A stretch of DNA of 64,000 bases from Promethearchaeia archaeon (GCA_029856155.1 JAHQWL010000093.1:19834-83833), one strand, 5' to 3'. Positions 1-64,000 are shown, counted from the first letter of the stretch. Made by a program: numbers and translations. Notes: a model not told the origin generated them from the letters alone.

Positions 1-262
1 TAAATGCTGAGAAGACTGCTAATGCTGTATAAATTAAACCATTTAAAAGCCCTCCTAATGCGCCCATTTCACTTTCTGAAAAATATCCCCCGTCTATCTG
101 AATTCCCGCTTCAACATAAGCTAAATAGGCTAAAATCCCCGCTATAGCCACAACGAGAATAATTGGTATAGGATATAATTTTCTTTTTATACTATAAGTC
201 GGAAAAAAGTGAGGGATAAAATCTTTTTTAATAATTTCTTTATCTTCTGGTAATTCTGTCAT
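1..262 (-). CDS. N-terminal part of a multi-pass membrane protein running off the window edge; possibly presenilin/GxGD protease family
   Basis: Manual translation from ATG at 262 gives MTELPEDKEIIKKDFIPHFFPTYSIKRKLYPIPIILVVAIAGILAYLAYVEAGIQIDGGYFSESEMGALGGLLNGLIYTALAVFSAF..., with no stop and two hydrophobic segments. The family call rests only on remembered resemblance. Confidence 0.6.
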   Translation of the reverse strand, partial: MTELPEDKEIIKKDFIPHFFPTYSIKRKLYPIPIILVVAIAGILAYLAYVEAGIQIDGGYFSESEMGALGGLLNGLIYTALAVFSAF

Positions 263-416
263 ATTCTCGAATAATTATTTAAATAAAATATAATTTTTAA
301 TTTGTTATATTAATCATAACTTAAATACCTATTAATTACAATTTTAATCCTAATCTTCTGACATCTTTACCGTTGAAAGAAACTTCTTATAGAACGAAAC
401 TTTTATTACTCTGATA

Positions 417-1157
417 ATGCCAAAACTTCAGAGATATGAACAAAAAATCCGAAAATACAAAGAAAAATTAAAAACTTTAATTACACGAATAGGAATTTCT
501 TACCCTAAAGAATTTGAATTAATAGATGAAGTATCAGAAAATCTAATATTACCATGTCACTTAGGAATTCTTTTTTTCGGAGATTTTGACATCATTTCCT
601 TTGAAAAAATTAAAAATCATTTAAATCAAATTTTTGATTCTTTTTTTTTTGGTATTAGAAATTTGGGGGCATATAATTTTTCTAGTGAGATTTTTTCCAA
701 AGGTGTGAAAAAAGAATACAAAGAAATGAAAAAGTCTTCTAATAAAATTAGAATACATCCAACAAATAAATTCTATCAAATTTTAATTGATGAACGAATT
801 AAAAAAAATCTTGGAATGATAATTGCAATTACTAATCTTCCTATATATTCAAGCAAAAATGACAATATTTTATTTTTATATGGAGAAGCTCATTTAAAAC
901 ATCGTTGTGCTGTAATCTCCTCATTTGAATTAAAAGATTATAATACACCAGAAAATCATTCAGTTTTTGAAAAACGAGTTTTTAAAGAAATTTGCCATGA
1001 AATTGGTCATTTAATCTTAGGTCCTGATCATTGTCACGATAATTTATGCGTTATGCGATTCTCGAATAACATAAATGAAATTGATAAAAAGTCAAGTGGA
1101 TTTTGCGATAAATGTGAAATGAAATTAAATGAAATTAGAAAAAACTCCAACTTTTGA
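417..1157 (+). CDS. amzA: Archaemetzincin (peptidase M54) zinc metalloprotease
   Basis: HEIGHLILGPDHC zinc motif followed by CVMRFS Met-turn and C-terminal FCDKC Cys cluster. Confidence 0.85.
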   Translation: MPKLQRYEQKIRKYKEKLKTLITRIGISYPKEFELIDEVSENLILPCHLGILFFGDFDIISFEKIKNHLNQIFDSFFFGIRNLGAYNFSSEIFSKGVKKEYKEMKKSSNKIRIHPTNKFYQILIDERIKKNLGMIIAITNLPIYSSKNDNILFLYGEAHLKHRCAVISSFELKDYNTPENHSVFEKRVFKEICHEIGHLILGPDHCHDNLCVMRFSNNINEIDKKSSGFCDKCEMKLNEIRKNSNF

Positions 1158-1168
1158 TTTAGAAATTC

Positions 1169-2419
1169 TTAAAAAGAGATAATAGGTAATTTGTGGATAA
1201 ATTCCTTAACTAATTCCACTCGTTCCTTTCTCTCTTGCTTATAATATCTGAGAGGATAAAGTTCATTAATTACAAATTTGTATATTTCTATCCAAGTTTT
1301 AGCAACTTTACTAATTTGATAGTTTTTAGCGACAATTTTCGCATTTTTGCCCATCTCTGCTCGTAAAGCATCATCTTTGAATAAACTCACAACCTTATCT
1401 TTGAAATCATTTAGATTATTAGCGAGATACCCTGTTTTACCATGTTGAATAACATTTGAAATTCCTGTTGCGTTAGCTCCTACACAAGGAGTGCCCTGTG
1501 CCATTGCTTCAATTAATACTAAACCTTCTGCTTCGATCCATGACCAAAGACAAGATAAATCAGCAGTGTTATATAATTTTAATAGATCTGTAAAGGGTAC
1601 ATGGCCTAGGTAAGAAACATTATCTCTATAATGTTTCTTATTAATTAATTTCTTAACGGGGGAGCTTGATGGTCCATCACTTCCTACTAGTACTAAGTGT
1701 GAATCTGGTACCTCTTTTTGGATTTTTTTGAACGTTTTGATTATACTTAATTGGTTTTTTTCAGGAGATAGCCTTGACGCATATAAAAGAATCTTTTTAC
1801 TATCCAAATTGTACTTATCTCGTATTCCGTTTTCTTTTACGTCTGTAAAATATAAATCAGAAATTCCATTGGTCAAACAAACAATAGGTTCCTTAAATCT
1901 TTGATCTCTAAGTAAATCTTTTTTCGATTTCGTTGGAACCGAAACAAGATCATATTTATCAAGAATGTGTCTTTCATATCGCCAAACCCAATCCATTCTC
2001 GAAAGCAATTTTCCAAGAACAGGAATATATTGGGCGGTATAAAATGAAAGTGGGGAATTATGTGTCCCTACCATCGGAATACCCAAATATTTAGCCCAAT
2101 TAATTGCTAAAGATCCAAAACTCGCATGTGTATGAATATGTGCTATATCTAGATAATCATGAGAACAGAAAAAGTATTTATGTAGAGGAACGCTGAGTAC
2201 AAAGCCAGTTTTAGGAGCTATCTTTGCCCCGAAAAAGTTATGGAGATGGAGGTTTGGAGGTTTGGTTTTAGGTTTTTCAATCCCAGGTGCGAATACATGT
2301 ACGTTATGTCCAGTATATTTAGCAATTGCTTCAGCAAGATTTCTACAAGCAATTGCAGTTCCATTAACTTGTGAATACATAGATGTGAAAAATCCGATAT
2401 CAAGTTTTTGTTTAACCAT
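1169..2419 (-). CDS. Glycosyltransferase family 4 (GT-B), diacylglycerol glucosyltransferase-like
   Basis: N-terminal FTSMYSQVNG, HIHT, SRLSPEKN and EAEGLVLIEAMAQGTP (E-x7-E) motifs. Confidence 0.9.
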   Translation of the reverse strand: MVKQKLDIGFFTSMYSQVNGTAIACRNLAEAIAKYTGHNVHVFAPGIEKPKTKPPNLHLHNFFGAKIAPKTGFVLSVPLHKYFFCSHDYLDIAHIHTHASFGSLAINWAKYLGIPMVGTHNSPLSFYTAQYIPVLGKLLSRMDWVWRYERHILDKYDLVSVPTKSKKDLLRDQRFKEPIVCLTNGISDLYFTDVKENGIRDKYNLDSKKILLYASRLSPEKNQLSIIKTFKKIQKEVPDSHLVLVGSDGPSSSPVKKLINKKHYRDNVSYLGHVPFTDLLKLYNTADLSCLWSWIEAEGLVLIEAMAQGTPCVGANATGISNVIQHGKTGYLANNLNDFKDKVVSLFKDDALRAEMGKNAKIVAKNYQISKVAKTWIEIYKFVINELYPLRYYKQERKERVELVKEFIHKLPIISF

Positions 2420-2996
2420 ATTGCATCAAAGAAAAAAGATTTAAGTTTCTAGAGAAGTCCTTAAGAACAAAAGACATGATTTTTATTTACTAATTTAATT
2501 AAACACGTATTTATATAAAAAGATGTAATATTTAATAAAAAAAATTCGATTTTTTAATAAGAAAAAAAAGCTTCAAATTGAGGTTAATTGATACATCTTG
2601 GGAAATGGTTAATTAGGTGATTAGATAAACAAATTAATTATGTAGATTTTAATTAATAAAGGTTTTTCTCACACAAAATATATTAGAACGATTTTGACAA
2701 CAAAAATTTTTTATGTGAATATATTCCTCAAATCATTAATTATGTAAACATCACTAACAAATTCGATAAAATCATGATAATCTGATTAAAATTTAGTAAA
2801 AATACCTACAATTCCGCTTTAAATTGATTTTTATTCTTATGTAGCATTTTTATTTTGATTTATGCTCATTATTTAAACAACCTTTAAATTTTAACTAATA
2901 CATTTAATGTAAAATCCTTTATGAAATACCTTATTGGATATGAATTTAAAATTAAAAATAATAAATTTTTTTTGGCTAGCACCATAACTCATAATT

Positions 2997-3176
2997 ATGG
3001 ACTCAATTGAGGAAAAAATAATTATTAATGAAATTATGAATCAAAGAAGATTATCATATTCTATTGAAGTTTTAGAAGTCCAAGGAGATAAATATACCGT
3101 ACGTAATAATTTTGGCTCCACAATTACTTATGTGAAAAAAGGAGAGAATTATTTCACAGAAGAAGAGTTAGAATAA
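2997..3176 (+). CDS. Small hypothetical protein, 59 aa (below ORF-track cutoff)
   Basis: ATG2997 to TAA3176: MDSIEEKIIINEIMNQRRLSYSIEVLEVQGDKYTVRNNFGSTITYVKKGENYFTEEELE. Purine-rich, coding-like composition inside otherwise low-complexity DNA, followed by a T-tract. Confidence 0.7.
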   Translation: MDSIEEKIIINEIMNQRRLSYSIEVLEVQGDKYTVRNNFGSTITYVKKGENYFTEEELE

Positions 3177-3521
3177 AAGTCTAAAAATTACTTACTTCTA
3201 AAAGTCTATTATTTTTTAATTAATAAAAAAAGAGGTTATATTAAATTTTAGATAAGAATTTAAAATACTAATTTTATAAGTAAATTAATAACATTAATAA
3301 AATATTATAAAATAACCAGTTGATAAAATATTCGCCGAAGAAGGATAGGATCTGATAGTACTGAGAGTAAATTCATTGAAAAGTTTCGAGCGGTCCTTGA
3401 TGATCATACATCACTTTCAATCTATAATAAAAAAAAGCGATCATTTTGTATTATTCGAAAAGATTTAGCAAAATCGTATGAGATTGAAGTTGATGCTTCA
3501 GAAGCTCCTATCCTAAATAAA

Positions 3522-4463
3522 GTGCTAAGCGATCCCGAGCCTTATGAAAGTTCGATGGCAGATTTAAAAATATTAGAGGAAGAAATATTCCCAATAAATC
3601 AAGCTTTTCAGAAAGTATTTGGAATAGATAAAGAACTTAAGTTGAATTCAATTAAATTAGCTATAGGTAGTAATTATAATGATTATGTGACAATTGGAGA
3701 AAATGATTTGATTAAATTCGAGGTTAAACCTACACTGAGCGGATTAATGAGATTCATAAAAGAAAATAAAGAAAGCATTTTAGGATTTTTAGATTGTGAG
3801 TATATAAGTGAAGAAGGAAATGTTATATATCTAAGTTGTGGGAAAAAAAATTTATCCGATAATATCACCTCAATTAAAGTGTTAATCCTTGCATCCATGC
3901 AACAAAGAGGATTTTTTCTTCAACAAGAACATAAATATTATGGGCTTCAACTTTATTTAATCATAGAATCCAGAAAACCAAATGATGTTAAATTACTTGA
4001 GTTATTAAGGGAATTAGATATTGATTGGGAATTAGTCTATTTTAGAAGAAAACTTGCAATCCATGATTGGACAGAGATAGAGTGTGAAAGGAATTCAGAA
4101 AATCTCAAAAGTTATCTTCGTGCAAAATTTGAAACCTTAAATTATTTTGACGTAAATAATATTATAAGATTAATAGTAAAAAATCAATTACCTTTTAAAG
4201 TTGCTCAAAAAATGGCTTCTTTGTTATATAAAATGAAAAATCAGCGATCTACTCAATTTCAGGATAACCGGTATCAAGAGAGTTCGTATCAAGAAGATCA
4301 AATTCAACAGGATGAGTATTCAATTACTCTTAAAAAAGCAGAAGTCGCTGCTGCGGCTAAACTCGCTTGTGCATACTTAGGAATCCAGAAAAAGATCAAG
4401 TATGATCGAGATATATCTGATGCGGAGATTCTTAAATATGAAACAGAATTAACAAACATATAA
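3522..4463 (+). CDS. Hypothetical protein; true start probably further upstream (frame open from 3327); C-terminus weakly TFIIB/cyclin-like
   Basis: 313-aa ORF from GTG; frame stays open and protein-like for 65 more codons upstream with no ATG/GTG/TTG. Confidence 0.7.
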   Translation: MLSDPEPYESSMADLKILEEEIFPINQAFQKVFGIDKELKLNSIKLAIGSNYNDYVTIGENDLIKFEVKPTLSGLMRFIKENKESILGFLDCEYISEEGNVIYLSCGKKNLSDNITSIKVLILASMQQRGFFLQQEHKYYGLQLYLIIESRKPNDVKLLELLRELDIDWELVYFRRKLAIHDWTEIECERNSENLKSYLRAKFETLNYFDVNNIIRLIVKNQLPFKVAQKMASLLYKMKNQRSTQFQDNRYQESSYQEDQIQQDEYSITLKKAEVAAAAKLACAYLGIQKKIKYDRDISDAEILKYETELTNI

Positions 4464-4470
4464 TTTCCCC

Positions 4471-4493
4471 TTTTTTTTTAACTTAAAAAAAAA
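4471..4493. terminator. Bidirectional poly-T/poly-A terminator-like palindrome between convergent genes
   Basis: TTTTTTTTTAA-C-TTAAAAAAAAA, a perfect inverted repeat giving a T9 tract on each strand just after both stop codons. Confidence 0.5.
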
Positions 4494-4532
4494 CCATAAG
4501 AATTATAAATAGGTTAAAGTATTCATTGTTCA

Positions 4533-5528
4533 TTAGGTTAATCCATAAGATTGTCTTAATAATTCATGATTTACACTTCCAACTGATATACTTTTTCCTG
4601 TTTTAATGTTATTTACTGTATAAATTGCTGGAGCAAATAATCCAGGATCAATCTCATAAAAATTATAATTTGCAGCTTTAAATGTCTCTAAAAAGGGTTT
4701 TCCATAACTAGACGATGTATTAGCTGGTGCTTTTTTAAGAAGTTCAAATATTTCTTCTTCTTTTTCTTTTTCAACATTTATGGTATAATAAGTTAAACCC
4801 GCAGCACTTATGGAATCGTTTGTACGTCCCATTGCTCCAAGATCATCTTTCGCAATGGGAGCAATCGTTGTAGTACCAAAACCATCACTTATCATATCAA
4901 TTGGAAATTTTATTTCATGTAATTTATGAATTCCTGTTTCTACTATTCTAGCGGCTACTTGAATGGAACCCGTCAAACTTGCAGTTGGAGCGCATATCGC
5001 ATAAGTATTATTTGGATTAACACCACATTTATTGGCTACAATATCCATAACTTCTTCATTTGGCAATTTTGGAGTTTCAAAAACAATAATAGCGCAATTA
5101 GAATCATCGTTATAGTCTAATTCTTCGAATATTTTTTCTACTTTACTCTTAGCACGAGCAGGTCCTGATCCTAAGGATTGAAATATAACTTTTTTTTTCA
5201 ATTCTCCATCTTTTTCAACTTCTTTTTTCAATTTAACATTCCAACCCGCTAACTGAGATGCCATACACGAGATTATTGGTTCTGAAGTATAAATATTGAC
5301 ACTTGGTATGTAATGTCCATCAAGATTATAAGAAGAAAATTCAACAGTCCCTAACCCACCCATGCAAATTTCTCCAACAAGTTTTCCTCCACCCCAAGAT
5401 GCTTGACTCATATCAAGAATAGTAGAGCCATTATCTAATTTATTTATCTTTGCATTATAGTATTCCTTATTTTGTATGATTTTTTCAGTGATATTTTTAG
5501 CCAATTCATTAATTTTTACGTGATGCAC
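4533..5528 (-). CDS. mch: Methenyltetrahydromethanopterin cyclohydrolase
   Basis: ICMGGLG, CMASQLAGW, GSGPARA, APTASLTGSIQVAARIVE, AMGRTND and FYEIDPGLFAPA motifs. Confidence 0.95.
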   Translation of the reverse strand: MHHVKINELAKNITEKIIQNKEYYNAKINKLDNGSTILDMSQASWGGGKLVGEICMGGLGTVEFSSYNLDGHYIPSVNIYTSEPIISCMASQLAGWNVKLKKEVEKDGELKKKVIFQSLGSGPARAKSKVEKIFEELDYNDDSNCAIIVFETPKLPNEEVMDIVANKCGVNPNNTYAICAPTASLTGSIQVAARIVETGIHKLHEIKFPIDMISDGFGTTTIAPIAKDDLGAMGRTNDSISAAGLTYYTINVEKEKEEEIFELLKKAPANTSSSYGKPFLETFKAANYNFYEIDPGLFAPAIYTVNNIKTGKSISVGSVNHELLRQSYGLT

Positions 5529-5638
5529 TTATTTTCACCTTATTAAATTTACTTTTTTTAATTGAGTATTTATTATTAATTTGATATTTTAATTTAATAT
5601 AATATTAATTTTGCATTTATGATTATCTACTTCTATAT

Positions 5639-7162
5639 ATGATGAATGACGCGAATAACAAAATAGAAAGGTTTATTGAAGCCATAAAGATTGTAAAGGA
5701 CAACTTTCTTAAAAGTTTGAAAGAAATGAACTCATGTATTCATATATATACGCATTTAGACGCTGATGGACTGAGTTCAGGTGCAATCTTAGGTAAATCT
5801 TTATTTAGAGAAAATATTCCCTTTCAAATCACTGTGTTACGTCAATTAGAAAAGGAAGAAATTAAAAAAATCTCTGATAATATCAAAGAATTTAAAAATT
5901 TTTTAATTTTTACTGATTTTGGAAGTGGCCAGTACCTAGAACTTCAAAAACAGCTGATTCTGAAAGAAAATTTTAATTCTCTTATTATATTAGATCATCA
6001 TCTACCTCAGAATATATCATCTAAGAAAGATATTGATTTAATTAGGGAAGTTCATAAAAACTCATATCAATGGCACCTTAATCCTTATTTTTTTGGATTT
6101 GATGGAAGTTTAGAGATATCTGGAGCGGGTTTAAGCTACTTTTTTGCGAAATCTTTAAATAAAAATAATATTGACATGGCACCAATTGCCCTTGTAGGAG
6201 CAATCGGTGATATTCAAAATCAAGGTCCAAACAAATCATTTTTTGGTATAAATTCAATAATTTTAGAAGATGCTAAGAATCTCGGACTTATTGAAATAAT
6301 AAATGATTTAAATTTTTCTTCGATAAAACCCTTAAATGAAGCTATTGCTTATTCTAAAGAGATTAATCTGCCCGGATTAACTGGTGATGTCAATAGAACT
6401 CTTATATTTTTACAAACTTTAGGGATATTGATGGAAAATTCAAATGGTGATATAAGAACCCTAAATGAACTCAATAAGGATGAAAAACAAAAGATTTCTA
6501 CTGCAATAATTGAATATGCTTCAGTAAAACTTGATATTGAACCCAGTAAAATCGTAGAAAAATTAATAGTAAATAGATATTTACTGAAAAATGAGGTTGT
6601 TGGTTCAGAATTCTATGACATATCCGAATTTTCTAACCTTTTAAATGCTTGTGGACGAACAAATAGTGCTTCATTAGGAATCGCTTTAGCAATGGGAGAT
6701 AGGAAAATGGCATACCAGAAATCTCAAGAAATACTGTTAGATTATAAGAAATTGTTAATGACGAGTCTTAGATGGTTAAAAGAAAATCAAAAAATTCAAC
6801 AAATGGAATTTATTCAATATTTTTTCGGAGAGGATAATATCCCAGAAAAAATTATTGGAACTATTGCTTCAATGCTAGTTTTTGAAAATAGTGAAGGATT
6901 TGATAAAGCAAAACCCATATTTGGTTTAGCAATAAGAGAAGATGAGAATGTTTATAAAGTTTCGGGAAGAGCACATAGGTATATTGTAAACAAAGGTGTA
7001 AATCTTTCACAAATAATTAGAGAAGCATGTGAAAAATCAAATTTAGATGTCTTAGGTGGTGGTCATCCTCCGGCGGCGGGAACAAAAATCCCTATAGATA
7101 AAGCAGAAACATTTCTTGAAAATTGCAATATCGCAGTACGAAATCAATTACAAAATAAATAA
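5639..7162 (+). CDS. Archaeal RecJ-like DHH/DHHA1 exonuclease (GAN/Cdc45-related family)
   Basis: Intact HLDADG, DFGSG, DHH, GAIGD, LLNACGR, VSGR and GGGHPPAAG motifs. Confidence 0.88.
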   Translation: MMNDANNKIERFIEAIKIVKDNFLKSLKEMNSCIHIYTHLDADGLSSGAILGKSLFRENIPFQITVLRQLEKEEIKKISDNIKEFKNFLIFTDFGSGQYLELQKQLILKENFNSLIILDHHLPQNISSKKDIDLIREVHKNSYQWHLNPYFFGFDGSLEISGAGLSYFFAKSLNKNNIDMAPIALVGAIGDIQNQGPNKSFFGINSIILEDAKNLGLIEIINDLNFSSIKPLNEAIAYSKEINLPGLTGDVNRTLIFLQTLGILMENSNGDIRTLNELNKDEKQKISTAIIEYASVKLDIEPSKIVEKLIVNRYLLKNEVVGSEFYDISEFSNLLNACGRTNSASLGIALAMGDRKMAYQKSQEILLDYKKLLMTSLRWLKENQKIQQMEFIQYFFGEDNIPEKIIGTIASMLVFENSEGFDKAKPIFGLAIREDENVYKVSGRAHRYIVNKGVNLSQIIREACEKSNLDVLGGGHPPAAGTKIPIDKAETFLENCNIAVRNQLQNK

Positions 7163-7186
7163 TATTGTGTAATAAAACGATTTAAT

Positions 7187-8494
7187 TTAGATCTGATAGA
7201 TCTCTCCCGTTTCAGGAGCTACTGAATTATATTCTTTTTTAACTAATTCACTTGCTAAGCTAGTTGTTGATTTATTATCTCCATGAACACAAAAAATATC
7301 CCTATTTGAATTTCTTAGGAAATTTAATTTTTCTACATAACTTTGAAGGTGTATATTATCAGCATGACTTGAAAAATCAAAATAATCATAATCACATTGT
7401 GCTACGATGCTCAAATCTGTAAATTTATTGTGATCTCTTCTCGATTCTTTATATTCGAAAATTCCTTCATCTAATAAATTTCTCCCTGGTGTTCCTTCCA
7501 CTTGATATCCTACTAAATATATTGCTGATAAAGGATCTGGTAATATTGTTTGAATGTAATCAATCGCAGCACCTCCCTTAAGCATACCAGAAGGGGAAAT
7601 AATTACACCACCAAGGTTTTTTATTTTTGTCCTAGTTTTAGGTTTAGTTACAAACTGAGTTTTTTTCAATGCGTTCCTAAATAATTTTATATCTTTTATA
7701 TAATCTGGATATTCCAAAAATAAAGTAGATATTTTTCTTGCTAAGCCATCAATAAAGATTTTTCCAGAGTAATTATATTTCTCTAAAATTAATAAAGCTT
7801 CTTGAGATCTTGCTAAACCGAAAGCTGGTACTAAGACACTACCACCATTATCAGTAATTTCAATGATTTTTTCTACGAATTTCTTCTCAAGTTTCTCTCT
7901 AGGGGGGTGTTCTTTAAGAGCATATGTAGACTCAATGATTAAAGCATCAATCTCAGGAATGTCTTCAGTGTTAGCAGAATATACCAAATTAGTATTTTGT
8001 GTATTGATATCACCTGAATACAAAATTGTTTTATTGTCTACATCAAGTAAAATTGATACACTACCAGGAATGTGCCCTGCATCTAGAAATGTTATAAAAA
8101 AATTATCAGAAATCTTTTTTCGCGTTCCATTTTTAAGGAAATAGGAATTTTGTTTTAAGTAATCTACTTCTCTATATCCAAAAGGATAAGGATAATTTGA
8201 TATTTTTATCATATCTCTTATCAGAATTTCTGCTAATGCTAGAGAAATCGAATTTGTAAAGAATGGGATCTTATCATTCTTGTATAATAAAGGTAAAGCA
8301 CCAGAATGATCAATGTGGCTATGAGTCAATGCGATTGCTTTCAGATTTTTAATATTTGTATCAAAAGGGAATCTCTCTTCTCCTCTGAATCGAATCCCAT
8401 AATCTAACATGCATTTTGCACCATTTTGGGATTCTACTAGTATAGCACTTCGTCCAACTTCTCTACATCCACCGAGAAAAGAAATAGTAACCAT
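7187..8494 (-). CDS. Metallo-beta-lactamase/beta-CASP ribonuclease (aCPSF2-like, no KH domains)
   Basis: LGGCREVGRS, THSHIDH, AGHIPGS, SGD, IESTY, GYQVEGTPGR, FSSHAD, VHGD. Confidence 0.9.
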   Translation of the reverse strand: MVTISFLGGCREVGRSAILVESQNGAKCMLDYGIRFRGEERFPFDTNIKNLKAIALTHSHIDHSGALPLLYKNDKIPFFTNSISLALAEILIRDMIKISNYPYPFGYREVDYLKQNSYFLKNGTRKKISDNFFITFLDAGHIPGSVSILLDVDNKTILYSGDINTQNTNLVYSANTEDIPEIDALIIESTYALKEHPPREKLEKKFVEKIIEITDNGGSVLVPAFGLARSQEALLILEKYNYSGKIFIDGLARKISTLFLEYPDYIKDIKLFRNALKKTQFVTKPKTRTKIKNLGGVIISPSGMLKGGAAIDYIQTILPDPLSAIYLVGYQVEGTPGRNLLDEGIFEYKESRRDHNKFTDLSIVAQCDYDYFDFSSHADNIHLQSYVEKLNFLRNSNRDIFCVHGDNKSTTSLASELVKKEYNSVAPETGEIYQI

Positions 8495-8685
8495 TTTTAA
8501 ATGTCTCTAAGAATAATTTTTGCTTTAAAACACTTACTATATAGTGAAAACAATTAGAAAGATAATAATTTTATCAAATTTAATAAAGAAAGATTAAAAA
8601 AAACTCAAAAAGTAATAATTTTTTTTGCATTTTTTTCAATTCTTGTATCCATTTAAAAAGAAAAGATAAGTAAGAAATAGAAACG

Positions 8686-9435
8686 TTATTTGATTTTTTT
8701 TATAGAATTAGTTAATAAAGCAATAACATTATTAACATTTTTACCAAATATTTCGAGTATCTCTTCCCATGTAACGGGAGCTTCATCATCTTTCCAGCAG
8801 TCATAATCTGTAGACATAGCAACTGCAGCATAAGGGATACCAGCTTCATTTGCCAAAATTGTCTCAGAAGCGATGCTCATATTAATAACATCTGCGCCCC
8901 ATATTCTAAACATCTCTGATTCTGCTCTTGTTGAAAATCTTGGACCCTCAATAGTAACAACTGTTCCCTTTTCATGATATTTAAGATTAAGTTCTCTTGC
9001 TGTTTCAATAAGGATATTTCTTAACTCTTCTGAGTAAGGGAAAGCCATTGGAGTGTGTTTCATATCTCCAGGAGCAAATTCTTCAAAAAAAGATACTTTC
9101 CTGAGCCTAGTGAAATCAATAAATTGATCAAGAATAACAAAATCACCTCGTCCAATTTGTTCTCTCAAACTTCCGCAAGCTGTTGTTGCCAGTATATGAG
9201 TGCAGCCTTGATCTTTTAATGCTTGTATGTTAGCCCTATAATTTACTTGCGTTGGCGGAATTGTATGCTCTCTTCCATGTCTAGCTATAAGAACCACATC
9301 AATGTCACTAATTTTCCCCAATTTTAGTGAAGAAGTTGGTTTTCCATAGGGTGTATTAATATCAATATTCCTAGCATCCTTTAGAATGTCTGGATTGTCT
9401 AATCCAGAACCACCAATTATTCCTATTTTTACCAT
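8686..9435 (-). CDS. mtnP: S-methyl-5'-thioadenosine phosphorylase
   Basis: IGIIGGSG, ARHG, ACGSL, IEGPRFSTRAES, DVINM, TDYDCW. ATG at 9435 is preferred because the GTG at 9444 lies in a GTGA SD-like element. Confidence 0.93.
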   Translation of the reverse strand: MVKIGIIGGSGLDNPDILKDARNIDINTPYGKPTSSLKLGKISDIDVVLIARHGREHTIPPTQVNYRANIQALKDQGCTHILATTACGSLREQIGRGDFVILDQFIDFTRLRKVSFFEEFAPGDMKHTPMAFPYSEELRNILIETARELNLKYHEKGTVVTIEGPRFSTRAESEMFRIWGADVINMSIASETILANEAGIPYAAVAMSTDYDCWKDDEAPVTWEEILEIFGKNVNNVIALLTNSIKKIK

Positions 9436-9609
9436 TATATTCACTATTTAGAGTTTTTAAATTATAATATTTAAAATTTTATAAATTATTTTTTATAAAA
9501 TATTTTATTTTGATGTTAGAGGGTATTTTCTCCAGCAATAAATTCTAAAAAGTTGTAATTATATATGAATTACTGTAAAATTTATTTCTAAACCTTAATT
9601 TACTTTTTC

Positions 9610-10608
9610 ATGGAAAAAACCAAAGTACTTGTTCTTGGATCACTAGCTTATGATTATATAATGGGTTTCAAAGAAAGTTTTATTAATGCTGTGTCAATTG
9701 ACCATGATAAAGAAGAATATCAAAGTACTGTGACTGCAGACAGTCGATATCAATTTTTTGGAGGAACAGCGGGTAATATTGCTTACAACCTAGGATTATT
9801 AAATTTAGCAAAAGTATCGTTATTAGGCTCAGTAGGAATTGATTTTGAGAGATTAGGGTATAAGGATCATATAAACCAATTTAAAAATATAGATTTACTT
9901 GTTGATGTGTATGATAATTTATTCACGGCAGCTTGTTATATTGTGAATGATATTAAATCAAATCAAATGATCATTTTTCATGGTGGTGCTTTAGACAAAT
10001 GTAAGGACATCAATTTAAAGGAAAAAATTGCACATCCAGAGGATTTTATATACGCAATAAACTCAACCCAGAGTGTAGAAGCTATGACAAATTTTGCTAT
10101 TCAATTAAGTGATTTAAAGATACCATCAATATTTGATCCTGGTCAAGTTACACCACTTTTCCAAAAAGAAAGTCTAATAGAGATACTTAAAAAGTCAGAA
10201 ATTTTAATTGGCAATACTCATGAGATAAAAAAAATTAAGGAGAAATCTGAATTAACTGAAGAGACAATACTTAAACATGTTAAAGCTATTATTAAGACAA
10301 TGGGTCCTAAAGGTTCTGAATTAATCTATACAGATAATAAAGATAAAATTTTTAGGATTCACATCCCCATAGCATCTCCAAAGAAGGTTAAAGATACTAC
10401 TGGTGCGGGTGATGGATACCGTGCAGGAATATTATCAGGATTAACTCTAAATATGACATTATTGGACTCTTGCCGGTTAGGAGCAATAATAGGATCATTT
10501 GTTGTTGAAACTAATGGAGCTCAAACGCAAAAGTTTAATCTTTATAAAGTAAGAGAAAGATTCTTGAAAACTTTTGGTTATCTTCCTCCAGAATTAGAAA
10601 ATATATAA
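9610..10608 (+). CDS. PfkB-family nucleoside (adenosine) kinase
   Basis: GSLAYD, FGGTAGNIAY, FDPGQ and DTTGAGDGYRAG PfkB signature; lies between MTAP and APRT. Confidence 0.85.
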   Translation: MEKTKVLVLGSLAYDYIMGFKESFINAVSIDHDKEEYQSTVTADSRYQFFGGTAGNIAYNLGLLNLAKVSLLGSVGIDFERLGYKDHINQFKNIDLLVDVYDNLFTAACYIVNDIKSNQMIIFHGGALDKCKDINLKEKIAHPEDFIYAINSTQSVEAMTNFAIQLSDLKIPSIFDPGQVTPLFQKESLIEILKKSEILIGNTHEIKKIKEKSELTEETILKHVKAIIKTMGPKGSELIYTDNKDKIFRIHIPIASPKKVKDTTGAGDGYRAGILSGLTLNMTLLDSCRLGAIIGSFVVETNGAQTQKFNLYKVRERFLKTFGYLPPELENI

Positions 10609-10659
10609 AAAAATTAAAGTAATTTAAAATCTCTTTAACTAGGTCAGTTTAAAGTTTCT

Positions 10660-11193
10660 TTACTCTTCAACAGGAATTTTCGTTAGTGAAAGGACATCGT
10701 AACCGATTAATTTATCTCTACCATGTAAACTTCCTGTTAGTTCGATTACAAAAGCTACACCTACTACTTCACCACCTGCTTTTTCTACTAGATTGCATGC
10801 TGCTTTAGCTGTTCCACCAGTTGCTAATAAATCATCGAACACCAATACTTTATCTCCTTTTTCAATTGCATCAGTATGCATTTCAATACTATCTGTTCCA
10901 TATTCAAGTTCATACGTTTCACTTAGGGTATTGTATGGTAATTTCCCCGGTTTTCTAATAAGAACAAATCCAGCACCTAATTGATAGGCTAAAACTCCGC
11001 CCCATACATAACCACGAGCCTCAATAGCAGCTACTTTCGTAATTCCTTTATCTCTATAGTTATTAATAATTCTATCACAAGATTCTTTGAATGGGGTGTG
11101 AGCTTTACATAAAGTTGTGATGTCTTTAAATTGGATTCCTGGTTTTGGCCAGTCTGGAACATTTCTAATATGTTTTAATAGCTTATCTTCCAT
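10660..11193 (-). CDS. apt: Adenine phosphoribosyltransferase
   Basis: DWPKPGIQFKDIT, EARG, RKPGKLP, YELEYG and VFDDLLATGGT PRPP loop. Confidence 0.95.
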   Translation of the reverse strand: MEDKLLKHIRNVPDWPKPGIQFKDITTLCKAHTPFKESCDRIINNYRDKGITKVAAIEARGYVWGGVLAYQLGAGFVLIRKPGKLPYNTLSETYELEYGTDSIEMHTDAIEKGDKVLVFDDLLATGGTAKAACNLVEKAGGEVVGVAFVIELTGSLHGRDKLIGYDVLSLTKIPVEE

Positions 11194-11213
11194 TTTTTAT
11201 CCATTCCATTCCA

Positions 11214-11305
11214 TTATTTCTTAAATTGATTTTTATTCATGTATTGTATTTATTTATTTCTTAAATTGATTTTTATTCATGTATTGTATTTATTTATTTC
11301 TTAAA
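11214..11305. repeat. Perfect 40-bp tandem repeat (about 2.3 copies) in the apt/GTPase divergent intergenic region
   Basis: Unit TTAAATTGATTTTTATTCATGTATTGTATTTATTTATTTC at 11221-11260 and 11261-11300, with partial flanking copies. Confidence 0.9.
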
Positions 11306-11427
11306 ACGATTTTTTTGAATAAACCTTAATTTACTTTTAATAATTAGAAAAAATTAAATAAAAATTAAAGTATAAGAAATATATTAAAGATAAATAAAAA
11401 ATAAATTGTAAATCTGGTTATATTTAA

Positions 11428-12384
11428 ATGAAGATCTTACTTTTTGGGCCAGCTGGAGCAGGCAAGACATCTCTAATGCGAACAACTTGTTTAGGATATA
11501 ACTTTATGAAAGTTTTAAATTTAAAACCGACTAAAGGAGTTTCAAGAGAAAATTTTATCTTTCGTGGTATTATGGAACTTAATGTATGGGATCTTGGCGG
11601 ACAGGAAAGATATATGGAACGGTACTTTTCTGAATCTCAACGTGAACTGATTTTTTCAGAAGCAACTACAGCTGTTTTCATGGTTGATTCTTCAGCAATT
11701 GATCATGAAGTACGTGACATTTTTGATAAATTCTTAAAATATGTATTTGAATTTTCTCCTAAAATCAATATGATCTATGTTTTGTTAAACAAAATTGATT
11801 TACAGGAATCGAAGGAAGATGAATATTATGAAATATTAACAAAAGATCTAGATGGTGGATTAATAAAAAAGCTTTCTTTTACACCAGTCTCTGTAAAAGA
11901 AGGTAGTGCTCAGCATAGATTAATTGAAATTCTTGATTTTGAAATTCAAAAGAATACTCTTTCAATGCAACGATTAGGAAAAATACGTCACTTATTGGAT
12001 GAGCTGAAACTCAATACTTTATCAGAATATCTTTTATTCAATCAACCCGATGGTTTGTTAATTTCCTCTACATTTGGTAAATTTGAATTAAAACCACTAC
12101 AGTTTATGAAATTCGAAATTGGAACTTTAGATTCTAATATTTACACCATTTATCAACAGATTATGGAACTTCAGAATATTTCGAACCTTTCACCATTATC
12201 ATTGTCAACTATTGTTTATGAATCAGATAATTGTTGGATTTTAGTGAAAGAAGTAAGTAATGGGGCCGTTCTAATGGCAGTAACAAGTAACAAACGGCGA
12301 GAAGTTTTTTCCAGTGTAATGAATGCACTGACAGGAGATTCTTTCAAAAATTTAATATTATATTTGAAATCTTCTGAATATTAA
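11428..12384 (+). CDS. Rag/Gtr1-like small GTPase with C-terminal roadblock/longin-like domain
   Basis: G1 GPAGAGKT, G2 PT, G3 WDLGGQ, G4 NKID. The segment LNVWDLGGQERYMERYFSESQRELIF matches the RagA/Gtr1 pattern. The ~130-aa C-terminal domain includes YLLFNQPDGLLISS. Confidence 0.85.
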   Translation: MKILLFGPAGAGKTSLMRTTCLGYNFMKVLNLKPTKGVSRENFIFRGIMELNVWDLGGQERYMERYFSESQRELIFSEATTAVFMVDSSAIDHEVRDIFDKFLKYVFEFSPKINMIYVLLNKIDLQESKEDEYYEILTKDLDGGLIKKLSFTPVSVKEGSAQHRLIEILDFEIQKNTLSMQRLGKIRHLLDELKLNTLSEYLLFNQPDGLLISSTFGKFELKPLQFMKFEIGTLDSNIYTIYQQIMELQNISNLSPLSLSTIVYESDNCWILVKEVSNGAVLMAVTSNKRREVFSSVMNALTGDSFKNLILYLKSSEY

Positions 12385-12451
12385 TTTTTAAGCTAAAAAA
12401 TAGAAAAATAAAAATTTGATTTTTAGGAAGTTTTTATTTATTTTTATTATA

Positions 12452-13294
12452 CTATTGTTCTTTATCATATAATCCAATTTTAGTTAAAAAATGTTGTTTT
12501 GCATGGTGAGGTCTTCTAATTACTGTATTGTTATATTTCTCAATTTCTCTCGCTTTATCACACATTAAAGCCGCAGTTCTCATCATTTCATGAGCTGCAG
12601 CTAATAATGGTATATATTCAGATCTTTCTTTTAGTTGAAAACAAGCTTTTCCAGTGACCCTAGAAACTGAAGCAGCTAATTCAAAAGCCGCGATTGCTTT
12701 GGCTTTTGCATAGGGATTCGAGAAATTTGCTGCTTCTGAAGCAATGTTTGCATCAATAATGATTTGAGGTAAAGTAGGTGATCTAGATTCAAGCATATCT
12801 AAAATTACTTTATTTAACTCTTCAGCAATTACTTGGAGTGCTCCAGTGATTGCTAGAACTTTCAGTAAATCTGAATTAAATATACTCATTTCAATTTGAT
12901 CAAGGAAAGGTCTACGTGCTCCGATCATACTGTCACAATTTACTAGTATATAACCCATGTTCTTTTCCTTTATTTCTTCTACTGCTTTTTTAGCAGGTGC
13001 GTCAGAAATCACTATAGTTGGAATCTCACCAGCCATTTCTCTAGCAGCTTTCGGCCCAGGTAAAGCAGCATTTGGACTTGACATAATTAATAATTCTGGT
13101 TCAAATTCAAGTAAATTTTTCATGGCATCTATACAATGGTCTGCTGGATGCATTTTTGCCCCAGAAGTTACTTCCCTTACGTTAATTCTCGTAGCTTCTG
13201 CTCTCTCGTCCATTAAAAAAGCTAATAGCAAAGATGAGCCAATGGTCCCATTTTTCAGAATACCTATCTTAAGTATTTTACCTTCTTCGCTCAT
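12452..13294 (-). CDS. mtd: F420-dependent methylenetetrahydromethanopterin dehydrogenase
   Basis: MDERA, SGAKM, SPNAALPGP, DSMIGARRPFLD, FSNPYAKAKA, AAAHEMMR and RRPH motifs. ATG at 13294 follows AGGTG. Confidence 0.95.
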   Translation of the reverse strand: MSEEGKILKIGILKNGTIGSSLLLAFLMDERAEATRINVREVTSGAKMHPADHCIDAMKNLLEFEPELLIMSSPNAALPGPKAAREMAGEIPTIVISDAPAKKAVEEIKEKNMGYILVNCDSMIGARRPFLDQIEMSIFNSDLLKVLAITGALQVIAEELNKVILDMLESRSPTLPQIIIDANIASEAANFSNPYAKAKAIAAFELAASVSRVTGKACFQLKERSEYIPLLAAAHEMMRTAALMCDKAREIEKYNNTVIRRPHHAKQHFLTKIGLYDKEQ

Positions 13295-13466
13295 TTTAAA
13301 CACCTAATTTTATAATTTCAAATTATAATATTAAAAATATATAACCTTACAATTTTTCAATGTTTTTATTTTTTTTTTAAAATTTTATATAAAATAGAAT
13401 GCTATAAGATAATACAAATTATAAAAAATTTAATGATTAATTTCGACTTTAAGGGAAGTAAATATA

Positions 13467-14381
13467 ATGGAGATAAATGGTGTAGAGATTGAAAAAAATG
13501 CCTTTTGTGAAGCATTTGGGGCTGTTTTTAGCAGAATTTTAGTAACTGCTAAAAATGAAAAATGGGCTAAAATTGCTGCTCAAATTACAACTGGATATGG
13601 AACCTCCACTATTCATTGTGATGCAGAAGCCGGAATAGATTTATATGTTTCACCAGAAAAAACTCCTGACCACCATCCAGGAGTAATTTTAATGTTCTTT
13701 AAAAACAAAAAAGAAGAAATGAGTAAAGTAGTTATGAATCGCGTAGGACAGTGTGTTTTTACTTGCCCTACCACAGCATGTTTTGACGCCTTAGATATTT
13801 CCTTAGATCCAGAGAAAATATTTGAAATAAAATTAGGAGCAAATTTAAAATTTTTTGGTGATGGGTTTCAAACAAAAGTTGAAGGTAAATATCCTTTCGA
13901 AGCGTGGTCAATTCCAGTTATGGAAGGAGAATTTATAGTTCAAAGTACTGCTAAAGTTGGGAAGGGAATTGCCGGGGGAAACTTTTTGATAATTGGAAAA
14001 GATCAAGACTCTACATTAGAAGCCGCCCAAAAGGCAATAGATGCTGTAAAAGATGTTCCTAATGTAATAGCCCCATTTCCCGGGGGTATAGTACGTTCTG
14101 GTTCGAAGGTTGGCTCAAAGTATAGCTTTCTTAATGCTTCTACCAATGAACCACTCTGTCCAATGCTAAGAGAAAAAATAGACAATTCCCAATTAAGAAA
14201 AGGAGATAATTGCGTCTATGAAATCATTTTTGATGGAGCAACTGAAAAAGCCATTAAAACAGCAATGAAGTTGGGAATTGAAGCAGCAGTTAAAGTTCCA
14301 GGGATAAATCGTATATCTGCAGGGAATTATGGAGGAAATCTTGGTAAGTTTCAGTACAATCTACATGAACTCTTAGGATAA
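13467..14381 (+). CDS. ftr: Formylmethanofuran--tetrahydromethanopterin formyltransferase
   Basis: MEINGVEIE, CDAEAG, RVGQCVFTCPTT, FFGDGFQ, GIAGGN, SGSKVGS, ISAGNYGGNLG. Confidence 0.95.
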   Translation: MEINGVEIEKNAFCEAFGAVFSRILVTAKNEKWAKIAAQITTGYGTSTIHCDAEAGIDLYVSPEKTPDHHPGVILMFFKNKKEEMSKVVMNRVGQCVFTCPTTACFDALDISLDPEKIFEIKLGANLKFFGDGFQTKVEGKYPFEAWSIPVMEGEFIVQSTAKVGKGIAGGNFLIIGKDQDSTLEAAQKAIDAVKDVPNVIAPFPGGIVRSGSKVGSKYSFLNASTNEPLCPMLREKIDNSQLRKGDNCVYEIIFDGATEKAIKTAMKLGIEAAVKVPGINRISAGNYGGNLGKFQYNLHELLG

Positions 14382-14430
14382 GGCAAAAATTAATAATTTT
14401 GAAGAAATAAAAAAATAAAAGTCATTCTAA

Positions 14431-16131
14431 TTATAATTTTCTTTTTATTTTTCGTTTAGGAATTCCCTCTTTTTCCTCATCTTTGTCAAGTTCAAATTCT
14501 TCAATTTCTTTTTCTTCAAGTTCCTCTTTATTTGATTTTGATTTTTCTTTTTTCTTAGGAAATGCCTTTTTAGTAGTTGTTTCTTTCTTTTTATGAATAG
14601 TCTTTTGAGATTCTCTAAATTTAGTCTTGAAATAACCATAAATGATGCCAATACCTGAAAGAATCCCAATACTTAATCCTGCAAAAAACAAAATCCATGG
14701 TAAAAAATTACTTAAAACATCTGGGATAATTGTGATTCCTTGAGGTGCTTTATCGTAGTCATCAATAAGACTTGTAACTGCACCATCTGAATCTACAACA
14801 TAAAGATATACGAACCAAACCCCTGCTATTAAGTCATAAGTCCTGATTGTAATTTCAGTGTTTTGCCCTTTATATTCTCGAGTTATATTAAACCACTCAT
14901 TATTTTTATTTATAAGCGCAACCTTAACATATGAAACTTTTTCTTTATCAGATATATTAAAATTAAAAACCATATTTCTACCATAATATATAGAAATAGC
15001 TTGATTCATACTTAATCCATTTATAGTATAACTATGAATTTCAGGGGCATTGTTCTTCACTGTTAGAAAAGTTTCTTTTGAAAAAGTTGCTCCATGTTGA
15101 TCTCTCACTCTCACTTCAATCTTATATTTCCCAATAGGACTATGTGCTGGAATAATAAAGGTATCGGAAAATAAATTTTCACTATCAAATTCTATTAAAT
15201 TTTGAAGCACTAAAGCACCTTCAGCATCATAAATATACATTGTAGGTACTAGATTTTTGGATAGAGTTTCTATATCAGTGGAATTAAATGAGATTGTACA
15301 TTCCTCTGTTCTAAATATTTCATCAGAAGAAAATTCAATAATTGAGCTAATTATTGGATCATTATTTCTTACGTAAAACGGAAAATAAGCGGTTTCTTCT
15401 CTTCCACTATTTTTATCAGTCATATTTAATTGTATATAATAGAATTGATCTTTGTTAATGAAAGTCTCATTTTTTATCGGAAAAGTAAACTGAACAATTT
15501 TTTTTCCAAGGTCTAATAGATCATTTTGGACAAGTACATCTAAACTATCAACAAGAGTAACATTCCATGTAAAATCATAAGTTGAAAAATTGCTTACTAT
15601 CATTTCAGCATTTAAAAAATCTTCAATATAATATTCAGAACTATTTAGGTTTACTAAATAATTTGTCACAATTGTGAAATTCGTGTAAGTAGTATGTAAA
15701 TTTAATAATGTATTTGTCTCATTGTAAATTAGAAAACTTACATTCTGAAATCCTAACGGTGCATTATATTCGGGCTTATATTCATAGGAGTATTTATCAT
15801 TACCCACAGAATTCATGTTATAATATCTTGTTGAACCATTGCTAAAGGAAATTTGCATTTTTGAGTGGTCCACGTCATCTATTTCAAATGTATCAATAGT
15901 GAAATTGACAGATTCAAACAAACGATAAATAGTTGTAGCATTTTGTTCTATTGTCCATAAAGGTAAAGCGTAATCTGCAATTTCAGGGCTAAAAAGTTCC
16001 TCATTTTGATAATAAATAGAATTTACATCAAGAAATTTTGAATTATTTATTGATATATTCGCAAGACTAAAAAAAGAGCTGAAAAAAATAAAAAGAATTA
16101 GTACTTTTGTTTTATATTGTTTAGTTACCAA
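14431..16131 (-). CDS. Secreted, C-terminally anchored surface glycoprotein with repeated beta-sandwich (Ig-like) domains
   Basis: N-terminal signal/TM segment; recurring 'V-x-N-N-x-P-x-I' domain junctions; more than 10 N-x-S/T sequons; C-terminal TM and K/E-rich tail. Confidence 0.7.
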   Translation of the reverse strand: MVTKQYKTKVLILFIFFSSFFSLANISINNSKFLDVNSIYYQNEELFSPEIADYALPLWTIEQNATTIYRLFESVNFTIDTFEIDDVDHSKMQISFSNGSTRYYNMNSVGNDKYSYEYKPEYNAPLGFQNVSFLIYNETNTLLNLHTTYTNFTIVTNYLVNLNSSEYYIEDFLNAEMIVSNFSTYDFTWNVTLVDSLDVLVQNDLLDLGKKIVQFTFPIKNETFINKDQFYYIQLNMTDKNSGREETAYFPFYVRNNDPIISSIIEFSSDEIFRTEECTISFNSTDIETLSKNLVPTMYIYDAEGALVLQNLIEFDSENLFSDTFIIPAHSPIGKYKIEVRVRDQHGATFSKETFLTVKNNAPEIHSYTINGLSMNQAISIYYGRNMVFNFNISDKEKVSYVKVALINKNNEWFNITREYKGQNTEITIRTYDLIAGVWFVYLYVVDSDGAVTSLIDDYDKAPQGITIIPDVLSNFLPWILFFAGLSIGILSGIGIIYGYFKTKFRESQKTIHKKKETTTKKAFPKKKEKSKSNKEELEEKEIEEFELDKDEEKEGIPKRKIKRKL

Positions 16132-16138
16132 AATATCA

Positions 16139-18934
16139 TCATCTTCTTAATTTCTTATGTTTTATATCTTTATTCTTAAAATACAAAATAATTCCAATAG
16201 GCACAATAATAGGCAATAAATAGAATAAAATTAGATTTAATGTTGATAATTCAAGAGATGTTTCAAAATAGAATAATGTGATTTCTTGATCTTGACTATC
16301 TGTTAACTTTACTCTATAACTCCTTATCCCAAATTCATAAGGATTTATAGTTGGTACAATTTTTGCTACAATAATATTTTCACCAGTATTTAATTCTGCT
16401 ATATTAGTCCCAAATTTTACATTATTTATATACAACGAGAACGCTTCTGAAATTTCTTGATTATTTTGGATTATAATTATTAAGTATGCAGTATCACCTT
16501 GTGGGATGCTTTGGGGAAATGTAGCGCTTATAATTTCAAACTTTGGCATAATTTCTACTGTAAACTTTTTTGAATAGTATTCTGTAGTGTTTATTGAAAT
16601 TTTCATTTCTATTCTAATGGTATCATTTAATATCGATTCTAATGTTTTTAAATAGTATACTAAGTTTACTATTTCTTTTTCGCTTAAACTTTCCTCTGAG
16701 ATTATTTCTTCAATACAATTTTCGGTAATTCCCGTAAAACTTACATTTAGAGTTTGAGTTGCATTAGGGAGAAAATTTTTCAAATTTATAGACACAAATA
16801 TATTTTCTCCCTTCACCACTTTATCTTGATAGAGTAGGTTACTATAGTCAAACGAATATCCAATTTCTATTACCTCTTTTATTTCTAAATAAATTATAGA
16901 ACCTTTTTTTATTCTGAAAAATATTTCACTACTTCCTAGTTCTGCTCCAAATCTAGTTGTGAGGTTAAAATCTATCTGGATTATTTCTTCAATACTAGTA
17001 AAATTAATTTCTTGAGAAGGATAATTAACAATATCTTGCCCCACTATAGATGCTGTTAAGGTTAAATTATCATTACGTGTATAATTTAGAAAAAGAGAAA
17101 CATTTACGATTGGCCCCTGATATAAGATTCCTGGTAGGCCCTCAATTGATTCACTAATTAATCCTGAAATAACATTAAACCTTTTAAGAGTGTTTGTTAG
17201 TTTAAAGTATGTTGCATTAGCCCACACATAAATATAATATCCATCAATTATAGGTAAGGTTTCATTGATTTCATAAGGAAGAGCATAAGAAGTTTTAGGG
17301 TCAAGAATTATATCATCAAATTGATAAAAAAATGTTCCATTAGGATACTTAAAAATATAATTAATACTGTAATTAGTAATATCATGTTGTACAGTATAAC
17401 GTCCATAAGACTCATTTTCAGGGTTATAATATTGGCCGATTTTTCTAAATGAATAGGTTGAAGTTAAATTCATGACATCTTGATTCAAGATAAAAGATGG
17501 CACTTCTCCTGATACATTATATTTTACATTTAAAACTGTGTTATTATAAATTTCAAAAGCATTCAAATAAGCCTTACTTAATTTAAGATTTGAGTTAAAT
17601 GATTTAGTACTATTAGTGAAAGAAAAATCATAAGCGTGGTTAACTTTATCATATAGATTATTTTGGATAGACTTGTATATTTCCAATGCCCTACTATAGT
17701 ATGTTAAATTTCCTGTTACTTCAAAAAATTTCAAACAAGCACTCATCATTAGAGCATTATCGTTAAGGTTTAGACTATTATCAAAATCAGACCAATCAGG
17801 TCTAACAATTCTCTTGTAAAGATTTATAGTATCATTCCAGAAATGTGAATCTAAGCTATCATAAAGTCGAATTGCTCTTTTCAGATAAGTAGAATCATTT
17901 TCCATACCCGTTGCAAGCCAAAATTCTAACAATGTAATAATTCCTAAAGCATTTGTACTTAAATAATAATAATCATCTTTTAACTCTGTAAACGCCCAAT
18001 TTTCATTTCCTCGATGATAGAAAGCATTATCTGCTGAATCCCACATATAAGTATTAATATCATTCATTGTTAGGTTTGCTAGTTCGTAAGCTCTAGATTG
18101 TATAACACTATCTAAACCGAGATCTTTATAAGTTCGATGAATTAAGAGATTTGCTAATATGCTATAAAAATTACTTTCAACATGCTTAGTATCCGAAGAA
18201 TTGTAACTAAAAAATCCATTATATAAAAATCTATCATCCCAAAATTCAGAAGAATTTATTAAATAGAACATTTCATTAATAGATTGCCTTGGAGTTGTTC
18301 CACTAACAGTGATAATATCAATTTCAGCACCAATATTTTCAATTAATAGGAAAATTGGTAATAAATTGTCAATTAGAGATCTATTGTTATTCAACAATTC
18401 GCCAGTTGTATCACCTATCGATTTAACAAAACCATATTTGAATTCATTAATATCACCATTATACCAAAGGGTAGTATCTTTTAAATCTAAATATATCTCA
18501 TATGTTTGAATATCATCAATTTCCATTTTCATTAATGAGTTGTAATAGAGTAAATTATCTTCCGAGAAAATTGTACTATCGAGAATATCGCCATCTTGGT
18601 CTCCATATCTATAATAAAGATCAACCTCAAAATCTAAGTTAGATTGGTATTTATTTGTAAAAAAATTGCGTAATAGAGTAAAATTCTCTGTAAATGGATC
18701 TTGAAGCATTGAAGTTGCAGACGTAGTTTTCAAATTATTAAATATAGCATCAGAATTATCATTATTTTTGTTAGAAAGATTATCATCAGAAAATTTAATT
18801 CCAAAATAATTTCCGTTAACATATATAAAATTAAATATAACCAAAAATGTAAAGAATAAGCATACTAATATTTTTAGTTCTTGTTTTTTCAACTTTCCCC
18901 TTTTTCTAATATTTGTCAAGTTCAAAAATCTCAT
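16139..18934 (-). CDS. Large membrane-anchored surface glycoprotein: six-hairpin glycosidase-like (GH76/AGE-like) alpha-barrel plus beta-sandwich stalk
   Basis: N-terminal TM; helical-barrel repeats such as NALMMSACLKFFEVTGNLTYYSRALEIY and YLKRAIRLYDSLDSHFWN; more than 20 sequons; C-terminal TM and basic tail. Confidence 0.65.
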   Translation of the reverse strand: MRFLNLTNIRKRGKLKKQELKILVCLFFTFLVIFNFIYVNGNYFGIKFSDDNLSNKNNDNSDAIFNNLKTTSATSMLQDPFTENFTLLRNFFTNKYQSNLDFEVDLYYRYGDQDGDILDSTIFSEDNLLYYNSLMKMEIDDIQTYEIYLDLKDTTLWYNGDINEFKYGFVKSIGDTTGELLNNNRSLIDNLLPIFLLIENIGAEIDIITVSGTTPRQSINEMFYLINSSEFWDDRFLYNGFFSYNSSDTKHVESNFYSILANLLIHRTYKDLGLDSVIQSRAYELANLTMNDINTYMWDSADNAFYHRGNENWAFTELKDDYYYLSTNALGIITLLEFWLATGMENDSTYLKRAIRLYDSLDSHFWNDTINLYKRIVRPDWSDFDNSLNLNDNALMMSACLKFFEVTGNLTYYSRALEIYKSIQNNLYDKVNHAYDFSFTNSTKSFNSNLKLSKAYLNAFEIYNNTVLNVKYNVSGEVPSFILNQDVMNLTSTYSFRKIGQYYNPENESYGRYTVQHDITNYSINYIFKYPNGTFFYQFDDIILDPKTSYALPYEINETLPIIDGYYIYVWANATYFKLTNTLKRFNVISGLISESIEGLPGILYQGPIVNVSLFLNYTRNDNLTLTASIVGQDIVNYPSQEINFTSIEEIIQIDFNLTTRFGAELGSSEIFFRIKKGSIIYLEIKEVIEIGYSFDYSNLLYQDKVVKGENIFVSINLKNFLPNATQTLNVSFTGITENCIEEIISEESLSEKEIVNLVYYLKTLESILNDTIRIEMKISINTTEYYSKKFTVEIMPKFEIISATFPQSIPQGDTAYLIIIIQNNQEISEAFSLYINNVKFGTNIAELNTGENIIVAKIVPTINPYEFGIRSYRVKLTDSQDQEITLFYFETSLELSTLNLILFYLLPIIVPIGIILYFKNKDIKHKKLRR

Positions 18935-19160
18935 ATTGACTTAAATAAGGCAAATAAATAAGTATTTACCAATGTTTACTTTTTAAATTATATTTGTAAA
19001 AAATCCTTCTCTTTAAAATTTTTTTGGAAGGAAACATATAGATCAGAATATTTAGCAAAAGTGTAAGATTTAATTCTTTTTTGTTGATTTTATGATTCTA
19101 CAAATTGACTTTGAAACATGAGTCTTAAATTCTTTAAAAAAAGATTCTTAGAAGTAGAGA

Positions 19161-20660
19161 TTATTTAGCAGTATTGAGTTTATTTCTTATTAGCTGAATC
19201 AAATCAATAACTTTAATTCTATCTTGTTTCATTGAGTCTCTATATCTAATTGTAACAGTATTGTCTTCTAAAGACTCATAGTCAATTGTAACGCAATATA
19301 TTGTACCTATTTCATCTTGTCTTCTATATCTTTTTCCTATAGAACCCGCCACATCAAAAAAAGAATTAATTCGATTTTCTAATAAATCTCTGTGAATCTT
19401 AAGTGCTAAATTTCTAATATTTTCTTTGTTTTTAACGAGTGGAAAGACAGCAACGGTATTGGGAGCTAAATCTGGAATGAGTTTTAAATTTATTCTACCT
19501 TCTTCTACATTAAAATTAGTTTCAAGGAGAGTGTAGATAATTCTGTCAATTCCAAAAGCAATTTCAAGAATTTGAGGAATTTCTTTAATTTCTGAATCAG
19601 GACTCATACTAACTTCAAAATTCTGGTTTGAAAATTCGCTATGCCTTTTTAAATCATAATTAGTTCTATCATGTACTCCACAAATCTCAACCCATCCAAA
19701 CTGTCTTGATTTTATCTCTAAATCCCAAGCATCATCAGCATAGTGAGCACGTTCATTTAAAGAATGTTGTCTAAATCTAATTACTTCTTCTGGAAACCCT
19801 AGAATTTTTGTTAAATAATAACTTATATACATACAATAAGCATAGGCAGGTTTTTTTAAAATCTTGGTTTTTATTGCCTTCTCAAGTGAAATTATTTCAG
19901 GTTTATCAATAACTTTTTCTTGGAGTGTCCAATCTAATAATGGTAATGTTGATTTTTTGATTTCCTTATAATCTTCAAACACCATTTCTTGTTGCTTACC
20001 GATGAAAATTTGCAATTCAAATTGATCAAATGCTCTCATTCGAAGAACTCCTTGTCGTGGAGAAATTTCATTTCGATATGCTTTACCAATTTGGTAAATT
20101 TTAATGGGATACTGCCTTCTGGCATCTTGATCTAAACGATTAAATAATAAATAAGTTGTTGTTGCTGTTTCTGGTCGTAAATATGCAGTAACATTGTTTC
20201 CAACAGAAGTTTTCAACATCAAATTGTATTCTTCAATTTTTTGAAAATTACTTCCGCATTTTGGGCAACTTAATTCATGTTTTTTAATTAAATTCTCCAT
20301 TTCTTCAAATGATAAGCCATCTATCATTAATTCAGGAAGATTTTCTTGAATAAATTTATCTGCCCTATACAACGTGTTGCATTTATTACATCTCATTACA
20401 GGATCAACAAATCTTTCTAAGTGTCCTGAAGCTTCCCAAACGATACTTGGCATGATTGTTGGGCACTCAACCTCTCCAAAACCAAAATAACGACATTCTC
20501 GTCTAAAAAGATCTAAGATATTGTTTTTGAGAGCCATCCCTGCTGGACCATAGGAATAGAACCCGGCAAGTCCACCATAGATTTCTGGAGAAGGCCCCCA
20601 AATGAACCCACGGCGTTTTATGAGTGAATTAAACGTCTCAATGTTATTCTCGATTTTCAT
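19161..20660 (-). CDS. glyS: Glycyl-tRNA synthetase (alpha2, archaeal/eukaryotic type)
   Basis: KRRGF...EIYGG, WEASGH, YLRPETA, GKAYRNEISPRQG, AHYA, GIDR and SIGKRYRRQDEIGT anticodon domain. Confidence 0.96.
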   Translation of the reverse strand: MKIENNIETFNSLIKRRGFIWGPSPEIYGGLAGFYSYGPAGMALKNNILDLFRRECRYFGFGEVECPTIMPSIVWEASGHLERFVDPVMRCNKCNTLYRADKFIQENLPELMIDGLSFEEMENLIKKHELSCPKCGSNFQKIEEYNLMLKTSVGNNVTAYLRPETATTTYLLFNRLDQDARRQYPIKIYQIGKAYRNEISPRQGVLRMRAFDQFELQIFIGKQQEMVFEDYKEIKKSTLPLLDWTLQEKVIDKPEIISLEKAIKTKILKKPAYAYCMYISYYLTKILGFPEEVIRFRQHSLNERAHYADDAWDLEIKSRQFGWVEICGVHDRTNYDLKRHSEFSNQNFEVSMSPDSEIKEIPQILEIAFGIDRIIYTLLETNFNVEEGRINLKLIPDLAPNTVAVFPLVKNKENIRNLALKIHRDLLENRINSFFDVAGSIGKRYRRQDEIGTIYCVTIDYESLEDNTVTIRYRDSMKQDRIKVIDLIQLIRNKLNTAK

Positions 20661-20791
20661 ATAGATTTTAAAAGTGTATTATACTATTTGTATTTTAAGA
20701 TATTACAAGTAAATTAAAATAAATTTTTATAATAGGAAGATAATAATATTATTATATTTTTTTCAAAGTTTAAAAAAAAATTTGATAAATT

Positions 20792-21646
20792 ATGTTATTT
20801 CAAGATTTCCAATATCTTGGTTTCTGGGAAGCAATAGAAATGGGGCTCTATTTCATTATAGTCGGGTATTTCTTTTTACTATTTTTCTACTTCCTATTTA
20901 TCCGATATAGAACCTCAAGGAAGTTGTATTGGCTGTTTTTTAGCTTATTTTTTCTATGTTTTGGTATTGCACGCGTATTTTTCATTGTCTATTATTTTTT
21001 TGGACCAGAACTATTCAATGGATCGAATGATACTGAAGTCGTTGCTTTTCTAATGTTAAATTTTCGCTATGCTACATTCTTTACTTGGATGGGGGTAGCT
21101 TGTGCTGTTGGAGTTTTAGGAATTCTCTTATTTCCTCCTGAAATAAAAGAGGAAAATAAAGGGAAAAAATCATTAGTTGAATGGTTTAAAAATAGAAAAA
21201 ATCTAGAATTACTTATTCGGATAGGATTATTTGTTCTTCCCATAATTATAGGAATACTCGCGTTAACATTACCAGATGGCCTATTTATGGATCCTGATTT
21301 TTTAAAAGATTATCCATTGATTGATGTTGACTTAGTCTTAATAAGATTTGGTTCATGGGAATATCCTCTTGGTAGATTTCTGTTTAATTTTATTTTCATG
21401 CCCTTGTTCCTTGTTTTGATTCCTTTTATCTTTCTTTATCTAGCATGGAAAACGTTTGGAGTATTGAGAAAATCATATGCTTTAAATGCTATTGGGTTTC
21501 TTCTTTATTTTATTGGAGGGAGAATAATGCAAGGAGTACTAGATGTAGCTACATTACCACATTTAAGAGCCGTAATGCCCCCATTACTAATATTACTAGC
21601 GCTTCTTATTTTAGTAATTGCAAATAATTACGAACAACTTAAATAA
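20792..21646 (+). CDS. Polytopic (~7 TM) membrane protein of unknown function
   Basis: About seven hydrophobic segments; no catalytic motif recognised. Confidence 0.7.
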   Translation: MLFQDFQYLGFWEAIEMGLYFIIVGYFFLLFFYFLFIRYRTSRKLYWLFFSLFFLCFGIARVFFIVYYFFGPELFNGSNDTEVVAFLMLNFRYATFFTWMGVACAVGVLGILLFPPEIKEENKGKKSLVEWFKNRKNLELLIRIGLFVLPIIIGILALTLPDGLFMDPDFLKDYPLIDVDLVLIRFGSWEYPLGRFLFNFIFMPLFLVLIPFIFLYLAWKTFGVLRKSYALNAIGFLLYFIGGRIMQGVLDVATLPHLRAVMPPLLILLALLILVIANNYEQLK

Positions 21647-21848
21647 AAAAGTTTAACTTTTAATTCTTATAATTATTTTAATCATTTTTTATTCAAGACC
21701 AATTCTTAGGATGAGTAGAACCAATTAAAAAACCCACTTTTAATTACCTATTGAAAAAAAGATTAAAAATTTAAAACTGAATCTCTTTAAATTTAATATA
21801 TTTGAAATATATAATATAGAAATTAATTAAAAATTCAAGATATTATCC

Positions 21849-23483
21849 ATGTCTGTTCACGGAAATCAATATTTGTTACCATTTTTTATTAGAAAGGATT
21901 CTCTTCCCCTTTCAATTCAAGGAAATGATGAATTAGCTCTCGCATTTTATTTATTATCAAAAGATTTAAGAAAAAACGAAAAGATTATTTCCTTTTCTAA
22001 GCTTCTTTGGCCTATATTAAGCATTCAAGGAGTAATTAGTACTCATATAATGTTAGATGGATTGAATTTGTTTAGAGAAATCGGACGGTTTTCTAATCCC
22101 CCTCGACAACCTTTAATAGGCCATATACTAAGAAATATTGAAAATCGAACTAAAGTTGAACAATTAAACATATTAATAGATATCCTATCATATAAAGATA
22201 AAGAAGCTGAAGAAATTGGGGAAGGGGAAGAGTCAGAATTTCACACTCTTAAAATTAATGGGTTAATTAATCCAGAATTTCTCCAATCGCTAATTAAAAT
22301 TATCCCATTGACGGATTATAAACCAATTGTCGATTACACAGTATTAGATACCAGTATCTCTACTGAAAATGCGTTAAATATTTCAGAAGAATACCGGCAG
22401 ATTATCAATACAATGAAAGGAAATGCTCTAAGATGGAAAACTCAGATTGAATTAATAGAGAAGGAAGTAAGTAAATGGCTTATAGAGATAAATGTTCAAT
22501 TAAAAGATATAAATTCACGCTATTCTAGCCAAATAACTAAAACTTCTTCATCAATTGATACATCTCAAGTAGATGAACAAACAAAACTAGAACAAGATAA
22601 AATTGATCAATGGAACGTTAATGAAAAGAAAAAGATAATTGAAAGCATGTCTACTTTGTTTAAAACGTCTGAAAGATACCTCGAAGAAATTATAAAGAAA
22701 AATAAATTCTTTACTGACGGGGATTCTTTAAAAACTAGAGTTTTTGAAGATATCCTTCCTCATTTTGAAACTCAGTTTGCTTATTTAAAAGAGGAGGGTA
22801 AAAAATTTTTAGAATCTCTTGATGAACTTATTCAAAAGTATAATGAGTTAAAAGAGCGAGCTTCTCAGATTGATAATGGAGCAAATCAAAAATTAGTAGA
22901 GTTTAAGGATTCTTTAGATGTAAGACTAAAAGATAGAAATAAACGATTAACTGAGTTTGAGAGTGAAAAACAGGTAAAAATCTCTGAGTTAGAAAATTCC
23001 AAAAATCAAATAGAAGAATTATTCGCAAAAATTAAAAATATTATACAAATAAAACATAATAATTGCTTGCAAGAGGCTCAAACATTGACTGAGTGGTCTC
23101 TTAATGACAACCAATTAGATTTATTTTCAAGGCCTATACAATGGATTTATATGCCGATACATGCGATGTTTATTGAAGATGAGGATAATATGGAAGAGTA
23201 TATGAATATTCTTTTCCCAGGATATATCACTAATGACTCAAATGCTATATATGAACATGTATCTGATGCTTTCGTTAGTTTAAAAACCCTATTAAGTGAG
23301 AGAATTGAGAATGATATGGCTACTAGATCAAATTTTGAATTTTCATCCGAACGTAAAAATTTGATAAAAGATCCGAATCTGAAAAAGAGACTCCAGTTAG
23401 GTATCTCAAAATTAAGAGAAAAAATGCTTCTTAATGAAACAATGGAAAGGATAATTCGAGAAAATTCAAATATTTTAGCATAA
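21849..23483 (+). CDS. Hypothetical protein with long central coiled coil
   Basis: About 250 aa of E/K/Q/L-rich heptad sequence between two globular ends; no Walker motifs. Confidence 0.75.
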   Translation: MSVHGNQYLLPFFIRKDSLPLSIQGNDELALAFYLLSKDLRKNEKIISFSKLLWPILSIQGVISTHIMLDGLNLFREIGRFSNPPRQPLIGHILRNIENRTKVEQLNILIDILSYKDKEAEEIGEGEESEFHTLKINGLINPEFLQSLIKIIPLTDYKPIVDYTVLDTSISTENALNISEEYRQIINTMKGNALRWKTQIELIEKEVSKWLIEINVQLKDINSRYSSQITKTSSSIDTSQVDEQTKLEQDKIDQWNVNEKKKIIESMSTLFKTSERYLEEIIKKNKFFTDGDSLKTRVFEDILPHFETQFAYLKEEGKKFLESLDELIQKYNELKERASQIDNGANQKLVEFKDSLDVRLKDRNKRLTEFESEKQVKISELENSKNQIEELFAKIKNIIQIKHNNCLQEAQTLTEWSLNDNQLDLFSRPIQWIYMPIHAMFIEDEDNMEEYMNILFPGYITNDSNAIYEHVSDAFVSLKTLLSERIENDMATRSNFEFSSERKNLIKDPNLKKRLQLGISKLREKMLLNETMERIIRENSNILA

Positions 23484-23506
23484 TTTTATAATTATTTCCT
23501 TTAATC

Positions 23507-24190
23507 ATGTCAGAATCACATTTAGAAAGAAAAAAAAAATTGGATCTTAAAAAGAGAAAAATCCGAGCTTTTTTTTTATCTATTGAAACAAAAAAGAAGA
23601 AAAAGTTGGAGGTTGACAAAGCTGCAGAAGATCTCTATCAGGATGGCATGGTTTATATCCAAATGAAGCTTCCTGTAGAGAAAATTACTAAAGAATTTGA
23701 GGTTAATTTAAAAGATAAAATAGAACATAACATTATTAAAGCTAAAATCAGAGAGGTCACCCAAAGTGATTTAGAAACTTTAAAGTACATTTATAACCGT
23801 GCCTGGCTACTTTCTAATACTCCATACAGACCAATAACTAAAACTGATTTGAAAAAAATCCTTGATTATCCTGACACTGTTTTTCTTATTGCAAAAGTGT
23901 ATGGAATTGATGCGGCATTTGTACTATTAGATTTTGAAGGGGAAAATAAAGAAATTGCTGTAATTGCCGCATTAGCAGTTATACCTCGCTTCCAGAGAAA
24001 AGGGGTTGGCACTATTATTGGAATGTCAGCATGGAATTTTATAAAACAGAATTATAGTAATGTTAAAGAAATAAGAGCAGAGGTATATAAAGACAACGTT
24101 GTTTCATATTCTTTTATTAAAGGGATAGGATTTGAAGAATTTGATAGAAAAGTTTATAAGAAAGAAGACTTCGAGATTAAAAGTGATTAG
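23507..24190 (+). CDS. GNAT-family N-acetyltransferase with basic N-terminal extension
   Basis: Motif A LAVIPRFQRKGVGT and motif B N-x-x-S-x-x-F-x-x-x-x-GF. Confidence 0.88.
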   Translation: MSESHLERKKKLDLKKRKIRAFFLSIETKKKKKLEVDKAAEDLYQDGMVYIQMKLPVEKITKEFEVNLKDKIEHNIIKAKIREVTQSDLETLKYIYNRAWLLSNTPYRPITKTDLKKILDYPDTVFLIAKVYGIDAAFVLLDFEGENKEIAVIAALAVIPRFQRKGVGTIIGMSAWNFIKQNYSNVKEIRAEVYKDNVVSYSFIKGIGFEEFDRKVYKKEDFEIKSD

Positions 24191-24239
24191 CAATCTCTAT
24201 TAAAAGAGATAAATTACATTTTCTCATATAACTTTTATC

Positions 24240-25661
24240 TTAAAATTTTAATGATTTTATTTTTTCATTTAATAATTCAGTACTATATTCATCTTTGATT
24301 TTCTGATAGTAAGTTCGAGCCTTTTCGAAATATAAGATAGCATTTTCAATCATTCTCTTATTAAGATAAATATCACCCAATTTGTGAAGAATTAAAGCAC
24401 TTTCTTTGATATATCCCAAATCTTCATAAATATCCAACGCTTTTTCAAAGAGGTTTATTGCTTTTATCGTGTCTTCTTCAAACTCTAAATATATATTTCC
24501 TATTTTGAACTTAAGCTCAGCATTTTTGATGTTATCACCAAATTTGAAAAAGATTTCACCCGCTAGATCATAATATTCAATTGCCCTTTCAATATCTCCC
24601 TTAGATATATATACATTTGCTAAGTTTTCTAAAATCTCACCCTCTTTAATATTATCACTTATCTCAAAAATACGAACAGCTTCTAAGCTTTGTATAAAAA
24701 AAATTTCAGCTTTAGTCCTATTATCCCTTAATAAATATATTTTTCCAAGATATAAATAACATTCCCATTCTAATTTTGCTTTAATATAAACCGAGATATT
24801 TTCTTCTATTTTTTTAATTAACTCTAAGGCTTCAGTGAGGTGTTGAGACGATTCATCATAATCCTGTCCTATAATATAATACAACTTTCCATATTTTATT
24901 TCTGTTTGAATTATACCATAAACATCTTCATTCTCTTTGAAGAATTCTGAATTTTTCTCTAAAATTTTTTTAATTCGGTCATAATCATGTAGTAAATAAA
25001 GAACTTCCACCAAATTACTGGAAGATTTTATTTCGTCAACTATTAAATTTTCTTGTTGAGAAAGTTGAAATGCCTCTTGATAATAATTATATGAGTGTTC
25101 TAAATCTTTAATTATAAAATACACATTTCCAAGATTGTTTAACACCTTTATGATTTTACTTTTATCGTTTAAATCTTTAAGAATTTCTAGAGATCTATTG
25201 AAATCATAAATAGCTTGATCAAAAAATCCATTATCTTCTTGAATTATTCCTATTTCATTGTAGCAAATAGCGGTGTTAAGTAAATCGTTTTCCTCTTTAA
25301 AATTTTTTAAAGCTAATTCAAGGTTTTTTAATGCCTCAGATAAATCTCTTTTTTTATAATATAAACTTGATTTCTCTAATAATAATGATCCAGGTATTGG
25401 TTCTCCTAGAACTTCTTTACTCTCTAAAGCATCATCAATCTTTTTTATTTTTTGATCGACTTCTTCGTCTTTTATAACAAGGTTATCAAATGTATCTTTT
25501 TCTTCTTCCAAATCTAAATGATAAATCTCTGGTTCATCATAAGGAAATTTCACGTTTCTATCTAAAACATCTTCTAGATTTGCAATTAAAGGTTTATTAC
25601 AATTTCTACAATAAGACCAATGTTCTTCAATTTGGAACCCACAATAAGGGCATGTTTTCAT
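24240..25661 (-). CDS. Zinc-ribbon plus tetratricopeptide repeat protein
   Basis: N-terminal CPYC...CRNC; multiple TPRs (NNLGNVY, LGKIY, LANVY, IGNIY, LGDIY). Confidence 0.85.
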   Translation of the reverse strand: MKTCPYCGFQIEEHWSYCRNCNKPLIANLEDVLDRNVKFPYDEPEIYHLDLEEEKDTFDNLVIKDEEVDQKIKKIDDALESKEVLGEPIPGSLLLEKSSLYYKKRDLSEALKNLELALKNFKEENDLLNTAICYNEIGIIQEDNGFFDQAIYDFNRSLEILKDLNDKSKIIKVLNNLGNVYFIIKDLEHSYNYYQEAFQLSQQENLIVDEIKSSSNLVEVLYLLHDYDRIKKILEKNSEFFKENEDVYGIIQTEIKYGKLYYIIGQDYDESSQHLTEALELIKKIEENISVYIKAKLEWECYLYLGKIYLLRDNRTKAEIFFIQSLEAVRIFEISDNIKEGEILENLANVYISKGDIERAIEYYDLAGEIFFKFGDNIKNAELKFKIGNIYLEFEEDTIKAINLFEKALDIYEDLGYIKESALILHKLGDIYLNKRMIENAILYFEKARTYYQKIKDEYSTELLNEKIKSLKF

Positions 25662-25776
25662 GCGTATAAAAAATTAAAAATATTTAAAATTAAAAAGAAA
25701 ATAACTTTATTTATAATTATTTGATATTATTTCTGAAAATAGAGATATGAAATTCTAAGAGCTCTATATAAATAAC

Positions 25777-26487
25777 TCAAATGATATTATAAATAATAGG
25801 TATCACTTCAGAGATCTCTCGAATCTCATAATCTGGTTTGATTTTCTTTGATTTTTTAGAGAATGAATCATTAAACCAAATGGTATGCATATTACATTCC
25901 TTAGCTCCTTTAACATCTGTTTCCAAGATATCTCCAATATGAATGGCATTTCTTGGATCACATTCGAGCTTTTTTAAAGCTTTATTGAATAATATTGGAT
26001 GTGGTTTATAATATCCAATCTCATCAGAGAAAATCTTCACTTGAAAATATTGGAGAATATTATATTCTTGAAGTACCTTAATTATAATTCGTCCTGGTGT
26101 TATCCCCGTATTGGAAATGAGACCTATTTTATAATCTGAGGATAATGTTTCTAGTGTTTGTCTGGTTCCTTTTTTCAAAGAGGGAGGAGCAATCAACATT
26201 ACTTCTTCAAATTCCTTCTTAATTATTGCCTTATCTTTTTTAGATAAATCGATTTTAAGAATTTTGAGCACTTCTAATATTCGATCTTTTGTATATATAT
26301 GATAATTGTTTTCAAAATTACGTTTATGTAAATGAAGGCCAAATTTAAAAGTATTTTCTATATCAATTTCAGACTGAGAAATACCTTTTTCATTCAAAAA
26401 TTGAGAAAACCAGTGTAATCGCATTTCTGTATAAAATCTATTATTAAATATTGTATTCCAGAGATCAAATGTAATAGCTTGAATCAT
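25777..26487 (-). CDS. HAD-superfamily hydrolase (subfamily IA)
   Basis: FDLWNT, ISN, KPHP and HIGDILETDVKGA motifs. Confidence 0.9.
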   Translation of the reverse strand: MIQAITFDLWNTIFNNRFYTEMRLHWFSQFLNEKGISQSEIDIENTFKFGLHLHKRNFENNYHIYTKDRILEVLKILKIDLSKKDKAIIKKEFEEVMLIAPPSLKKGTRQTLETLSSDYKIGLISNTGITPGRIIIKVLQEYNILQYFQVKIFSDEIGYYKPHPILFNKALKKLECDPRNAIHIGDILETDVKGAKECNMHTIWFNDSFSKKSKKIKPDYEIREISEVIPIIYNII

Positions 26488-26971
26488 ATATAAGGATTAA
26501 AGTGAATTACTTTATAATATTTTTTTTGGAAACCATAAATAGTGGAATGCATTATTTTTTTTACAAATAAATTAATTTGAAATTTTAAAAAGTAATAAGG
26601 TCTTCAATCCAATTTTAATGATAAATTATCAAAGTAATAAGAGACGGAAAGGTTTAGGGAAAAAGTACAGGAATTAATTGTGTGATTTTATTATTTTGTT
26701 CGAATATTATCACTTGAAAACCTCTTTTAGGCGTTTGACTTCTCTAAAAAAGAAAACTAAAGGAGAATATAAATTGCATTTTAACTTTACTTTTTACTTT
26801 TTTTATATTTTTTAATCAAATCATATAAAAAATTATTCAAAATCCAAATTTAGGAGGATATACCTTATCTATCAAGAAACTTTGACACGTATAAAGATTT
26901 ACAATAAGTAATAAAAAGGATCATTTTTTTCTGTATTAAAAAAACGTAGAATTTAAACAAAGTGAGGTATA

Positions 26972-27133
26972 TTGGACGCAAAATTATTTAAAAAAACTTT
27001 TCCTTACATTTGTGATGAATGTAAGCAATTCGCTCATACATTACACGATTTTTGTGATAAGTGTGGTGCGGATTCTTTAAGGAAAGCTCTTAATGATGAT
27101 TATAAAAATCATAATAATTCAAAGAAGAAGTAA
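26972..27133 (+). CDS. Small CxxC...CxxC zinc-finger protein, 53 aa (below ORF-track cutoff)
   Basis: SD-like GTGAGGT, then TTG2 start at 26972: MDAKLFKKTFPYICDECKQFAHTLHDFCDKCGADSLRKALNDDYKNHNNSKKK, TAA at 27131-27133. Confidence 0.75.
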   Translation: MDAKLFKKTFPYICDECKQFAHTLHDFCDKCGADSLRKALNDDYKNHNNSKKK

Positions 27134-27184
27134 CAGGATGGGCTAAATAAGTCAATTTTAATTCTCCTAAGTGTCATTTCATTT

Positions 27185-28096
27185 TTACTTTTTCTCAAAA
27201 CTATTTAATTCTTCAAGAATGTTTTTATCCTGCAATCCCAGTGATTTTAAAAGAATTTTAAGTTGAATAATGGCATTTTCAGCCCTTAATTCTTTAGCAA
27301 TATGTAATGCTCGAATAAATTGATCCTTTGCTTCCTTAATTCTTCCCAAATAGAAAAGTGCTTCACCAACATATCCAAGACCTTTAACGATTAATTCCGC
27401 ATAATTTGCATCAATTGCTACATTAGTCCCTTTCTTGAAATATCTTACTGCTTCTTCTAAGTTATTTTCCTTCTTTTGGAGAATTCCCAAATTGAAGTAA
27501 GTATTGATGATCCCTTTATCATCTTTAATTTCTTTAAAAACCTTTAATGTTTTCTTATATAATTCAAAAACCACATCCCATTTTTCATTGGTTTCATGGA
27601 TGTAAATTAGATTTCCTAAGCAATCTAATAAGTTATAAATATCATTATTATCTGAACAAATCACACTACAATCTAAAAAAATATCACATGCTTCATCATT
27701 TTGATTTAATTTTAAATAACTATTCCCAATTCCTTTTAAGCATGTGATCTGTTCATGAATTTGTTTTAATTCCTCATAAATATTATATGCTTTTTCGTAA
27801 GAGGCAATAGATCTATGATAATCACCTTCTTTATAATATAAAGTGCCTAACACACCATAAACTGCTGCTTGACCTAACCTATCTTTTTGTTTTTTAAAAT
27901 GTTTTAAACAGATTATGTAATTTTTTTCAGAGTCTCTAAAATTCTCCAATTGCAATTGAATTAGAGCGATATCACTTAATTCTTTAATATAGTTTGAATT
28001 TTTACCAATTTCATCTAATTCTTTTAAATTTTCCAACTTTTTAGTTAATAAATGCCGTAATTCCTCTTTCTTGAGCTCAGTCTCATTCTCTGTCAT
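27185..28096 (-). CDS. Tetratricopeptide repeat protein
   Basis: Repeats such as GVLGTLYY, KGIGNSY, GNLIYIH, FNLGILQ and GYVGEALF at about 40-aa spacing. Confidence 0.85.
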   Translation of the reverse strand: MTENETELKKEELRHLLTKKLENLKELDEIGKNSNYIKELSDIALIQLQLENFRDSEKNYIICLKHFKKQKDRLGQAAVYGVLGTLYYKEGDYHRSIASYEKAYNIYEELKQIHEQITCLKGIGNSYLKLNQNDEACDIFLDCSVICSDNNDIYNLLDCLGNLIYIHETNEKWDVVFELYKKTLKVFKEIKDDKGIINTYFNLGILQKKENNLEEAVRYFKKGTNVAIDANYAELIVKGLGYVGEALFYLGRIKEAKDQFIRALHIAKELRAENAIIQLKILLKSLGLQDKNILEELNSFEKK

Positions 28097-28135
28097 AAAA
28101 ATAATTTAAAAATTGTATTACCTTTATTTAATTCC

Positions 28136-28570
28136 TTATAATATATCCTCTAAAATCTTAGCCGAATCCTTTACATACTCAAGGCATTTCTTTTCAAAAA
28201 AATCATTTTGATCATAATATTCCCTTCCTTCAAGAGTACTAATTTCACATCCTAGCAGTTCCTTACAGTTTATAGAGCCATGAATTTTTTGAAATCGATT
28301 TGTAAATTCTCTTACAACCTCGTATGTTTTATCTCTCGCTTCTGTATCTCCACTTTCGCCCATACCATATCTTAAGCCAATAACCATAAAAGCCCCAGAC
28401 ACAGCACCACATGTATTTTGCATACGACCCATTCCACCCCCAAATCCTGTAGCTAATTTTAAGGCTGTCTCTCTATCTATTCCATTTTGAGTGGCATAAG
28501 AGCTAAATACTGACTGAGCACAATTAAAATTTCCTCTAAAAGAAGAAATAGCTTTTTCTATATTAGACAT
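28136..28570 (-). CDS. C_GCAxxG_C_C family putative redox protein
   Basis: FNCAQSV, GFGGGMG, TCGAVSG, INCKEL and KKC motifs. Confidence 0.9.
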   Translation of the reverse strand: MSNIEKAISSFRGNFNCAQSVFSSYATQNGIDRETALKLATGFGGGMGRMQNTCGAVSGAFMVIGLRYGMGESGDTEARDKTYEVVREFTNRFQKIHGSINCKELLGCEISTLEGREYYDQNDFFEKKCLEYVKDSAKILEDIL

Positions 28571-28691
28571 TTCGTAAAAATTCTTTTTTTTATAAATATT
28601 GCAAATTAAAGGTATAAGAAATATAAAATTTCATATCTATTATATATCTAGTGATACAATAAGCAAATAATTACTGGATAGAGGTAGCAAT

Positions 28692-29804
28692 ATGAAATTA
28701 AAAGCAAAATTATATGATAAACTAGATGATAAAAAAGTAAAATGTCATGTATGTGCCAACGAATGTACAATACTTACTGATAAGGTTGGGATATGTAGAA
28801 CAAGAAAAAATTTTGATGGAGATTTATACACATTAATTTATGGCTCAATGATATCATCTGGTAGTTTAGATCCCATTGAGAAGAAGCCACTTTATAATTT
28901 CTGGCCTGGTGCTACAGCATATTCAATTGCATCTATTGGATGTTCTTTTAAGTGCCAGAATTGTCAAAACTGGTCGATCAGCCAAGCAAATCCAACAGAT
29001 AATGGAAAAAATGGATTTTTTGATCTTAAAGGTTATGAAGGTCGTGGAATGTCATTAGTCGAAATGACACCCGAGCAATTAGAAAAAAGAGTTGTTAAGA
29101 GTGGAGCAAAGACTCTGGCTTATACTTATAACGAACCATTAATATGGCATGAATGGATAATAGACACAGTCCCTCTCTTGAAAAAGCATGGTATTAAAAC
29201 AATTTTAGTAACAAATGGTTATTCTACAGCTGAAGCAACAAAAGAGTTAATTGATGTAGGAATTGACGCTGCAAATATCGATATTAAGGCAATGTCGGAT
29301 GATTTCTATAAAAAAATTTGCGGAGTCACATCAGTTAAACCTGTTTTGGACACGGCTAATCGTTTTAAATCCAATGGAGTTCATGTAGAAATTACTAATT
29401 TAATAATACCCGATTTAAACGACAATAAGGAAGATATTCAAAAACTATGCAAGTGGATAGTGGATAATTTAGGAAAAAATACTCCTATTCACTTTTCTGC
29501 ATATCATCCTGATTTCAAAATGCCCTCAATGAAACATACTCCTTATGAAACCTTAGACATGGCTTATAATATTGCTAAGGAAGTCGGTGTATATTTTCCT
29601 TACGTAGGAAATATAAGCCATGGGGAGGGAGGCAACACCTACTGCCCAAATTGTAAATTTTTATTATTAGAAAGAAGGGGTTATAGTTTTAAAAAAATTA
29701 ATGTAGATGATGATAATAAATGTCCTAATTGCTCTTATGAACTGAGTAATGATATTGTTGGTGAAATAAACAAAAATCCTTCACATAGATTTTCTTTCTT
29801 TTAA
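28692..29804 (+). CDS. amrS: AmmeMemoRadiSam system radical SAM enzyme
   Basis: N-terminal CHVCANEC, DPIEKKPLYNF, CSFKCQNCQNW (CxxxCxxC), YTYNEP, YVGN and C-terminal CPNC pairs. Confidence 0.9.
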   Translation: MKLKAKLYDKLDDKKVKCHVCANECTILTDKVGICRTRKNFDGDLYTLIYGSMISSGSLDPIEKKPLYNFWPGATAYSIASIGCSFKCQNCQNWSISQANPTDNGKNGFFDLKGYEGRGMSLVEMTPEQLEKRVVKSGAKTLAYTYNEPLIWHEWIIDTVPLLKKHGIKTILVTNGYSTAEATKELIDVGIDAANIDIKAMSDDFYKKICGVTSVKPVLDTANRFKSNGVHVEITNLIIPDLNDNKEDIQKLCKWIVDNLGKNTPIHFSAYHPDFKMPSMKHTPYETLDMAYNIAKEVGVYFPYVGNISHGEGGNTYCPNCKFLLLERRGYSFKKINVDDDNKCPNCSYELSNDIVGEINKNPSHRFSFF

Positions 29805-29836
29805 ATTTAATAAAAGATAAAAAAAATTAAAAGGAA

Positions 29837-30508
29837 TTAGAAATAACCCGAAATGCTAACTCCAACCACTAGTAGTAGAAATCCTTGAATGAAACAAAAG
29901 ATTGAAAAGATCACTGCTAAAGGAGGCCAGGAAATTGCTTTTGAAAGGGTCATGAATACTTTTACGTAGAATTTAGCTGTAAGAGCTACTATTGCAAATA
30001 CTATTATGAATATAATTGCTAAAACTATCTTTGGGTTAACGAATACCGCAATAACATCTACTACTTGTTGGGGAATAGCTAAAGCTATAATAATTACCAC
30101 CAAAGTAGCAGCTAATACTCCAATTAAACTCGCAAGTGGTAGATCGTTTGCCGGTTTTACAAATGTTATAACTCCAAAAATAATCAAGAGTATTGAAGTA
30201 AAAAGATTTCTACTATTTTCAGATGTAGCAGCATAATGTTCACTAGGTGGAATATCAAACATCAATCCCGCAACTCCAGAAATTAAAGCTAATATCCCCA
30301 CTATGAATCCTATGTAAGTTATCGCTTTCAAGAATTTTGTAACATCAAAATCCCAGTCTTCCACCTTTCTTTTCTTAAAGGAATGTCTCCTTTTAGTCTC
30401 ATAAGCCGCATATATTAACCACATAATCCCCAGAATGAGCATAAACCAGCCACCGAGTTTTCCTAGTGGTTTTAAAATATGTTCTGTAAAATCAAATTGA
30501 AAAATCAA
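29837..30508 (-). CDS. Polytopic membrane protein of unknown function
   Basis: About six hydrophobic segments; TTG start after GAGTGA. Confidence 0.7.
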   Translation of the reverse strand: MIFQFDFTEHILKPLGKLGGWFMLILGIMWLIYAAYETKRRHSFKKRKVEDWDFDVTKFLKAITYIGFIVGILALISGVAGLMFDIPPSEHYAATSENSRNLFTSILLIIFGVITFVKPANDLPLASLIGVLAATLVVIIIALAIPQQVVDVIAVFVNPKIVLAIIFIIVFAIVALTAKFYVKVFMTLSKAISWPPLAVIFSIFCFIQGFLLLVVGVSISGYF

Positions 30509-30617
30509 TTATTTTCACTCTTAAATGTAAATTTAGATTTGTTATTATATTGTATATACAAACTTAAAAATATATTTCAAAGGGAGTCCAATAATTCAAA
30601 ATTAGAATTTGAAAGGA

Positions 30618-32303
30618 TTAAGTTATAAAAGAAACTGTTTTTTTAATGTAATCCATATAAAACTCAATTTCTTGATTTTTTTTATTTTCATCCCATGAGT
30701 ATTCTTTTGCCATTAATTCAGCAACTTTACTTGCTGCTTCAAATGCTTTTTTATGATCAACCCATAGAGCCATTTCTGTTCGTCTACAAAATAAATCAAT
30801 TAAATGAGGCGTCAATTCATACTGTAATGCATAAACTACCTCAGCTTTTATAAAATTATTTTCTTCGATAATTTTATCTCCTAATGAGACATCTTCTTTA
30901 ATTAATTCTAATACTTTTATAGCACCTTTCCCATACTGGTGATAAATATGATCTGCAATATCATCTTCTATTTCCAGTTCCGAATGTTTTAGTTCTTTCT
31001 CCCAGTCATCTTTTCCTAGTCCAATAATGAAGGGTTGTTTACTAAAATGTTTTTCTCTAGCAGCATTAAGAAATAAATTTTTATTTTTTATATGATTAAA
31101 CACATCTTCAGCCATTGCTCTCCATTCAGTCAATTTTCCCCCCGTAATCGTAAGTAATCCATCTTCAGAGAAAAATATGATGTGATTACGTGAAACTTCA
31201 CTCTCGGATTTCTCTTTTTGCATTACCAGTGGTCTTATTCCAGCATATGTTGATAATATATTTTCATATCCTATCTGAGCATTAGGAAAATAGTATTTTG
31301 CAGATTCAATCAAGTAATCAGCGTCTTCTTTATCACAATAAGGATTTGCTAAATCTCCTTTAAAATCCGTATCAGTTGTACCAATTATAGTAAATTCTTT
31401 ATTTCTTGGTAAGACAAAGAATGCTCTACCATCCGTTTTTGAGATTACTATAGCAGCGTTTCGATTATTAATGTGTTTTCTTCTATATTGAATGTGAACT
31501 CCTTTTGTTGGTCTAATTAATGGATTAGGTATATCCTCGGGGTAAATACCAATTAATTGATCAGTCCATATTCCCGTAGCATTTACTACTAATTTAGCTT
31601 TAACTTCGAAATCAATTTCATTTTCTAAATCAGTACATTTTATTCCAATAATTGTTCCATTATCCTTTATATAACCATTTACTTTACAGTAATTTACAGC
31701 AACTGCCCCTCGTATAATAGCTTCCTTAATTATTTCTAAGGTTAGCCTTGCATCATCTAGATTTGTGTCATAATATACTGCTCCACCTAAATTGCCCTCT
31801 CTAATATATTCTGGTTCTAATTCAAATATCTCTTCAGGTGAAACCATCCGAGATTTCTTATAATTTTTAAATTCTGAATCTTTATCACTTAAAAAGTCAT
31901 AAACTTTCGTTGCACCTTTAATATCACGCTTTTTATATTTCCCTCCTTCTAACTCAACAAATAGGAAAGGAATTGGTCGTATAAGATGAGGTATATGAGC
32001 TCTCATCCAATTTCTTTCGTGTAAAGCCTCCTTTACCAAATCCAAATCTCCATGAGCAATGTATCTAATACCTCCATGGCCAAGTTTCGAACTTCTTGAA
32101 GATGTTCCCGCAGCAAAGTCTTGCATATCAATACAAGCAACCTTTAATCCTCTCATTGAGGCTTCTCTTGCTATTCCTGCTCCTGTAATTCCCGCTCCTA
32201 TAATTACAATATCATAACTAGTTTCTTGTAATTTTTTTATAATTTTATCTCTGTTCTTATAATTCCAAGTGTGATCAAATAATTTCTTTTCTAAATCTTC
32301 CAT
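30618..32303 (-). CDS. glpD: FAD-dependent glycerol-3-phosphate dehydrogenase/oxidase (GlpD/GlpA family)
   Basis: IIGAGITG, DFAAGTSSRSSKLGHGGIRY, DDARL, NATGIW, GTTD, AGIRPL, GGKLT, RRT. Confidence 0.92.
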   Translation of the reverse strand: MEDLEKKLFDHTWNYKNRDKIIKKLQETSYDIVIIGAGITGAGIAREASMRGLKVACIDMQDFAAGTSSRSSKLGHGGIRYIAHGDLDLVKEALHERNWMRAHIPHLIRPIPFLFVELEGGKYKKRDIKGATKVYDFLSDKDSEFKNYKKSRMVSPEEIFELEPEYIREGNLGGAVYYDTNLDDARLTLEIIKEAIIRGAVAVNYCKVNGYIKDNGTIIGIKCTDLENEIDFEVKAKLVVNATGIWTDQLIGIYPEDIPNPLIRPTKGVHIQYRRKHINNRNAAIVISKTDGRAFFVLPRNKEFTIIGTTDTDFKGDLANPYCDKEDADYLIESAKYYFPNAQIGYENILSTYAGIRPLVMQKEKSESEVSRNHIIFFSEDGLLTITGGKLTEWRAMAEDVFNHIKNKNLFLNAAREKHFSKQPFIIGLGKDDWEKELKHSELEIEDDIADHIYHQYGKGAIKVLELIKEDVSLGDKIIEENNFIKAEVVYALQYELTPHLIDLFCRRTEMALWVDHKKAFEAASKVAELMAKEYSWDENKKNQEIEFYMDYIKKTVSFIT

Positions 32304-32509
32304 CTATATCAGTTTGAAGAATTATCAAATCTAAATTAATTTTTCTTGATATGATCATTTTACTAAAATTTTTATTATAACTTTTTTTTGAAAATTTAAT
32401 TATTCATATGAATAATACATATTTTTGCGAAATGTAAAGATTTAAAATAAGAAATTAAGTTCTTATATAAGTACAGCTAATTTTTGATTTAAAAAAAGGA
32501 TATTATAAT

Positions 32510-32890
32510 ATGTCAAAATCTGGAAAAAAAAAAATCTTAATTGTAGATGATGCGCAGTTTATAAGAAATCGGATTAAAAAAGTAATAGAAACAATGGAGT
32601 TTGCTGAAGTTGCTGGTGAAGCTTCAAATGGCGATGATGCGATATCTCTTTACAAAGAATTAAAGCCAGATTTGGTAACGATGGATCTGGTAATGCCCAA
32701 TACTGATGGCATTAAAGCTATTGAAGAAATTATGAAATTTGATAAAAAAGCAAAAATTGTTGTAGTATCTGCAATGGGCCAGGAGCTAAGCATTCTTGAA
32801 GCGACTGAAAAAGGAGCTAAGGATTACATAAAAAAACCTTTTAAAGAAGAAGATATCTACAGAACTATTGAAAAATTTTTAAAAGCTTAG
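32510..32890 (+). CDS. Stand-alone CheY-like response regulator
   Basis: LIVDDA, TMDLVMP (phospho-Asp), VSAMGQ and KPF motifs. Confidence 0.92.
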   Translation: MSKSGKKKILIVDDAQFIRNRIKKVIETMEFAEVAGEASNGDDAISLYKELKPDLVTMDLVMPNTDGIKAIEEIMKFDKKAKIVVVSAMGQELSILEATEKGAKDYIKKPFKEEDIYRTIEKFLKA

Positions 32891-32917
32891 ACTAAAAATT
32901 GATTTCAAATTTTACTT

Positions 32918-33889
32918 TTAAAAATCTTTTAAAAGAGTGTTAAGAATTAAAGGCATAGAATAAATATCATAATAATTATGTTCAATTATTTCCTTTATTA
33001 ATCCAATATATCTTTCAGAATTTTCCTTATATTTTCGATAGCATAGACCAACAAGATTACTTGGTAATGTATTATCTCTTGTCCATCTCAATAGTTTTTC
33101 TTCCATATTCGTTAAGGAAAATTTATCATATTGTCCTTTGTATAAGCGACGACAATGATGATAGAGATCTATATGATGGAATTTCGTATTATTTTTTTCA
33201 TATGGGGAATCTTCTTCAGAGATCATAGGATTTTCATCAAAAAAATATAAAAATCGATTTGATAAATATGGTATATCAAAGGTTTTTCCATTATAAGTAA
33301 TGAAACATTTAAAATTCGGAAGTATTTTAGTTTTCAGATGTTCATAAATTGCTATTTCTTCTTCAAGTTCTCTTGCGAAAAAGAGATGGATTTTAAAGTT
33401 GCCATTTTTAAAGAAGCCAATCCCGATTAGGATAACAGGGCTATCAATTATCCCTAAGGTCTCAATATCTAAAAACAAGAAATCTTCAATTTTAAAGCAA
33501 AAACTTACATCCAAATCATTAATATATCGATTCTTTGTTAGAGTTTTATAATCCTTATTTTTAATTAAGCTAATAATTTCATTAGCAGTTGCACTAAAAT
33601 TTAAATTATATTTTAAATCTATTAGAGTTTTAATCCCTCTTCGATTTAATTTTTTTTCGATTAACTCTCCAATATAACTTACAGTTTTAAGGTTATATAA
33701 CAATTTTTTCTGTGTTTTTAATAAATTAATTTCATTTGGTATATCTCTTTCCTCCCAAAATAATTCGATGAACTCACCCATATCATTTTTAATAACACGA
33801 TTATTTTGGTATAAATCTTCTAGTCGTTTACCACGATACTGTTCCACTAATGGTGTAATATCAAAACGTTCGAATTTGTAGTAATCCAT
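32918..33889 (-). CDS. YprB-like RNase H-fold (DEDD) exonuclease
   Basis: FLDIETLG, ITYNGKTFDIPYL, HIDLYH and HNYYD motifs. Confidence 0.85.
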   Translation of the reverse strand: MDYYKFERFDITPLVEQYRGKRLEDLYQNNRVIKNDMGEFIELFWEERDIPNEINLLKTQKKLLYNLKTVSYIGELIEKKLNRRGIKTLIDLKYNLNFSATANEIISLIKNKDYKTLTKNRYINDLDVSFCFKIEDFLFLDIETLGIIDSPVILIGIGFFKNGNFKIHLFFARELEEEIAIYEHLKTKILPNFKCFITYNGKTFDIPYLSNRFLYFFDENPMISEEDSPYEKNNTKFHHIDLYHHCRRLYKGQYDKFSLTNMEEKLLRWTRDNTLPSNLVGLCYRKYKENSERYIGLIKEIIEHNYYDIYSMPLILNTLLKDF

Positions 33890-33970
33890 TGTCTATAGTA
33901 AATCTAGCTATTTTATTTAATAATGTATTCTCTTAAGATTTATAATAAAAATGATAGTGTGGAGAAAATT

Positions 33971-34612
33971 TTATTCAAATTTAAAAATATAAGTATTCAT
34001 ATTTTCTTTTCCCCAAGTTTCAGATGTAATGATTTCTTTCTCAAATTTAAGAAGTTTCAGACCTAAAGGAGAGAAAATATTCAGAATTTCTTCTTTAGAA
34101 TATGGTCTGGAATACATATTTTCGCCTTTAAACTTAATGATCACATCATTATCTAGGTCAGCACCGTCTATCCATGGTCCGTTTAAGCAGAGATAGAAAA
34201 ATGCTCCCTTTTTTAATGATTGAACAATTCTTTTTGCTGTTTCTTTGAATAATTGCGGATTAAGATGGAGCAGGGAGTACGAAGAGAAAATTCCATCGAA
34301 TTCTTCGTTATAATTTAGATCTGTCATCGAAATATCTTTAAAATTAGCTTCAGGAACATTTTTTTGTGCTATTTTAATCATCTCTGAAGATAAATCAATA
34401 CCTAATACATTGAATCCTTTCTCAATTAATAATTTAGAATATGGTAATCCTGTACCTGAACCCAAATCTAAAATATACCCTTCTTTAGGAAGGAGTTCAC
34501 AAAAATAGTTAAAAAGTGCATGAATTTCTTCATGGAATTCTTTGTTGTAGGTTTTAGCAACGTTATCCCAGGCTTTTTTATTAAGCTTTATGATATCCAA
34601 TTTATCTTTCAA
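33971..34612 (-). CDS. Class I SAM-dependent methyltransferase
   Basis: ILDLGSGTG, GIDLSSEMI and FDGIFS motifs. Confidence 0.9.
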   Translation of the reverse strand: MKDKLDIIKLNKKAWDNVAKTYNKEFHEEIHALFNYFCELLPKEGYILDLGSGTGLPYSKLLIEKGFNVLGIDLSSEMIKIAQKNVPEANFKDISMTDLNYNEEFDGIFSSYSLLHLNPQLFKETAKRIVQSLKKGAFFYLCLNGPWIDGADLDNDVIIKFKGENMYSRPYSKEEILNIFSPLGLKLLKFEKEIITSETWGKENMNTYIFKFE

Positions 34613-34662
34613 GGTGATCAGGTTAATTTTATGTTAAAATAAAAGGAATGTCAGTTGTTTCT

Positions 34663-35955
34663 TTATTTTATAGTCTTAAAAAATCTTCTAGATTCAGCAT
34701 CTCCTAGCACGTAATGGCTTCCACCACCATGAACCATACAGTATGCGTCAAGAAGTCCCATTTGATTGCAGTATTGCTCTGTGAAACCACGTCCTCCCAT
34801 AGTTCTAAATAAATCAATGGAACTCTGAAATGCCAATTCACAAGTTTGAATTTTTAATCCCATTACCTGAGAAGCCATTATTTTAGAACTAGCTATTTGT
34901 GTTCGACTATCAATCTCCCGAGCGTAATTTATTAAAGCTGAAATGAATAAATTTGTTTGACGCATATTTTCAGCAATTGGAAATCTTATAATCTGATATT
35001 CATGTAATTTATGCTTGAATTGTTCGCGTTGAAGGGCAAAACTATGGGAGAAGAATAGTTTTTTAATGCAATCACCTATAGCTTCTGCACTGATAACTAA
35101 TCTCTCTTCAGTTAATTGATGAAACATAATATCTAGACCATCCCCTTCGAGAAGATTTTCTTTTGGAATTTCAACATCATTAAAGACTAATCGACTTACA
35201 AAAGCATCTCTCATTCCATACATTCTTGCTCTTGAAGATTCAAAATTATTCAAGTGTTGATGTTCTGTATCTACTATTATACCACCTAATCTTCCGCTAT
35301 TTAACCTGCCATAAACAATAATATTATCTGCTAACATGCCATTAACAATAAAAAGTTTTTTTCCCTTTGCAATTACTTTATCTCCTTTATCATCGAGTTT
35401 TAATTCAATTCTTACAATATCACTACCAGCATTAAATTCTGTCATAGCAGAAGCGGCCATCAAACCATATTTTACTACAGGGATAAGGTATTTCTCTCTT
35501 TGAAAATCATTGGCTTTATAATTCACTGGATTGCAATAAAGCGTTCCTCCTGCTAATCTGCCCATTTCAATACTCCAATTCCCACTGACATATCTATCAC
35601 TATTTGAAGACCAAAAACCTCCACATAAGGCTAATGCAATAAGAGCGTTTCGTGTAACATTTCCAACTTCATGTTCTTCCAAATCTATTACAGTGCTATA
35701 GTAGCCTTTTTCAGCCAATTTTTTCATAAAATTAGATACTATTTCACGTTTCTTTTCTTGAATTGGTTCCTCAGCCGAATAATTTAACTCTTCTAAGGTT
35801 TTCAAATGTTTTTCAAGATTTTCTTCTATATATTCAAAAAATTCAGCTAAAAATTCCTTTTCTTTTACATTGAGTATTGGGTTATTTAATAAATCCAATT
35901 CAGGAATATTTCGACTTATTTCTATTTTTGGTAATTCCGGGAGTCTTGTATCCAT
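34663..35955 (-). CDS. Acyl-CoA dehydrogenase (divergent; IVD/LCAD-type catalytic position)
   Basis: AMTEFNAGSD, KLFIVNG, LTEERL, REQF, MGGRGF and C-terminal HGGGS. Confidence 0.85.
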   Translation of the reverse strand: MDTRLPELPKIEISRNIPELDLLNNPILNVKEKEFLAEFFEYIEENLEKHLKTLEELNYSAEEPIQEKKREIVSNFMKKLAEKGYYSTVIDLEEHEVGNVTRNALIALALCGGFWSSNSDRYVSGNWSIEMGRLAGGTLYCNPVNYKANDFQREKYLIPVVKYGLMAASAMTEFNAGSDIVRIELKLDDKGDKVIAKGKKLFIVNGMLADNIIVYGRLNSGRLGGIIVDTEHQHLNNFESSRARMYGMRDAFVSRLVFNDVEIPKENLLEGDGLDIMFHQLTEERLVISAEAIGDCIKKLFFSHSFALQREQFKHKLHEYQIIRFPIAENMRQTNLFISALINYAREIDSRTQIASSKIMASQVMGLKIQTCELAFQSSIDLFRTMGGRGFTEQYCNQMGLLDAYCMVHGGGSHYVLGDAESRRFFKTIK

Positions 35956-36147
35956 AATATATAAGACAATTTTCTTATGATTTTAAATTTTCTTCTCCAT
36001 CAAATAGGATTTTATTCCCATCAATGTAAGTAAGTCTATTAGTAATCTTTTAATCAAAACAAAACATAACAATAAAATATTAAATCTATTTGAAAATAAG
36101 ATTTTTAAAAATTAAATTGATATATAATACCTAAAAGTGAAGATATA

Positions 36148-37569
36148 ATGATTAAATTTAGTGATAAACAATTAAAAATACCTAAATTACTGCGACCAGT
36201 CTACTTAGCTACAGTTGGAATGTCAAAATTCGATCGTGCTTTTCCTGAAACGAGGACGGAAGAATTATGTATTCAAGCTTTAACAGCTGCTTCAGATTTT
36301 GTTAATATGACGCCAGCAGAATTAAAAAGTTTCATTCATACTGCTTATTATGGTCATTTTGCCGATCATTTTGGTGATCAATTACTTGGAGAGGCTGTGA
36401 TTCATGATAGACTCGGACTTGATCCTTTAGGAACTATTGGTATCAAGACGGGGGGCGCAACAGGTGGATCAACAATGTGGGAAGCAATTAAAGCCGTTGC
36501 TTCAGGATATAGTGATTGTGCTTTAGCCTTAGGATGGGAGCGAATGGATGAAGTGCCTACTGATGAAGGTAATCATCTTATATCATGTGCTGCAGATAAA
36601 GATTGGGAAACTCCCCTGGGACATATATATACTGGTTATTATGCTGTTATGGCTCAAAGATATTGGCAAATTTTTGGGAAAGCTGAAGATTCTTTTAGGA
36701 AAACAATGGCAGAAATTGCTGTTAAAAACCGAGGCTATGCCAGAATGAATCCTCATGCCCATGGCCCCATGGAGATCACTGTGGAGGATGTAATTAACTC
36801 TCCTGTTATAGCATATCCTCTTCGCGTTTTAGATTGTTGTTTGATGAGCGTGGGCGCAGCATGTGGAATTGTATGTGATGAAAAAACAGCCTATGAAATA
36901 ACGGACAACCCACTTCGGATCTGGATAGGTGCGGGGAGCCATACACTCAGAGTTGCGGATCGTCGTGATATGAAGATCCCACTTTTACCAAATGAGGAAT
37001 CAGGGCAATATGATGATTTAGGTAAAAAATTTCCAGGAGGAGATAGATATCCCGGATTTAGCAGCTTCTTAGCTGCTCGAATTGCTGCGTATTATGCGTA
37101 TAATATGACGGGTGTTGTAGACCCCAGCGAAGATTTAGATGTTGTAGAGCTTCATGATGCTTTTACAATTAGTGATATTCAAACCTACGAAGATATTGGA
37201 ATTCGACCGTATGGGGAAGGCAGGGATTATATTGAGTCTGGAGATGCGTATGTGATTAATCCAAATACCAATAAACCTGGAAAATTACCTAGCAATCCCT
37301 GTGGTGGCTTAATAGGGTGTATGCATGCAGTAGGAGCTACAGGATTAATGCAAATTGCGGAGATAGCTTACCATATTTGGAACAGATGGGATGAAATCCA
37401 TGAACCTGAGGAAAAGTGGAAAGAATTTAGTCGAGAAAAACCAAAAGATTGGACTAGCTTACAGGTCAAAGGAGCTAAACGAGGGTTAGCCATCAGTCAT
37501 GCGGGCGTCGGCTCTCATGTAACTTGTACAATAATAATGCATCCAAATCATTTAATAAAGGAGGATTAA
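36148..37569 (+). CDS. SCP2-type thiolase-fold protein lacking the catalytic Cys
   Basis: GMSKF, TGGATGG where thiolases have ACASG, ELHDAF, NPCGGL..HAVGATG. Confidence 0.85.
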   Translation: MIKFSDKQLKIPKLLRPVYLATVGMSKFDRAFPETRTEELCIQALTAASDFVNMTPAELKSFIHTAYYGHFADHFGDQLLGEAVIHDRLGLDPLGTIGIKTGGATGGSTMWEAIKAVASGYSDCALALGWERMDEVPTDEGNHLISCAADKDWETPLGHIYTGYYAVMAQRYWQIFGKAEDSFRKTMAEIAVKNRGYARMNPHAHGPMEITVEDVINSPVIAYPLRVLDCCLMSVGAACGIVCDEKTAYEITDNPLRIWIGAGSHTLRVADRRDMKIPLLPNEESGQYDDLGKKFPGGDRYPGFSSFLAARIAAYYAYNMTGVVDPSEDLDVVELHDAFTISDIQTYEDIGIRPYGEGRDYIESGDAYVINPNTNKPGKLPSNPCGGLIGCMHAVGATGLMQIAEIAYHIWNRWDEIHEPEEKWKEFSREKPKDWTSLQVKGAKRGLAISHAGVGSHVTCTIIMHPNHLIKED

Positions 37570-37573
37570 AAAA

Positions 37574-38176
37574 ATGCCAAAAACAGAAGATGAAAAAGGC
37601 TTTGTAGATATAGTAAATGGAAGGTATAAAGTGAGAGGTAAATTTCACATCATTGAAAGAAATCAACCTATCTTTAATAAGGATACAGGAAAATTAGCAG
37701 GTGTCACTAATCCCAGAGATATGACATATATACACTCATATGGAGGAGAAGGTATATTTTTCGAATCTCTTGGCAAAGGAAAACTAATGGCTACAAGATG
37801 TGATAACGATAAATGTGAAACAAAAGGTTCTATTTATGAACCATTTCGAATCTATTGCCCAGATTGCTTAAGAAAAAATACTGTTGTAGATATTACTGAA
37901 AAAGCTCAAAAAACAGCAAAAATACACTCTTTTATTATTACTCATCGTTCTGGAGCTTTTAATACGCTTCCAAAACCAATCAAGTTCATAAACATTGAAT
38001 TTGATGAAGAAGTAGTCACTATTCTTATGAGCGTGTTAGTTGTCGGAGAACCAGAAATAGGAAAAAGAGTTATACCAATCTTTCGTACCAAGGATCCAAC
38101 CTATACCATTATGGATTTAATGTTTGTTGTTGAAGGTACAAAAGCGTCAGAACTTCCAGAGGGCTTTACATTTTAA
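37574..38176 (+). CDS. DUF35 (Zn-ribbon/OB-fold) thiolase partner
   Basis: CDNDKC...YCPDC zinc site and OB-fold C-terminus; starts 4 nt after the thiolase stop. Confidence 0.85.
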   Translation: MPKTEDEKGFVDIVNGRYKVRGKFHIIERNQPIFNKDTGKLAGVTNPRDMTYIHSYGGEGIFFESLGKGKLMATRCDNDKCETKGSIYEPFRIYCPDCLRKNTVVDITEKAQKTAKIHSFIITHRSGAFNTLPKPIKFINIEFDEEVVTILMSVLVVGEPEIGKRVIPIFRTKDPTYTIMDLMFVVEGTKASELPEGFTF

Positions 38177-38277
38177 TCCTATTTTAAAATTATTTTTTTT
38201 ATTCTTATTATTAATAATTTCAAATTTAAAATTAAAAAGATAAAAAAAATTATAAAATAAAATATTGAGGAGTCTAT

Positions 38278-39180
38278 TTACTGCTGATATAAATTAAAAA
38301 TTACTCTGGCCTCATCAGGAGTCGCAGGCTCACGATTTACAATTCTAGCAACTTTAACTGCCCATTCTACCTGTTCCCAACTTCCTTTGGCTAACCTACC
38401 ATCAGGCATGCGAATATTATCTTCTAATCCAACCCTAATATGTCCTCCCATAGGTGCTGCACACATTGCTGCTTGGAATTGTTGTTTTGATACACCACAA
38501 ACACTCCAACTAGCATCTGGTGGTTTTAGATTCATGAAATGAGCTAAATTTTCATAGGAGAATGGAACCCCACCCAAAACTCCGAATACAAATTGAAAGT
38601 GAAGAGGAAAATCAAGAATCCGTTTAGGTTCTTGTTTTGCAAGATGAAGCATGTTGTACATACCACCAAAATCATAAATCTCAATTTCAGGTTTAACTTG
38701 TGCCTTTTTCATAGCTTTAGCAAATTTTTGAATGGTGTCAAAATCATTTGCAAAAATAAATTTAGCACCGAGTCCGACTTGTCCAGTTTTATGGTCACCT
38801 ACAGCAAAATTCATTGAGTTAGAATTTAATGAAGCTATTGGAGGTTTAAATGTCACAACAGGAGTGATCCTGTCTTTAGGAGTTACAATTGTACTAATGG
38901 CCGTACTTAGATTAATTAAAATATCAGGAGCTTTTTCTTTGATATTATCAATTGCAGCTTTGATTATATCTAAATCTGCTACTGGATTACCTTTTTCTGG
39001 ATGTCTAACATGAATATGGACTATTGCTGCTCCTGCTTCATAACATTTTTTTGCTTCATCGCCAAACTCATCAGCAGTATAGGGAACTGCGGGATTCTGG
39101 TTTTTATTTGTTGCGGCACCTGTAAGAGCAGCACTTATTACTAACTTATCTGATAAATCTTCTTCTGAAATTATTATCAC
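38278..39180 (-). CDS. Beta-keto acid cleavage enzyme (DUF849, 3-keto-5-aminohexanoate cleavage family)
   Basis: ALTGA, VPYT, GAAIVHIHVR, KPEIEIYD, GGHIRVGLED, ATPDEAR. Confidence 0.92.
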   Translation of the reverse strand: MIIISEEDLSDKLVISAALTGAATNKNQNPAVPYTADEFGDEAKKCYEAGAAIVHIHVRHPEKGNPVADLDIIKAAIDNIKEKAPDILINLSTAISTIVTPKDRITPVVTFKPPIASLNSNSMNFAVGDHKTGQVGLGAKFIFANDFDTIQKFAKAMKKAQVKPEIEIYDFGGMYNMLHLAKQEPKRILDFPLHFQFVFGVLGGVPFSYENLAHFMNLKPPDASWSVCGVSKQQFQAAMCAAPMGGHIRVGLEDNIRMPDGRLAKGSWEQVEWAVKVARIVNREPATPDEARVIFNLYQQ

Positions 39181-39398
39181 TTTTTAAAATTTCTTTTATA
39201 GTTTTTAAACTTAGATTACTATTGAAAATAGATATCATTCAAATTAATATGTTTTATCTTCATATTAAAATTTATTTAGAAATGTTAAATAAATCCTCAA
39301 TGAAATTCGATAAATATTGTAAAATTTATAAAAGAAAAAATATATTTTTGCTTGTTTAAATCAATAATTACTTGTTTTACAAAAATGAGGAAATAAAT

Positions 39399-40949
39399 AT
39401 GAATCTAAGAGAATTAGTTAAAACTCAAGCAGAAAAGTATAAGGATAAACCTTTTCTATATTGGGATGATATAACAGTCTCCTATGCTCAGTTGGATGAA
39501 TTGACAAATAAGGTAGCGAATTTTTTATACGATTTAGGTATAAGAAAAGGAGATAAAGTAAGTGTTTATTTGCCAAATATGCCTCAATTCGTGTATTTAT
39601 ATTTAGGGATTCCTAAGATAGGAGCAATTACTGGACCTGTAAATGCGTTATTTAAACCTAGAGAAGTTAAATTCGTAGTTGGTCATTCAGAAGCTAAAGC
39701 CATAGTAACTATTCCACAATTCTTGGAAATAATCAACCAAATAAAAGGAGAGCTTCCCAATTTAAAACATATAATCGTAATTGGCGAGCCTGTAGAAGGA
39801 ACCTTAAATTTTAACGAATTAATGGAAAAAACATCATCAGATGCACCTCCTGAAGTGGAAATAGATGAAAAAGAAGATCCTGCAGCAATACTTTATACGT
39901 CAGGTACCACTGGTTTTCCTAAAGGTGTATTACAGACCCATTATAATATTAGACGAAATGCTGAAATGATAAAAGATTTCATGGACGCTAAGGAACATTA
40001 TCGATTTATGCTAATTTTACCATTATTCCATGTTAATGCCCAAATAGTTACTATTATGGGTCCACTTACAATAGGAGCGAGTTGTATTTTAACTCGTGGA
40101 TTTTCAGCTAAAACTCATTGGGAAACTGTTGCAAAATACAAAGCATCTACTTTTAGTTGTGTTCCAACAGTACTTTCTGTTTTACTCAAGATGCCACATG
40201 AAAATCTTGATCTATCATCATTAGAATTTGTCATATGTGGAGCGGCTCCTTTACCTGTAGAGGTGTTTAAAGCATTTGAAGAGAAATTTGATTGCAAAGT
40301 AATTGAGGGTTATGGTCTCACAGAAGGTACTTGTGCTTCTTCGGTTAATCCTTTACCAACAGAAACAGAAGACCGACGGAAAATAGGTAGCATCGGTTTA
40401 GCTTTACCAGGTAATGAAATGAAAATTGTGGATAGTCAAGGCAATGATCTTCCACCGAATACAAAAGGTGAAATTGTTATTAGAGGCGATAACATTATGA
40501 AAGAATATTTCAAAAACCCTGAGGCAAACGCTGAAACTCTTAAAGGCGATTGGTTGTATACAGGAGATATTGGCCACATGGATGAGGATGGCTTTTTCTA
40601 CATAACTGATCGCAAAAAAGACATGATAATCCGAGGAGGAGAAAATATATATCCACGTGAAATAGAGGAGGTACTATATTCACATCCAGCAGTTTCTCTG
40701 GGAACAGTTATAGGTGTACGGGATGAAATCTATGGAGAACTTCCTAAAGCATTTATTGTATTGAAAGAAGGTCAATCTGCTACAGAGGAAGAGATTATTG
40801 AATATTGTAAAAAACATCTAGCTGACTTTAAAGTTCCAAAATATGTGGAATTTCGGGACAGTCTGCCTCAAACTCCTACAGGAAAAATAATGAAACAACC
40901 CCTTCGTGAAGAGGAGGAAGCTAAAACTGGTAGAGTCTTTGCTACTTAA
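39399..40949 (+). CDS. Long-chain fatty-acid--CoA ligase
   Basis: YTSGTTGFPKG, EGYGLTE, YTGD, DRKKDMIIRGGEN, GKI. ATG at 39399 follows GAGGA. Confidence 0.92.
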   Translation: MNLRELVKTQAEKYKDKPFLYWDDITVSYAQLDELTNKVANFLYDLGIRKGDKVSVYLPNMPQFVYLYLGIPKIGAITGPVNALFKPREVKFVVGHSEAKAIVTIPQFLEIINQIKGELPNLKHIIVIGEPVEGTLNFNELMEKTSSDAPPEVEIDEKEDPAAILYTSGTTGFPKGVLQTHYNIRRNAEMIKDFMDAKEHYRFMLILPLFHVNAQIVTIMGPLTIGASCILTRGFSAKTHWETVAKYKASTFSCVPTVLSVLLKMPHENLDLSSLEFVICGAAPLPVEVFKAFEEKFDCKVIEGYGLTEGTCASSVNPLPTETEDRRKIGSIGLALPGNEMKIVDSQGNDLPPNTKGEIVIRGDNIMKEYFKNPEANAETLKGDWLYTGDIGHMDEDGFFYITDRKKDMIIRGGENIYPREIEEVLYSHPAVSLGTVIGVRDEIYGELPKAFIVLKEGQSATEEEIIEYCKKHLADFKVPKYVEFRDSLPQTPTGKIMKQPLREEEEAKTGRVFAT

Positions 40950-41108
40950 TTTTTATTAATTTTCCAATTTCATTTTCTTTTTTTATAATGATTTTTCTAA
41001 AATAGCCTCATACTTATTTTTTTTCAAATTTTAAATTTCAAAAGATTTTTTAGATGATACAATCAATATTATAATAATTTCTAATAATATTAAAAGAGAA
41101 AAGTAAAA

Positions 41109-42251
41109 ATGGATAAAGTAGCAATAGTTGGATGTTCTCAAACAAAATATGAAGCAGAAAAAATTGATTTAACAATTTCAGAACTGGTTTTTGAAGTTGT
41201 TAAGAAGCTACATAACGAATTGGGAATTACAAATGATGATGTTGGTTGTGTAATTACCGGTTCTAATGATTTTAATGATGGAAGAACAATAGCAAATATG
41301 GCGATTCAAGATGCGGTTGGGTCAGTTAGAAAAGCAGAATCTCGAGTTTCTGGAGATGGAGCATTTGCTTATGTGTATGGGGCTATGAGGGTTCTTTCTG
41401 GAGAATATGATACTGTTTTGGTTGTTTCACACTCTAAATGTTCAGAAGGTGATCAATATCTTATAAATAATTCAATATTTGATCCATTTTATCAACGACA
41501 TTTAGGTTTAGATCAAATATCTTCTGCTGGTTTAATGGCAAATATGTACATGAGTAAATATGGCATTAATGAAGAACAAGCTGCAGAAGTAGTGGTAAAA
41601 AATCGAAAAAATGCTATTAAAAATCCCTATGCACACCTGCAAAATGAAGTTTCAATTGATGAAGTTTTGAATTCGCCTATGATGGCATATCCCTTAAAAG
41701 AATTAGATTTTCCTCCATATAGTGATGGAGCAGTTGCAATGCTTCTCACTAATGAAGAAAATGCTAGGAAGTTTACTGATACGCCTGTATGGTTAAAAGG
41801 ATATGCTAGTTGTACTGATGCTTATTATCTTGGACATCGAAATATGACTGATTTAATAGGTTTGGAGCTTGCTGCAAAAGAAGCTTTTAAAATGGCTGAA
41901 ATTAATAATCCAATAAAAGAACTAGATGTAGCAGAAGTTTTTGAAGCTTTTTCTGTGCATGAGCTTATGATTTATGAAGCTTTAGGATTCTGTGGAAAAG
42001 GAGAGGGTGGAAAATTTATTGAAAATGGAGAAACGCAAATAGATGGATCAATTCCAGTAAATCCATCCGGAGGAGTATTATCTAGCAATGTTGCAATGGC
42101 TAATGGTTTAATTCGAGTATCAGAGATTGCTTTACAATTAATGGATAAAGCAGAAAGACGGCAAATATCTGATGCAAAAACAGGATTAGCTTATGGAATG
42201 AATGGGATATGCTCACAAGGGAATTGTGTATTAATATTCGGAGGTGAATAA
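41109..42251 (+). CDS. Thiolase-fold protein, Ltp4-like (no catalytic Cys)
   Basis: GSNDFNDGR and ESRVSGDGAFA resemble the Ltp4 pattern; DGAVA, NPSGG. Confidence 0.8.
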   Translation: MDKVAIVGCSQTKYEAEKIDLTISELVFEVVKKLHNELGITNDDVGCVITGSNDFNDGRTIANMAIQDAVGSVRKAESRVSGDGAFAYVYGAMRVLSGEYDTVLVVSHSKCSEGDQYLINNSIFDPFYQRHLGLDQISSAGLMANMYMSKYGINEEQAAEVVVKNRKNAIKNPYAHLQNEVSIDEVLNSPMMAYPLKELDFPPYSDGAVAMLLTNEENARKFTDTPVWLKGYASCTDAYYLGHRNMTDLIGLELAAKEAFKMAEINNPIKELDVAEVFEAFSVHELMIYEALGFCGKGEGGKFIENGETQIDGSIPVNPSGGVLSSNVAMANGLIRVSEIALQLMDKAERRQISDAKTGLAYGMNGICSQGNCVLIFGGE

Positions 42252-42254
42252 AAG

Positions 42255-43427
42255 ATGCCAAAAAATAATGTAGCAATTGTAGGAATAGGGCAAACTAAAT
42301 TTAGAAGTAAAAGAAGAGATGTGAATATTCCTGAAATGATCTATGAAGCTGTTAAAATGGCGCTTGATGATGCTCAAATGGATTATAAAGATATTGATGC
42401 AATTCTCATAGGCAATATGGACCATTTTGAGGGCATAAATTTCTCTGAGATGTGGTGTGGGATTGATGCCGCGCCAGGATATTTAAAGCCTGTGGTAAAA
42501 ATTGCTACAGGTGGAACAACAGGTTCGTCTTTAGGTATTTGTGGATATTATAATATTGCTTCTGGGATATATAAAAATGTATTAATTGTAGGATGGGAAA
42601 AGCTTAATGAGGGCGGTGCTACTACAGGAATAATTACTGCTTTTGATCCAGTATGGGAGCGTCCTTCATTAGCAGGTGCTTTAGGACCCCTCGCTTTAAT
42701 GGCTAATATTTACGCTGCTAAATATGGAATTACATCAGAACAAGCAGCAAAAGTAACTGTTAAAAATAGGAGGAATGCTGCCAATAATCCATTTGCCCAC
42801 ATACAAATGCCTAATATTACTATAGATGATGTGATGAATTCTCAAATGATATCTTATCCATTAAGATTACATGATTGTTGCCCTCAAAGTGAAGGCGCTT
42901 GTGCTGTTATCTATGCTAATGAAGAAGAAACAAAAAAGATTACAGATAATCCTGCTTGGTTTAAAGGAGTTTCAACAGCTCATTACTACACATTTGGTTG
43001 TGATGATTTGATGTTTGATTTACCCACAGCTACTATAGCGTCCAAGAAGATATATAAAAAGGTAGGGATAAAAAATCCAATAAAAGATCTTGACGTTGCT
43101 GAGATATATGAGCCTACATCATGGTCAGAGCTAAGTTGGACTGAAGCCTTGGGGTTTTGTGGCAGAGGAGAAGGAGGTAAGTTATTGGATGAGGGTATAA
43201 CTCAAATGGATGGAGAATTACCGGTTAATCCCTCTGGAGGTGTGTTAAGTACTAATCCTATTGGGGCAACAGCATTAGTGCGATTTGCAGAAGCAGCAAT
43301 TCAAGTTATGGGGAGAGGAGGAAAGCGACAAATCTCTGATGTCGAAACAGCAATGGGAATGGGATTTGGTGGGTCTCTTTGGACTGAATTAGCAATATTA
43401 GGAAGAAATCCAAATCCGTTGAGGTGA
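42255..43427 (+). CDS. Thiolase-fold protein, Ltp3-like (no catalytic Cys)
   Basis: GQTKFRSKRRDV, HFEG, TGGTTGSS, GWEK, AEIYEP, NPSGGVLSTNPIGA. Confidence 0.8.
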   Translation: MPKNNVAIVGIGQTKFRSKRRDVNIPEMIYEAVKMALDDAQMDYKDIDAILIGNMDHFEGINFSEMWCGIDAAPGYLKPVVKIATGGTTGSSLGICGYYNIASGIYKNVLIVGWEKLNEGGATTGIITAFDPVWERPSLAGALGPLALMANIYAAKYGITSEQAAKVTVKNRRNAANNPFAHIQMPNITIDDVMNSQMISYPLRLHDCCPQSEGACAVIYANEEETKKITDNPAWFKGVSTAHYYTFGCDDLMFDLPTATIASKKIYKKVGIKNPIKDLDVAEIYEPTSWSELSWTEALGFCGRGEGGKLLDEGITQMDGELPVNPSGGVLSTNPIGATALVRFAEAAIQVMGRGGKRQISDVETAMGMGFGGSLWTELAILGRNPNPLR

Positions 43428-43432
43428 TAGAA

Positions 43433-43909
43433 ATGGGAAAAAAAGAAAAGGAATTTCAGATTAAATGGAAAACAGATTTACCTTATAGGTATTCCATAGG
43501 AAAGTTAGCTGTCAAATATTTTGAAGAACTTAAAAATAAGAAGATTATGGGTTCTAAGTGCCCAAAATGTGGTAAAAGATTTATGCCTCCCAGAGCTGTA
43601 TGCGCTGATTGTCTTGTAGAAATGACTTTGGAAGACATGATAGAACTTTCTCCAAAAGGTACTTTAGAGGGATTTACAGTGGTCAATTATCCGTTTGTTG
43701 ACCCTAATACAGGAGGTATGCGTCCATTCCCTTATGGATATGGAATTTTCAAATTAGATGGAGCTGATACGTATATGATGCATTTTGTTAATGAAACTGA
43801 CCACACTAAATTTAAAATTGGACAAAGAGTTGAAGCAGTGTTCAAAGAGAAAACAGAAGGAGATATTTATGATATCCCATATTTCAAACTTATAAGGGAG
43901 GAGGAATAA
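43433..43909 (+). CDS. DUF35 (Zn-ribbon/OB-fold) protein
   Basis: CPKC...PPR..CADC plus OB fold; ATG at 43433 follows GAGGTGA. Confidence 0.9.
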   Translation: MGKKEKEFQIKWKTDLPYRYSIGKLAVKYFEELKNKKIMGSKCPKCGKRFMPPRAVCADCLVEMTLEDMIELSPKGTLEGFTVVNYPFVDPNTGGMRPFPYGYGIFKLDGADTYMMHFVNETDHTKFKIGQRVEAVFKEKTEGDIYDIPYFKLIREEE

Positions 43910-44373
43910 TGGAGGGAGAGAAAATGAATGAGGAATTAGAAAAGAAAGTATTTAGAGGAAGAATTAAAGTACCTTATAAACATACAGCTGGAGCTTATGT
44001 TGAAAAGTTCATAACTGAAATCGGAAAAAATAACAAAATAATGGGCGTAAGATGTCCTAAATGTGGAAAAGTGTTTGTACCTCCAAAAATGATCTGCTTT
44101 AAATGCTTCGAGAAGATGGAAGAATGGGTAGAGGTTGGAAATCAAGGAACAGTTAAAGGTTTCACTGTTATTTCACATTCAACTCCAGTTTTACCTTTAA
44201 AACCTCCTTTTGCTTATGCAATAATCACACTCGATGGATCAGATACCGATTTCATACATATCATTAAGGAGAGTGATCCACAAAAATTAAAAGTCGGTAT
44301 ACGAGTTGAAGCTGTTTTTAAAGAGAAACCAAGGAAAAGAATATTGGATATTGAATACTTTAAACCGATTTGA
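43909..44373 (+). CDS. DUF35 (Zn-ribbon/OB-fold) protein
   Basis: CPKC...PPK..CFKC plus OB fold; 1-nt overlap with the previous gene (alternative start 43924). Confidence 0.9.
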   Translation: MEGEKMNEELEKKVFRGRIKVPYKHTAGAYVEKFITEIGKNNKIMGVRCPKCGKVFVPPKMICFKCFEKMEEWVEVGNQGTVKGFTVISHSTPVLPLKPPFAYAIITLDGSDTDFIHIIKESDPQKLKVGIRVEAVFKEKPRKRILDIEYFKPI

Positions 44374-44465
44374 AATTAAGAAGATAAATATTTTCTTTTT
44401 TTTTATTAATTCTGCTAATATTTAGTAATTTTGTATCAGAATTTCTTGATATGAATTATTCAATT

Positions 44466-45074
44466 TCACTCTGGAAATCCTTTATTTCCTTCTTCTAGTT
44501 GAACACCTATAGAATTTAAAAACATAGATACGAGGTTATATTGTCCTACAGTGAAAATTAAATCCATTAATTTTTTGTTATCATATTTTTCTGATAGTGC
44601 TTTCCAAGTATCGTCATTTATGAAAGCATTAGTATGAAGTTCATCAACTGCGCGAATAAGGGTTCTTTCAAACGCACTCCAACCCTCAGCATCGGGACCC
44701 TTTGTAATTTTTTTAATTTCTTCTTCGGTGAGACCAATATTTTTTGCACTGATTGTATGTTGAGCCCATTCATATTCTGATTGGCAAAGCCAGCCAATTC
44801 TTAGAATTGCAATTTCCATCTCTCGTTTAGGAAGCCTTGATTTATTTAAAATATAACTAAAAAAGGGAAACCAATTCTTTAACAATTTTGGATGTCCAGC
44901 AATTGTTTTAAAAATGTTGATTATTTTGTCATCAGAGAATCTTTTAAAAATATTGTATTCTTGACTTATTGATTTGTGCCATTCACCTTCTAGCGGAGCT
45001 ATATGAGGATTTGTGAGTTTTTTCACCTTTTTAATCGAAGGTGATTCTATTTCTTGATTCAAAGATTTCATCAC
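44466..45074 (-). CDS. Carboxymuconolactone decarboxylase/AhpD-like protein
   Basis: NIFKTIAGHP, REMEIAILR, YEWAQH and VGQYN motifs. Confidence 0.85.
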   Translation of the reverse strand: MMKSLNQEIESPSIKKVKKLTNPHIAPLEGEWHKSISQEYNIFKRFSDDKIINIFKTIAGHPKLLKNWFPFFSYILNKSRLPKREMEIAILRIGWLCQSEYEWAQHTISAKNIGLTEEEIKKITKGPDAEGWSAFERTLIRAVDELHTNAFINDDTWKALSEKYDNKKLMDLIFTVGQYNLVSMFLNSIGVQLEEGNKGFPE

Positions 45075-45274
45075 CTCTTAATTTTTAGATTAATACAATT
45101 TTTAAGAGTTGAGCCTTTTTAAACTTTTTACGATTTAGTCTATTATGAGTTCTAATATTTAGTTTTAATTAATTACTAGAAATAACCTTAACATAATGAA
45201 TAATTAATTCTAAAACAAATTAATGATCATTTAATCAAATAATTTAAGAAGAAAATTAAGAAATAAGGTTATTC

Positions 45275-47287
45275 TTATATATTATTTGCTATTTTGTATG
45301 CTCTGTGGACCGCTTCTAGGACAGTTTCTGGTTTCCTCGCATCGCCAATTTTTTCTACTTTTATATTTTCAATTTGTCTTATTTCTTTATAAAGTGCGTT
45401 ATTTGATTCTACACCAGTAGCATAATATACTAGATCGACATCATTTATAACTTGTTCATTATCAGCAGTATCAAGATAGGATACATATTTATCTCCGATC
45501 TCTTTCACTCTAATACCAGTATGAAATTTAACCCCTAAAGCATCACATTTATCGAGAAGGACCCATTTAGTTGTTTTTCCTAAAGCTGAACCTAACTTGG
45601 GTAATTGCTCCAGTACAGTTACTTTATTCCTTCCATTATGCAGCATGTTTAATGCTATTTCAGGCTCTAAAGCTTTGTAGAAAGTAAGGAAATCAAATGC
45701 CTCAAGACTTAAAGTACCAAATTTTGCTAAATAAATTGCAAGTTCTATTCCTGTTGCACCTCCACCAATTATAACGTTATTTTTTCCAATTGGAGCATCC
45801 TTGCTAAACACTTCGTTTGCCCAATAAACATTTTCTCTATCTATTCCAGGAATTGATGGTTTTATTGGTTTTGACCCTGTTGTTAGAAGAACTACATCTG
45901 GATTGAATTCTTTAACTGTATTAATTGTAACTTCTTGTTCAAGGTGTAAGTGGATTCCATATTTTTGGATCCAATATGAATAATTATCAATCATTCTCTT
46001 AAACTCATTTCTTCCAGGAGGTATCCAAATAATGTTTAATAAACCTCCTATTTTATCATCTTTTTCAAAAATGTGAATATCGTGCCCCCTCATCCCAGCA
46101 ACTCTCGCAGCTTCTAATCCTCCAGGTCCCGCACCAATAACCATTATTTTTTTCTTTTCTTTTAAAGGTTTTAATTCTGTCTTGGCTTCTCTACCGGCTC
46201 GTGCGTTTCTTAAACATGAAACTGGTGTCATTTTAAATATCGCATCAAAACATCCTTGATTACAGCCAATACAAGTCATAATATCTCTTAATTCACCTTT
46301 TTTAGCTTTTATTGGTAAATATGGATCAGCTATTAATGTTCTACCCATACAAACAGCATCTGCTTTTCTAGCCATCAAAATTTTTTCTGCTAATTCAGGG
46401 TTGTTAATCCTATTAGAAGCTAAAACTGGGATAGACACTTGATTCTTAACATTTTCAGCTAAATATGTATAGCACCCTTCTGGAACGTCCATAGTTGTTT
46501 GAGGTGTTTTGGTTTCATGCCAACCTCCAGTGACATTGAAATAATCCAAATATTTGCCTAATTTTTCAGCTATAACGGCTTTTTCTTTATAAGTATTACT
46601 ATCTGGAACAAAATCGTCACCAGAAATACGATATCCAATTACATAATCATCCACACTTGATCTCATTAATTCAATTGTTTCAATGGGAAATCTTAAACGA
46701 TTTTCGAGATTACCACCATATTTATCAGTTCTTATATTTGTCTTTGGAGATGTAAATTGACTAAACAAATAACCAGCATTAGCGCATATCTCTACAGCAT
46801 CAAATCCTGCTTTTTTTGCTCGTACTGTGGCATCAGCAAAAGCTTGCTGCTCTGTTTTAATATCTTCAAGAGTCATCTCTCTTGGTGTAGTTTTACTAAA
46901 ATTACTATAGACAGCAGAAGGAGCTATGGGTGCTTTCCCAATTATTTGGGGGTAGGTATAAGCTCCACTATGATATAATTGGCAAACTACTTTTACATCA
47001 TCTCTAGCTTTATGTATAGCTTCAGTAAATTCTGTTAATTTTGGGAGATATTCATCACTTTCAATTGAAATCATCATAGGAACCCCTTTTCCATAAAGAT
47101 CTACATAACATCCTCCAATAATTAACATTCCAGCTCCACCTTTTGCCCTTTCAACATAAAAATCAATTAGTTCCTTGGTGATAAATCCATTATTTGCAAG
47201 GTTAAGATTCAAAGCAGGCATAATGATACGGTTTGAGACCGTCATATTCCTTATTTTAAAGGGTGTGAATAATTTAAAGAACTTCAC
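45275..47287 (-). CDS. fadH: 2,4-dienoyl-CoA reductase (FMN/4Fe-4S/FAD, old-yellow-enzyme family)
   Basis: RAKGGAG, GYLFSQF, RTDKYGG, GWHE, CIGCNQGC...C iron-sulfur motif, IGAGPGG, LGKTTKW. Confidence 0.88.
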   Translation of the reverse strand: MKFFKLFTPFKIRNMTVSNRIIMPALNLNLANNGFITKELIDFYVERAKGGAGMLIIGGCYVDLYGKGVPMMISIESDEYLPKLTEFTEAIHKARDDVKVVCQLYHSGAYTYPQIIGKAPIAPSAVYSNFSKTTPREMTLEDIKTEQQAFADATVRAKKAGFDAVEICANAGYLFSQFTSPKTNIRTDKYGGNLENRLRFPIETIELMRSSVDDYVIGYRISGDDFVPDSNTYKEKAVIAEKLGKYLDYFNVTGGWHETKTPQTTMDVPEGCYTYLAENVKNQVSIPVLASNRINNPELAEKILMARKADAVCMGRTLIADPYLPIKAKKGELRDIMTCIGCNQGCFDAIFKMTPVSCLRNARAGREAKTELKPLKEKKKIMVIGAGPGGLEAARVAGMRGHDIHIFEKDDKIGGLLNIIWIPPGRNEFKRMIDNYSYWIQKYGIHLHLEQEVTINTVKEFNPDVVLLTTGSKPIKPSIPGIDRENVYWANEVFSKDAPIGKNNVIIGGGATGIELAIYLAKFGTLSLEAFDFLTFYKALEPEIALNMLHNGRNKVTVLEQLPKLGSALGKTTKWVLLDKCDALGVKFHTGIRVKEIGDKYVSYLDTADNEQVINDVDLVYYATGVESNNALYKEIRQIENIKVEKIGDARKPETVLEAVHRAYKIANNI

Positions 47288-47521
47288 TTTTAATCCTCAA
47301 CATAATATAATTTTAAATAAGAATAACATGGTAATTTATTAAAATTTAATTAGAATAAAAAAAAAGAGGGCTAATAATTATACGTTTTAGTAAAGATTAT
47401 AGCATTTTGAATTAATTAACGAAAATTTATGGCATATTTTTAATTAAAGAGTGAAATAAATAGTTTTTTTATCAAAATAAAATTATAATACTCAAAAATT
47501 AAATTTCGGAGCAAAATAAAG

Positions 47522-48346
47522 ATGAATGAAAACGCTGTATTAATAGAGGAAAATGAAGATAAAACTATTACAACTATAAAATTGAATCGTTTAGAAAAAA
47601 AAAATGCCATGAATTATGATTTAATGGTCGGACTTCAAAATGCAATTGATAAAGTTGAACGAACTGAGGCTAGGGTTGTAATCATAACTGGAGGAGATGA
47701 ATTTTTTAGCTCAGGTATCGATTTAAACTTTTTAACCGGCCAGGAAAAAGATCCTGAAGGTGTCATTCCTGATTTAAGGATACCACGAAATTTTAGATAT
47801 TTTGCAAATACTTGGATCCATCCTATTTTTACTAAAATTGAAAAGATGGAAAAACTTGTGATTGCAAAAATAAACGGTTATTGCTATGGAATGGCATTTG
47901 AGTTAGCTTTAGCATGTGATTTTCGATTTTGTACAGAATCAGCTGAATTCCATATGCTCGAATCTAAGATAGGTATGAATCCAGACGTTGGAGGTACTAT
48001 CAGGTTAACAAGACTTGTAGGTATCCCAAACACGAAAGATATCATATTAACTGGACGTCAATTTGATGGTAATGAAGCTTATAGACTTGGAGTTGTAAAT
48101 CGGGTTGCAAAAGATCATATGGAATTAGATTCAATTATTAAAAAATATACCGATGAACTTATGACCAGTGGTCCTTTAGCAGTAGGACTTGCAAAAAAGT
48201 TGATAGATGATTGTTACGGTAAGGATACTGCTTTTGGATTAGAGCTTGAAACATTAGTAAGTTCCCAATTACTGCAAACTAAAGATGCCGTGAATGCTGC
48301 ACTCGCTCGTTTAACAAAAACAAAACCAAAATGGCGCTGGAAATAA
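47522..48346 (+). CDS. Enoyl-CoA hydratase/isomerase (both catalytic Glu present)
   Basis: KKNA, FSSGIDL, GMAFELALACD, MLESKIGMNPDVGG. Confidence 0.9.
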   Translation: MNENAVLIEENEDKTITTIKLNRLEKKNAMNYDLMVGLQNAIDKVERTEARVVIITGGDEFFSSGIDLNFLTGQEKDPEGVIPDLRIPRNFRYFANTWIHPIFTKIEKMEKLVIAKINGYCYGMAFELALACDFRFCTESAEFHMLESKIGMNPDVGGTIRLTRLVGIPNTKDIILTGRQFDGNEAYRLGVVNRVAKDHMELDSIIKKYTDELMTSGPLAVGLAKKLIDDCYGKDTAFGLELETLVSSQLLQTKDAVNAALARLTKTKPKWRWK

Positions 48347-48354
48347 TTATTTTT

Positions 48355-50220
48355 TTAATTTTTTTTATTTATCCAAAGTTCTTCCAAGCCTAGTTTTTTT
48401 AATTGATCTTGATTAAGTTTTCCTGTTTCAAGATTCCATTGTCTATATTTATAATATTCTATTTTTAATTGTTGAAAGTTAGGTGATTTTCCAGCGCATT
48501 CTGTTCCATCTAATGGATTGAGTAGGATTTTTGGTAATCGATCATCTTTAGGAGAAATCCCCATTTTTAGATTAAATAATCTTTTTATCATGAAAATTCT
48601 CTCGCCATAATTTTTAAGTTTTCCAATATCACAATTTAATCCTATAACTGTTTGTACTAATTTAGCAATTATTGATGGTTTTGGATTCGCGAATACACAC
48701 ATAATTAATGAACTATAAAGTGCACGATAATCTTGAGCTCTAGCACTCATTATGGCCATTTCTGAATCATCTTTAAATTTATCAATAGTTTCTATTCCGA
48801 ATTCTTCAAGAGGAGTTCCTAATAAAATTGTATACATATCACAAGAATTATGACAAGGTCCTCTAGGAGCAGCTATTGCATATGCTATTGCCATTCCGAA
48901 ATTAGATCTTAGATCATGATATGGAACTTCCATTCCATATACTGTTGCTATCTCATCTCGATTTATATTAAATTCTTTCCCTATTGCATCAGATCCCTCA
49001 GCTAATAAACCTCCTATTCTTTCTCTTTTTGATATTTTATCAATCATTTCTAAAGCAGGGTTAATGTCACCCCACTTAGGGTCCAACCCATCGATTTGCT
49101 CAGAACGGATTTTACCCGAATCATATAGATAATATATAAAGGCAATTAGACTACTACAACTAATTGTATCAATTCCATAATCGTTGCATAATACATTTGC
49201 TTTTACAATTGATTCAATATTATCATTTAAAATCATGGAGCCAAAACCAGCGAGAGTTTCGTATTCTGGAGCTTCAACCTCTCCATCGGTTATATATTTT
49301 CCTGTTTTCACAACTGCTTTTTTTGCACACCCAATAGGGCATGAAAAGCATGGATACTTCCGTGTAACAGTTTTCTCTAAAGCCGTCATTCCAGAAATAT
49401 TATAAGCACCTTCCCATTCCTCCCCTAAAGTCCAATATTTTTTAGGTATTTCTCCTGTTGAGTTCCATAAGTCTATACCTGCGGATGTACCAATATCACG
49501 GTACATTTTAGTTGTAAAAGCTTGATTTACATCTTCAAGAGTTTTTTGGACTATTTCTTTGAACGTTTCTGGATCTGATGCTTCGAACTTCCTCTTTTTA
49601 CCTCGAACTGTGATAGCTTTTAATTTTTTTGATCCCATAACAGCGCCCATTCCTGTTCTTCCAGCAGCTTTTTCTTCAGAAGCTATTATAGCATATTTAA
49701 CTAGATTTTCACCTGCTTGACCTATACAAGCTATCCTTGTCAAATTTGAACCCGCTTGTTCCTTTAAAATTTTTGAAGTTTCTAATATCCCTTTTCCCCA
49801 TAGAAATGTTGCATCCTTAATATTAATGTCATCTTCCGTAATTTCAAGATAAACAGGATTTTTTGAAGCACCTTTGATAATAATACCATCATACCCTGCT
49901 TTCTTAAGCTCTGGACCAAAATATCCGCCACAGTTGGATTCTCCCCAAATTCCGGTATAAGGAGATTTCGCACATATAACAAATCTTCCACTTGTTGGAA
50001 TAGTTGAGCTACAGAATGGGCCCGTCATAAACATTAAAATATTTTCTGGAGATAAAGGATCTGTATCTTTTTCGATATAATCATAAAGATACCTGCAACA
50101 ATATCCAGCACCTCCAAGAAAGTCTTTTGCGATTTCCTCATTAATCAAATCTTCAGAAATTCCTTGGTTAGACAAATTAACTATTAACAATTTGCCTGCA
50201 AACCCTTTCAGAGTTCCCAT
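48355..50220 (-). CDS. aor: Aldehyde:ferredoxin oxidoreductase (tungsten/molybdenum pterin family)
   Basis: KSPYTG, AGRTGMGAVMGSKKLKAI, CFSCPIGC, PEYET, DYGIDTIS, GERI, DDRLP. Confidence 0.92.
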   Translation of the reverse strand: MGTLKGFAGKLLIVNLSNQGISEDLINEEIAKDFLGGAGYCCRYLYDYIEKDTDPLSPENILMFMTGPFCSSTIPTSGRFVICAKSPYTGIWGESNCGGYFGPELKKAGYDGIIIKGASKNPVYLEITEDDINIKDATFLWGKGILETSKILKEQAGSNLTRIACIGQAGENLVKYAIIASEEKAAGRTGMGAVMGSKKLKAITVRGKKRKFEASDPETFKEIVQKTLEDVNQAFTTKMYRDIGTSAGIDLWNSTGEIPKKYWTLGEEWEGAYNISGMTALEKTVTRKYPCFSCPIGCAKKAVVKTGKYITDGEVEAPEYETLAGFGSMILNDNIESIVKANVLCNDYGIDTISCSSLIAFIYYLYDSGKIRSEQIDGLDPKWGDINPALEMIDKISKRERIGGLLAEGSDAIGKEFNINRDEIATVYGMEVPYHDLRSNFGMAIAYAIAAPRGPCHNSCDMYTILLGTPLEEFGIETIDKFKDDSEMAIMSARAQDYRALYSSLIMCVFANPKPSIIAKLVQTVIGLNCDIGKLKNYGERIFMIKRLFNLKMGISPKDDRLPKILLNPLDGTECAGKSPNFQQLKIEYYKYRQWNLETGKLNQDQLKKLGLEELWINKKN

Positions 50221-50255
50221 AATATAATTCCCCTTCTTAAATTAAAGTAATTGTT

Positions 50256-51455
50256 TTAAAAGTCAATATCCTTTCCTTCGTAAGCATAATAATAGATTTT
50301 TCTGTAATATTCGTCTGTAATAGATCTTGGGGTCATCACACTTGTGGCGTCTTGAAAACAACAAGCAACCAACATATCAATATTATTTTCAAAATCTTTT
50401 CTTGAAACTCCTAAATCTTGTAATTTAGATGGAGAATCAACTATCTTCTGCAGTTCTTTGATTTTATCGACAGCTTTAAATGCTGCTTTTTTGTCATCCT
50501 CATCCCATTTAGCCCATCCCAGCTGTTTAGCAATTTTAGAATATATTTCTAAGGTATCATCATCTTTATCAGGATTATTCAGGCAAAACTGTGAAATATA
50601 CGGGAGTAAAATTCCAACAGTTCTTCCGTGATGTGTGTGAAAGATAGCACCCCAACTATGCCCCATACCATGACCAATATGAACTTGAGAATTGCTGAAA
50701 GCTAAACCAGCCATAGTCGCTGCCTGATGTAGGTAATCTCTAGCCTCCATATTTTTCCCGTCTTTATAAACAATGGGCAAATATTTAAAAATGAGCTCTA
50801 TAGCTTTTAAGCCCATAGCATTTGAAAATTCATTCTTCCAATTAGAAACCATACCTTCAAAGGCATGAGATAAAGCATCAAAAGCAGTATCGATCGTCAA
50901 ATTTGGAGGCATATCTTTTGGAAAGATAGGATCCACTATAGCATACGTAGGAGTTATTCCCCTGTGAGCATAGATAAATTTTTTCCATATATCATCCTCA
51001 AGTCGAGAAATAATTGTTCCATTTGTTGCTTCTGAACCTGTTCCCGAAGTAGTTGGTATTGCAATAAATTTGGCTTTTTTACCAGTCTCATATAGATCAG
51101 ATCTAAAAAGATGAATATCACCAATGTTCAATTCTGGAAATTCATATAAAACCCATGCTGTTTTAGCAGTATCTATGACAGATCCTCCACCTAAAGCTAT
51201 AATCAGGTCGGGAGAATAAAAATTACACTGCTCTCTCGCCTTTAAAACGCCTTCTTCCCTTGGATCAGGAATAACTTCATTAAATATTTGGAATTTTTTA
51301 CCAAATTTTTCTAATTTTTCTGTTAATATTTTAAGATAACCTAATTCTTCAATATTTTTATCAGTAACAATATAGCATTTATTTCCCTTAATATTTTGAA
51401 GAAAATCAAGACTATCTTCTCCATAAATTATATTTGGACTATAGAAATACCACAT
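50256..51455 (-). CDS. Iron-containing alcohol dehydrogenase
   Basis: ALGGGSVIDTAK, IPTTSGTGSE, DALSHAFE, HGMGH and HG metal ligands. Confidence 0.92.
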   Translation of the reverse strand: MWYFYSPNIIYGEDSLDFLQNIKGNKCYIVTDKNIEELGYLKILTEKLEKFGKKFQIFNEVIPDPREEGVLKAREQCNFYSPDLIIALGGGSVIDTAKTAWVLYEFPELNIGDIHLFRSDLYETGKKAKFIAIPTTSGTGSEATNGTIISRLEDDIWKKFIYAHRGITPTYAIVDPIFPKDMPPNLTIDTAFDALSHAFEGMVSNWKNEFSNAMGLKAIELIFKYLPIVYKDGKNMEARDYLHQAATMAGLAFSNSQVHIGHGMGHSWGAIFHTHHGRTVGILLPYISQFCLNNPDKDDDTLEIYSKIAKQLGWAKWDEDDKKAAFKAVDKIKELQKIVDSPSKLQDLGVSRKDFENNIDMLVACCFQDATSVMTPRSITDEYYRKIYYYAYEGKDIDF

Positions 51456-51570
51456 AATTTTTCCTCTTGAAAAGTATTATGAATATTTTGAATATACTAC
51501 TTAAATATTAATAAAATTTGATTTTCATTAAAAATTGCTCTCTAATAAAAAAAATAGATGTAAAATTCTT

Positions 51571-51981
51571 TTATAGATATTCAGTTTCGAAGCGACCTAG
51601 ACTGTTCACAATTTCTAGTGCAGCCTTAGTGTGGCGCATTAGTTTTGCCATGTCCCCTTCAAGTCTTAATTTGCCAGCCATAATAGCTCGAATAGGGTCA
51701 ATTTCCTTTTTCATAACGGATACAAAATTATCATAAGGACCCGCCATGATGTATTCTGTTTCTATTTCTTCACCTTCTGGTACTTGTCTTGTTCCAGTGC
51801 ATTCTCCATGATGTAATCCGATAAATACTTTAACTACATGATCTAAATTACCGCTTGGTTCAATAACAAGGAGCATATCCCCTTCCCATGTTAAAGCTGA
51901 TGGTTTATAGTTTGGGTTTTCATTTATTGCTTTACCAAATGCTTTAACCCACTCTTCTGTTAAAATTTTCATATTTCTCAC
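51571..51981 (-). CDS. SCP2 sterol/lipid-binding domain protein
   Basis: IDPIRAIMAGKLRLEGDMAKLM SCP2 signature. Confidence 0.88.
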   Translation of the reverse strand: MRNMKILTEEWVKAFGKAINENPNYKPSALTWEGDMLLVIEPSGNLDHVVKVFIGLHHGECTGTRQVPEGEEIETEYIMAGPYDNFVSVMKKEIDPIRAIMAGKLRLEGDMAKLMRHTKAALEIVNSLGRFETEYL

Positions 51982-52071
51982 TTAAATTTTTTTTTAAATA
52001 ACTTCATTTACTATATAATTTCTTAATATATTAATTGTTAAAATTGAATTTAAGATTTCAATTTTTATAAT

Positions 52072-53271
52072 TTAAATTTGAGTTAAATCTATATGAATGT
52101 CCGTTAAAGGGTATGAAACACAAGGATGAATATAACCATAAACTTGATCAATTTCTCTAATTGTTACATTTGGGAGCATAAATATTTTACCGGAAACCAG
52201 TTTGGTTCTACATAATGCACATGCTCCTGAGCGACATCCATTATTTATGGTTATCCCTAAATCCTTTTCCCTTTCAAGGCTATTTAATATCGGTTCAACA
52301 CTTAATGCTTCAATTATTTCTCTAATCTTCTTTCCCTGATGAATAAAATCTATTGTGATTTTTATAGAATTTGAAGCTGTAATCTCTTTTGGCCAACCAA
52401 CTATCCCTGTAACATCATCAGGAACACCGTAAGATTCATAACTAACGCGATGTCTAGGGACTCCTAACTCTTTCATTTGTTCTTTTATAAAGGTATACAT
52501 CGCTCTATTTCCAACTATATAAAAGAATTTGTTTTCAATTGATTTTATCTCATCTAAAATCTTATCCTTTGTAATAAATCCACAAGCACCATTCCAACTT
52601 GGTTTTGGTTCTGAAAGTATATAATGAATTTTGATATTAGGGCGCCGTGTTTGTATATTTTCAAGTTCATCTCTAAATAATATATCTTCCTCGTTTAAAC
52701 ATCCAAAAAACAACCGAACATTCAGCTTTAAGTTTCGTTCAGTAATATCTCGCAAGATTGAAATGAATGGAGTAATCCCAGAACCTCCCGCTATAAAAAC
52801 TAAATCTTTACCATGAAAAATACGATTGTAATATAATTCTCCAAGTGGTTCTGTAGCTTCTAAGATATCTCCAACTTTTAATTTATCAAGTAAATATATG
52901 CTAACAAATCCTCCCTCTTTTCTTTTTACACCTAACTCATAATATGCAAGTTGATTTGGTGATGAGACAAGTGAAAAAGGTCGAGAAGTCCTAACACCAT
53001 TAATCTCCACTGTGATACCAATATATTGACCAGCTCTAAATGGTGCTAATGGTTTATTTGGCTTTGCTGAAATGAAACGAAATAATTTAGTATCATTAGA
53101 TAGTTGTTTTATATCAGTAACTTGCAGAATTTGCTTTTCTGGATGAATTCTATCGCATAAGTTTTCCAATCCATCAAAGTACCATGGAATTGGTTCAATT
53201 TCGTCTCGCCACTTTTTTAATTTTTCAAGTTTTTGATATTTCTTAACATCATTCATAATCTCTTTTTCCAT
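52072..53271 (-). CDS. FNR-type FAD/NAD(P) reductase with C-terminal 2Fe-2S ferredoxin domain
   Basis: FRAGQY, RPFSLVS, GFVS, AGGSGITPF, CRSGACALC...HPC. Confidence 0.9.
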   Translation of the reverse strand: MEKEIMNDVKKYQKLEKLKKWRDEIEPIPWYFDGLENLCDRIHPEKQILQVTDIKQLSNDTKLFRFISAKPNKPLAPFRAGQYIGITVEINGVRTSRPFSLVSSPNQLAYYELGVKRKEGGFVSIYLLDKLKVGDILEATEPLGELYYNRIFHGKDLVFIAGGSGITPFISILRDITERNLKLNVRLFFGCLNEEDILFRDELENIQTRRPNIKIHYILSEPKPSWNGACGFITKDKILDEIKSIENKFFYIVGNRAMYTFIKEQMKELGVPRHRVSYESYGVPDDVTGIVGWPKEITASNSIKITIDFIHQGKKIREIIEALSVEPILNSLEREKDLGITINNGCRSGACALCRTKLVSGKIFMLPNVTIREIDQVYGYIHPCVSYPLTDIHIDLTQI

Positions 53272-53274
53272 TAT

Positions 53275-54828
53275 CTACCACCTCCCTTCTTTATCATCCC
53301 TTAAATACATTCCAGCGGCAATTCTTCCACTGAGAATGCTTGTAGAGAATCCACCACCAACATTTGTCCAAGCACCACTCTGATATAATCCTGGGATCGA
53401 CCCTCGGCTTTTCAATCGAAGTGTTGGTCCATTTAAGAGATCTTGAGTATATCCATAGATGGCTCCTTCAATATTTTTTGAATAGCGATAATAAGTTAAG
53501 GGAGTGGCTCCCTCTGCTACTTCTATATACTCACGAATTTCTGGACAAAGGGTTTTTTCGACTAATTCAACCATTTTGTCAGTGATATAATCTTTAACTT
53601 TGAAATATTGATCGGGGGAGATTGATTGCCATAATTTGCCCATTTGTAATGTTGTTAGAACAAGTTGGGTTGTTCCAGGAGGAGATATATCTCCATAAAT
53701 GTGATTATAGCATGCTGCTACCATATATTTAGGAGGCTCTAACTTTGTAAATGTTTCATATGCTTTATTTAAATTATCAGTTTCATTAATGAATGTTTCA
53801 TGAGTATTCAATCCTAATTCTTTATAAGAAGCATTTAATCCTATATAAACTGAAAATGCAGATGGACCTATTTCTGGAGCATATATTTGTTTTTTGTAAT
53901 TATCTGGAACGACATCCTTGGGAAGCATCTTCATTGTTGTACATATTGGATTAACATTTGAAATTACTGCACTGCATTCATAAATATCACCATTAAGAAG
54001 TTCAACACCACAAACTCTCCCTTTTTGAACTAGTATTCGGTTAACTAAAGCATTATACCTAATTTCACCTCCTAATTCTTCAAAAGCTTTAACAATAGCA
54101 GTTGTAAAAGCATGTGATCTTCCCATTGGAAAAGCAGCACCCCATTTTAAATAAGTAATCAACATAGCAATAAATGCATATGCATTTAATCTAGAAGGAG
54201 GTAGACCCAAATATCCCCATAATTGTGCAATAATTGCCATTAAGCGTTTATCAGTAAAGAATTTATCAAATACCTCTTGCAATGTAAGCCCAGAAACCCG
54301 TACAAGCCAAGGATGTTCTTTAAGAACTTCTGCAGGTGAATATTGACCTCTTCTTCTTACCATAAATTCAATACCATCTAATACTTTTTGACACATATCT
54401 ATAAATTCCTCTATTCCCTTTTTCTCAGAGGGAAATAGTTCTATGAGTTTCTCAGTATATTCTTCTAGTCCGATAGGTAGAGTAACGTCATATCCATCTA
54501 AAAATACACTTCTATAAAATTCTGGAATTTGTTTGAATTGGATTTTGTCAGGAATTACTCCTATTTTCTCTAGAAATCGGTATAAGCTACCTTTATTGAC
54601 TTCTGTACCAATATCACTTAATTCATGTAAAGCACCTTCAAATTCAAACCTACCTCTTACAAAGGAAGTAGCAAAACCACCCGGGACATTATGTTTTTCC
54701 AGTAATAATACCTTTCTCCCTACAAGGGCAAGCTGACATGCAGCTCCCAGTCCTCCGAGACCCGCTCCAATAACAATAATAGGAAAGGTATCGACTACTC
54801 TACTTTCATCATATATACTATTATTCAT
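53275..54828 (-). CDS. Phytoene dehydrogenase/retinol-saturase-like FAD oxidoreductase (COG1233-type)
   Basis: IGAGLGGL, LEKHNVPGG, ATPLT..RY, GAIYG, GLYQSGAW. ATG at 54828 is preferred over TTG at 54897. Confidence 0.85.
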   Translation of the reverse strand: MNNSIYDESRVVDTFPIIVIGAGLGGLGAACQLALVGRKVLLLEKHNVPGGFATSFVRGRFEFEGALHELSDIGTEVNKGSLYRFLEKIGVIPDKIQFKQIPEFYRSVFLDGYDVTLPIGLEEYTEKLIELFPSEKKGIEEFIDMCQKVLDGIEFMVRRRGQYSPAEVLKEHPWLVRVSGLTLQEVFDKFFTDKRLMAIIAQLWGYLGLPPSRLNAYAFIAMLITYLKWGAAFPMGRSHAFTTAIVKAFEELGGEIRYNALVNRILVQKGRVCGVELLNGDIYECSAVISNVNPICTTMKMLPKDVVPDNYKKQIYAPEIGPSAFSVYIGLNASYKELGLNTHETFINETDNLNKAYETFTKLEPPKYMVAACYNHIYGDISPPGTTQLVLTTLQMGKLWQSISPDQYFKVKDYITDKMVELVEKTLCPEIREYIEVAEGATPLTYYRYSKNIEGAIYGYTQDLLNGPTLRLKSRGSIPGLYQSGAWTNVGGGFSTSILSGRIAAGMYLRDDKEGRW

Positions 54829-54967
54829 AAGAAATAATTCTATCAGATAACATTTAAAATTATAGATTTTAGGTATTAAAATTACATTTTTTAACAAATA
54901 AGAAAAAGAGAATAGTAATTTCTCTTTGGAATGAAGAGTTTACTATAGATTTTATTAAATTATTTGT

Positions 54968-55783
54968 TTAACGTCCAATAAATATAGGATCTCTTTTTTC
55001 TTTAATAGATTTCATAGATTCACTAAAATCTTTTGAAGTAAAAGCCTTTCTCAATGCTCTATTCTCCAAATCTAATGTTCTCTCTAATATATCTTTAAAA
55101 TAAGAATGCATTGTTTTTTTCATTAGCTTTAATGATAAAGATGCACCTTTAGGAGGGATTAACCTTAAAGCTTGTTCTCTAGCATAAGGTATTAGCTCGT
55201 CTGGTGGGAGGATTTTGTTGACGAGTCCTAGTTCATATGCTCTCTGTGCCGTAATTTCTTCACCAAAATAACAAATTTCTTTTGCTTTTTGAAAACCGAC
55301 TAATAATGGTAAAAGAAATGAACATGCAAATTCAGGTACTATCGCTCTTTTGGAGAAAAAAAATCCCAGCCAAGCATCTTCTGCCATAAAAATCAAATCC
55401 GCACAAGCTAAAGGCATAGTTATCCCGCCTCCTATAGCCATACCATTAATTGCAGCTATGACTGGCTTATTAAAATCCCAAAATTTCATACACACCTTTT
55501 TTTGTGCGATATCCATGATATCAATTTCTGGATACTTTCTCATTTCTTCCATCATTTCTGGTTTAAAATAACCACCAGATGTAAATGCATTTCCCTTGGG
55601 ATCTCCAGTTATTATTAGTACTTTAGCATTTCTATCTTTTTCCATATCTTCTAAAACAGTATATATTTCTAAGAAAGTGATATAAGTCACAGCATTCCTT
55701 CCTTCAGGTCTTGAAATTGTGGCAGTACATATACCATTATCTTCCTTCTCGTAAATAACATCTTCAAAATCTTCTATTCGCAT
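54968..55783 (-). CDS. Crotonase-family protein, probably enoyl-CoA isomerase type
   Basis: KPVIAAINGMAIGGG. The two hydratase Glu positions are absent (GITM, FFFS), and VPEFACS resembles the delta3,delta2-isomerase catalytic Glu position. Confidence 0.85.
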   Translation of the reverse strand: MRIEDFEDVIYEKEDNGICTATISRPEGRNAVTYITFLEIYTVLEDMEKDRNAKVLIITGDPKGNAFTSGGYFKPEMMEEMRKYPEIDIMDIAQKKVCMKFWDFNKPVIAAINGMAIGGGITMPLACADLIFMAEDAWLGFFFSKRAIVPEFACSFLLPLLVGFQKAKEICYFGEEITAQRAYELGLVNKILPPDELIPYAREQALRLIPPKGASLSLKLMKKTMHSYFKDILERTLDLENRALRKAFTSKDFSESMKSIKEKRDPIFIGR

Positions 55784-55899
55784 AATTAAATTTAAATTTT
55801 ATTGAGTATTGAATAATTTTTAATTTTTTGAATATTTATACTTAAGCTTATAGCCAATTTAAAGAAAAGATATAAAAAAAACTTTAATTATTTAATTCC

Positions 55900-57609
55900 T
55901 TATTTTTTTTCTTCTTCTCGTAGTGCCTTCTTTAAAACTTTTCCAACCATCGTAAGTGGTAGTTCTTCTCGGAAATTCCAGATCTTGGGAATCTCATATT
56001 TTGAGAGATTTTCTTCTGCGAATTTTTTAATACTTGCTTTAACTTCATCAGTGGATTCAACTCCTTCTTTAAGTTGAATAACAGCTTTCACAATTTCTGC
56101 TCCAGGTCTATCAGGATTAGGAATTCCTATTATAGCGAGAATTTGAATATCAGGATGTTTAGTCATCACTTCTTCAACATGAACACTATACACCTTGAAA
56201 CCACTTACTATAAGCATATCTTTTGTACGATCTACAATCTTTAAATAGCCATCTTCATCGAAAACGCCAACATCGCCCGTGTGAACATATCCATCTTTAT
56301 CAAATGTTATAACTGTTGCTTCAGGTTTATTATGATATTGTTTAACAACTGAGGGCCCTTTTATCAAGATTTCACCTGGTTGCCCAATCTCTTGTATTTC
56401 TGCTCCAGATTCAGTATCTATTAGTTTAATGTCTGTATCTGGCCATGGCAGTCCAACAGTTCCTATCTTTTTCTTACCATACATTGGATTAGCGGTTATT
56501 ACAACCGCAGTTTCAGTCATTCCATAAACCTCGACAAATTTATTCTCAGTGTGGAATTGTTTTTCAAATTCTCTTATAGCTTCTGGTGGAAAGGGTGCAG
56601 CACCGCTTACATATAAAGTAATATTATCTAATATTTCTGGTGGGATTTTTTTCGACATTGGATTACTCTGAATCATTAAAAACAGAGTCGGTACATTTCC
56701 AAAACTTGTGGGTTTTTTATCAATGATTTCTTTTATAATATGGTCAGTATCTCTAGGATTTGCTATTAATATTTGTGTTCCTCCTAGATAAACTAAAAAA
56801 AGTCCAATAAGGAATCCTGCAACATGAAAAAAAGGAAAAGCTGAAAGAAGTAGCTCTTTACCTTTCTCTCTATTGAGCCAGACATCAAATTGATGAATAT
56901 TTGCCATCAAATTTGAGTGAAGGATTTCTACTCCTTTAGGTAGTCCTGTTGTGCCACCTGTATATTGTATTAAAGCCAAATCTTTTTTAGGATCAATTTG
57001 TACTTTTTTTAAATCAATTTCAGTGTTCAATGCATCAAGAAAGGGAACCACAGTTTTTCCTGGCCATGGAATAATTTTTCCCTTAGGGATCTTTTTTATT
57101 AATTTACCCATGAAAACTTTAAAACCCCCGAAACCCATAAATTCTGAAATATTTGTTGGAACTATTACTTTTAAGTCATTTAAGCGATCATAAATCTTGG
57201 AAAAGACTTTTTCATGAAGAATATCCATAGTAACTAAAAATTTAGCACCTGAATCCTTCATTTGATATACCATTTCTTCTGGACTCAGTAATGGTGATAA
57301 TCCTGTAATAGTACCTCCAGCTATATATGTGGAGTAAACAGAAAACAAGTATTGAGGAGAATTAGGAAGACAAATTGCCAGTACATCCCCCTTATTTAAA
57401 CCATTTCTCTGCAAGAAGGTAGCAAATCTCTGGCAATATTCTAATATCTCTTTGAAAAGAAATGTGCGGTCCATGAAATGAAAACCTATATTGTCGCCAT
57501 ATTTGGTCATGCATTGGGTTAGCATTATTCCAATATCTTCTGTTGGATATGTTAAAGACGCTGGAACATGTTTATCATAAGATTTTAACCAAAATTTTTC
57601 TTTACTCAT
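55900..57609 (-). CDS. Long-chain fatty-acid--CoA ligase (FadD-like)
   Basis: QYTGGTTGLPKG, YGMTE, HTGD, DRTKDMLIVSGFKVY, VGKVL. Confidence 0.92.
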   Translation of the reverse strand: MSKEKFWLKSYDKHVPASLTYPTEDIGIMLTQCMTKYGDNIGFHFMDRTFLFKEILEYCQRFATFLQRNGLNKGDVLAICLPNSPQYLFSVYSTYIAGGTITGLSPLLSPEEMVYQMKDSGAKFLVTMDILHEKVFSKIYDRLNDLKVIVPTNISEFMGFGGFKVFMGKLIKKIPKGKIIPWPGKTVVPFLDALNTEIDLKKVQIDPKKDLALIQYTGGTTGLPKGVEILHSNLMANIHQFDVWLNREKGKELLLSAFPFFHVAGFLIGLFLVYLGGTQILIANPRDTDHIIKEIIDKKPTSFGNVPTLFLMIQSNPMSKKIPPEILDNITLYVSGAAPFPPEAIREFEKQFHTENKFVEVYGMTETAVVITANPMYGKKKIGTVGLPWPDTDIKLIDTESGAEIQEIGQPGEILIKGPSVVKQYHNKPEATVITFDKDGYVHTGDVGVFDEDGYLKIVDRTKDMLIVSGFKVYSVHVEEVMTKHPDIQILAIIGIPNPDRPGAEIVKAVIQLKEGVESTDEVKASIKKFAEENLSKYEIPKIWNFREELPLTMVGKVLKKALREEEKK

Positions 57610-57865
57610 TTGTTAACTCATCTACATTGACATTTTTGTAATATCTTTTTTATATAATAGAAATTAATTATTTACTATCTTTGTGAAAGTTTATAAAATT
57701 TGACATTATTTTTTTGAAGATTATTGATTTATATCTTTTTAAATAAGAAAATGAAAGTTAAGTCAATTTTTTCGGAGATCTTGCATTATAATCTGAGAAT
57801 AATAAGATTACAATTAAAATAGAAAGCTTAGAAGGTACTAAATTAAAGAAATAAAAAAAAGGATT

Positions 57866-59146
57866 TTAGAGTAATTTAAATATTTGTCTTAAGGCTAAAC
57901 TCATTATATATTGTTGAATTTGTCTTGTGCCGCCTCCAATTTCCTGTATTCTTGTTATACCGAGTAAATCTTGCATTAATGTATTATCACATACACCTGC
58001 TCCGCCCATGAGATTCGCGCATTCGTAAGCTGCTTTTTGACTTAATTTAGCACTTATTGATTTTAGTTGAGCTGCTGTAGCCATTAATGCTAAACTAAAT
58101 TCTTTAGGAAGGGCTCCATATTGTTTCACTTTTTTATCAACCATTTGGCATACGTTTAACGCAGATAAAGTAAGATTCATTGTCTCAGCCCATAAATCTG
58201 CTAAAGGAAATCCTACCCCTTGATATTTTAAAATTTCTCTGTCAAATTGTTTTCTCAAGTTAGCATATATTACGGCATGAGTTATAGCATTCCAAGCTTC
58301 AGCTGCGTTTAAAATAACAATTCCTAATCGTTCCAAATTTAATCCTTCAAAAAGATGTTCTCTCCCTTGACCTGGTTTGCCCAATACATATTCTGGAGGA
58401 ATTCTTAAATTAGTGAAGGTCTCTTTACCAATATAAATACGGGGAGTCCATGGAATATTAATTCTCTCCACTTTCCAACCATTCCAGCTTGTATCGACTA
58501 AAAATTGTCCCATTGTATTTCCGCTATTTTGTTCAGATACAGCATAAACTACTGCCCAATCTGCCTTAGGTCCGTTAGTTTGGTAAATTTTTACTCCATT
58601 TAAGATAAAACTTCCATCTTCTTGTTGGTCAGAAGTAGTTAGCATATGAACTGCATCAGAACCTCTTTCAGGTTCAGTGATACAAATACAACCATTTTTC
58701 TGCCCGGTGACTAATTCTTTTAATACCTTTAATCGAATCTCTATGTCCTCATGATGCACTAATAGAGGATTGATTGCTAACACGTTAGCTCCCATCCCCA
58801 TTGCAAGTTGTGGGTCAAAAAAATCGGTAGCCAATATTCTCATAAATTCAGCTGTAAAACCATAGGGTTCATAATTCAAATCAAGAATTTCGAAATTATT
58901 TAATCGTGTAACTAAACCCTCTTTGCCGATTTCAGGAATCCATTCATAAAAATCTTCATTATGAGAAATATTATTCCTCTTTTCAAAGCCTATAAAGAAC
59001 TTTTGAGCTTTCTTAAGAAAATCTAAATGTTCTTTTTCCAAAAAAGACATTAAGTTGTAATTCAAGAATTTGTATCGATTCTTTAAAGAAAGCTTTTCAA
59101 GTATCTCATCATTAATGCATTGAACTTCTCCTTTTTTTATAGCCAT
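57866..59146 (-). CDS. Acyl-CoA dehydrogenase (IVD-like active-site pattern)
   Basis: CITEPERGSD, KIYQTNG, GLNLERL, RKQF, MGGAG, EIGGGTRQIQ. Confidence 0.9.
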   Translation of the reverse strand: MAIKKGEVQCINDEILEKLSLKNRYKFLNYNLMSFLEKEHLDFLKKAQKFFIGFEKRNNISHNEDFYEWIPEIGKEGLVTRLNNFEILDLNYEPYGFTAEFMRILATDFFDPQLAMGMGANVLAINPLLVHHEDIEIRLKVLKELVTGQKNGCICITEPERGSDAVHMLTTSDQQEDGSFILNGVKIYQTNGPKADWAVVYAVSEQNSGNTMGQFLVDTSWNGWKVERINIPWTPRIYIGKETFTNLRIPPEYVLGKPGQGREHLFEGLNLERLGIVILNAAEAWNAITHAVIYANLRKQFDREILKYQGVGFPLADLWAETMNLTLSALNVCQMVDKKVKQYGALPKEFSLALMATAAQLKSISAKLSQKAAYECANLMGGAGVCDNTLMQDLLGITRIQEIGGGTRQIQQYIMSLALRQIFKLL

Positions 59147-59328
59147 TTATGTCAACTCATAAATTATAAAATATTTGCTTTTAGTGGTAATATCGACCAT
59201 TTCTCTTAAAATTAATTAATATATCACTATAAAGCAAAGAAAAGGAATTAGAAGTTTTTAAAATTATAAATACTACTCATCATAATATTAATCATTATAA
59301 AATTTACAAATAATTTAGGATTAATAAT

Positions 59329-59790
59329 ATGACTGAAAAAATTGTTGTTGCAAATAAAGGACTAATAAAAGCTGATTTTGCTTTTTGGGTTGGACGTTAT
59401 ATGGATAAATTATTTGATGCTTTTGAAAATAGGAAAATAGTTGGAAATAAATGCCCTAAATGTGGAGATGTTTTTGTTCCACCGAGAAAAATATGTGGAA
59501 AATGCAATGTTACGATCCCTTTTGATCAGAACTGGGTAAATTTACCAAATACTGGTATATTAAAGAATTATACTATAACTTATTATAAAATCAACGATAG
59601 AGCTAGTCGAAAGGTTAAAAAACCTCAAATTATTGGAATGGTGCAAATTGATGGAAGCAATACATCAATAATTTACCGTTTATTAGATATGGAACCAGAA
59701 GAAGTGAAAGTGGGAATGAAACTTAAAATTATGTGGGAAGAAAAACCTAAGGGAGACCCTTCAGATATTAAGGGTTTCGTTAAATTTTGA
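59329..59790 (+). CDS. DUF35 (Zn-ribbon/OB-fold) protein
   Basis: CPKC...PPR..CGKC plus OB fold. Confidence 0.9.
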   Translation: MTEKIVVANKGLIKADFAFWVGRYMDKLFDAFENRKIVGNKCPKCGDVFVPPRKICGKCNVTIPFDQNWVNLPNTGILKNYTITYYKINDRASRKVKKPQIIGMVQIDGSNTSIIYRLLDMEPEEVKVGMKLKIMWEEKPKGDPSDIKGFVKF

Positions 59791-59805
59791 GAGGTGATAA
59801 ATTAG

Positions 59806-60948
59806 GTGCAAAAAGTAGGTATTGTAGGATATTATCAGGTAAAATTATATTCAGATGCAAATTATGGGCGATATGAAATGATCTTTGAAGCTGTGAGAGG
59901 AGCTCTTGATAAGGCAGGGTTAAAGAAAAAAGATATAACCACAGTAATATCTTGTACAAATGATTATTATGATGGAAGAACTATTTCTAATTCTTTTGCT
60001 GTAGAACCTGGTGGAGCATACCTAGCAGATGAGTCGAAAGTAGAGATGGATGGAGCACACGCATTGTTATATGGTATGATGAGAATTTTATCTGGAAATC
60101 ATAAATTAGCAGTAATATGGGCGGGAAGTATGGCATCATGTTTTCCATATCATTCAGCTAGATTGTTTGAGACTGATCCAACATGGGAAAGACCTACTGC
60201 TTATGTTAATGATATTACAGCTTTAGGGTTTCAAATGAGAGCCTATATGAAGAAATATGGAGTTAGTGCTGAGGAGATTGCCGAAATCGCTGTCAAGAAT
60301 AGGAAAAATGCCTCAAAAAATTCTTTAGCATTAAAAGAAGCCCAAAATCCAAATTTAACTGTTAAGGATATTTTAGATTCTGAAATTTATGCTGATCCCG
60401 TAAGAGAATTAATGGTTGCGCAACCTTGTGATGGTGTTGCAGCATTACTATTAGCTCCTGAGAAACAAGCCTTAAAAATCACGGATAAACCCGTGTGGAT
60501 TACTGGAGTTGGATATAATCAAGATGCATATTATCTTGGTGATAGAAATTTAGCAGAATCCAAATCAATGGAATTAGCTAGCAAAATGGCATTTAAAACT
60601 GCCGGAATTAAAGATCCATTAAAAGAAATTGACGTTGCTGAAATATTTGAAGCTGCTGCTCATGAGGAATTAATCTTAAAAGAAGCTCTTGGATTTAGTG
60701 ATAAAGGAAAAGGAGCAAGTTTAAACTCTGAAATTACTGGAGAGCTTCCAATTAATCCTTCAGGTGGAGCAATTGGTGGTAATCCCCCTTGTGGAACGGG
60801 GCTAATTAGAGTTATTGAAGCTACGAAACAAATTACAGGTGAAGCAAAAGGGTATCAAGTAGAAGGAGTTAAAAAAGCAATTGCAACTGGGCAGATTGGT
60901 ATGTGTGCTCAAAATAATATAATTTACGTATTAGAAGGAGGGAATTAA
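59806..60948 (+). CDS. Thiolase-fold protein, Ltp4-like (no catalytic Cys)
   Basis: NDYYDGR, ESKVEMDGAHAL, DGVAA, NPSGG; GTG start after GAGGTGA. Confidence 0.8.
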   Translation: MQKVGIVGYYQVKLYSDANYGRYEMIFEAVRGALDKAGLKKKDITTVISCTNDYYDGRTISNSFAVEPGGAYLADESKVEMDGAHALLYGMMRILSGNHKLAVIWAGSMASCFPYHSARLFETDPTWERPTAYVNDITALGFQMRAYMKKYGVSAEEIAEIAVKNRKNASKNSLALKEAQNPNLTVKDILDSEIYADPVRELMVAQPCDGVAALLLAPEKQALKITDKPVWITGVGYNQDAYYLGDRNLAESKSMELASKMAFKTAGIKDPLKEIDVAEIFEAAAHEELILKEALGFSDKGKGASLNSEITGELPINPSGGAIGGNPPCGTGLIRVIEATKQITGEAKGYQVEGVKKAIATGQIGMCAQNNIIYVLEGGN

Positions 60949-60950
60949 AA

Positions 60951-62198
60951 ATGGGAAGACAAGTTTGTATTGCAAGCGCTGGATTCAGTGAGCATGCTTC
61001 AAAAAGATCTGACGTGAGCATGCCAGAATTAGTGAGTGAAGCTATTGAAGATTGTTTGAATAAAGTTCCAAGTGTTAGTATTAATGATATTGATGCTTTT
61101 GTTAATGGTAATATGCCTGCTTTTGAGGGCGCCAATATCCCAGAACTGTGGATGACCGATTGGATGGGAGCTCGTAACAAACCATTAATGAGAATTACTA
61201 CTGGTGGAACGACGGGAGGATCAGTTGCTATTGGTGGATATTATACTGTAGCCGCGGAATTGCCCAGTATTGATACAGTTCTAGCTGTAGGGTTTGAGCA
61301 ACAATCCCAAGGGGACACTAGCACAGGTTTAGCATCTGTAGCATATGGAGAAATATCAGTTCTAAACACTTTAGGTATTACCTATGACCAATTAACTCAA
61401 TTATTATCTGCTGGGGCTGCAATAGGTGTTGCTTCTTATCAAGCGACAAACTATATGCGTAGAAGTAAGATTACGGAAGAAGATCTTGCAAGAGTTGTGG
61501 TACAAAATAGACATAATGCTGCTAAAACATGGTGGGCTCACTTAAAGATGCCAGATTTAACAATAGAAGATGTGTTAGAAACGCCATATATTTCATATCC
61601 TTTAAGATATGGTATGGTATGCCCGGCTTCCGATGGAGCGTGTGCTATGTTATTTACCACTGAACAAAAAGCTAAAGATTTATGTGATATACCAGTTTAC
61701 GTTAATGGAGTTGGTAGTGTAGCTAATGAAACAGGAGTACTTGGATATAATGGTAGTGGTGCTGGTCAATTAGATACTTCTGAACAATTAGGTGCAATGA
61801 AAACAGCAGAGCTAGCATTTGGTCAAGCGGGTATTTCTTTTCCAAGAAAAGAAATCGACTATGCTGAGGTCTATTCTCCTTTTCCAAATCAAGAACTTAT
61901 GTGGATTGAAAGACTAGGTTTATTCGAGGAAAATACTGCTTCAGAAATGTATGAAACTGGTGTTACAGCTCTAAATGGAGAATTACCAATAAATTGTTCT
62001 GGTGGGGTTAATTCGACTAACGCTATTGGAGCATCAGCTATGGAAAGACCCGCGGTTGCAGCACTTCAAATAATGGGTAAAGCAAGTAATCAAGTACCAA
62101 AAACAGTACATGCAGCAATTGGACATGGATGGGGCGGCGTTATAAATTTAATTACAATGATGGTGATGTCAGATAAGCCAACAAGGAAAATTAATTAA
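60951..62198 (+). CDS. Thiolase-fold protein, Ltp3-like (no catalytic Cys)
   Basis: KRSDVSMPELV, FEGANIPELWM, KPLMRITTGGTTGGS, AEVYSPF, STNAIGAS. Confidence 0.8.
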   Translation: MGRQVCIASAGFSEHASKRSDVSMPELVSEAIEDCLNKVPSVSINDIDAFVNGNMPAFEGANIPELWMTDWMGARNKPLMRITTGGTTGGSVAIGGYYTVAAELPSIDTVLAVGFEQQSQGDTSTGLASVAYGEISVLNTLGITYDQLTQLLSAGAAIGVASYQATNYMRRSKITEEDLARVVVQNRHNAAKTWWAHLKMPDLTIEDVLETPYISYPLRYGMVCPASDGACAMLFTTEQKAKDLCDIPVYVNGVGSVANETGVLGYNGSGAGQLDTSEQLGAMKTAELAFGQAGISFPRKEIDYAEVYSPFPNQELMWIERLGLFEENTASEMYETGVTALNGELPINCSGGVNSTNAIGASAMERPAVAALQIMGKASNQVPKTVHAAIGHGWGGVINLITMMVMSDKPTRKIN

Positions 62199-62218
62199 AA
62201 TCTTGAGGTAATAAAAAA

Positions 62219-62749
62219 ATGTCAAAAAGAACACAAAGAAAATCGATGGAATATATTAAAAAAGATTATGTTAGAACTCGAACCACGCCTGGTAGCTGGT
62301 ACCTTCCCAGTTATAAATATAAATTCAATATTACTCATTTTAAACCTTTTCTAGATAAATTAAAGGAAAGAAAGTTAGTAGGTCTGCAATGTTCGAGTTG
62401 TAATCGTGTTTTCTTTCCCCCTAAAATTATCTGTGGAAAATGTATGGTAAAACCCGATCGATGGGTAGATTTACGTGAAACAGGGAGGGTTGCTACATTT
62501 ACTATAACATATCTAAAGGATCCAGAAACTGGGGACGTAATAGAAAGACCCATTGTATTAGTACAACAAGATGGATCAGATACTACTTTCACTGCTGAAT
62601 TAAGCCCTGATGTTGATTATAAAGACACTTATATAGGAATGCCAGTCAAAGTCCATTGGGCGGAAGAATGTACGGGGGGATTAATGGATATTCTTTATTA
62701 TGATTTAGTCGAAGATGATTCAAAAGATTTAGAATTACGTAAAGACTAA
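62219..62749 (+). CDS. DUF35 (Zn-ribbon/OB-fold) protein
   Basis: CSSC...PPK..CGKC plus OB fold. Confidence 0.9.
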   Translation: MSKRTQRKSMEYIKKDYVRTRTTPGSWYLPSYKYKFNITHFKPFLDKLKERKLVGLQCSSCNRVFFPPKIICGKCMVKPDRWVDLRETGRVATFTITYLKDPETGDVIERPIVLVQQDGSDTTFTAELSPDVDYKDTYIGMPVKVHWAEECTGGLMDILYYDLVEDDSKDLELRKD

Positions 62750-62807
62750 TCTTTTTTTTCTTTTTATTTTAGTTCCTTTATCAAAATGGAAAAATTGTAT
62801 TAGAGTT

Positions 62808-63872
62808 TTATTTACTTAAAAAACTACTTAATACCTTACCTATTTTTTGAATAGAATACTGGATATCTTCTTCGTTTATTCCATAATGAGTTACAAATCT
62901 TATTTTTTCCTTACTAATATTAAAAGACTTAACACCTTCTTTTCCAAGCTCAGTTACTATTTTAAATATACGTGTTTTCTTCATAAGTTCAACAATTACA
63001 ATATTGGTCTCAGGTTTATGTATTTTTATAGGTAAATCGTAGGATTCAATCCCCTCATAAAGTAATTTGGCATTTTTATGATCTTCCTCGAGTCTTTTAA
63101 TCCACTTTTCTTCAAGTGCAATTGAACCAAAGGAGGCTATTATTCCCGCTTGACGCATACCCCCACCAAGCATTTTTCGATATCTCCTTGCCGTGGTAAT
63201 AAAATCTTTTGATCCAGCAACAATAGATCCTACTGGACATGAGAGTCCTTTAGACAAGCAAAACATAACACTATCAGTATGTTTAGTGAATTCTGTAACT
63301 GGAACTTTTAAGCCTACTGCTGCGTTGAATATCCTTGCTCCATCTAAATGCAATTTTAAATCATTTTTTTCTGAAAATTTCTTCATATCTTTAATTACTT
63401 CTGGTTGAATAATCACTCCTCCATGATAATTATGAGTGTTTTCTACAGATAAGAGAGTTGTAGGTGGTTCATGTATATCCTCTTTATCACGAATTAATTG
63501 TTGTAATTGATCAAATGAGGGAACGCCTTTAATCGATGGGTAAGTTCTGATCATTAAGCCTCCAATACGAGCTGCACTTCCTACTTCATTTTTGTATATA
63601 TGACTTAATTCCTCTAAAAGAATCTCATCACCGGGATTAGTTTGTGAGAGAAGTGAAACTAAGTTTCCTTGTGTCCCAGAAGTAACAAATAATGCTACTT
63701 CTTTTCCAATAACTTTAGCTGCTTTTTCTTCCAACTCATTTACAGTTGGATCTTCTCCTTCAACATCATCTCCAATTTTGGAATCATCAAGTGATCTTAA
63801 TGCTTCCCACATTTCTTGTGAGGGTTTAGTTACAGTATCAGAACGTAAATCTACAATTTTCAATTTAATCAA
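62808..63872 (-). CDS. ltaE: Low-specificity L-threonine aldolase
   Basis: DLRSDTVT, GDDV, SGTQGN, ENTHN, HLDGARIFNA, CLSKGL (PLP Lys), GGGMRQAG. Confidence 0.93.
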   Translation of the reverse strand: MIKLKIVDLRSDTVTKPSQEMWEALRSLDDSKIGDDVEGEDPTVNELEEKAAKVIGKEVALFVTSGTQGNLVSLLSQTNPGDEILLEELSHIYKNEVGSAARIGGLMIRTYPSIKGVPSFDQLQQLIRDKEDIHEPPTTLLSVENTHNYHGGVIIQPEVIKDMKKFSEKNDLKLHLDGARIFNAAVGLKVPVTEFTKHTDSVMFCLSKGLSCPVGSIVAGSKDFITTARRYRKMLGGGMRQAGIIASFGSIALEEKWIKRLEEDHKNAKLLYEGIESYDLPIKIHKPETNIVIVELMKKTRIFKIVTELGKEGVKSFNISKEKIRFVTHYGINEEDIQYSIQKIGKVLSSFLSK

Positions 63873-64000
63873 AACTTTATTAATAATAAGTTAAATCTCT
63901 ATAATGTTTCAGACTATTAAAACAAGTAAAATGTACTTATTTAATTTCAAGTAATATTATCAAATAAATTTTGATAAATTAATTGTGGTTGAAGTCCGAC

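Follow-up and report, generated by a model that had tools for sequence, protein, structure and literature searches.

Gene content of the island

The window analysed here, a stretch of 64,000 nucleotides from a Promethearchaeia archaeon, contains an island of ~28 kb (34663-62749) with 24 ORFs, or 25 if an adjoining gene for a GntG-like aldolase is included (Table 1). No intergenic gap exceeds 257 nt, which leaves no room for a concealed gene. The CoA ligases, acyl-CoA dehydrogenases (ACADs), crotonases, FadH-type reductase, SCP2, alcohol dehydrogenase (Fe-ADH) and AOR listed in a first-pass annotation were all found again by Pfam analyses. As that annotation also stated, the island is devoid of 3-hydroxyacyl-CoA dehydrogenase (HADH): no 3HCDH or adh_short domain was detected by Pfam in the 24 ORFs or in the GntG-like aldolase gene, and no HADH or SDR is encoded within 34663-62749. 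The BKACE, the CMD-family protein and the CrtI-like flavoprotein with its FNR/2Fe-2S reductase were absent from the earlier gene list.

Table 1. Genes of the island, with positions counted from the first nucleotide of the window.
Feature	Position	Strand	Evidence or motifs
ACAD1, divergent acyl-CoA dehydrogenase	34663-35955	-	Pfam Acyl-CoA_dh_M and _1
T1, Cys-less thiolase-fold protein, His-His type	36148-37569	+	TGGATGG aa 101-107, HDAF 336-339, His393
P0006, divergent DUF35-like Zn-ribbon/OB-fold protein, partner of T1	37574-38176	+	Weak profile matches, homologue names
BKACE (beta-keto acid cleavage enzyme)	38278-39180	-	Pfam E 6e-90
Acyl-CoA ligase 1 (AMP-ligase)	39372-40949	+	Pfam
T2, alpha-type Cys-less thiolase-fold subunit	41109-42251	+	VSGDG aa 80-84, FEAF 278-281, Asn327
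T3, beta-type Cys-less thiolase-fold subunit	42255-43427	+	TGGTTG aa 85-90, Tyr285-Glu286, Asn334
DUF35, first module (two genes)	43424-43909 and 43909-44373	+	Pfam zf-ChsH2 and OB_ChsH2_C; alignment
CMD-family protein	44466-45074	-	Pfam
FadH-type OYE/Pyr_redox_2 enoyl or dienoyl reductase	45275-47287	-	Pfam, PDB match
Crotonase 1	47522-48346	+	Pfam
AOR	48355-50220	-	Pfam
Fe-ADH	50256-51455	-	Pfam
SCP2	51571-51981	-	Pfam
FNR-type reductase with C-terminal 2Fe-2S domain	52072-53271	-	
CrtI-like flavoprotein	53275-54897	-	
Crotonase 2	54968-55783	-	Pfam
Acyl-CoA ligase 2 (AMP-ligase)	55900-57609	-	Pfam
ACAD2, divergent acyl-CoA dehydrogenase	57866-59146	-	Pfam
DUF35, second module	59329-59790	+	Pfam
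T4, alpha type	59806-60948	+	VEMDG, FEAA
T5, beta type	60951-62198	+	TGGTTG, Tyr308, Asn357
DUF35, second module	62219-62749	+	Pfam

The top PDB match of the FadH-type protein is the 2,4-dienoyl-CoA reductase of E. coli (1PS9, E 4.5e-104), while that of ACAD1 is isovaleryl-CoA dehydrogenase, with an E value of only 3e-27. EchA19 is among the top matches of both crotonases. The BKACE scores under the cut-offs of the Kce-like NCBIfam models, and the matches that hint at a substrate (CrtI-like, EchA19-like and BaiCD-like) are all under cut-offs as well.

Three kinds of Cys-less thiolase-fold proteins

The nucleophilic Cys is missing from all five thiolase-fold proteins (T1 to T5), as the first-pass annotation had it. 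The register was set by HMMER alignments to the Cys-bearing thiolases 6ESQ, 6HSJ, 7YVY and 7PXP, and in the nucleophile loop it agrees with the Cys-type paralogues of the host genome. The loop motifs, TGGATGG, VSGDG, TGGTTG (in T3 and T5) and VEMDG, occur once per protein. Opposite the catalytic Cys, T1, T3 and T5 have a Gly, T2 has a Ser or a Val depending on the alignment, and T4 has a Glu or a Val, its VEMDG motif falling in the same loop as VSGDG of T2 in the genome-wide alignment. The acid/base Cys of the HDCF motif is missing from T1 to T5 too, the equivalent motifs being HDAF, FEAF, YEPT, FEAA and YSPF, respectively. The GH histidine is present in T1 only and is an Asn in T2 to T5. To judge from these alignments, thiolysis via an acyl-Cys intermediate is impossible for all five proteins.

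The loss of Cys also bears on the possibility that the pairs formed by these proteins (see below) are biosynthetic. Aldol reactions are reversible, and the mean of 3.8 KT/DUF35 pairs per Asgard genome has been read as a potential capacity for fatty-acid synthesis (Schmerling et al. preprint, 10.1101/2024.07.05.601840). However, the Claisen condensation of thiolases requires an acyl-Cys, and the Cys is found in 0/5 island proteins. In addition, the surrounding genes (for ligases, ACADs, AOR and BKACE) have catabolic functions, and no S. acidocaldarius-type ketoacyl reductase, MaoC dehydratase or enoyl reductase is encoded within the island. A biosynthetic function is thus highly improbable.

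By their active-site residues, the five proteins are not equivalent and form three kinds, namely T1, an alpha type (T2 and T4) and a beta type (T3 and T5). The base Tyr of Ltp2, at the first position of its YDHF motif, corresponds to Tyr285 of T3 and Tyr308 of T5, to a His in T1 and to a Phe in T2 and T4. This Tyr is the catalytic base of both TcLtp2 (Y294DHF) and CtSal (Y302DCY), and its mutation kills activity in both (PMC12329534). T3 and T5 share only this Tyr with Ltp2 and Sal. We found no candidate for a general acid in T3 and T5, since the acid of Ltp2, Tyr344, which occupies the position of the thiolase GH histidine, is replaced with Asn (as in T2 and T4; T1 has His), and that of Sal, Cys304 of the Tyr302/Cys304 dyad (YDCY), is replaced with Pro at the third position of the motif. 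The earlier proposal of aldolase-type thiolases thus finds support for T3 and T5, which carry the Ltp2/Sal Tyr, but not for T2 and T4, devoid of a catalytic residue, nor for T1, which belongs to a different His-His family.

The Gly-Gly loop, the Tyr at the HDCF-histidine position and the Asn at the GH-histidine position are invariant in 109 homologues of T3, and 25 beta representatives with identities as low as 29 % show the same pattern. Across Asgard genera, identity to T3 amounts to 83-97 %, compared with 55-59 % for bacterial homologues, indicating strong purifying selection. In the alpha type, the HDCF-histidine position is variable over 37 sequences, among which no conserved catalytic residue was found. 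T3 is likely to be a catalytic subunit, and T2 and T4 are probably partner subunits. In the tree, the alpha and beta types are sister clades (SH-aLRT 98 and 96) set apart from Cys-type thiolases; they are almost wholly Cys-less, the sole exception being a protein with a Cys in the loop (P0249). The structure model of T3 (pLDDT 87) superposes on Ltp2 with a TM-score of 0.84 and on Sal with one of 0.82, although its fold is equally close to true thiolases (0.88-0.89 to archaeal Cys-type thiolases). The best NCBIfam model for T3 and T5 is NF006180, with scores of 377 and 350 that do not reach the cut-off of 514, and the 'lipid-transfer protein' model NF005924 matches T2 and T4 over their full lengths, with scores of 206 and 183 that do not reach the cut-off of 419. 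We take NF006180 and NF005924 to represent Ltp3 and Ltp4, respectively.

The lack of an identifiable general acid in the beta subunits and of a conserved catalytic residue in the alpha subunits would also fit with proteins that perform another chemistry (decarboxylation of malonyl- or beta-carboxy-acyl-CoA, thioester hydrolysis or isomerization) or that are dead scaffolds with DUF35, as in the archaeal thiolase/HMGCS/DUF35 and KT/ACR/HCD complexes. DUF35 proteins are known to mediate assembly, a protein with the same Tyr, TbSLP, displays only trace malonyl-CoA decarboxylase activity (PMC12329534), and the adjacent BKACE hints at beta-keto acid chemistry. Nevertheless, the Gly-Gly loop, Tyr and Asn do not vary even among highly divergent beta sequences, which points to a conserved active site more than to a scaffold. 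Furthermore, both characterized thiolase-fold enzymes with the Tyr and without the nucleophilic Cys are aldolases, and the usual neighbours are hydratases and ligases. We therefore regard this alternative as rather unlikely.

T1 and the DUF35 proteins

T1 retains both thiolase histidines. With a full-length score of 665 bits, under the equivalog cut-off of 695, it is by profile comparison a near-member of the PRK06365 thiolase-domain family. Homologues with 75-89 % identity are present in Asgard archaea, Thermoplasmatota and several bacterial phyla, and in the tree T1 lies in the thiolase half, outside the alpha/beta clade. P0006-like genes always directly follow T1-like genes in Marinimicrobia and Thermoplasmatota, and the ACAD1 gene is syntenic with that of T1 in relatives. 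T1 and its DUF35-like partner are an enzyme separate from the alpha/beta pairs.

Four of the five DUF35 genes reported previously are clear, as they pass the Pfam gathering score and code for a Zn ribbon and an OB fold. The fifth, P0006, is more divergent, with no Pfam match at E<=0.001. Its product has a Zn ribbon, a weak match to PF01796 (20.1 bits, E 0.0024, cut-off 27.1) and an hhalign probability of 63 % with the other four, and its homologues are labelled Zn-ribbon OB-fold or DUF35 proteins in NCBI and UniRef. The four clear genes belong to two cassettes in the orders T2-T3-DUF35-DUF35 and DUF35-T4-T5-DUF35, each with adjacent alpha and beta genes and two DUF35 genes.

Comparison with known systems

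The Ltp3-Ltp4 system of Rhodococcus rhodochrous and M. tuberculosis, encoded near echA19 and fadD19, also comprises two adjacent, unlike genes for Cys-less SCP2-thiolase-like proteins and two DUF35 domains, and genes for a crotonase and an acyl-CoA ligase lie close by. For C24-branched sterols, Ltp3-Ltp4 has been suggested to work as a heteromeric aldol-lyase, its aldolase role being deduced from genetics only (PMC6678751, PMC6593523); it would act where a branch blocks beta-oxidation, as we suggest for the island. The likeness comes from profiles and gene layout, the NCBIfam scores being far under the family cut-offs. Moreover, the island DUF35 proteins are encoded by separate genes rather than as a tandem-DUF35 protein, and, unlike the Ltp3-Ltp4 hosts, the island host is an anaerobic archaeon without a KstR, Cyp or Mce context.

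The steroid C3 side-chain retro-aldolase TcLtp2-ChsH2(DUF35) (PDB 6OK1) shares with T3 and T5 the Cys-less SCP2-thiolase fold, the DUF35 partner and the base Tyr at the HDCF-histidine position. However, T3 and T5 have YEPT and YSPF, respectively, in place of the YDHF of Ltp2, and an Asn in place of its second catalytic residue, Tyr344. Ltp2 forms homodimers, and its DUF35 partner is a domain fused to a MaoC hydratase, whereas the island has alpha/beta pairs, crotonase-type hydratases and DUF35 proteins that are free. The sequence match of T3 to Ltp2 is low (E 1e-27), compared with 1e-50 for ST0096 of Sulfolobus tokodaii (PDB 4YZO). This thiolase-like protein gives the best PDB sequence matches for T2 (E 5e-49), T3 and T5 (5e-31). 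Like the island proteins, ST0096 is archaeal and Cys-less (TSGSGGS), but its two histidines are retained (HDMA, GHP), which makes it more like T1 and the C102 paralogue than like the alpha and beta types.

In the Sal1(CtSal)-Shy(DUF35)/Sad/StdA2 system of beta- and gamma-Proteobacteria (PDB 9MYR), experiments have established that bile-acid side chains are degraded by aldol cleavage with neither HADH nor thiolase, after which the aldehyde is oxidized and the acid ligated to CoA again; this route is used even where thiolysis would be chemically feasible (PMC8399759). The succession of ligase, ACAD, hydratase, Cys-less aldolase, aldehyde oxidation and ATP-dependent re-ligation proposed in the first-pass annotation is therefore already established in Proteobacteria. 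Sal has a Gly in place of the nucleophilic Cys, like T3 and T5, and its base is a Tyr, but it needs the acid Cys304 where these proteins have Pro. In addition, Sad is an NAD-dependent aldehyde dehydrogenase and the island codes for a tungsten-type AOR, and the substrate of Sal is a steroid.

Archaeal pairs of Cys-type thiolase and DUF35 are likewise encoded side by side and have a very similar fold, but they catalyse Claisen condensation with Cys85, of which the Cys-less island proteins are incapable. Finally, in the C-acyltransferases PhlABC and MucABC, DUF35 bridges two unlike thiolase-superfamily subunits, and PhlC has a Tyr at the same position as the beta type. In contrast with the island proteins, however, PhlC catalysis needs Cys88, and the substrates of these enzymes are phenolic and CoA-independent.

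Conservation and gene neighbourhoods

The island is common to part of one Asgard family. Its core is syntenic over five genera of the family of the host archaeon, in agreement with the synteny expected from the first-pass annotation, and HADH is never within this core, being missing from the island in five relatives too. In all Asgard relatives examined, a BKACE gene lies next to the T2/T3 module. The CMD-family gene is not kept.

The alpha-beta-DUF35-DUF35 cassette is widespread in bacteria, near CoA ligases and crotonases and rarely near HADH. Among 57 bacterial loci with full flanks, 43 have the alpha and beta pair, 39 two DUF35 genes, 38 a CoA ligase, 30 a crotonase and three an HADH. In one bacterial locus (L035), the cassette directly adjoins HADH genes, and hence it is not inherently an HADH-free device. 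The scan of genome contigs gave no locus from Mycobacterium or Rhodococcus.

Outside the island, the host genome harbours five HADH genes and five Cys-type thiolases, with MaoC and crotonase genes adjoining one of these HADH/thiolase genes, and each of the five relatives checked has 5-9 HADH genes. The island therefore supplements classical beta-oxidation and does not replace it; cleavage instead of beta-oxidation, as first proposed, holds locally but not genome-wide.

These data also bear on a self-sufficient iterative cycle that would replace beta-oxidation of lipids in general without HADH or thiolase, each round yielding acetyl-CoA and an aldehyde, with AOR oxidizing the aldehyde to the acid while reducing ferredoxin and a ligase re-activating the acid. 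Every enzyme needed is present in the HADH-free island, the proteobacterial Sal1/Sad/StdA2 route follows the same logic, and Fe-ADH and AOR are both within the island in two genera (g1 and g6). In addition to the HADH and thiolase genes found elsewhere, however, re-ligation would convert ATP to AMP in each round, a cost also noted for the proteobacterial route (PMC8399759) and presumably heavy for a fermenting or syntrophic anaerobe. Furthermore, the orthologous AOR is linked to the island only within the genus of the host (g6 has a 35 % paralogue); it is missing from the island of two relatives (G015 and G033) and was found in 0/80 bacterial loci. The idea that the co-located AOR closes a cycle was thus not borne out, and we consider such a self-sufficient cycle quite improbable.

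Proposed role of the island

Gene content, loss of Cys, residue conservation, synteny and neighbourhood statistics lead us to propose, with the balance about even, that the island serves as an accessory cluster for acyl-CoA catabolism, whose alpha/beta pairs cleave 3-hydroxyacyl-CoAs by retro-aldol chemistry at branched or hindered steps. A lipid-type acid, once activated by the two CoA ligases, would be brought to a 2-enoyl-CoA by the FadH-type reductase and the two divergent ACADs, and hydration by the two crotonases would give a 3-hydroxyacyl-CoA. The C2-C3 bond of this compound would then be cleaved by the two alpha/beta pairs, which have two DUF35 proteins apiece in an Ltp4/Ltp3-type cassette, to release acetyl- or propionyl-CoA and a carbonyl compound, with the beta-subunit Tyr (Tyr285 in T3, Tyr308 in T5) as the putative base and the alpha subunit as a non-catalytic partner. 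Such chemistry would be most likely for steps at which the formation of 3-oxoacyl-CoA or its thiolysis is blocked, at branched, sterically hindered carbons, and ordinary rounds would be left to the HADH and thiolase encoded outside the island. Fe-ADH and AOR may supply alcohols or aldehydes or else oxidize the aldehyde product. The activity, the subunit roles, the order of the steps and the substrate are predictions.

As for the substrate, there are no more than hints of isoprenoid or sterol side chains, and the phytol- or phytanyl-derived acid put forward earlier is not directly supported. A more far-reaching possibility, which we deem unlikely, is an oxygen-independent breakdown in Asgard archaea of methyl-branched isoprenoid chains (phytol-/phytanyl-type, archaeal lipid tails) or sterol-type side chains. 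If so, the hydrocarbon chain would first be made ready by the CrtI-like flavoprotein together with its FNR/2Fe-2S reductase, retro-aldol cleavage in three distinct Cys-less modules would overcome one branch block after another, the always adjacent BKACE would recapture a beta-keto acid as acyl-CoA without ATP, and AOR would hand the aldehyde electrons to ferredoxin. In the accessory cluster that we favour, the CrtI-like flavoprotein and its FNR partner probably desaturate or isomerize a hydrocarbon chain. This pair is kept within the island in four genera (g1, g3, g4 and g6).

Gene content of the island

The 28-kb island was inventoried from the ORF listing and Pfam scans (see the table for coordinates). 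Consistent with the first-pass annotation, it contains five thiolase-fold genes (products called T1 to T5), two genes for AMP-forming CoA ligases, two for acyl-CoA dehydrogenases (ACADs), two for crotonases, and genes for a FadH-type OYE/Pyr_redox_2 protein, an SCP2 protein, an Fe-ADH and an AOR. Missing from that inventory were a BKACE gene, a gene for a CMD-family protein and those of a CrtI-like flavoprotein and an FNR/2Fe-2S reductase, the latter starting 3 nt after the former. Both ACADs are very divergent, and their PDB matches of about 100 bits are too weak to back or dismiss a branched-chain signature. The best PDB match of the FadH-type protein is Escherichia coli 2,4-dienoyl-CoA reductase (1PS9, E 4.5e-104), followed by a 2-naphthoyl-CoA reductase.

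The proposed absence of a 3-hydroxyacyl-CoA dehydrogenase (HADH) also held, as no 3HCDH or short-chain dehydrogenase domain was found in the island, whose intergenic gaps are too small for one. Nor is such a gene hidden just outside: the nearest, a stand-alone gene coding for 402 residues, lies about 36 kb upstream, immediately before the window, and is not part of an operon, with an LRR protein gene on one side and the gene of a presenilin homologue on the other. Five DUF35 genes had been counted, four of which are recognized by Pfam. The fifth, next to T1, fails Pfam and has weaker evidence only, namely a weak PF01796 match (E 0.0024), an hhalign match to the other four at 63 % probability and homologues that public annotations name as Zn-ribbon/OB-fold proteins. 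Taken together, these several weaker lines nevertheless suggest a protein of this kind.

A gene for a GntG-like PLP-dependent (threonine-type) aldolase (NF041359, 375 bits for a cut-off of 230) is located at the end of the island and is kept at the same position in three related genomes (G049, G054 and G015). As the contig ends at window position 64000, the island may extend further.

Coordinates of the features discussed (window positions unless a contig or locus is named)
Feature	Coordinates	Location
Island	34663-62749	window
T1 and its DUF35-like partner	36148-38176	window
Fifth DUF35-like gene	37574-38176	window
BKACE gene adjoining the T2/T3-type cassette	38278-39180	window
CrtI-like flavoprotein and FNR/2Fe-2S reductase	52072-54897	window
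GntG-like aldolase gene	62808-63872	window
Nearest HADH gene	G000:C94:17840-19900	window's genome
BKACE genes adjoining the T2/T3-type cassette	L033:2494-5030; L129; L134	Asgard relatives
Divergent thiolase-fold pair with two DUF35 genes	L031:626-4069	G032
T3 orthologue with two in-frame stops	G042:C2:124016-125203	relative
T3 orthologue with two in-frame stops	G029:C105:25523-26704	relative
T3 orthologue with two in-frame stops	G041:C7:116707-117891	relative
Genes following the cassette	L035:4312-13090	one bacterium

Three kinds of thiolase-fold proteins

Residues were placed in register using HMMER alignments to the Cys-bearing structures 6ESQ, 6HSJ, 7YVY and 7PXP and to the genome's own Cys-type paralogues. 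The nucleophile position is occupied by Gly in T1, T3 and T5 and by Ser or Val in T2, and the VEMDG of T4 belongs to the same loop as the VSGDG of T2; all five proteins are thus devoid of the nucleophilic Cys, as initially noted. In SCP2-type thiolases the acid/base Cys is part of the HDCF motif, in place of which T1 to T5 have HDAF, FEAF, YEPT, FEAA and YSPF, respectively. The GH(P) histidine is replaced by Asn in T2 to T5, and T1 alone keeps both oxyanion-hole histidines, without the Cys.

We also looked for an alternative active-site Cys, and no conserved substitute was found in T1, T3 or the alpha type (T2 and T4). Cys209 of T3 is invariant, but it belongs to the CxS(D/E)G motif of the pantetheine tunnel, which is present in true SCP2 thiolases as well (6HSJ, for example). 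The alpha type has a Cys368 in its C-terminal loop that is conserved in just 17 of 37 sequences, and neither Cys385 nor Cys391 of T1 is invariant among 121 close homologues. Hence, none of the five proteins can be a thiolase in the ordinary sense, although public sources label all of them acetyl-CoA acetyltransferase or thiolase.

We then searched 1.8 billion cluster representatives, classified the matches and built a tree, in which the nearest sequence space forms two halves. In the first, several Cys-less His/His lineages are scattered among Cys/His/His thiolases; this half includes T1, an unlinked paralogue from the same genome (contig C102) and ST0096 (4YZO). The second consists of sister clades, alpha and beta (T3 and T5), and is almost wholly Cys-less, a single representative (P0249) having a loop Cys. 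Alpha proteins have a shortened nucleophile loop, xxDGxxA, a variable residue (F, S, Y, C or H) at the HDCF-His position and, across 37 sequences, no conserved acid/base residue. Beta proteins are marked by TGGxxG, with Tyr at HDCF-His and Asn at GH-His without exception, a signature shared by all 109 T3 homologues and by a 25-sequence alignment down to 29 % identity. The five proteins are of three kinds and not one. The two modules (T2-T3-DUF35-DUF35 and DUF35-T4-T5-DUF35) do not result from a recent duplication, as T2 and T4, like T3 and T5, belong to different subclades and are 37-39 % identical.

Comparison with thiolase-fold aldolases

Both characterized thiolase-fold retro-aldolases, TcLtp2 (Y294DHF) and CtSal (Y302DCY), use a Tyr at the HDCF-His position as catalytic base (PMC12329534), and the beta type has this Tyr in common with them. 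In contrast, T3 and T5 have Asn at the position of the acid Tyr344 of TcLtp2 and Pro at that of the acid Cys304 of CtSal. The beta active site is therefore a third variant, and neither solved aldolase has the Tyr/Asn arrangement of the alpha/beta proteins, which includes no Cys or His. A short-region PDB search of T3 gave match coordinates with 6OK1 that are merely consistent with Tyr285 being the equivalent of Ltp2 Tyr294. Superpositions of the confident T3 model (pLDDT 87.4) are as good on Ltp2 (TM-score 0.84) and Sal (0.82) as on thiolases (about 0.87), and the fold therefore does not separate them.

The NCBIfam models NF006180 and NF005924, which we take to correspond to Ltp3 and Ltp4, show the expected reciprocal preferences, T3 and T5 for the former and T2 and T4 for the latter, with all scores far below cut-off. 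No Mycobacterium or Rhodococcus loci were among the matches listed for the single beta-type query. Ltp3-Ltp4 has been described as a heteromeric aldol-lyase adjoining EchA19 and FadD19 (PMC6678751, PMC6593523), a setting matched by the surroundings of the cassette, with a ligase and a hydratase and no dehydrogenase.

Distribution of the cassettes

Identity to T3 is 83-97 % in many Asgard MAGs, compared with 55-59 % in bacteria. We examined 80 named bacterial loci of one beta-type relative, from Planctomycetaceae, Desulfobacterota (including Desulfosudis oleivorans and Smithella), Halieaceae and Actinomycetota, and counted neighbours within 6 kb in the 57 loci with full flanks. One alpha and one beta gene occur together in 43 of the 57, two DUF35 genes in 39, a CoA ligase in 38, a crotonase in 30, an ACAD in 13, an HADH in three and an AOR in none. 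A ligase and a hydratase without a dehydrogenase beside the cassette is what an aldolase would need. At one bacterial locus, HADH genes and an acyl-CoA mutase directly adjoin the cassette, which is followed by 3HCDH, crotonase, HADH, ACAD, fused B12 acyl-CoA mutase/MeaB, HMGCS-like/DUF35 and thiolase genes. In G032, a genome of the window's family, the island likewise has a B12 mutase gene at its flank, and these mutases point to rearrangement of branched carbon skeletons. In all Asgard relatives examined, one BKACE gene, sometimes two, directly adjoins the T2/T3-type cassette; such genes are rare (3/57) in the bacterial loci, which belong to another beta subclade.

In related genomes, island gene order is conserved, which bears out the synteny asked about initially. 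In G049, of the same genus, order is identical from the first ACAD gene to the terminal PLP-aldolase gene, with ligase 1 and the CMD-family gene not detected. Three further genera (g3, g4 and g6) share a core of ACAD1, T1 and its partner, BKACE, T2-T3-DUF35-DUF35, a crotonase, the FNR/CrtI-like pair, crotonase 2, ligase 2 and the T4/T5 module. No HADH gene is present inside the island in five relatives, the nearest being 36-57 kb away. A Freyarchaeial contig combines an OYE gene, two BKACE genes, a CoA transferase gene and a T2/T3-type cassette. In four genera the island retains the CrtI-like/FNR pair, which has no oxygenase partner; at one bacterial locus (L032), a flavoprotein of the same Pfam families as the CrtI-like protein adjoins the cassette.

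Among 61 sampled genomes of the class, about 24 have a T3 orthologue and 25 a T1 orthologue, and both are patchy even inside the genus; hence, the island is accessory. Three T3 orthologues have two in-frame stops each (TGA and TAG, or two TAA), for which pseudogenization, assembly error or a small insertion could account. In G032, T1 is replaced by a third alpha/beta-like module, a divergent pair with two DUF35 genes following ACAD1; the beta signature (YDPF, Asn) is present in its second member, and the pair falls outside the main clades of alpha and beta proteins. This locus does not provide cross-class evidence: JBHLJY010000006.1, labelled Candidatus Hodarchaeota at NCBI, is the 142,237-bp contig G032:C6, of the window's own family by GTDB. 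Public phylum and class labels of these MAGs are therefore inconsistent.

T1 and its partner form a hyper-conserved, laterally spread cassette, though in just 25 of the 61 genomes of the class. Its identity is 75-89 % between Asgard lineages, Thermoplasmatota and bacteria that include Marinimicrobia, Planctomycetes, Krumholzibacteria, Cytophagales and Gammaproteobacteria, and it is located next to a crotonase gene or next to an ACAD gene with a CoA transferase gene. T1 is a different enzyme, not to be pooled with the Ltp-like modules.

Proposed function

The retro-aldol interpretation first made for all five proteins is not retained for T1. For the two alpha/beta modules, a role as retro-aldol C-C lyases with a catalytic beta subunit is the best available reading, which we consider about as likely as not. 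The proposal that classical beta-oxidation is replaced applies to the island but not to the organism, because the genome carries elsewhere five 3HCDH-type HADH genes and five Cys-type thiolases (two classical and three of SCP2 or archaeal type, one of the five being neighboured by MaoC and crotonase genes), and five relatives have 5-9 HADH genes each. Most likely, the island handles branched or hindered steps beside conventional beta-oxidation. An isoprenoid or sterol substrate is no more than hinted at. An acetone-carboxylase-type gene, which might have linked a methyl ketone to BKACE, was sought genome-wide; the single hydantoinase-B gene is unlinked and bears on neither side.

The first-pass annotation further envisaged a general HADH-free cycle in which the co-located AOR oxidizes the released aldehyde before its re-activation. 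Such a cycle is possible but improbable: an orthologous AOR is retained only within the genus, g6 has a 35 % identical paralogue with an ADH, and the G015 and G033 islands lack AOR. As chemistry, it is not new. Sal1, a Cys-less SCP-x-type protein, releases acetyl-CoA and a free aldehyde, which Sad oxidizes before StdA2 re-activates the acid with ATP; beta- and gamma-Proteobacteria use this experimentally supported route on the C5 side chains of bile acids, although thiolysis would save energy (PMC8399759). We found no description of such a route in Asgard archaea in the literature searched. Unlike the proteobacterial system, the archaeal island has an alpha/beta (Ltp4/Ltp3-type) architecture, free DUF35 proteins, crotonase-type hydratases and, in place of Sad, an AOR that is possibly ferredoxin-linked, and it is constantly accompanied by BKACE and the CrtI-like/FNR pair.

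If the modules are indeed branched-lipid aldol-lyases, sediment Asgard archaea would join the anaerobic turnover of isoprenoid or sterol-type lipids, whose enzymes are, to our knowledge, largely unknown. Given the size of the alpha/beta clade, one biochemical study would suffice to annotate thousands of genes. The Cys-less pairs also affect the lipid-divide debate, in which the abundance of Asgard ketothiolase/DUF35 pairs is taken as fatty-acid synthesis capacity; the one paper found to treat Asgard archaea, DUF35 and thiolase jointly counts these pairs as candidates, without discussion of catalytic cysteines (10.1101/2024.07.05.601840). Five of the eight DUF35-family genes in this genome adjoin genes for Cys-less proteins, which are incapable of Claisen condensation, and such counts therefore need a catalytic-residue check.
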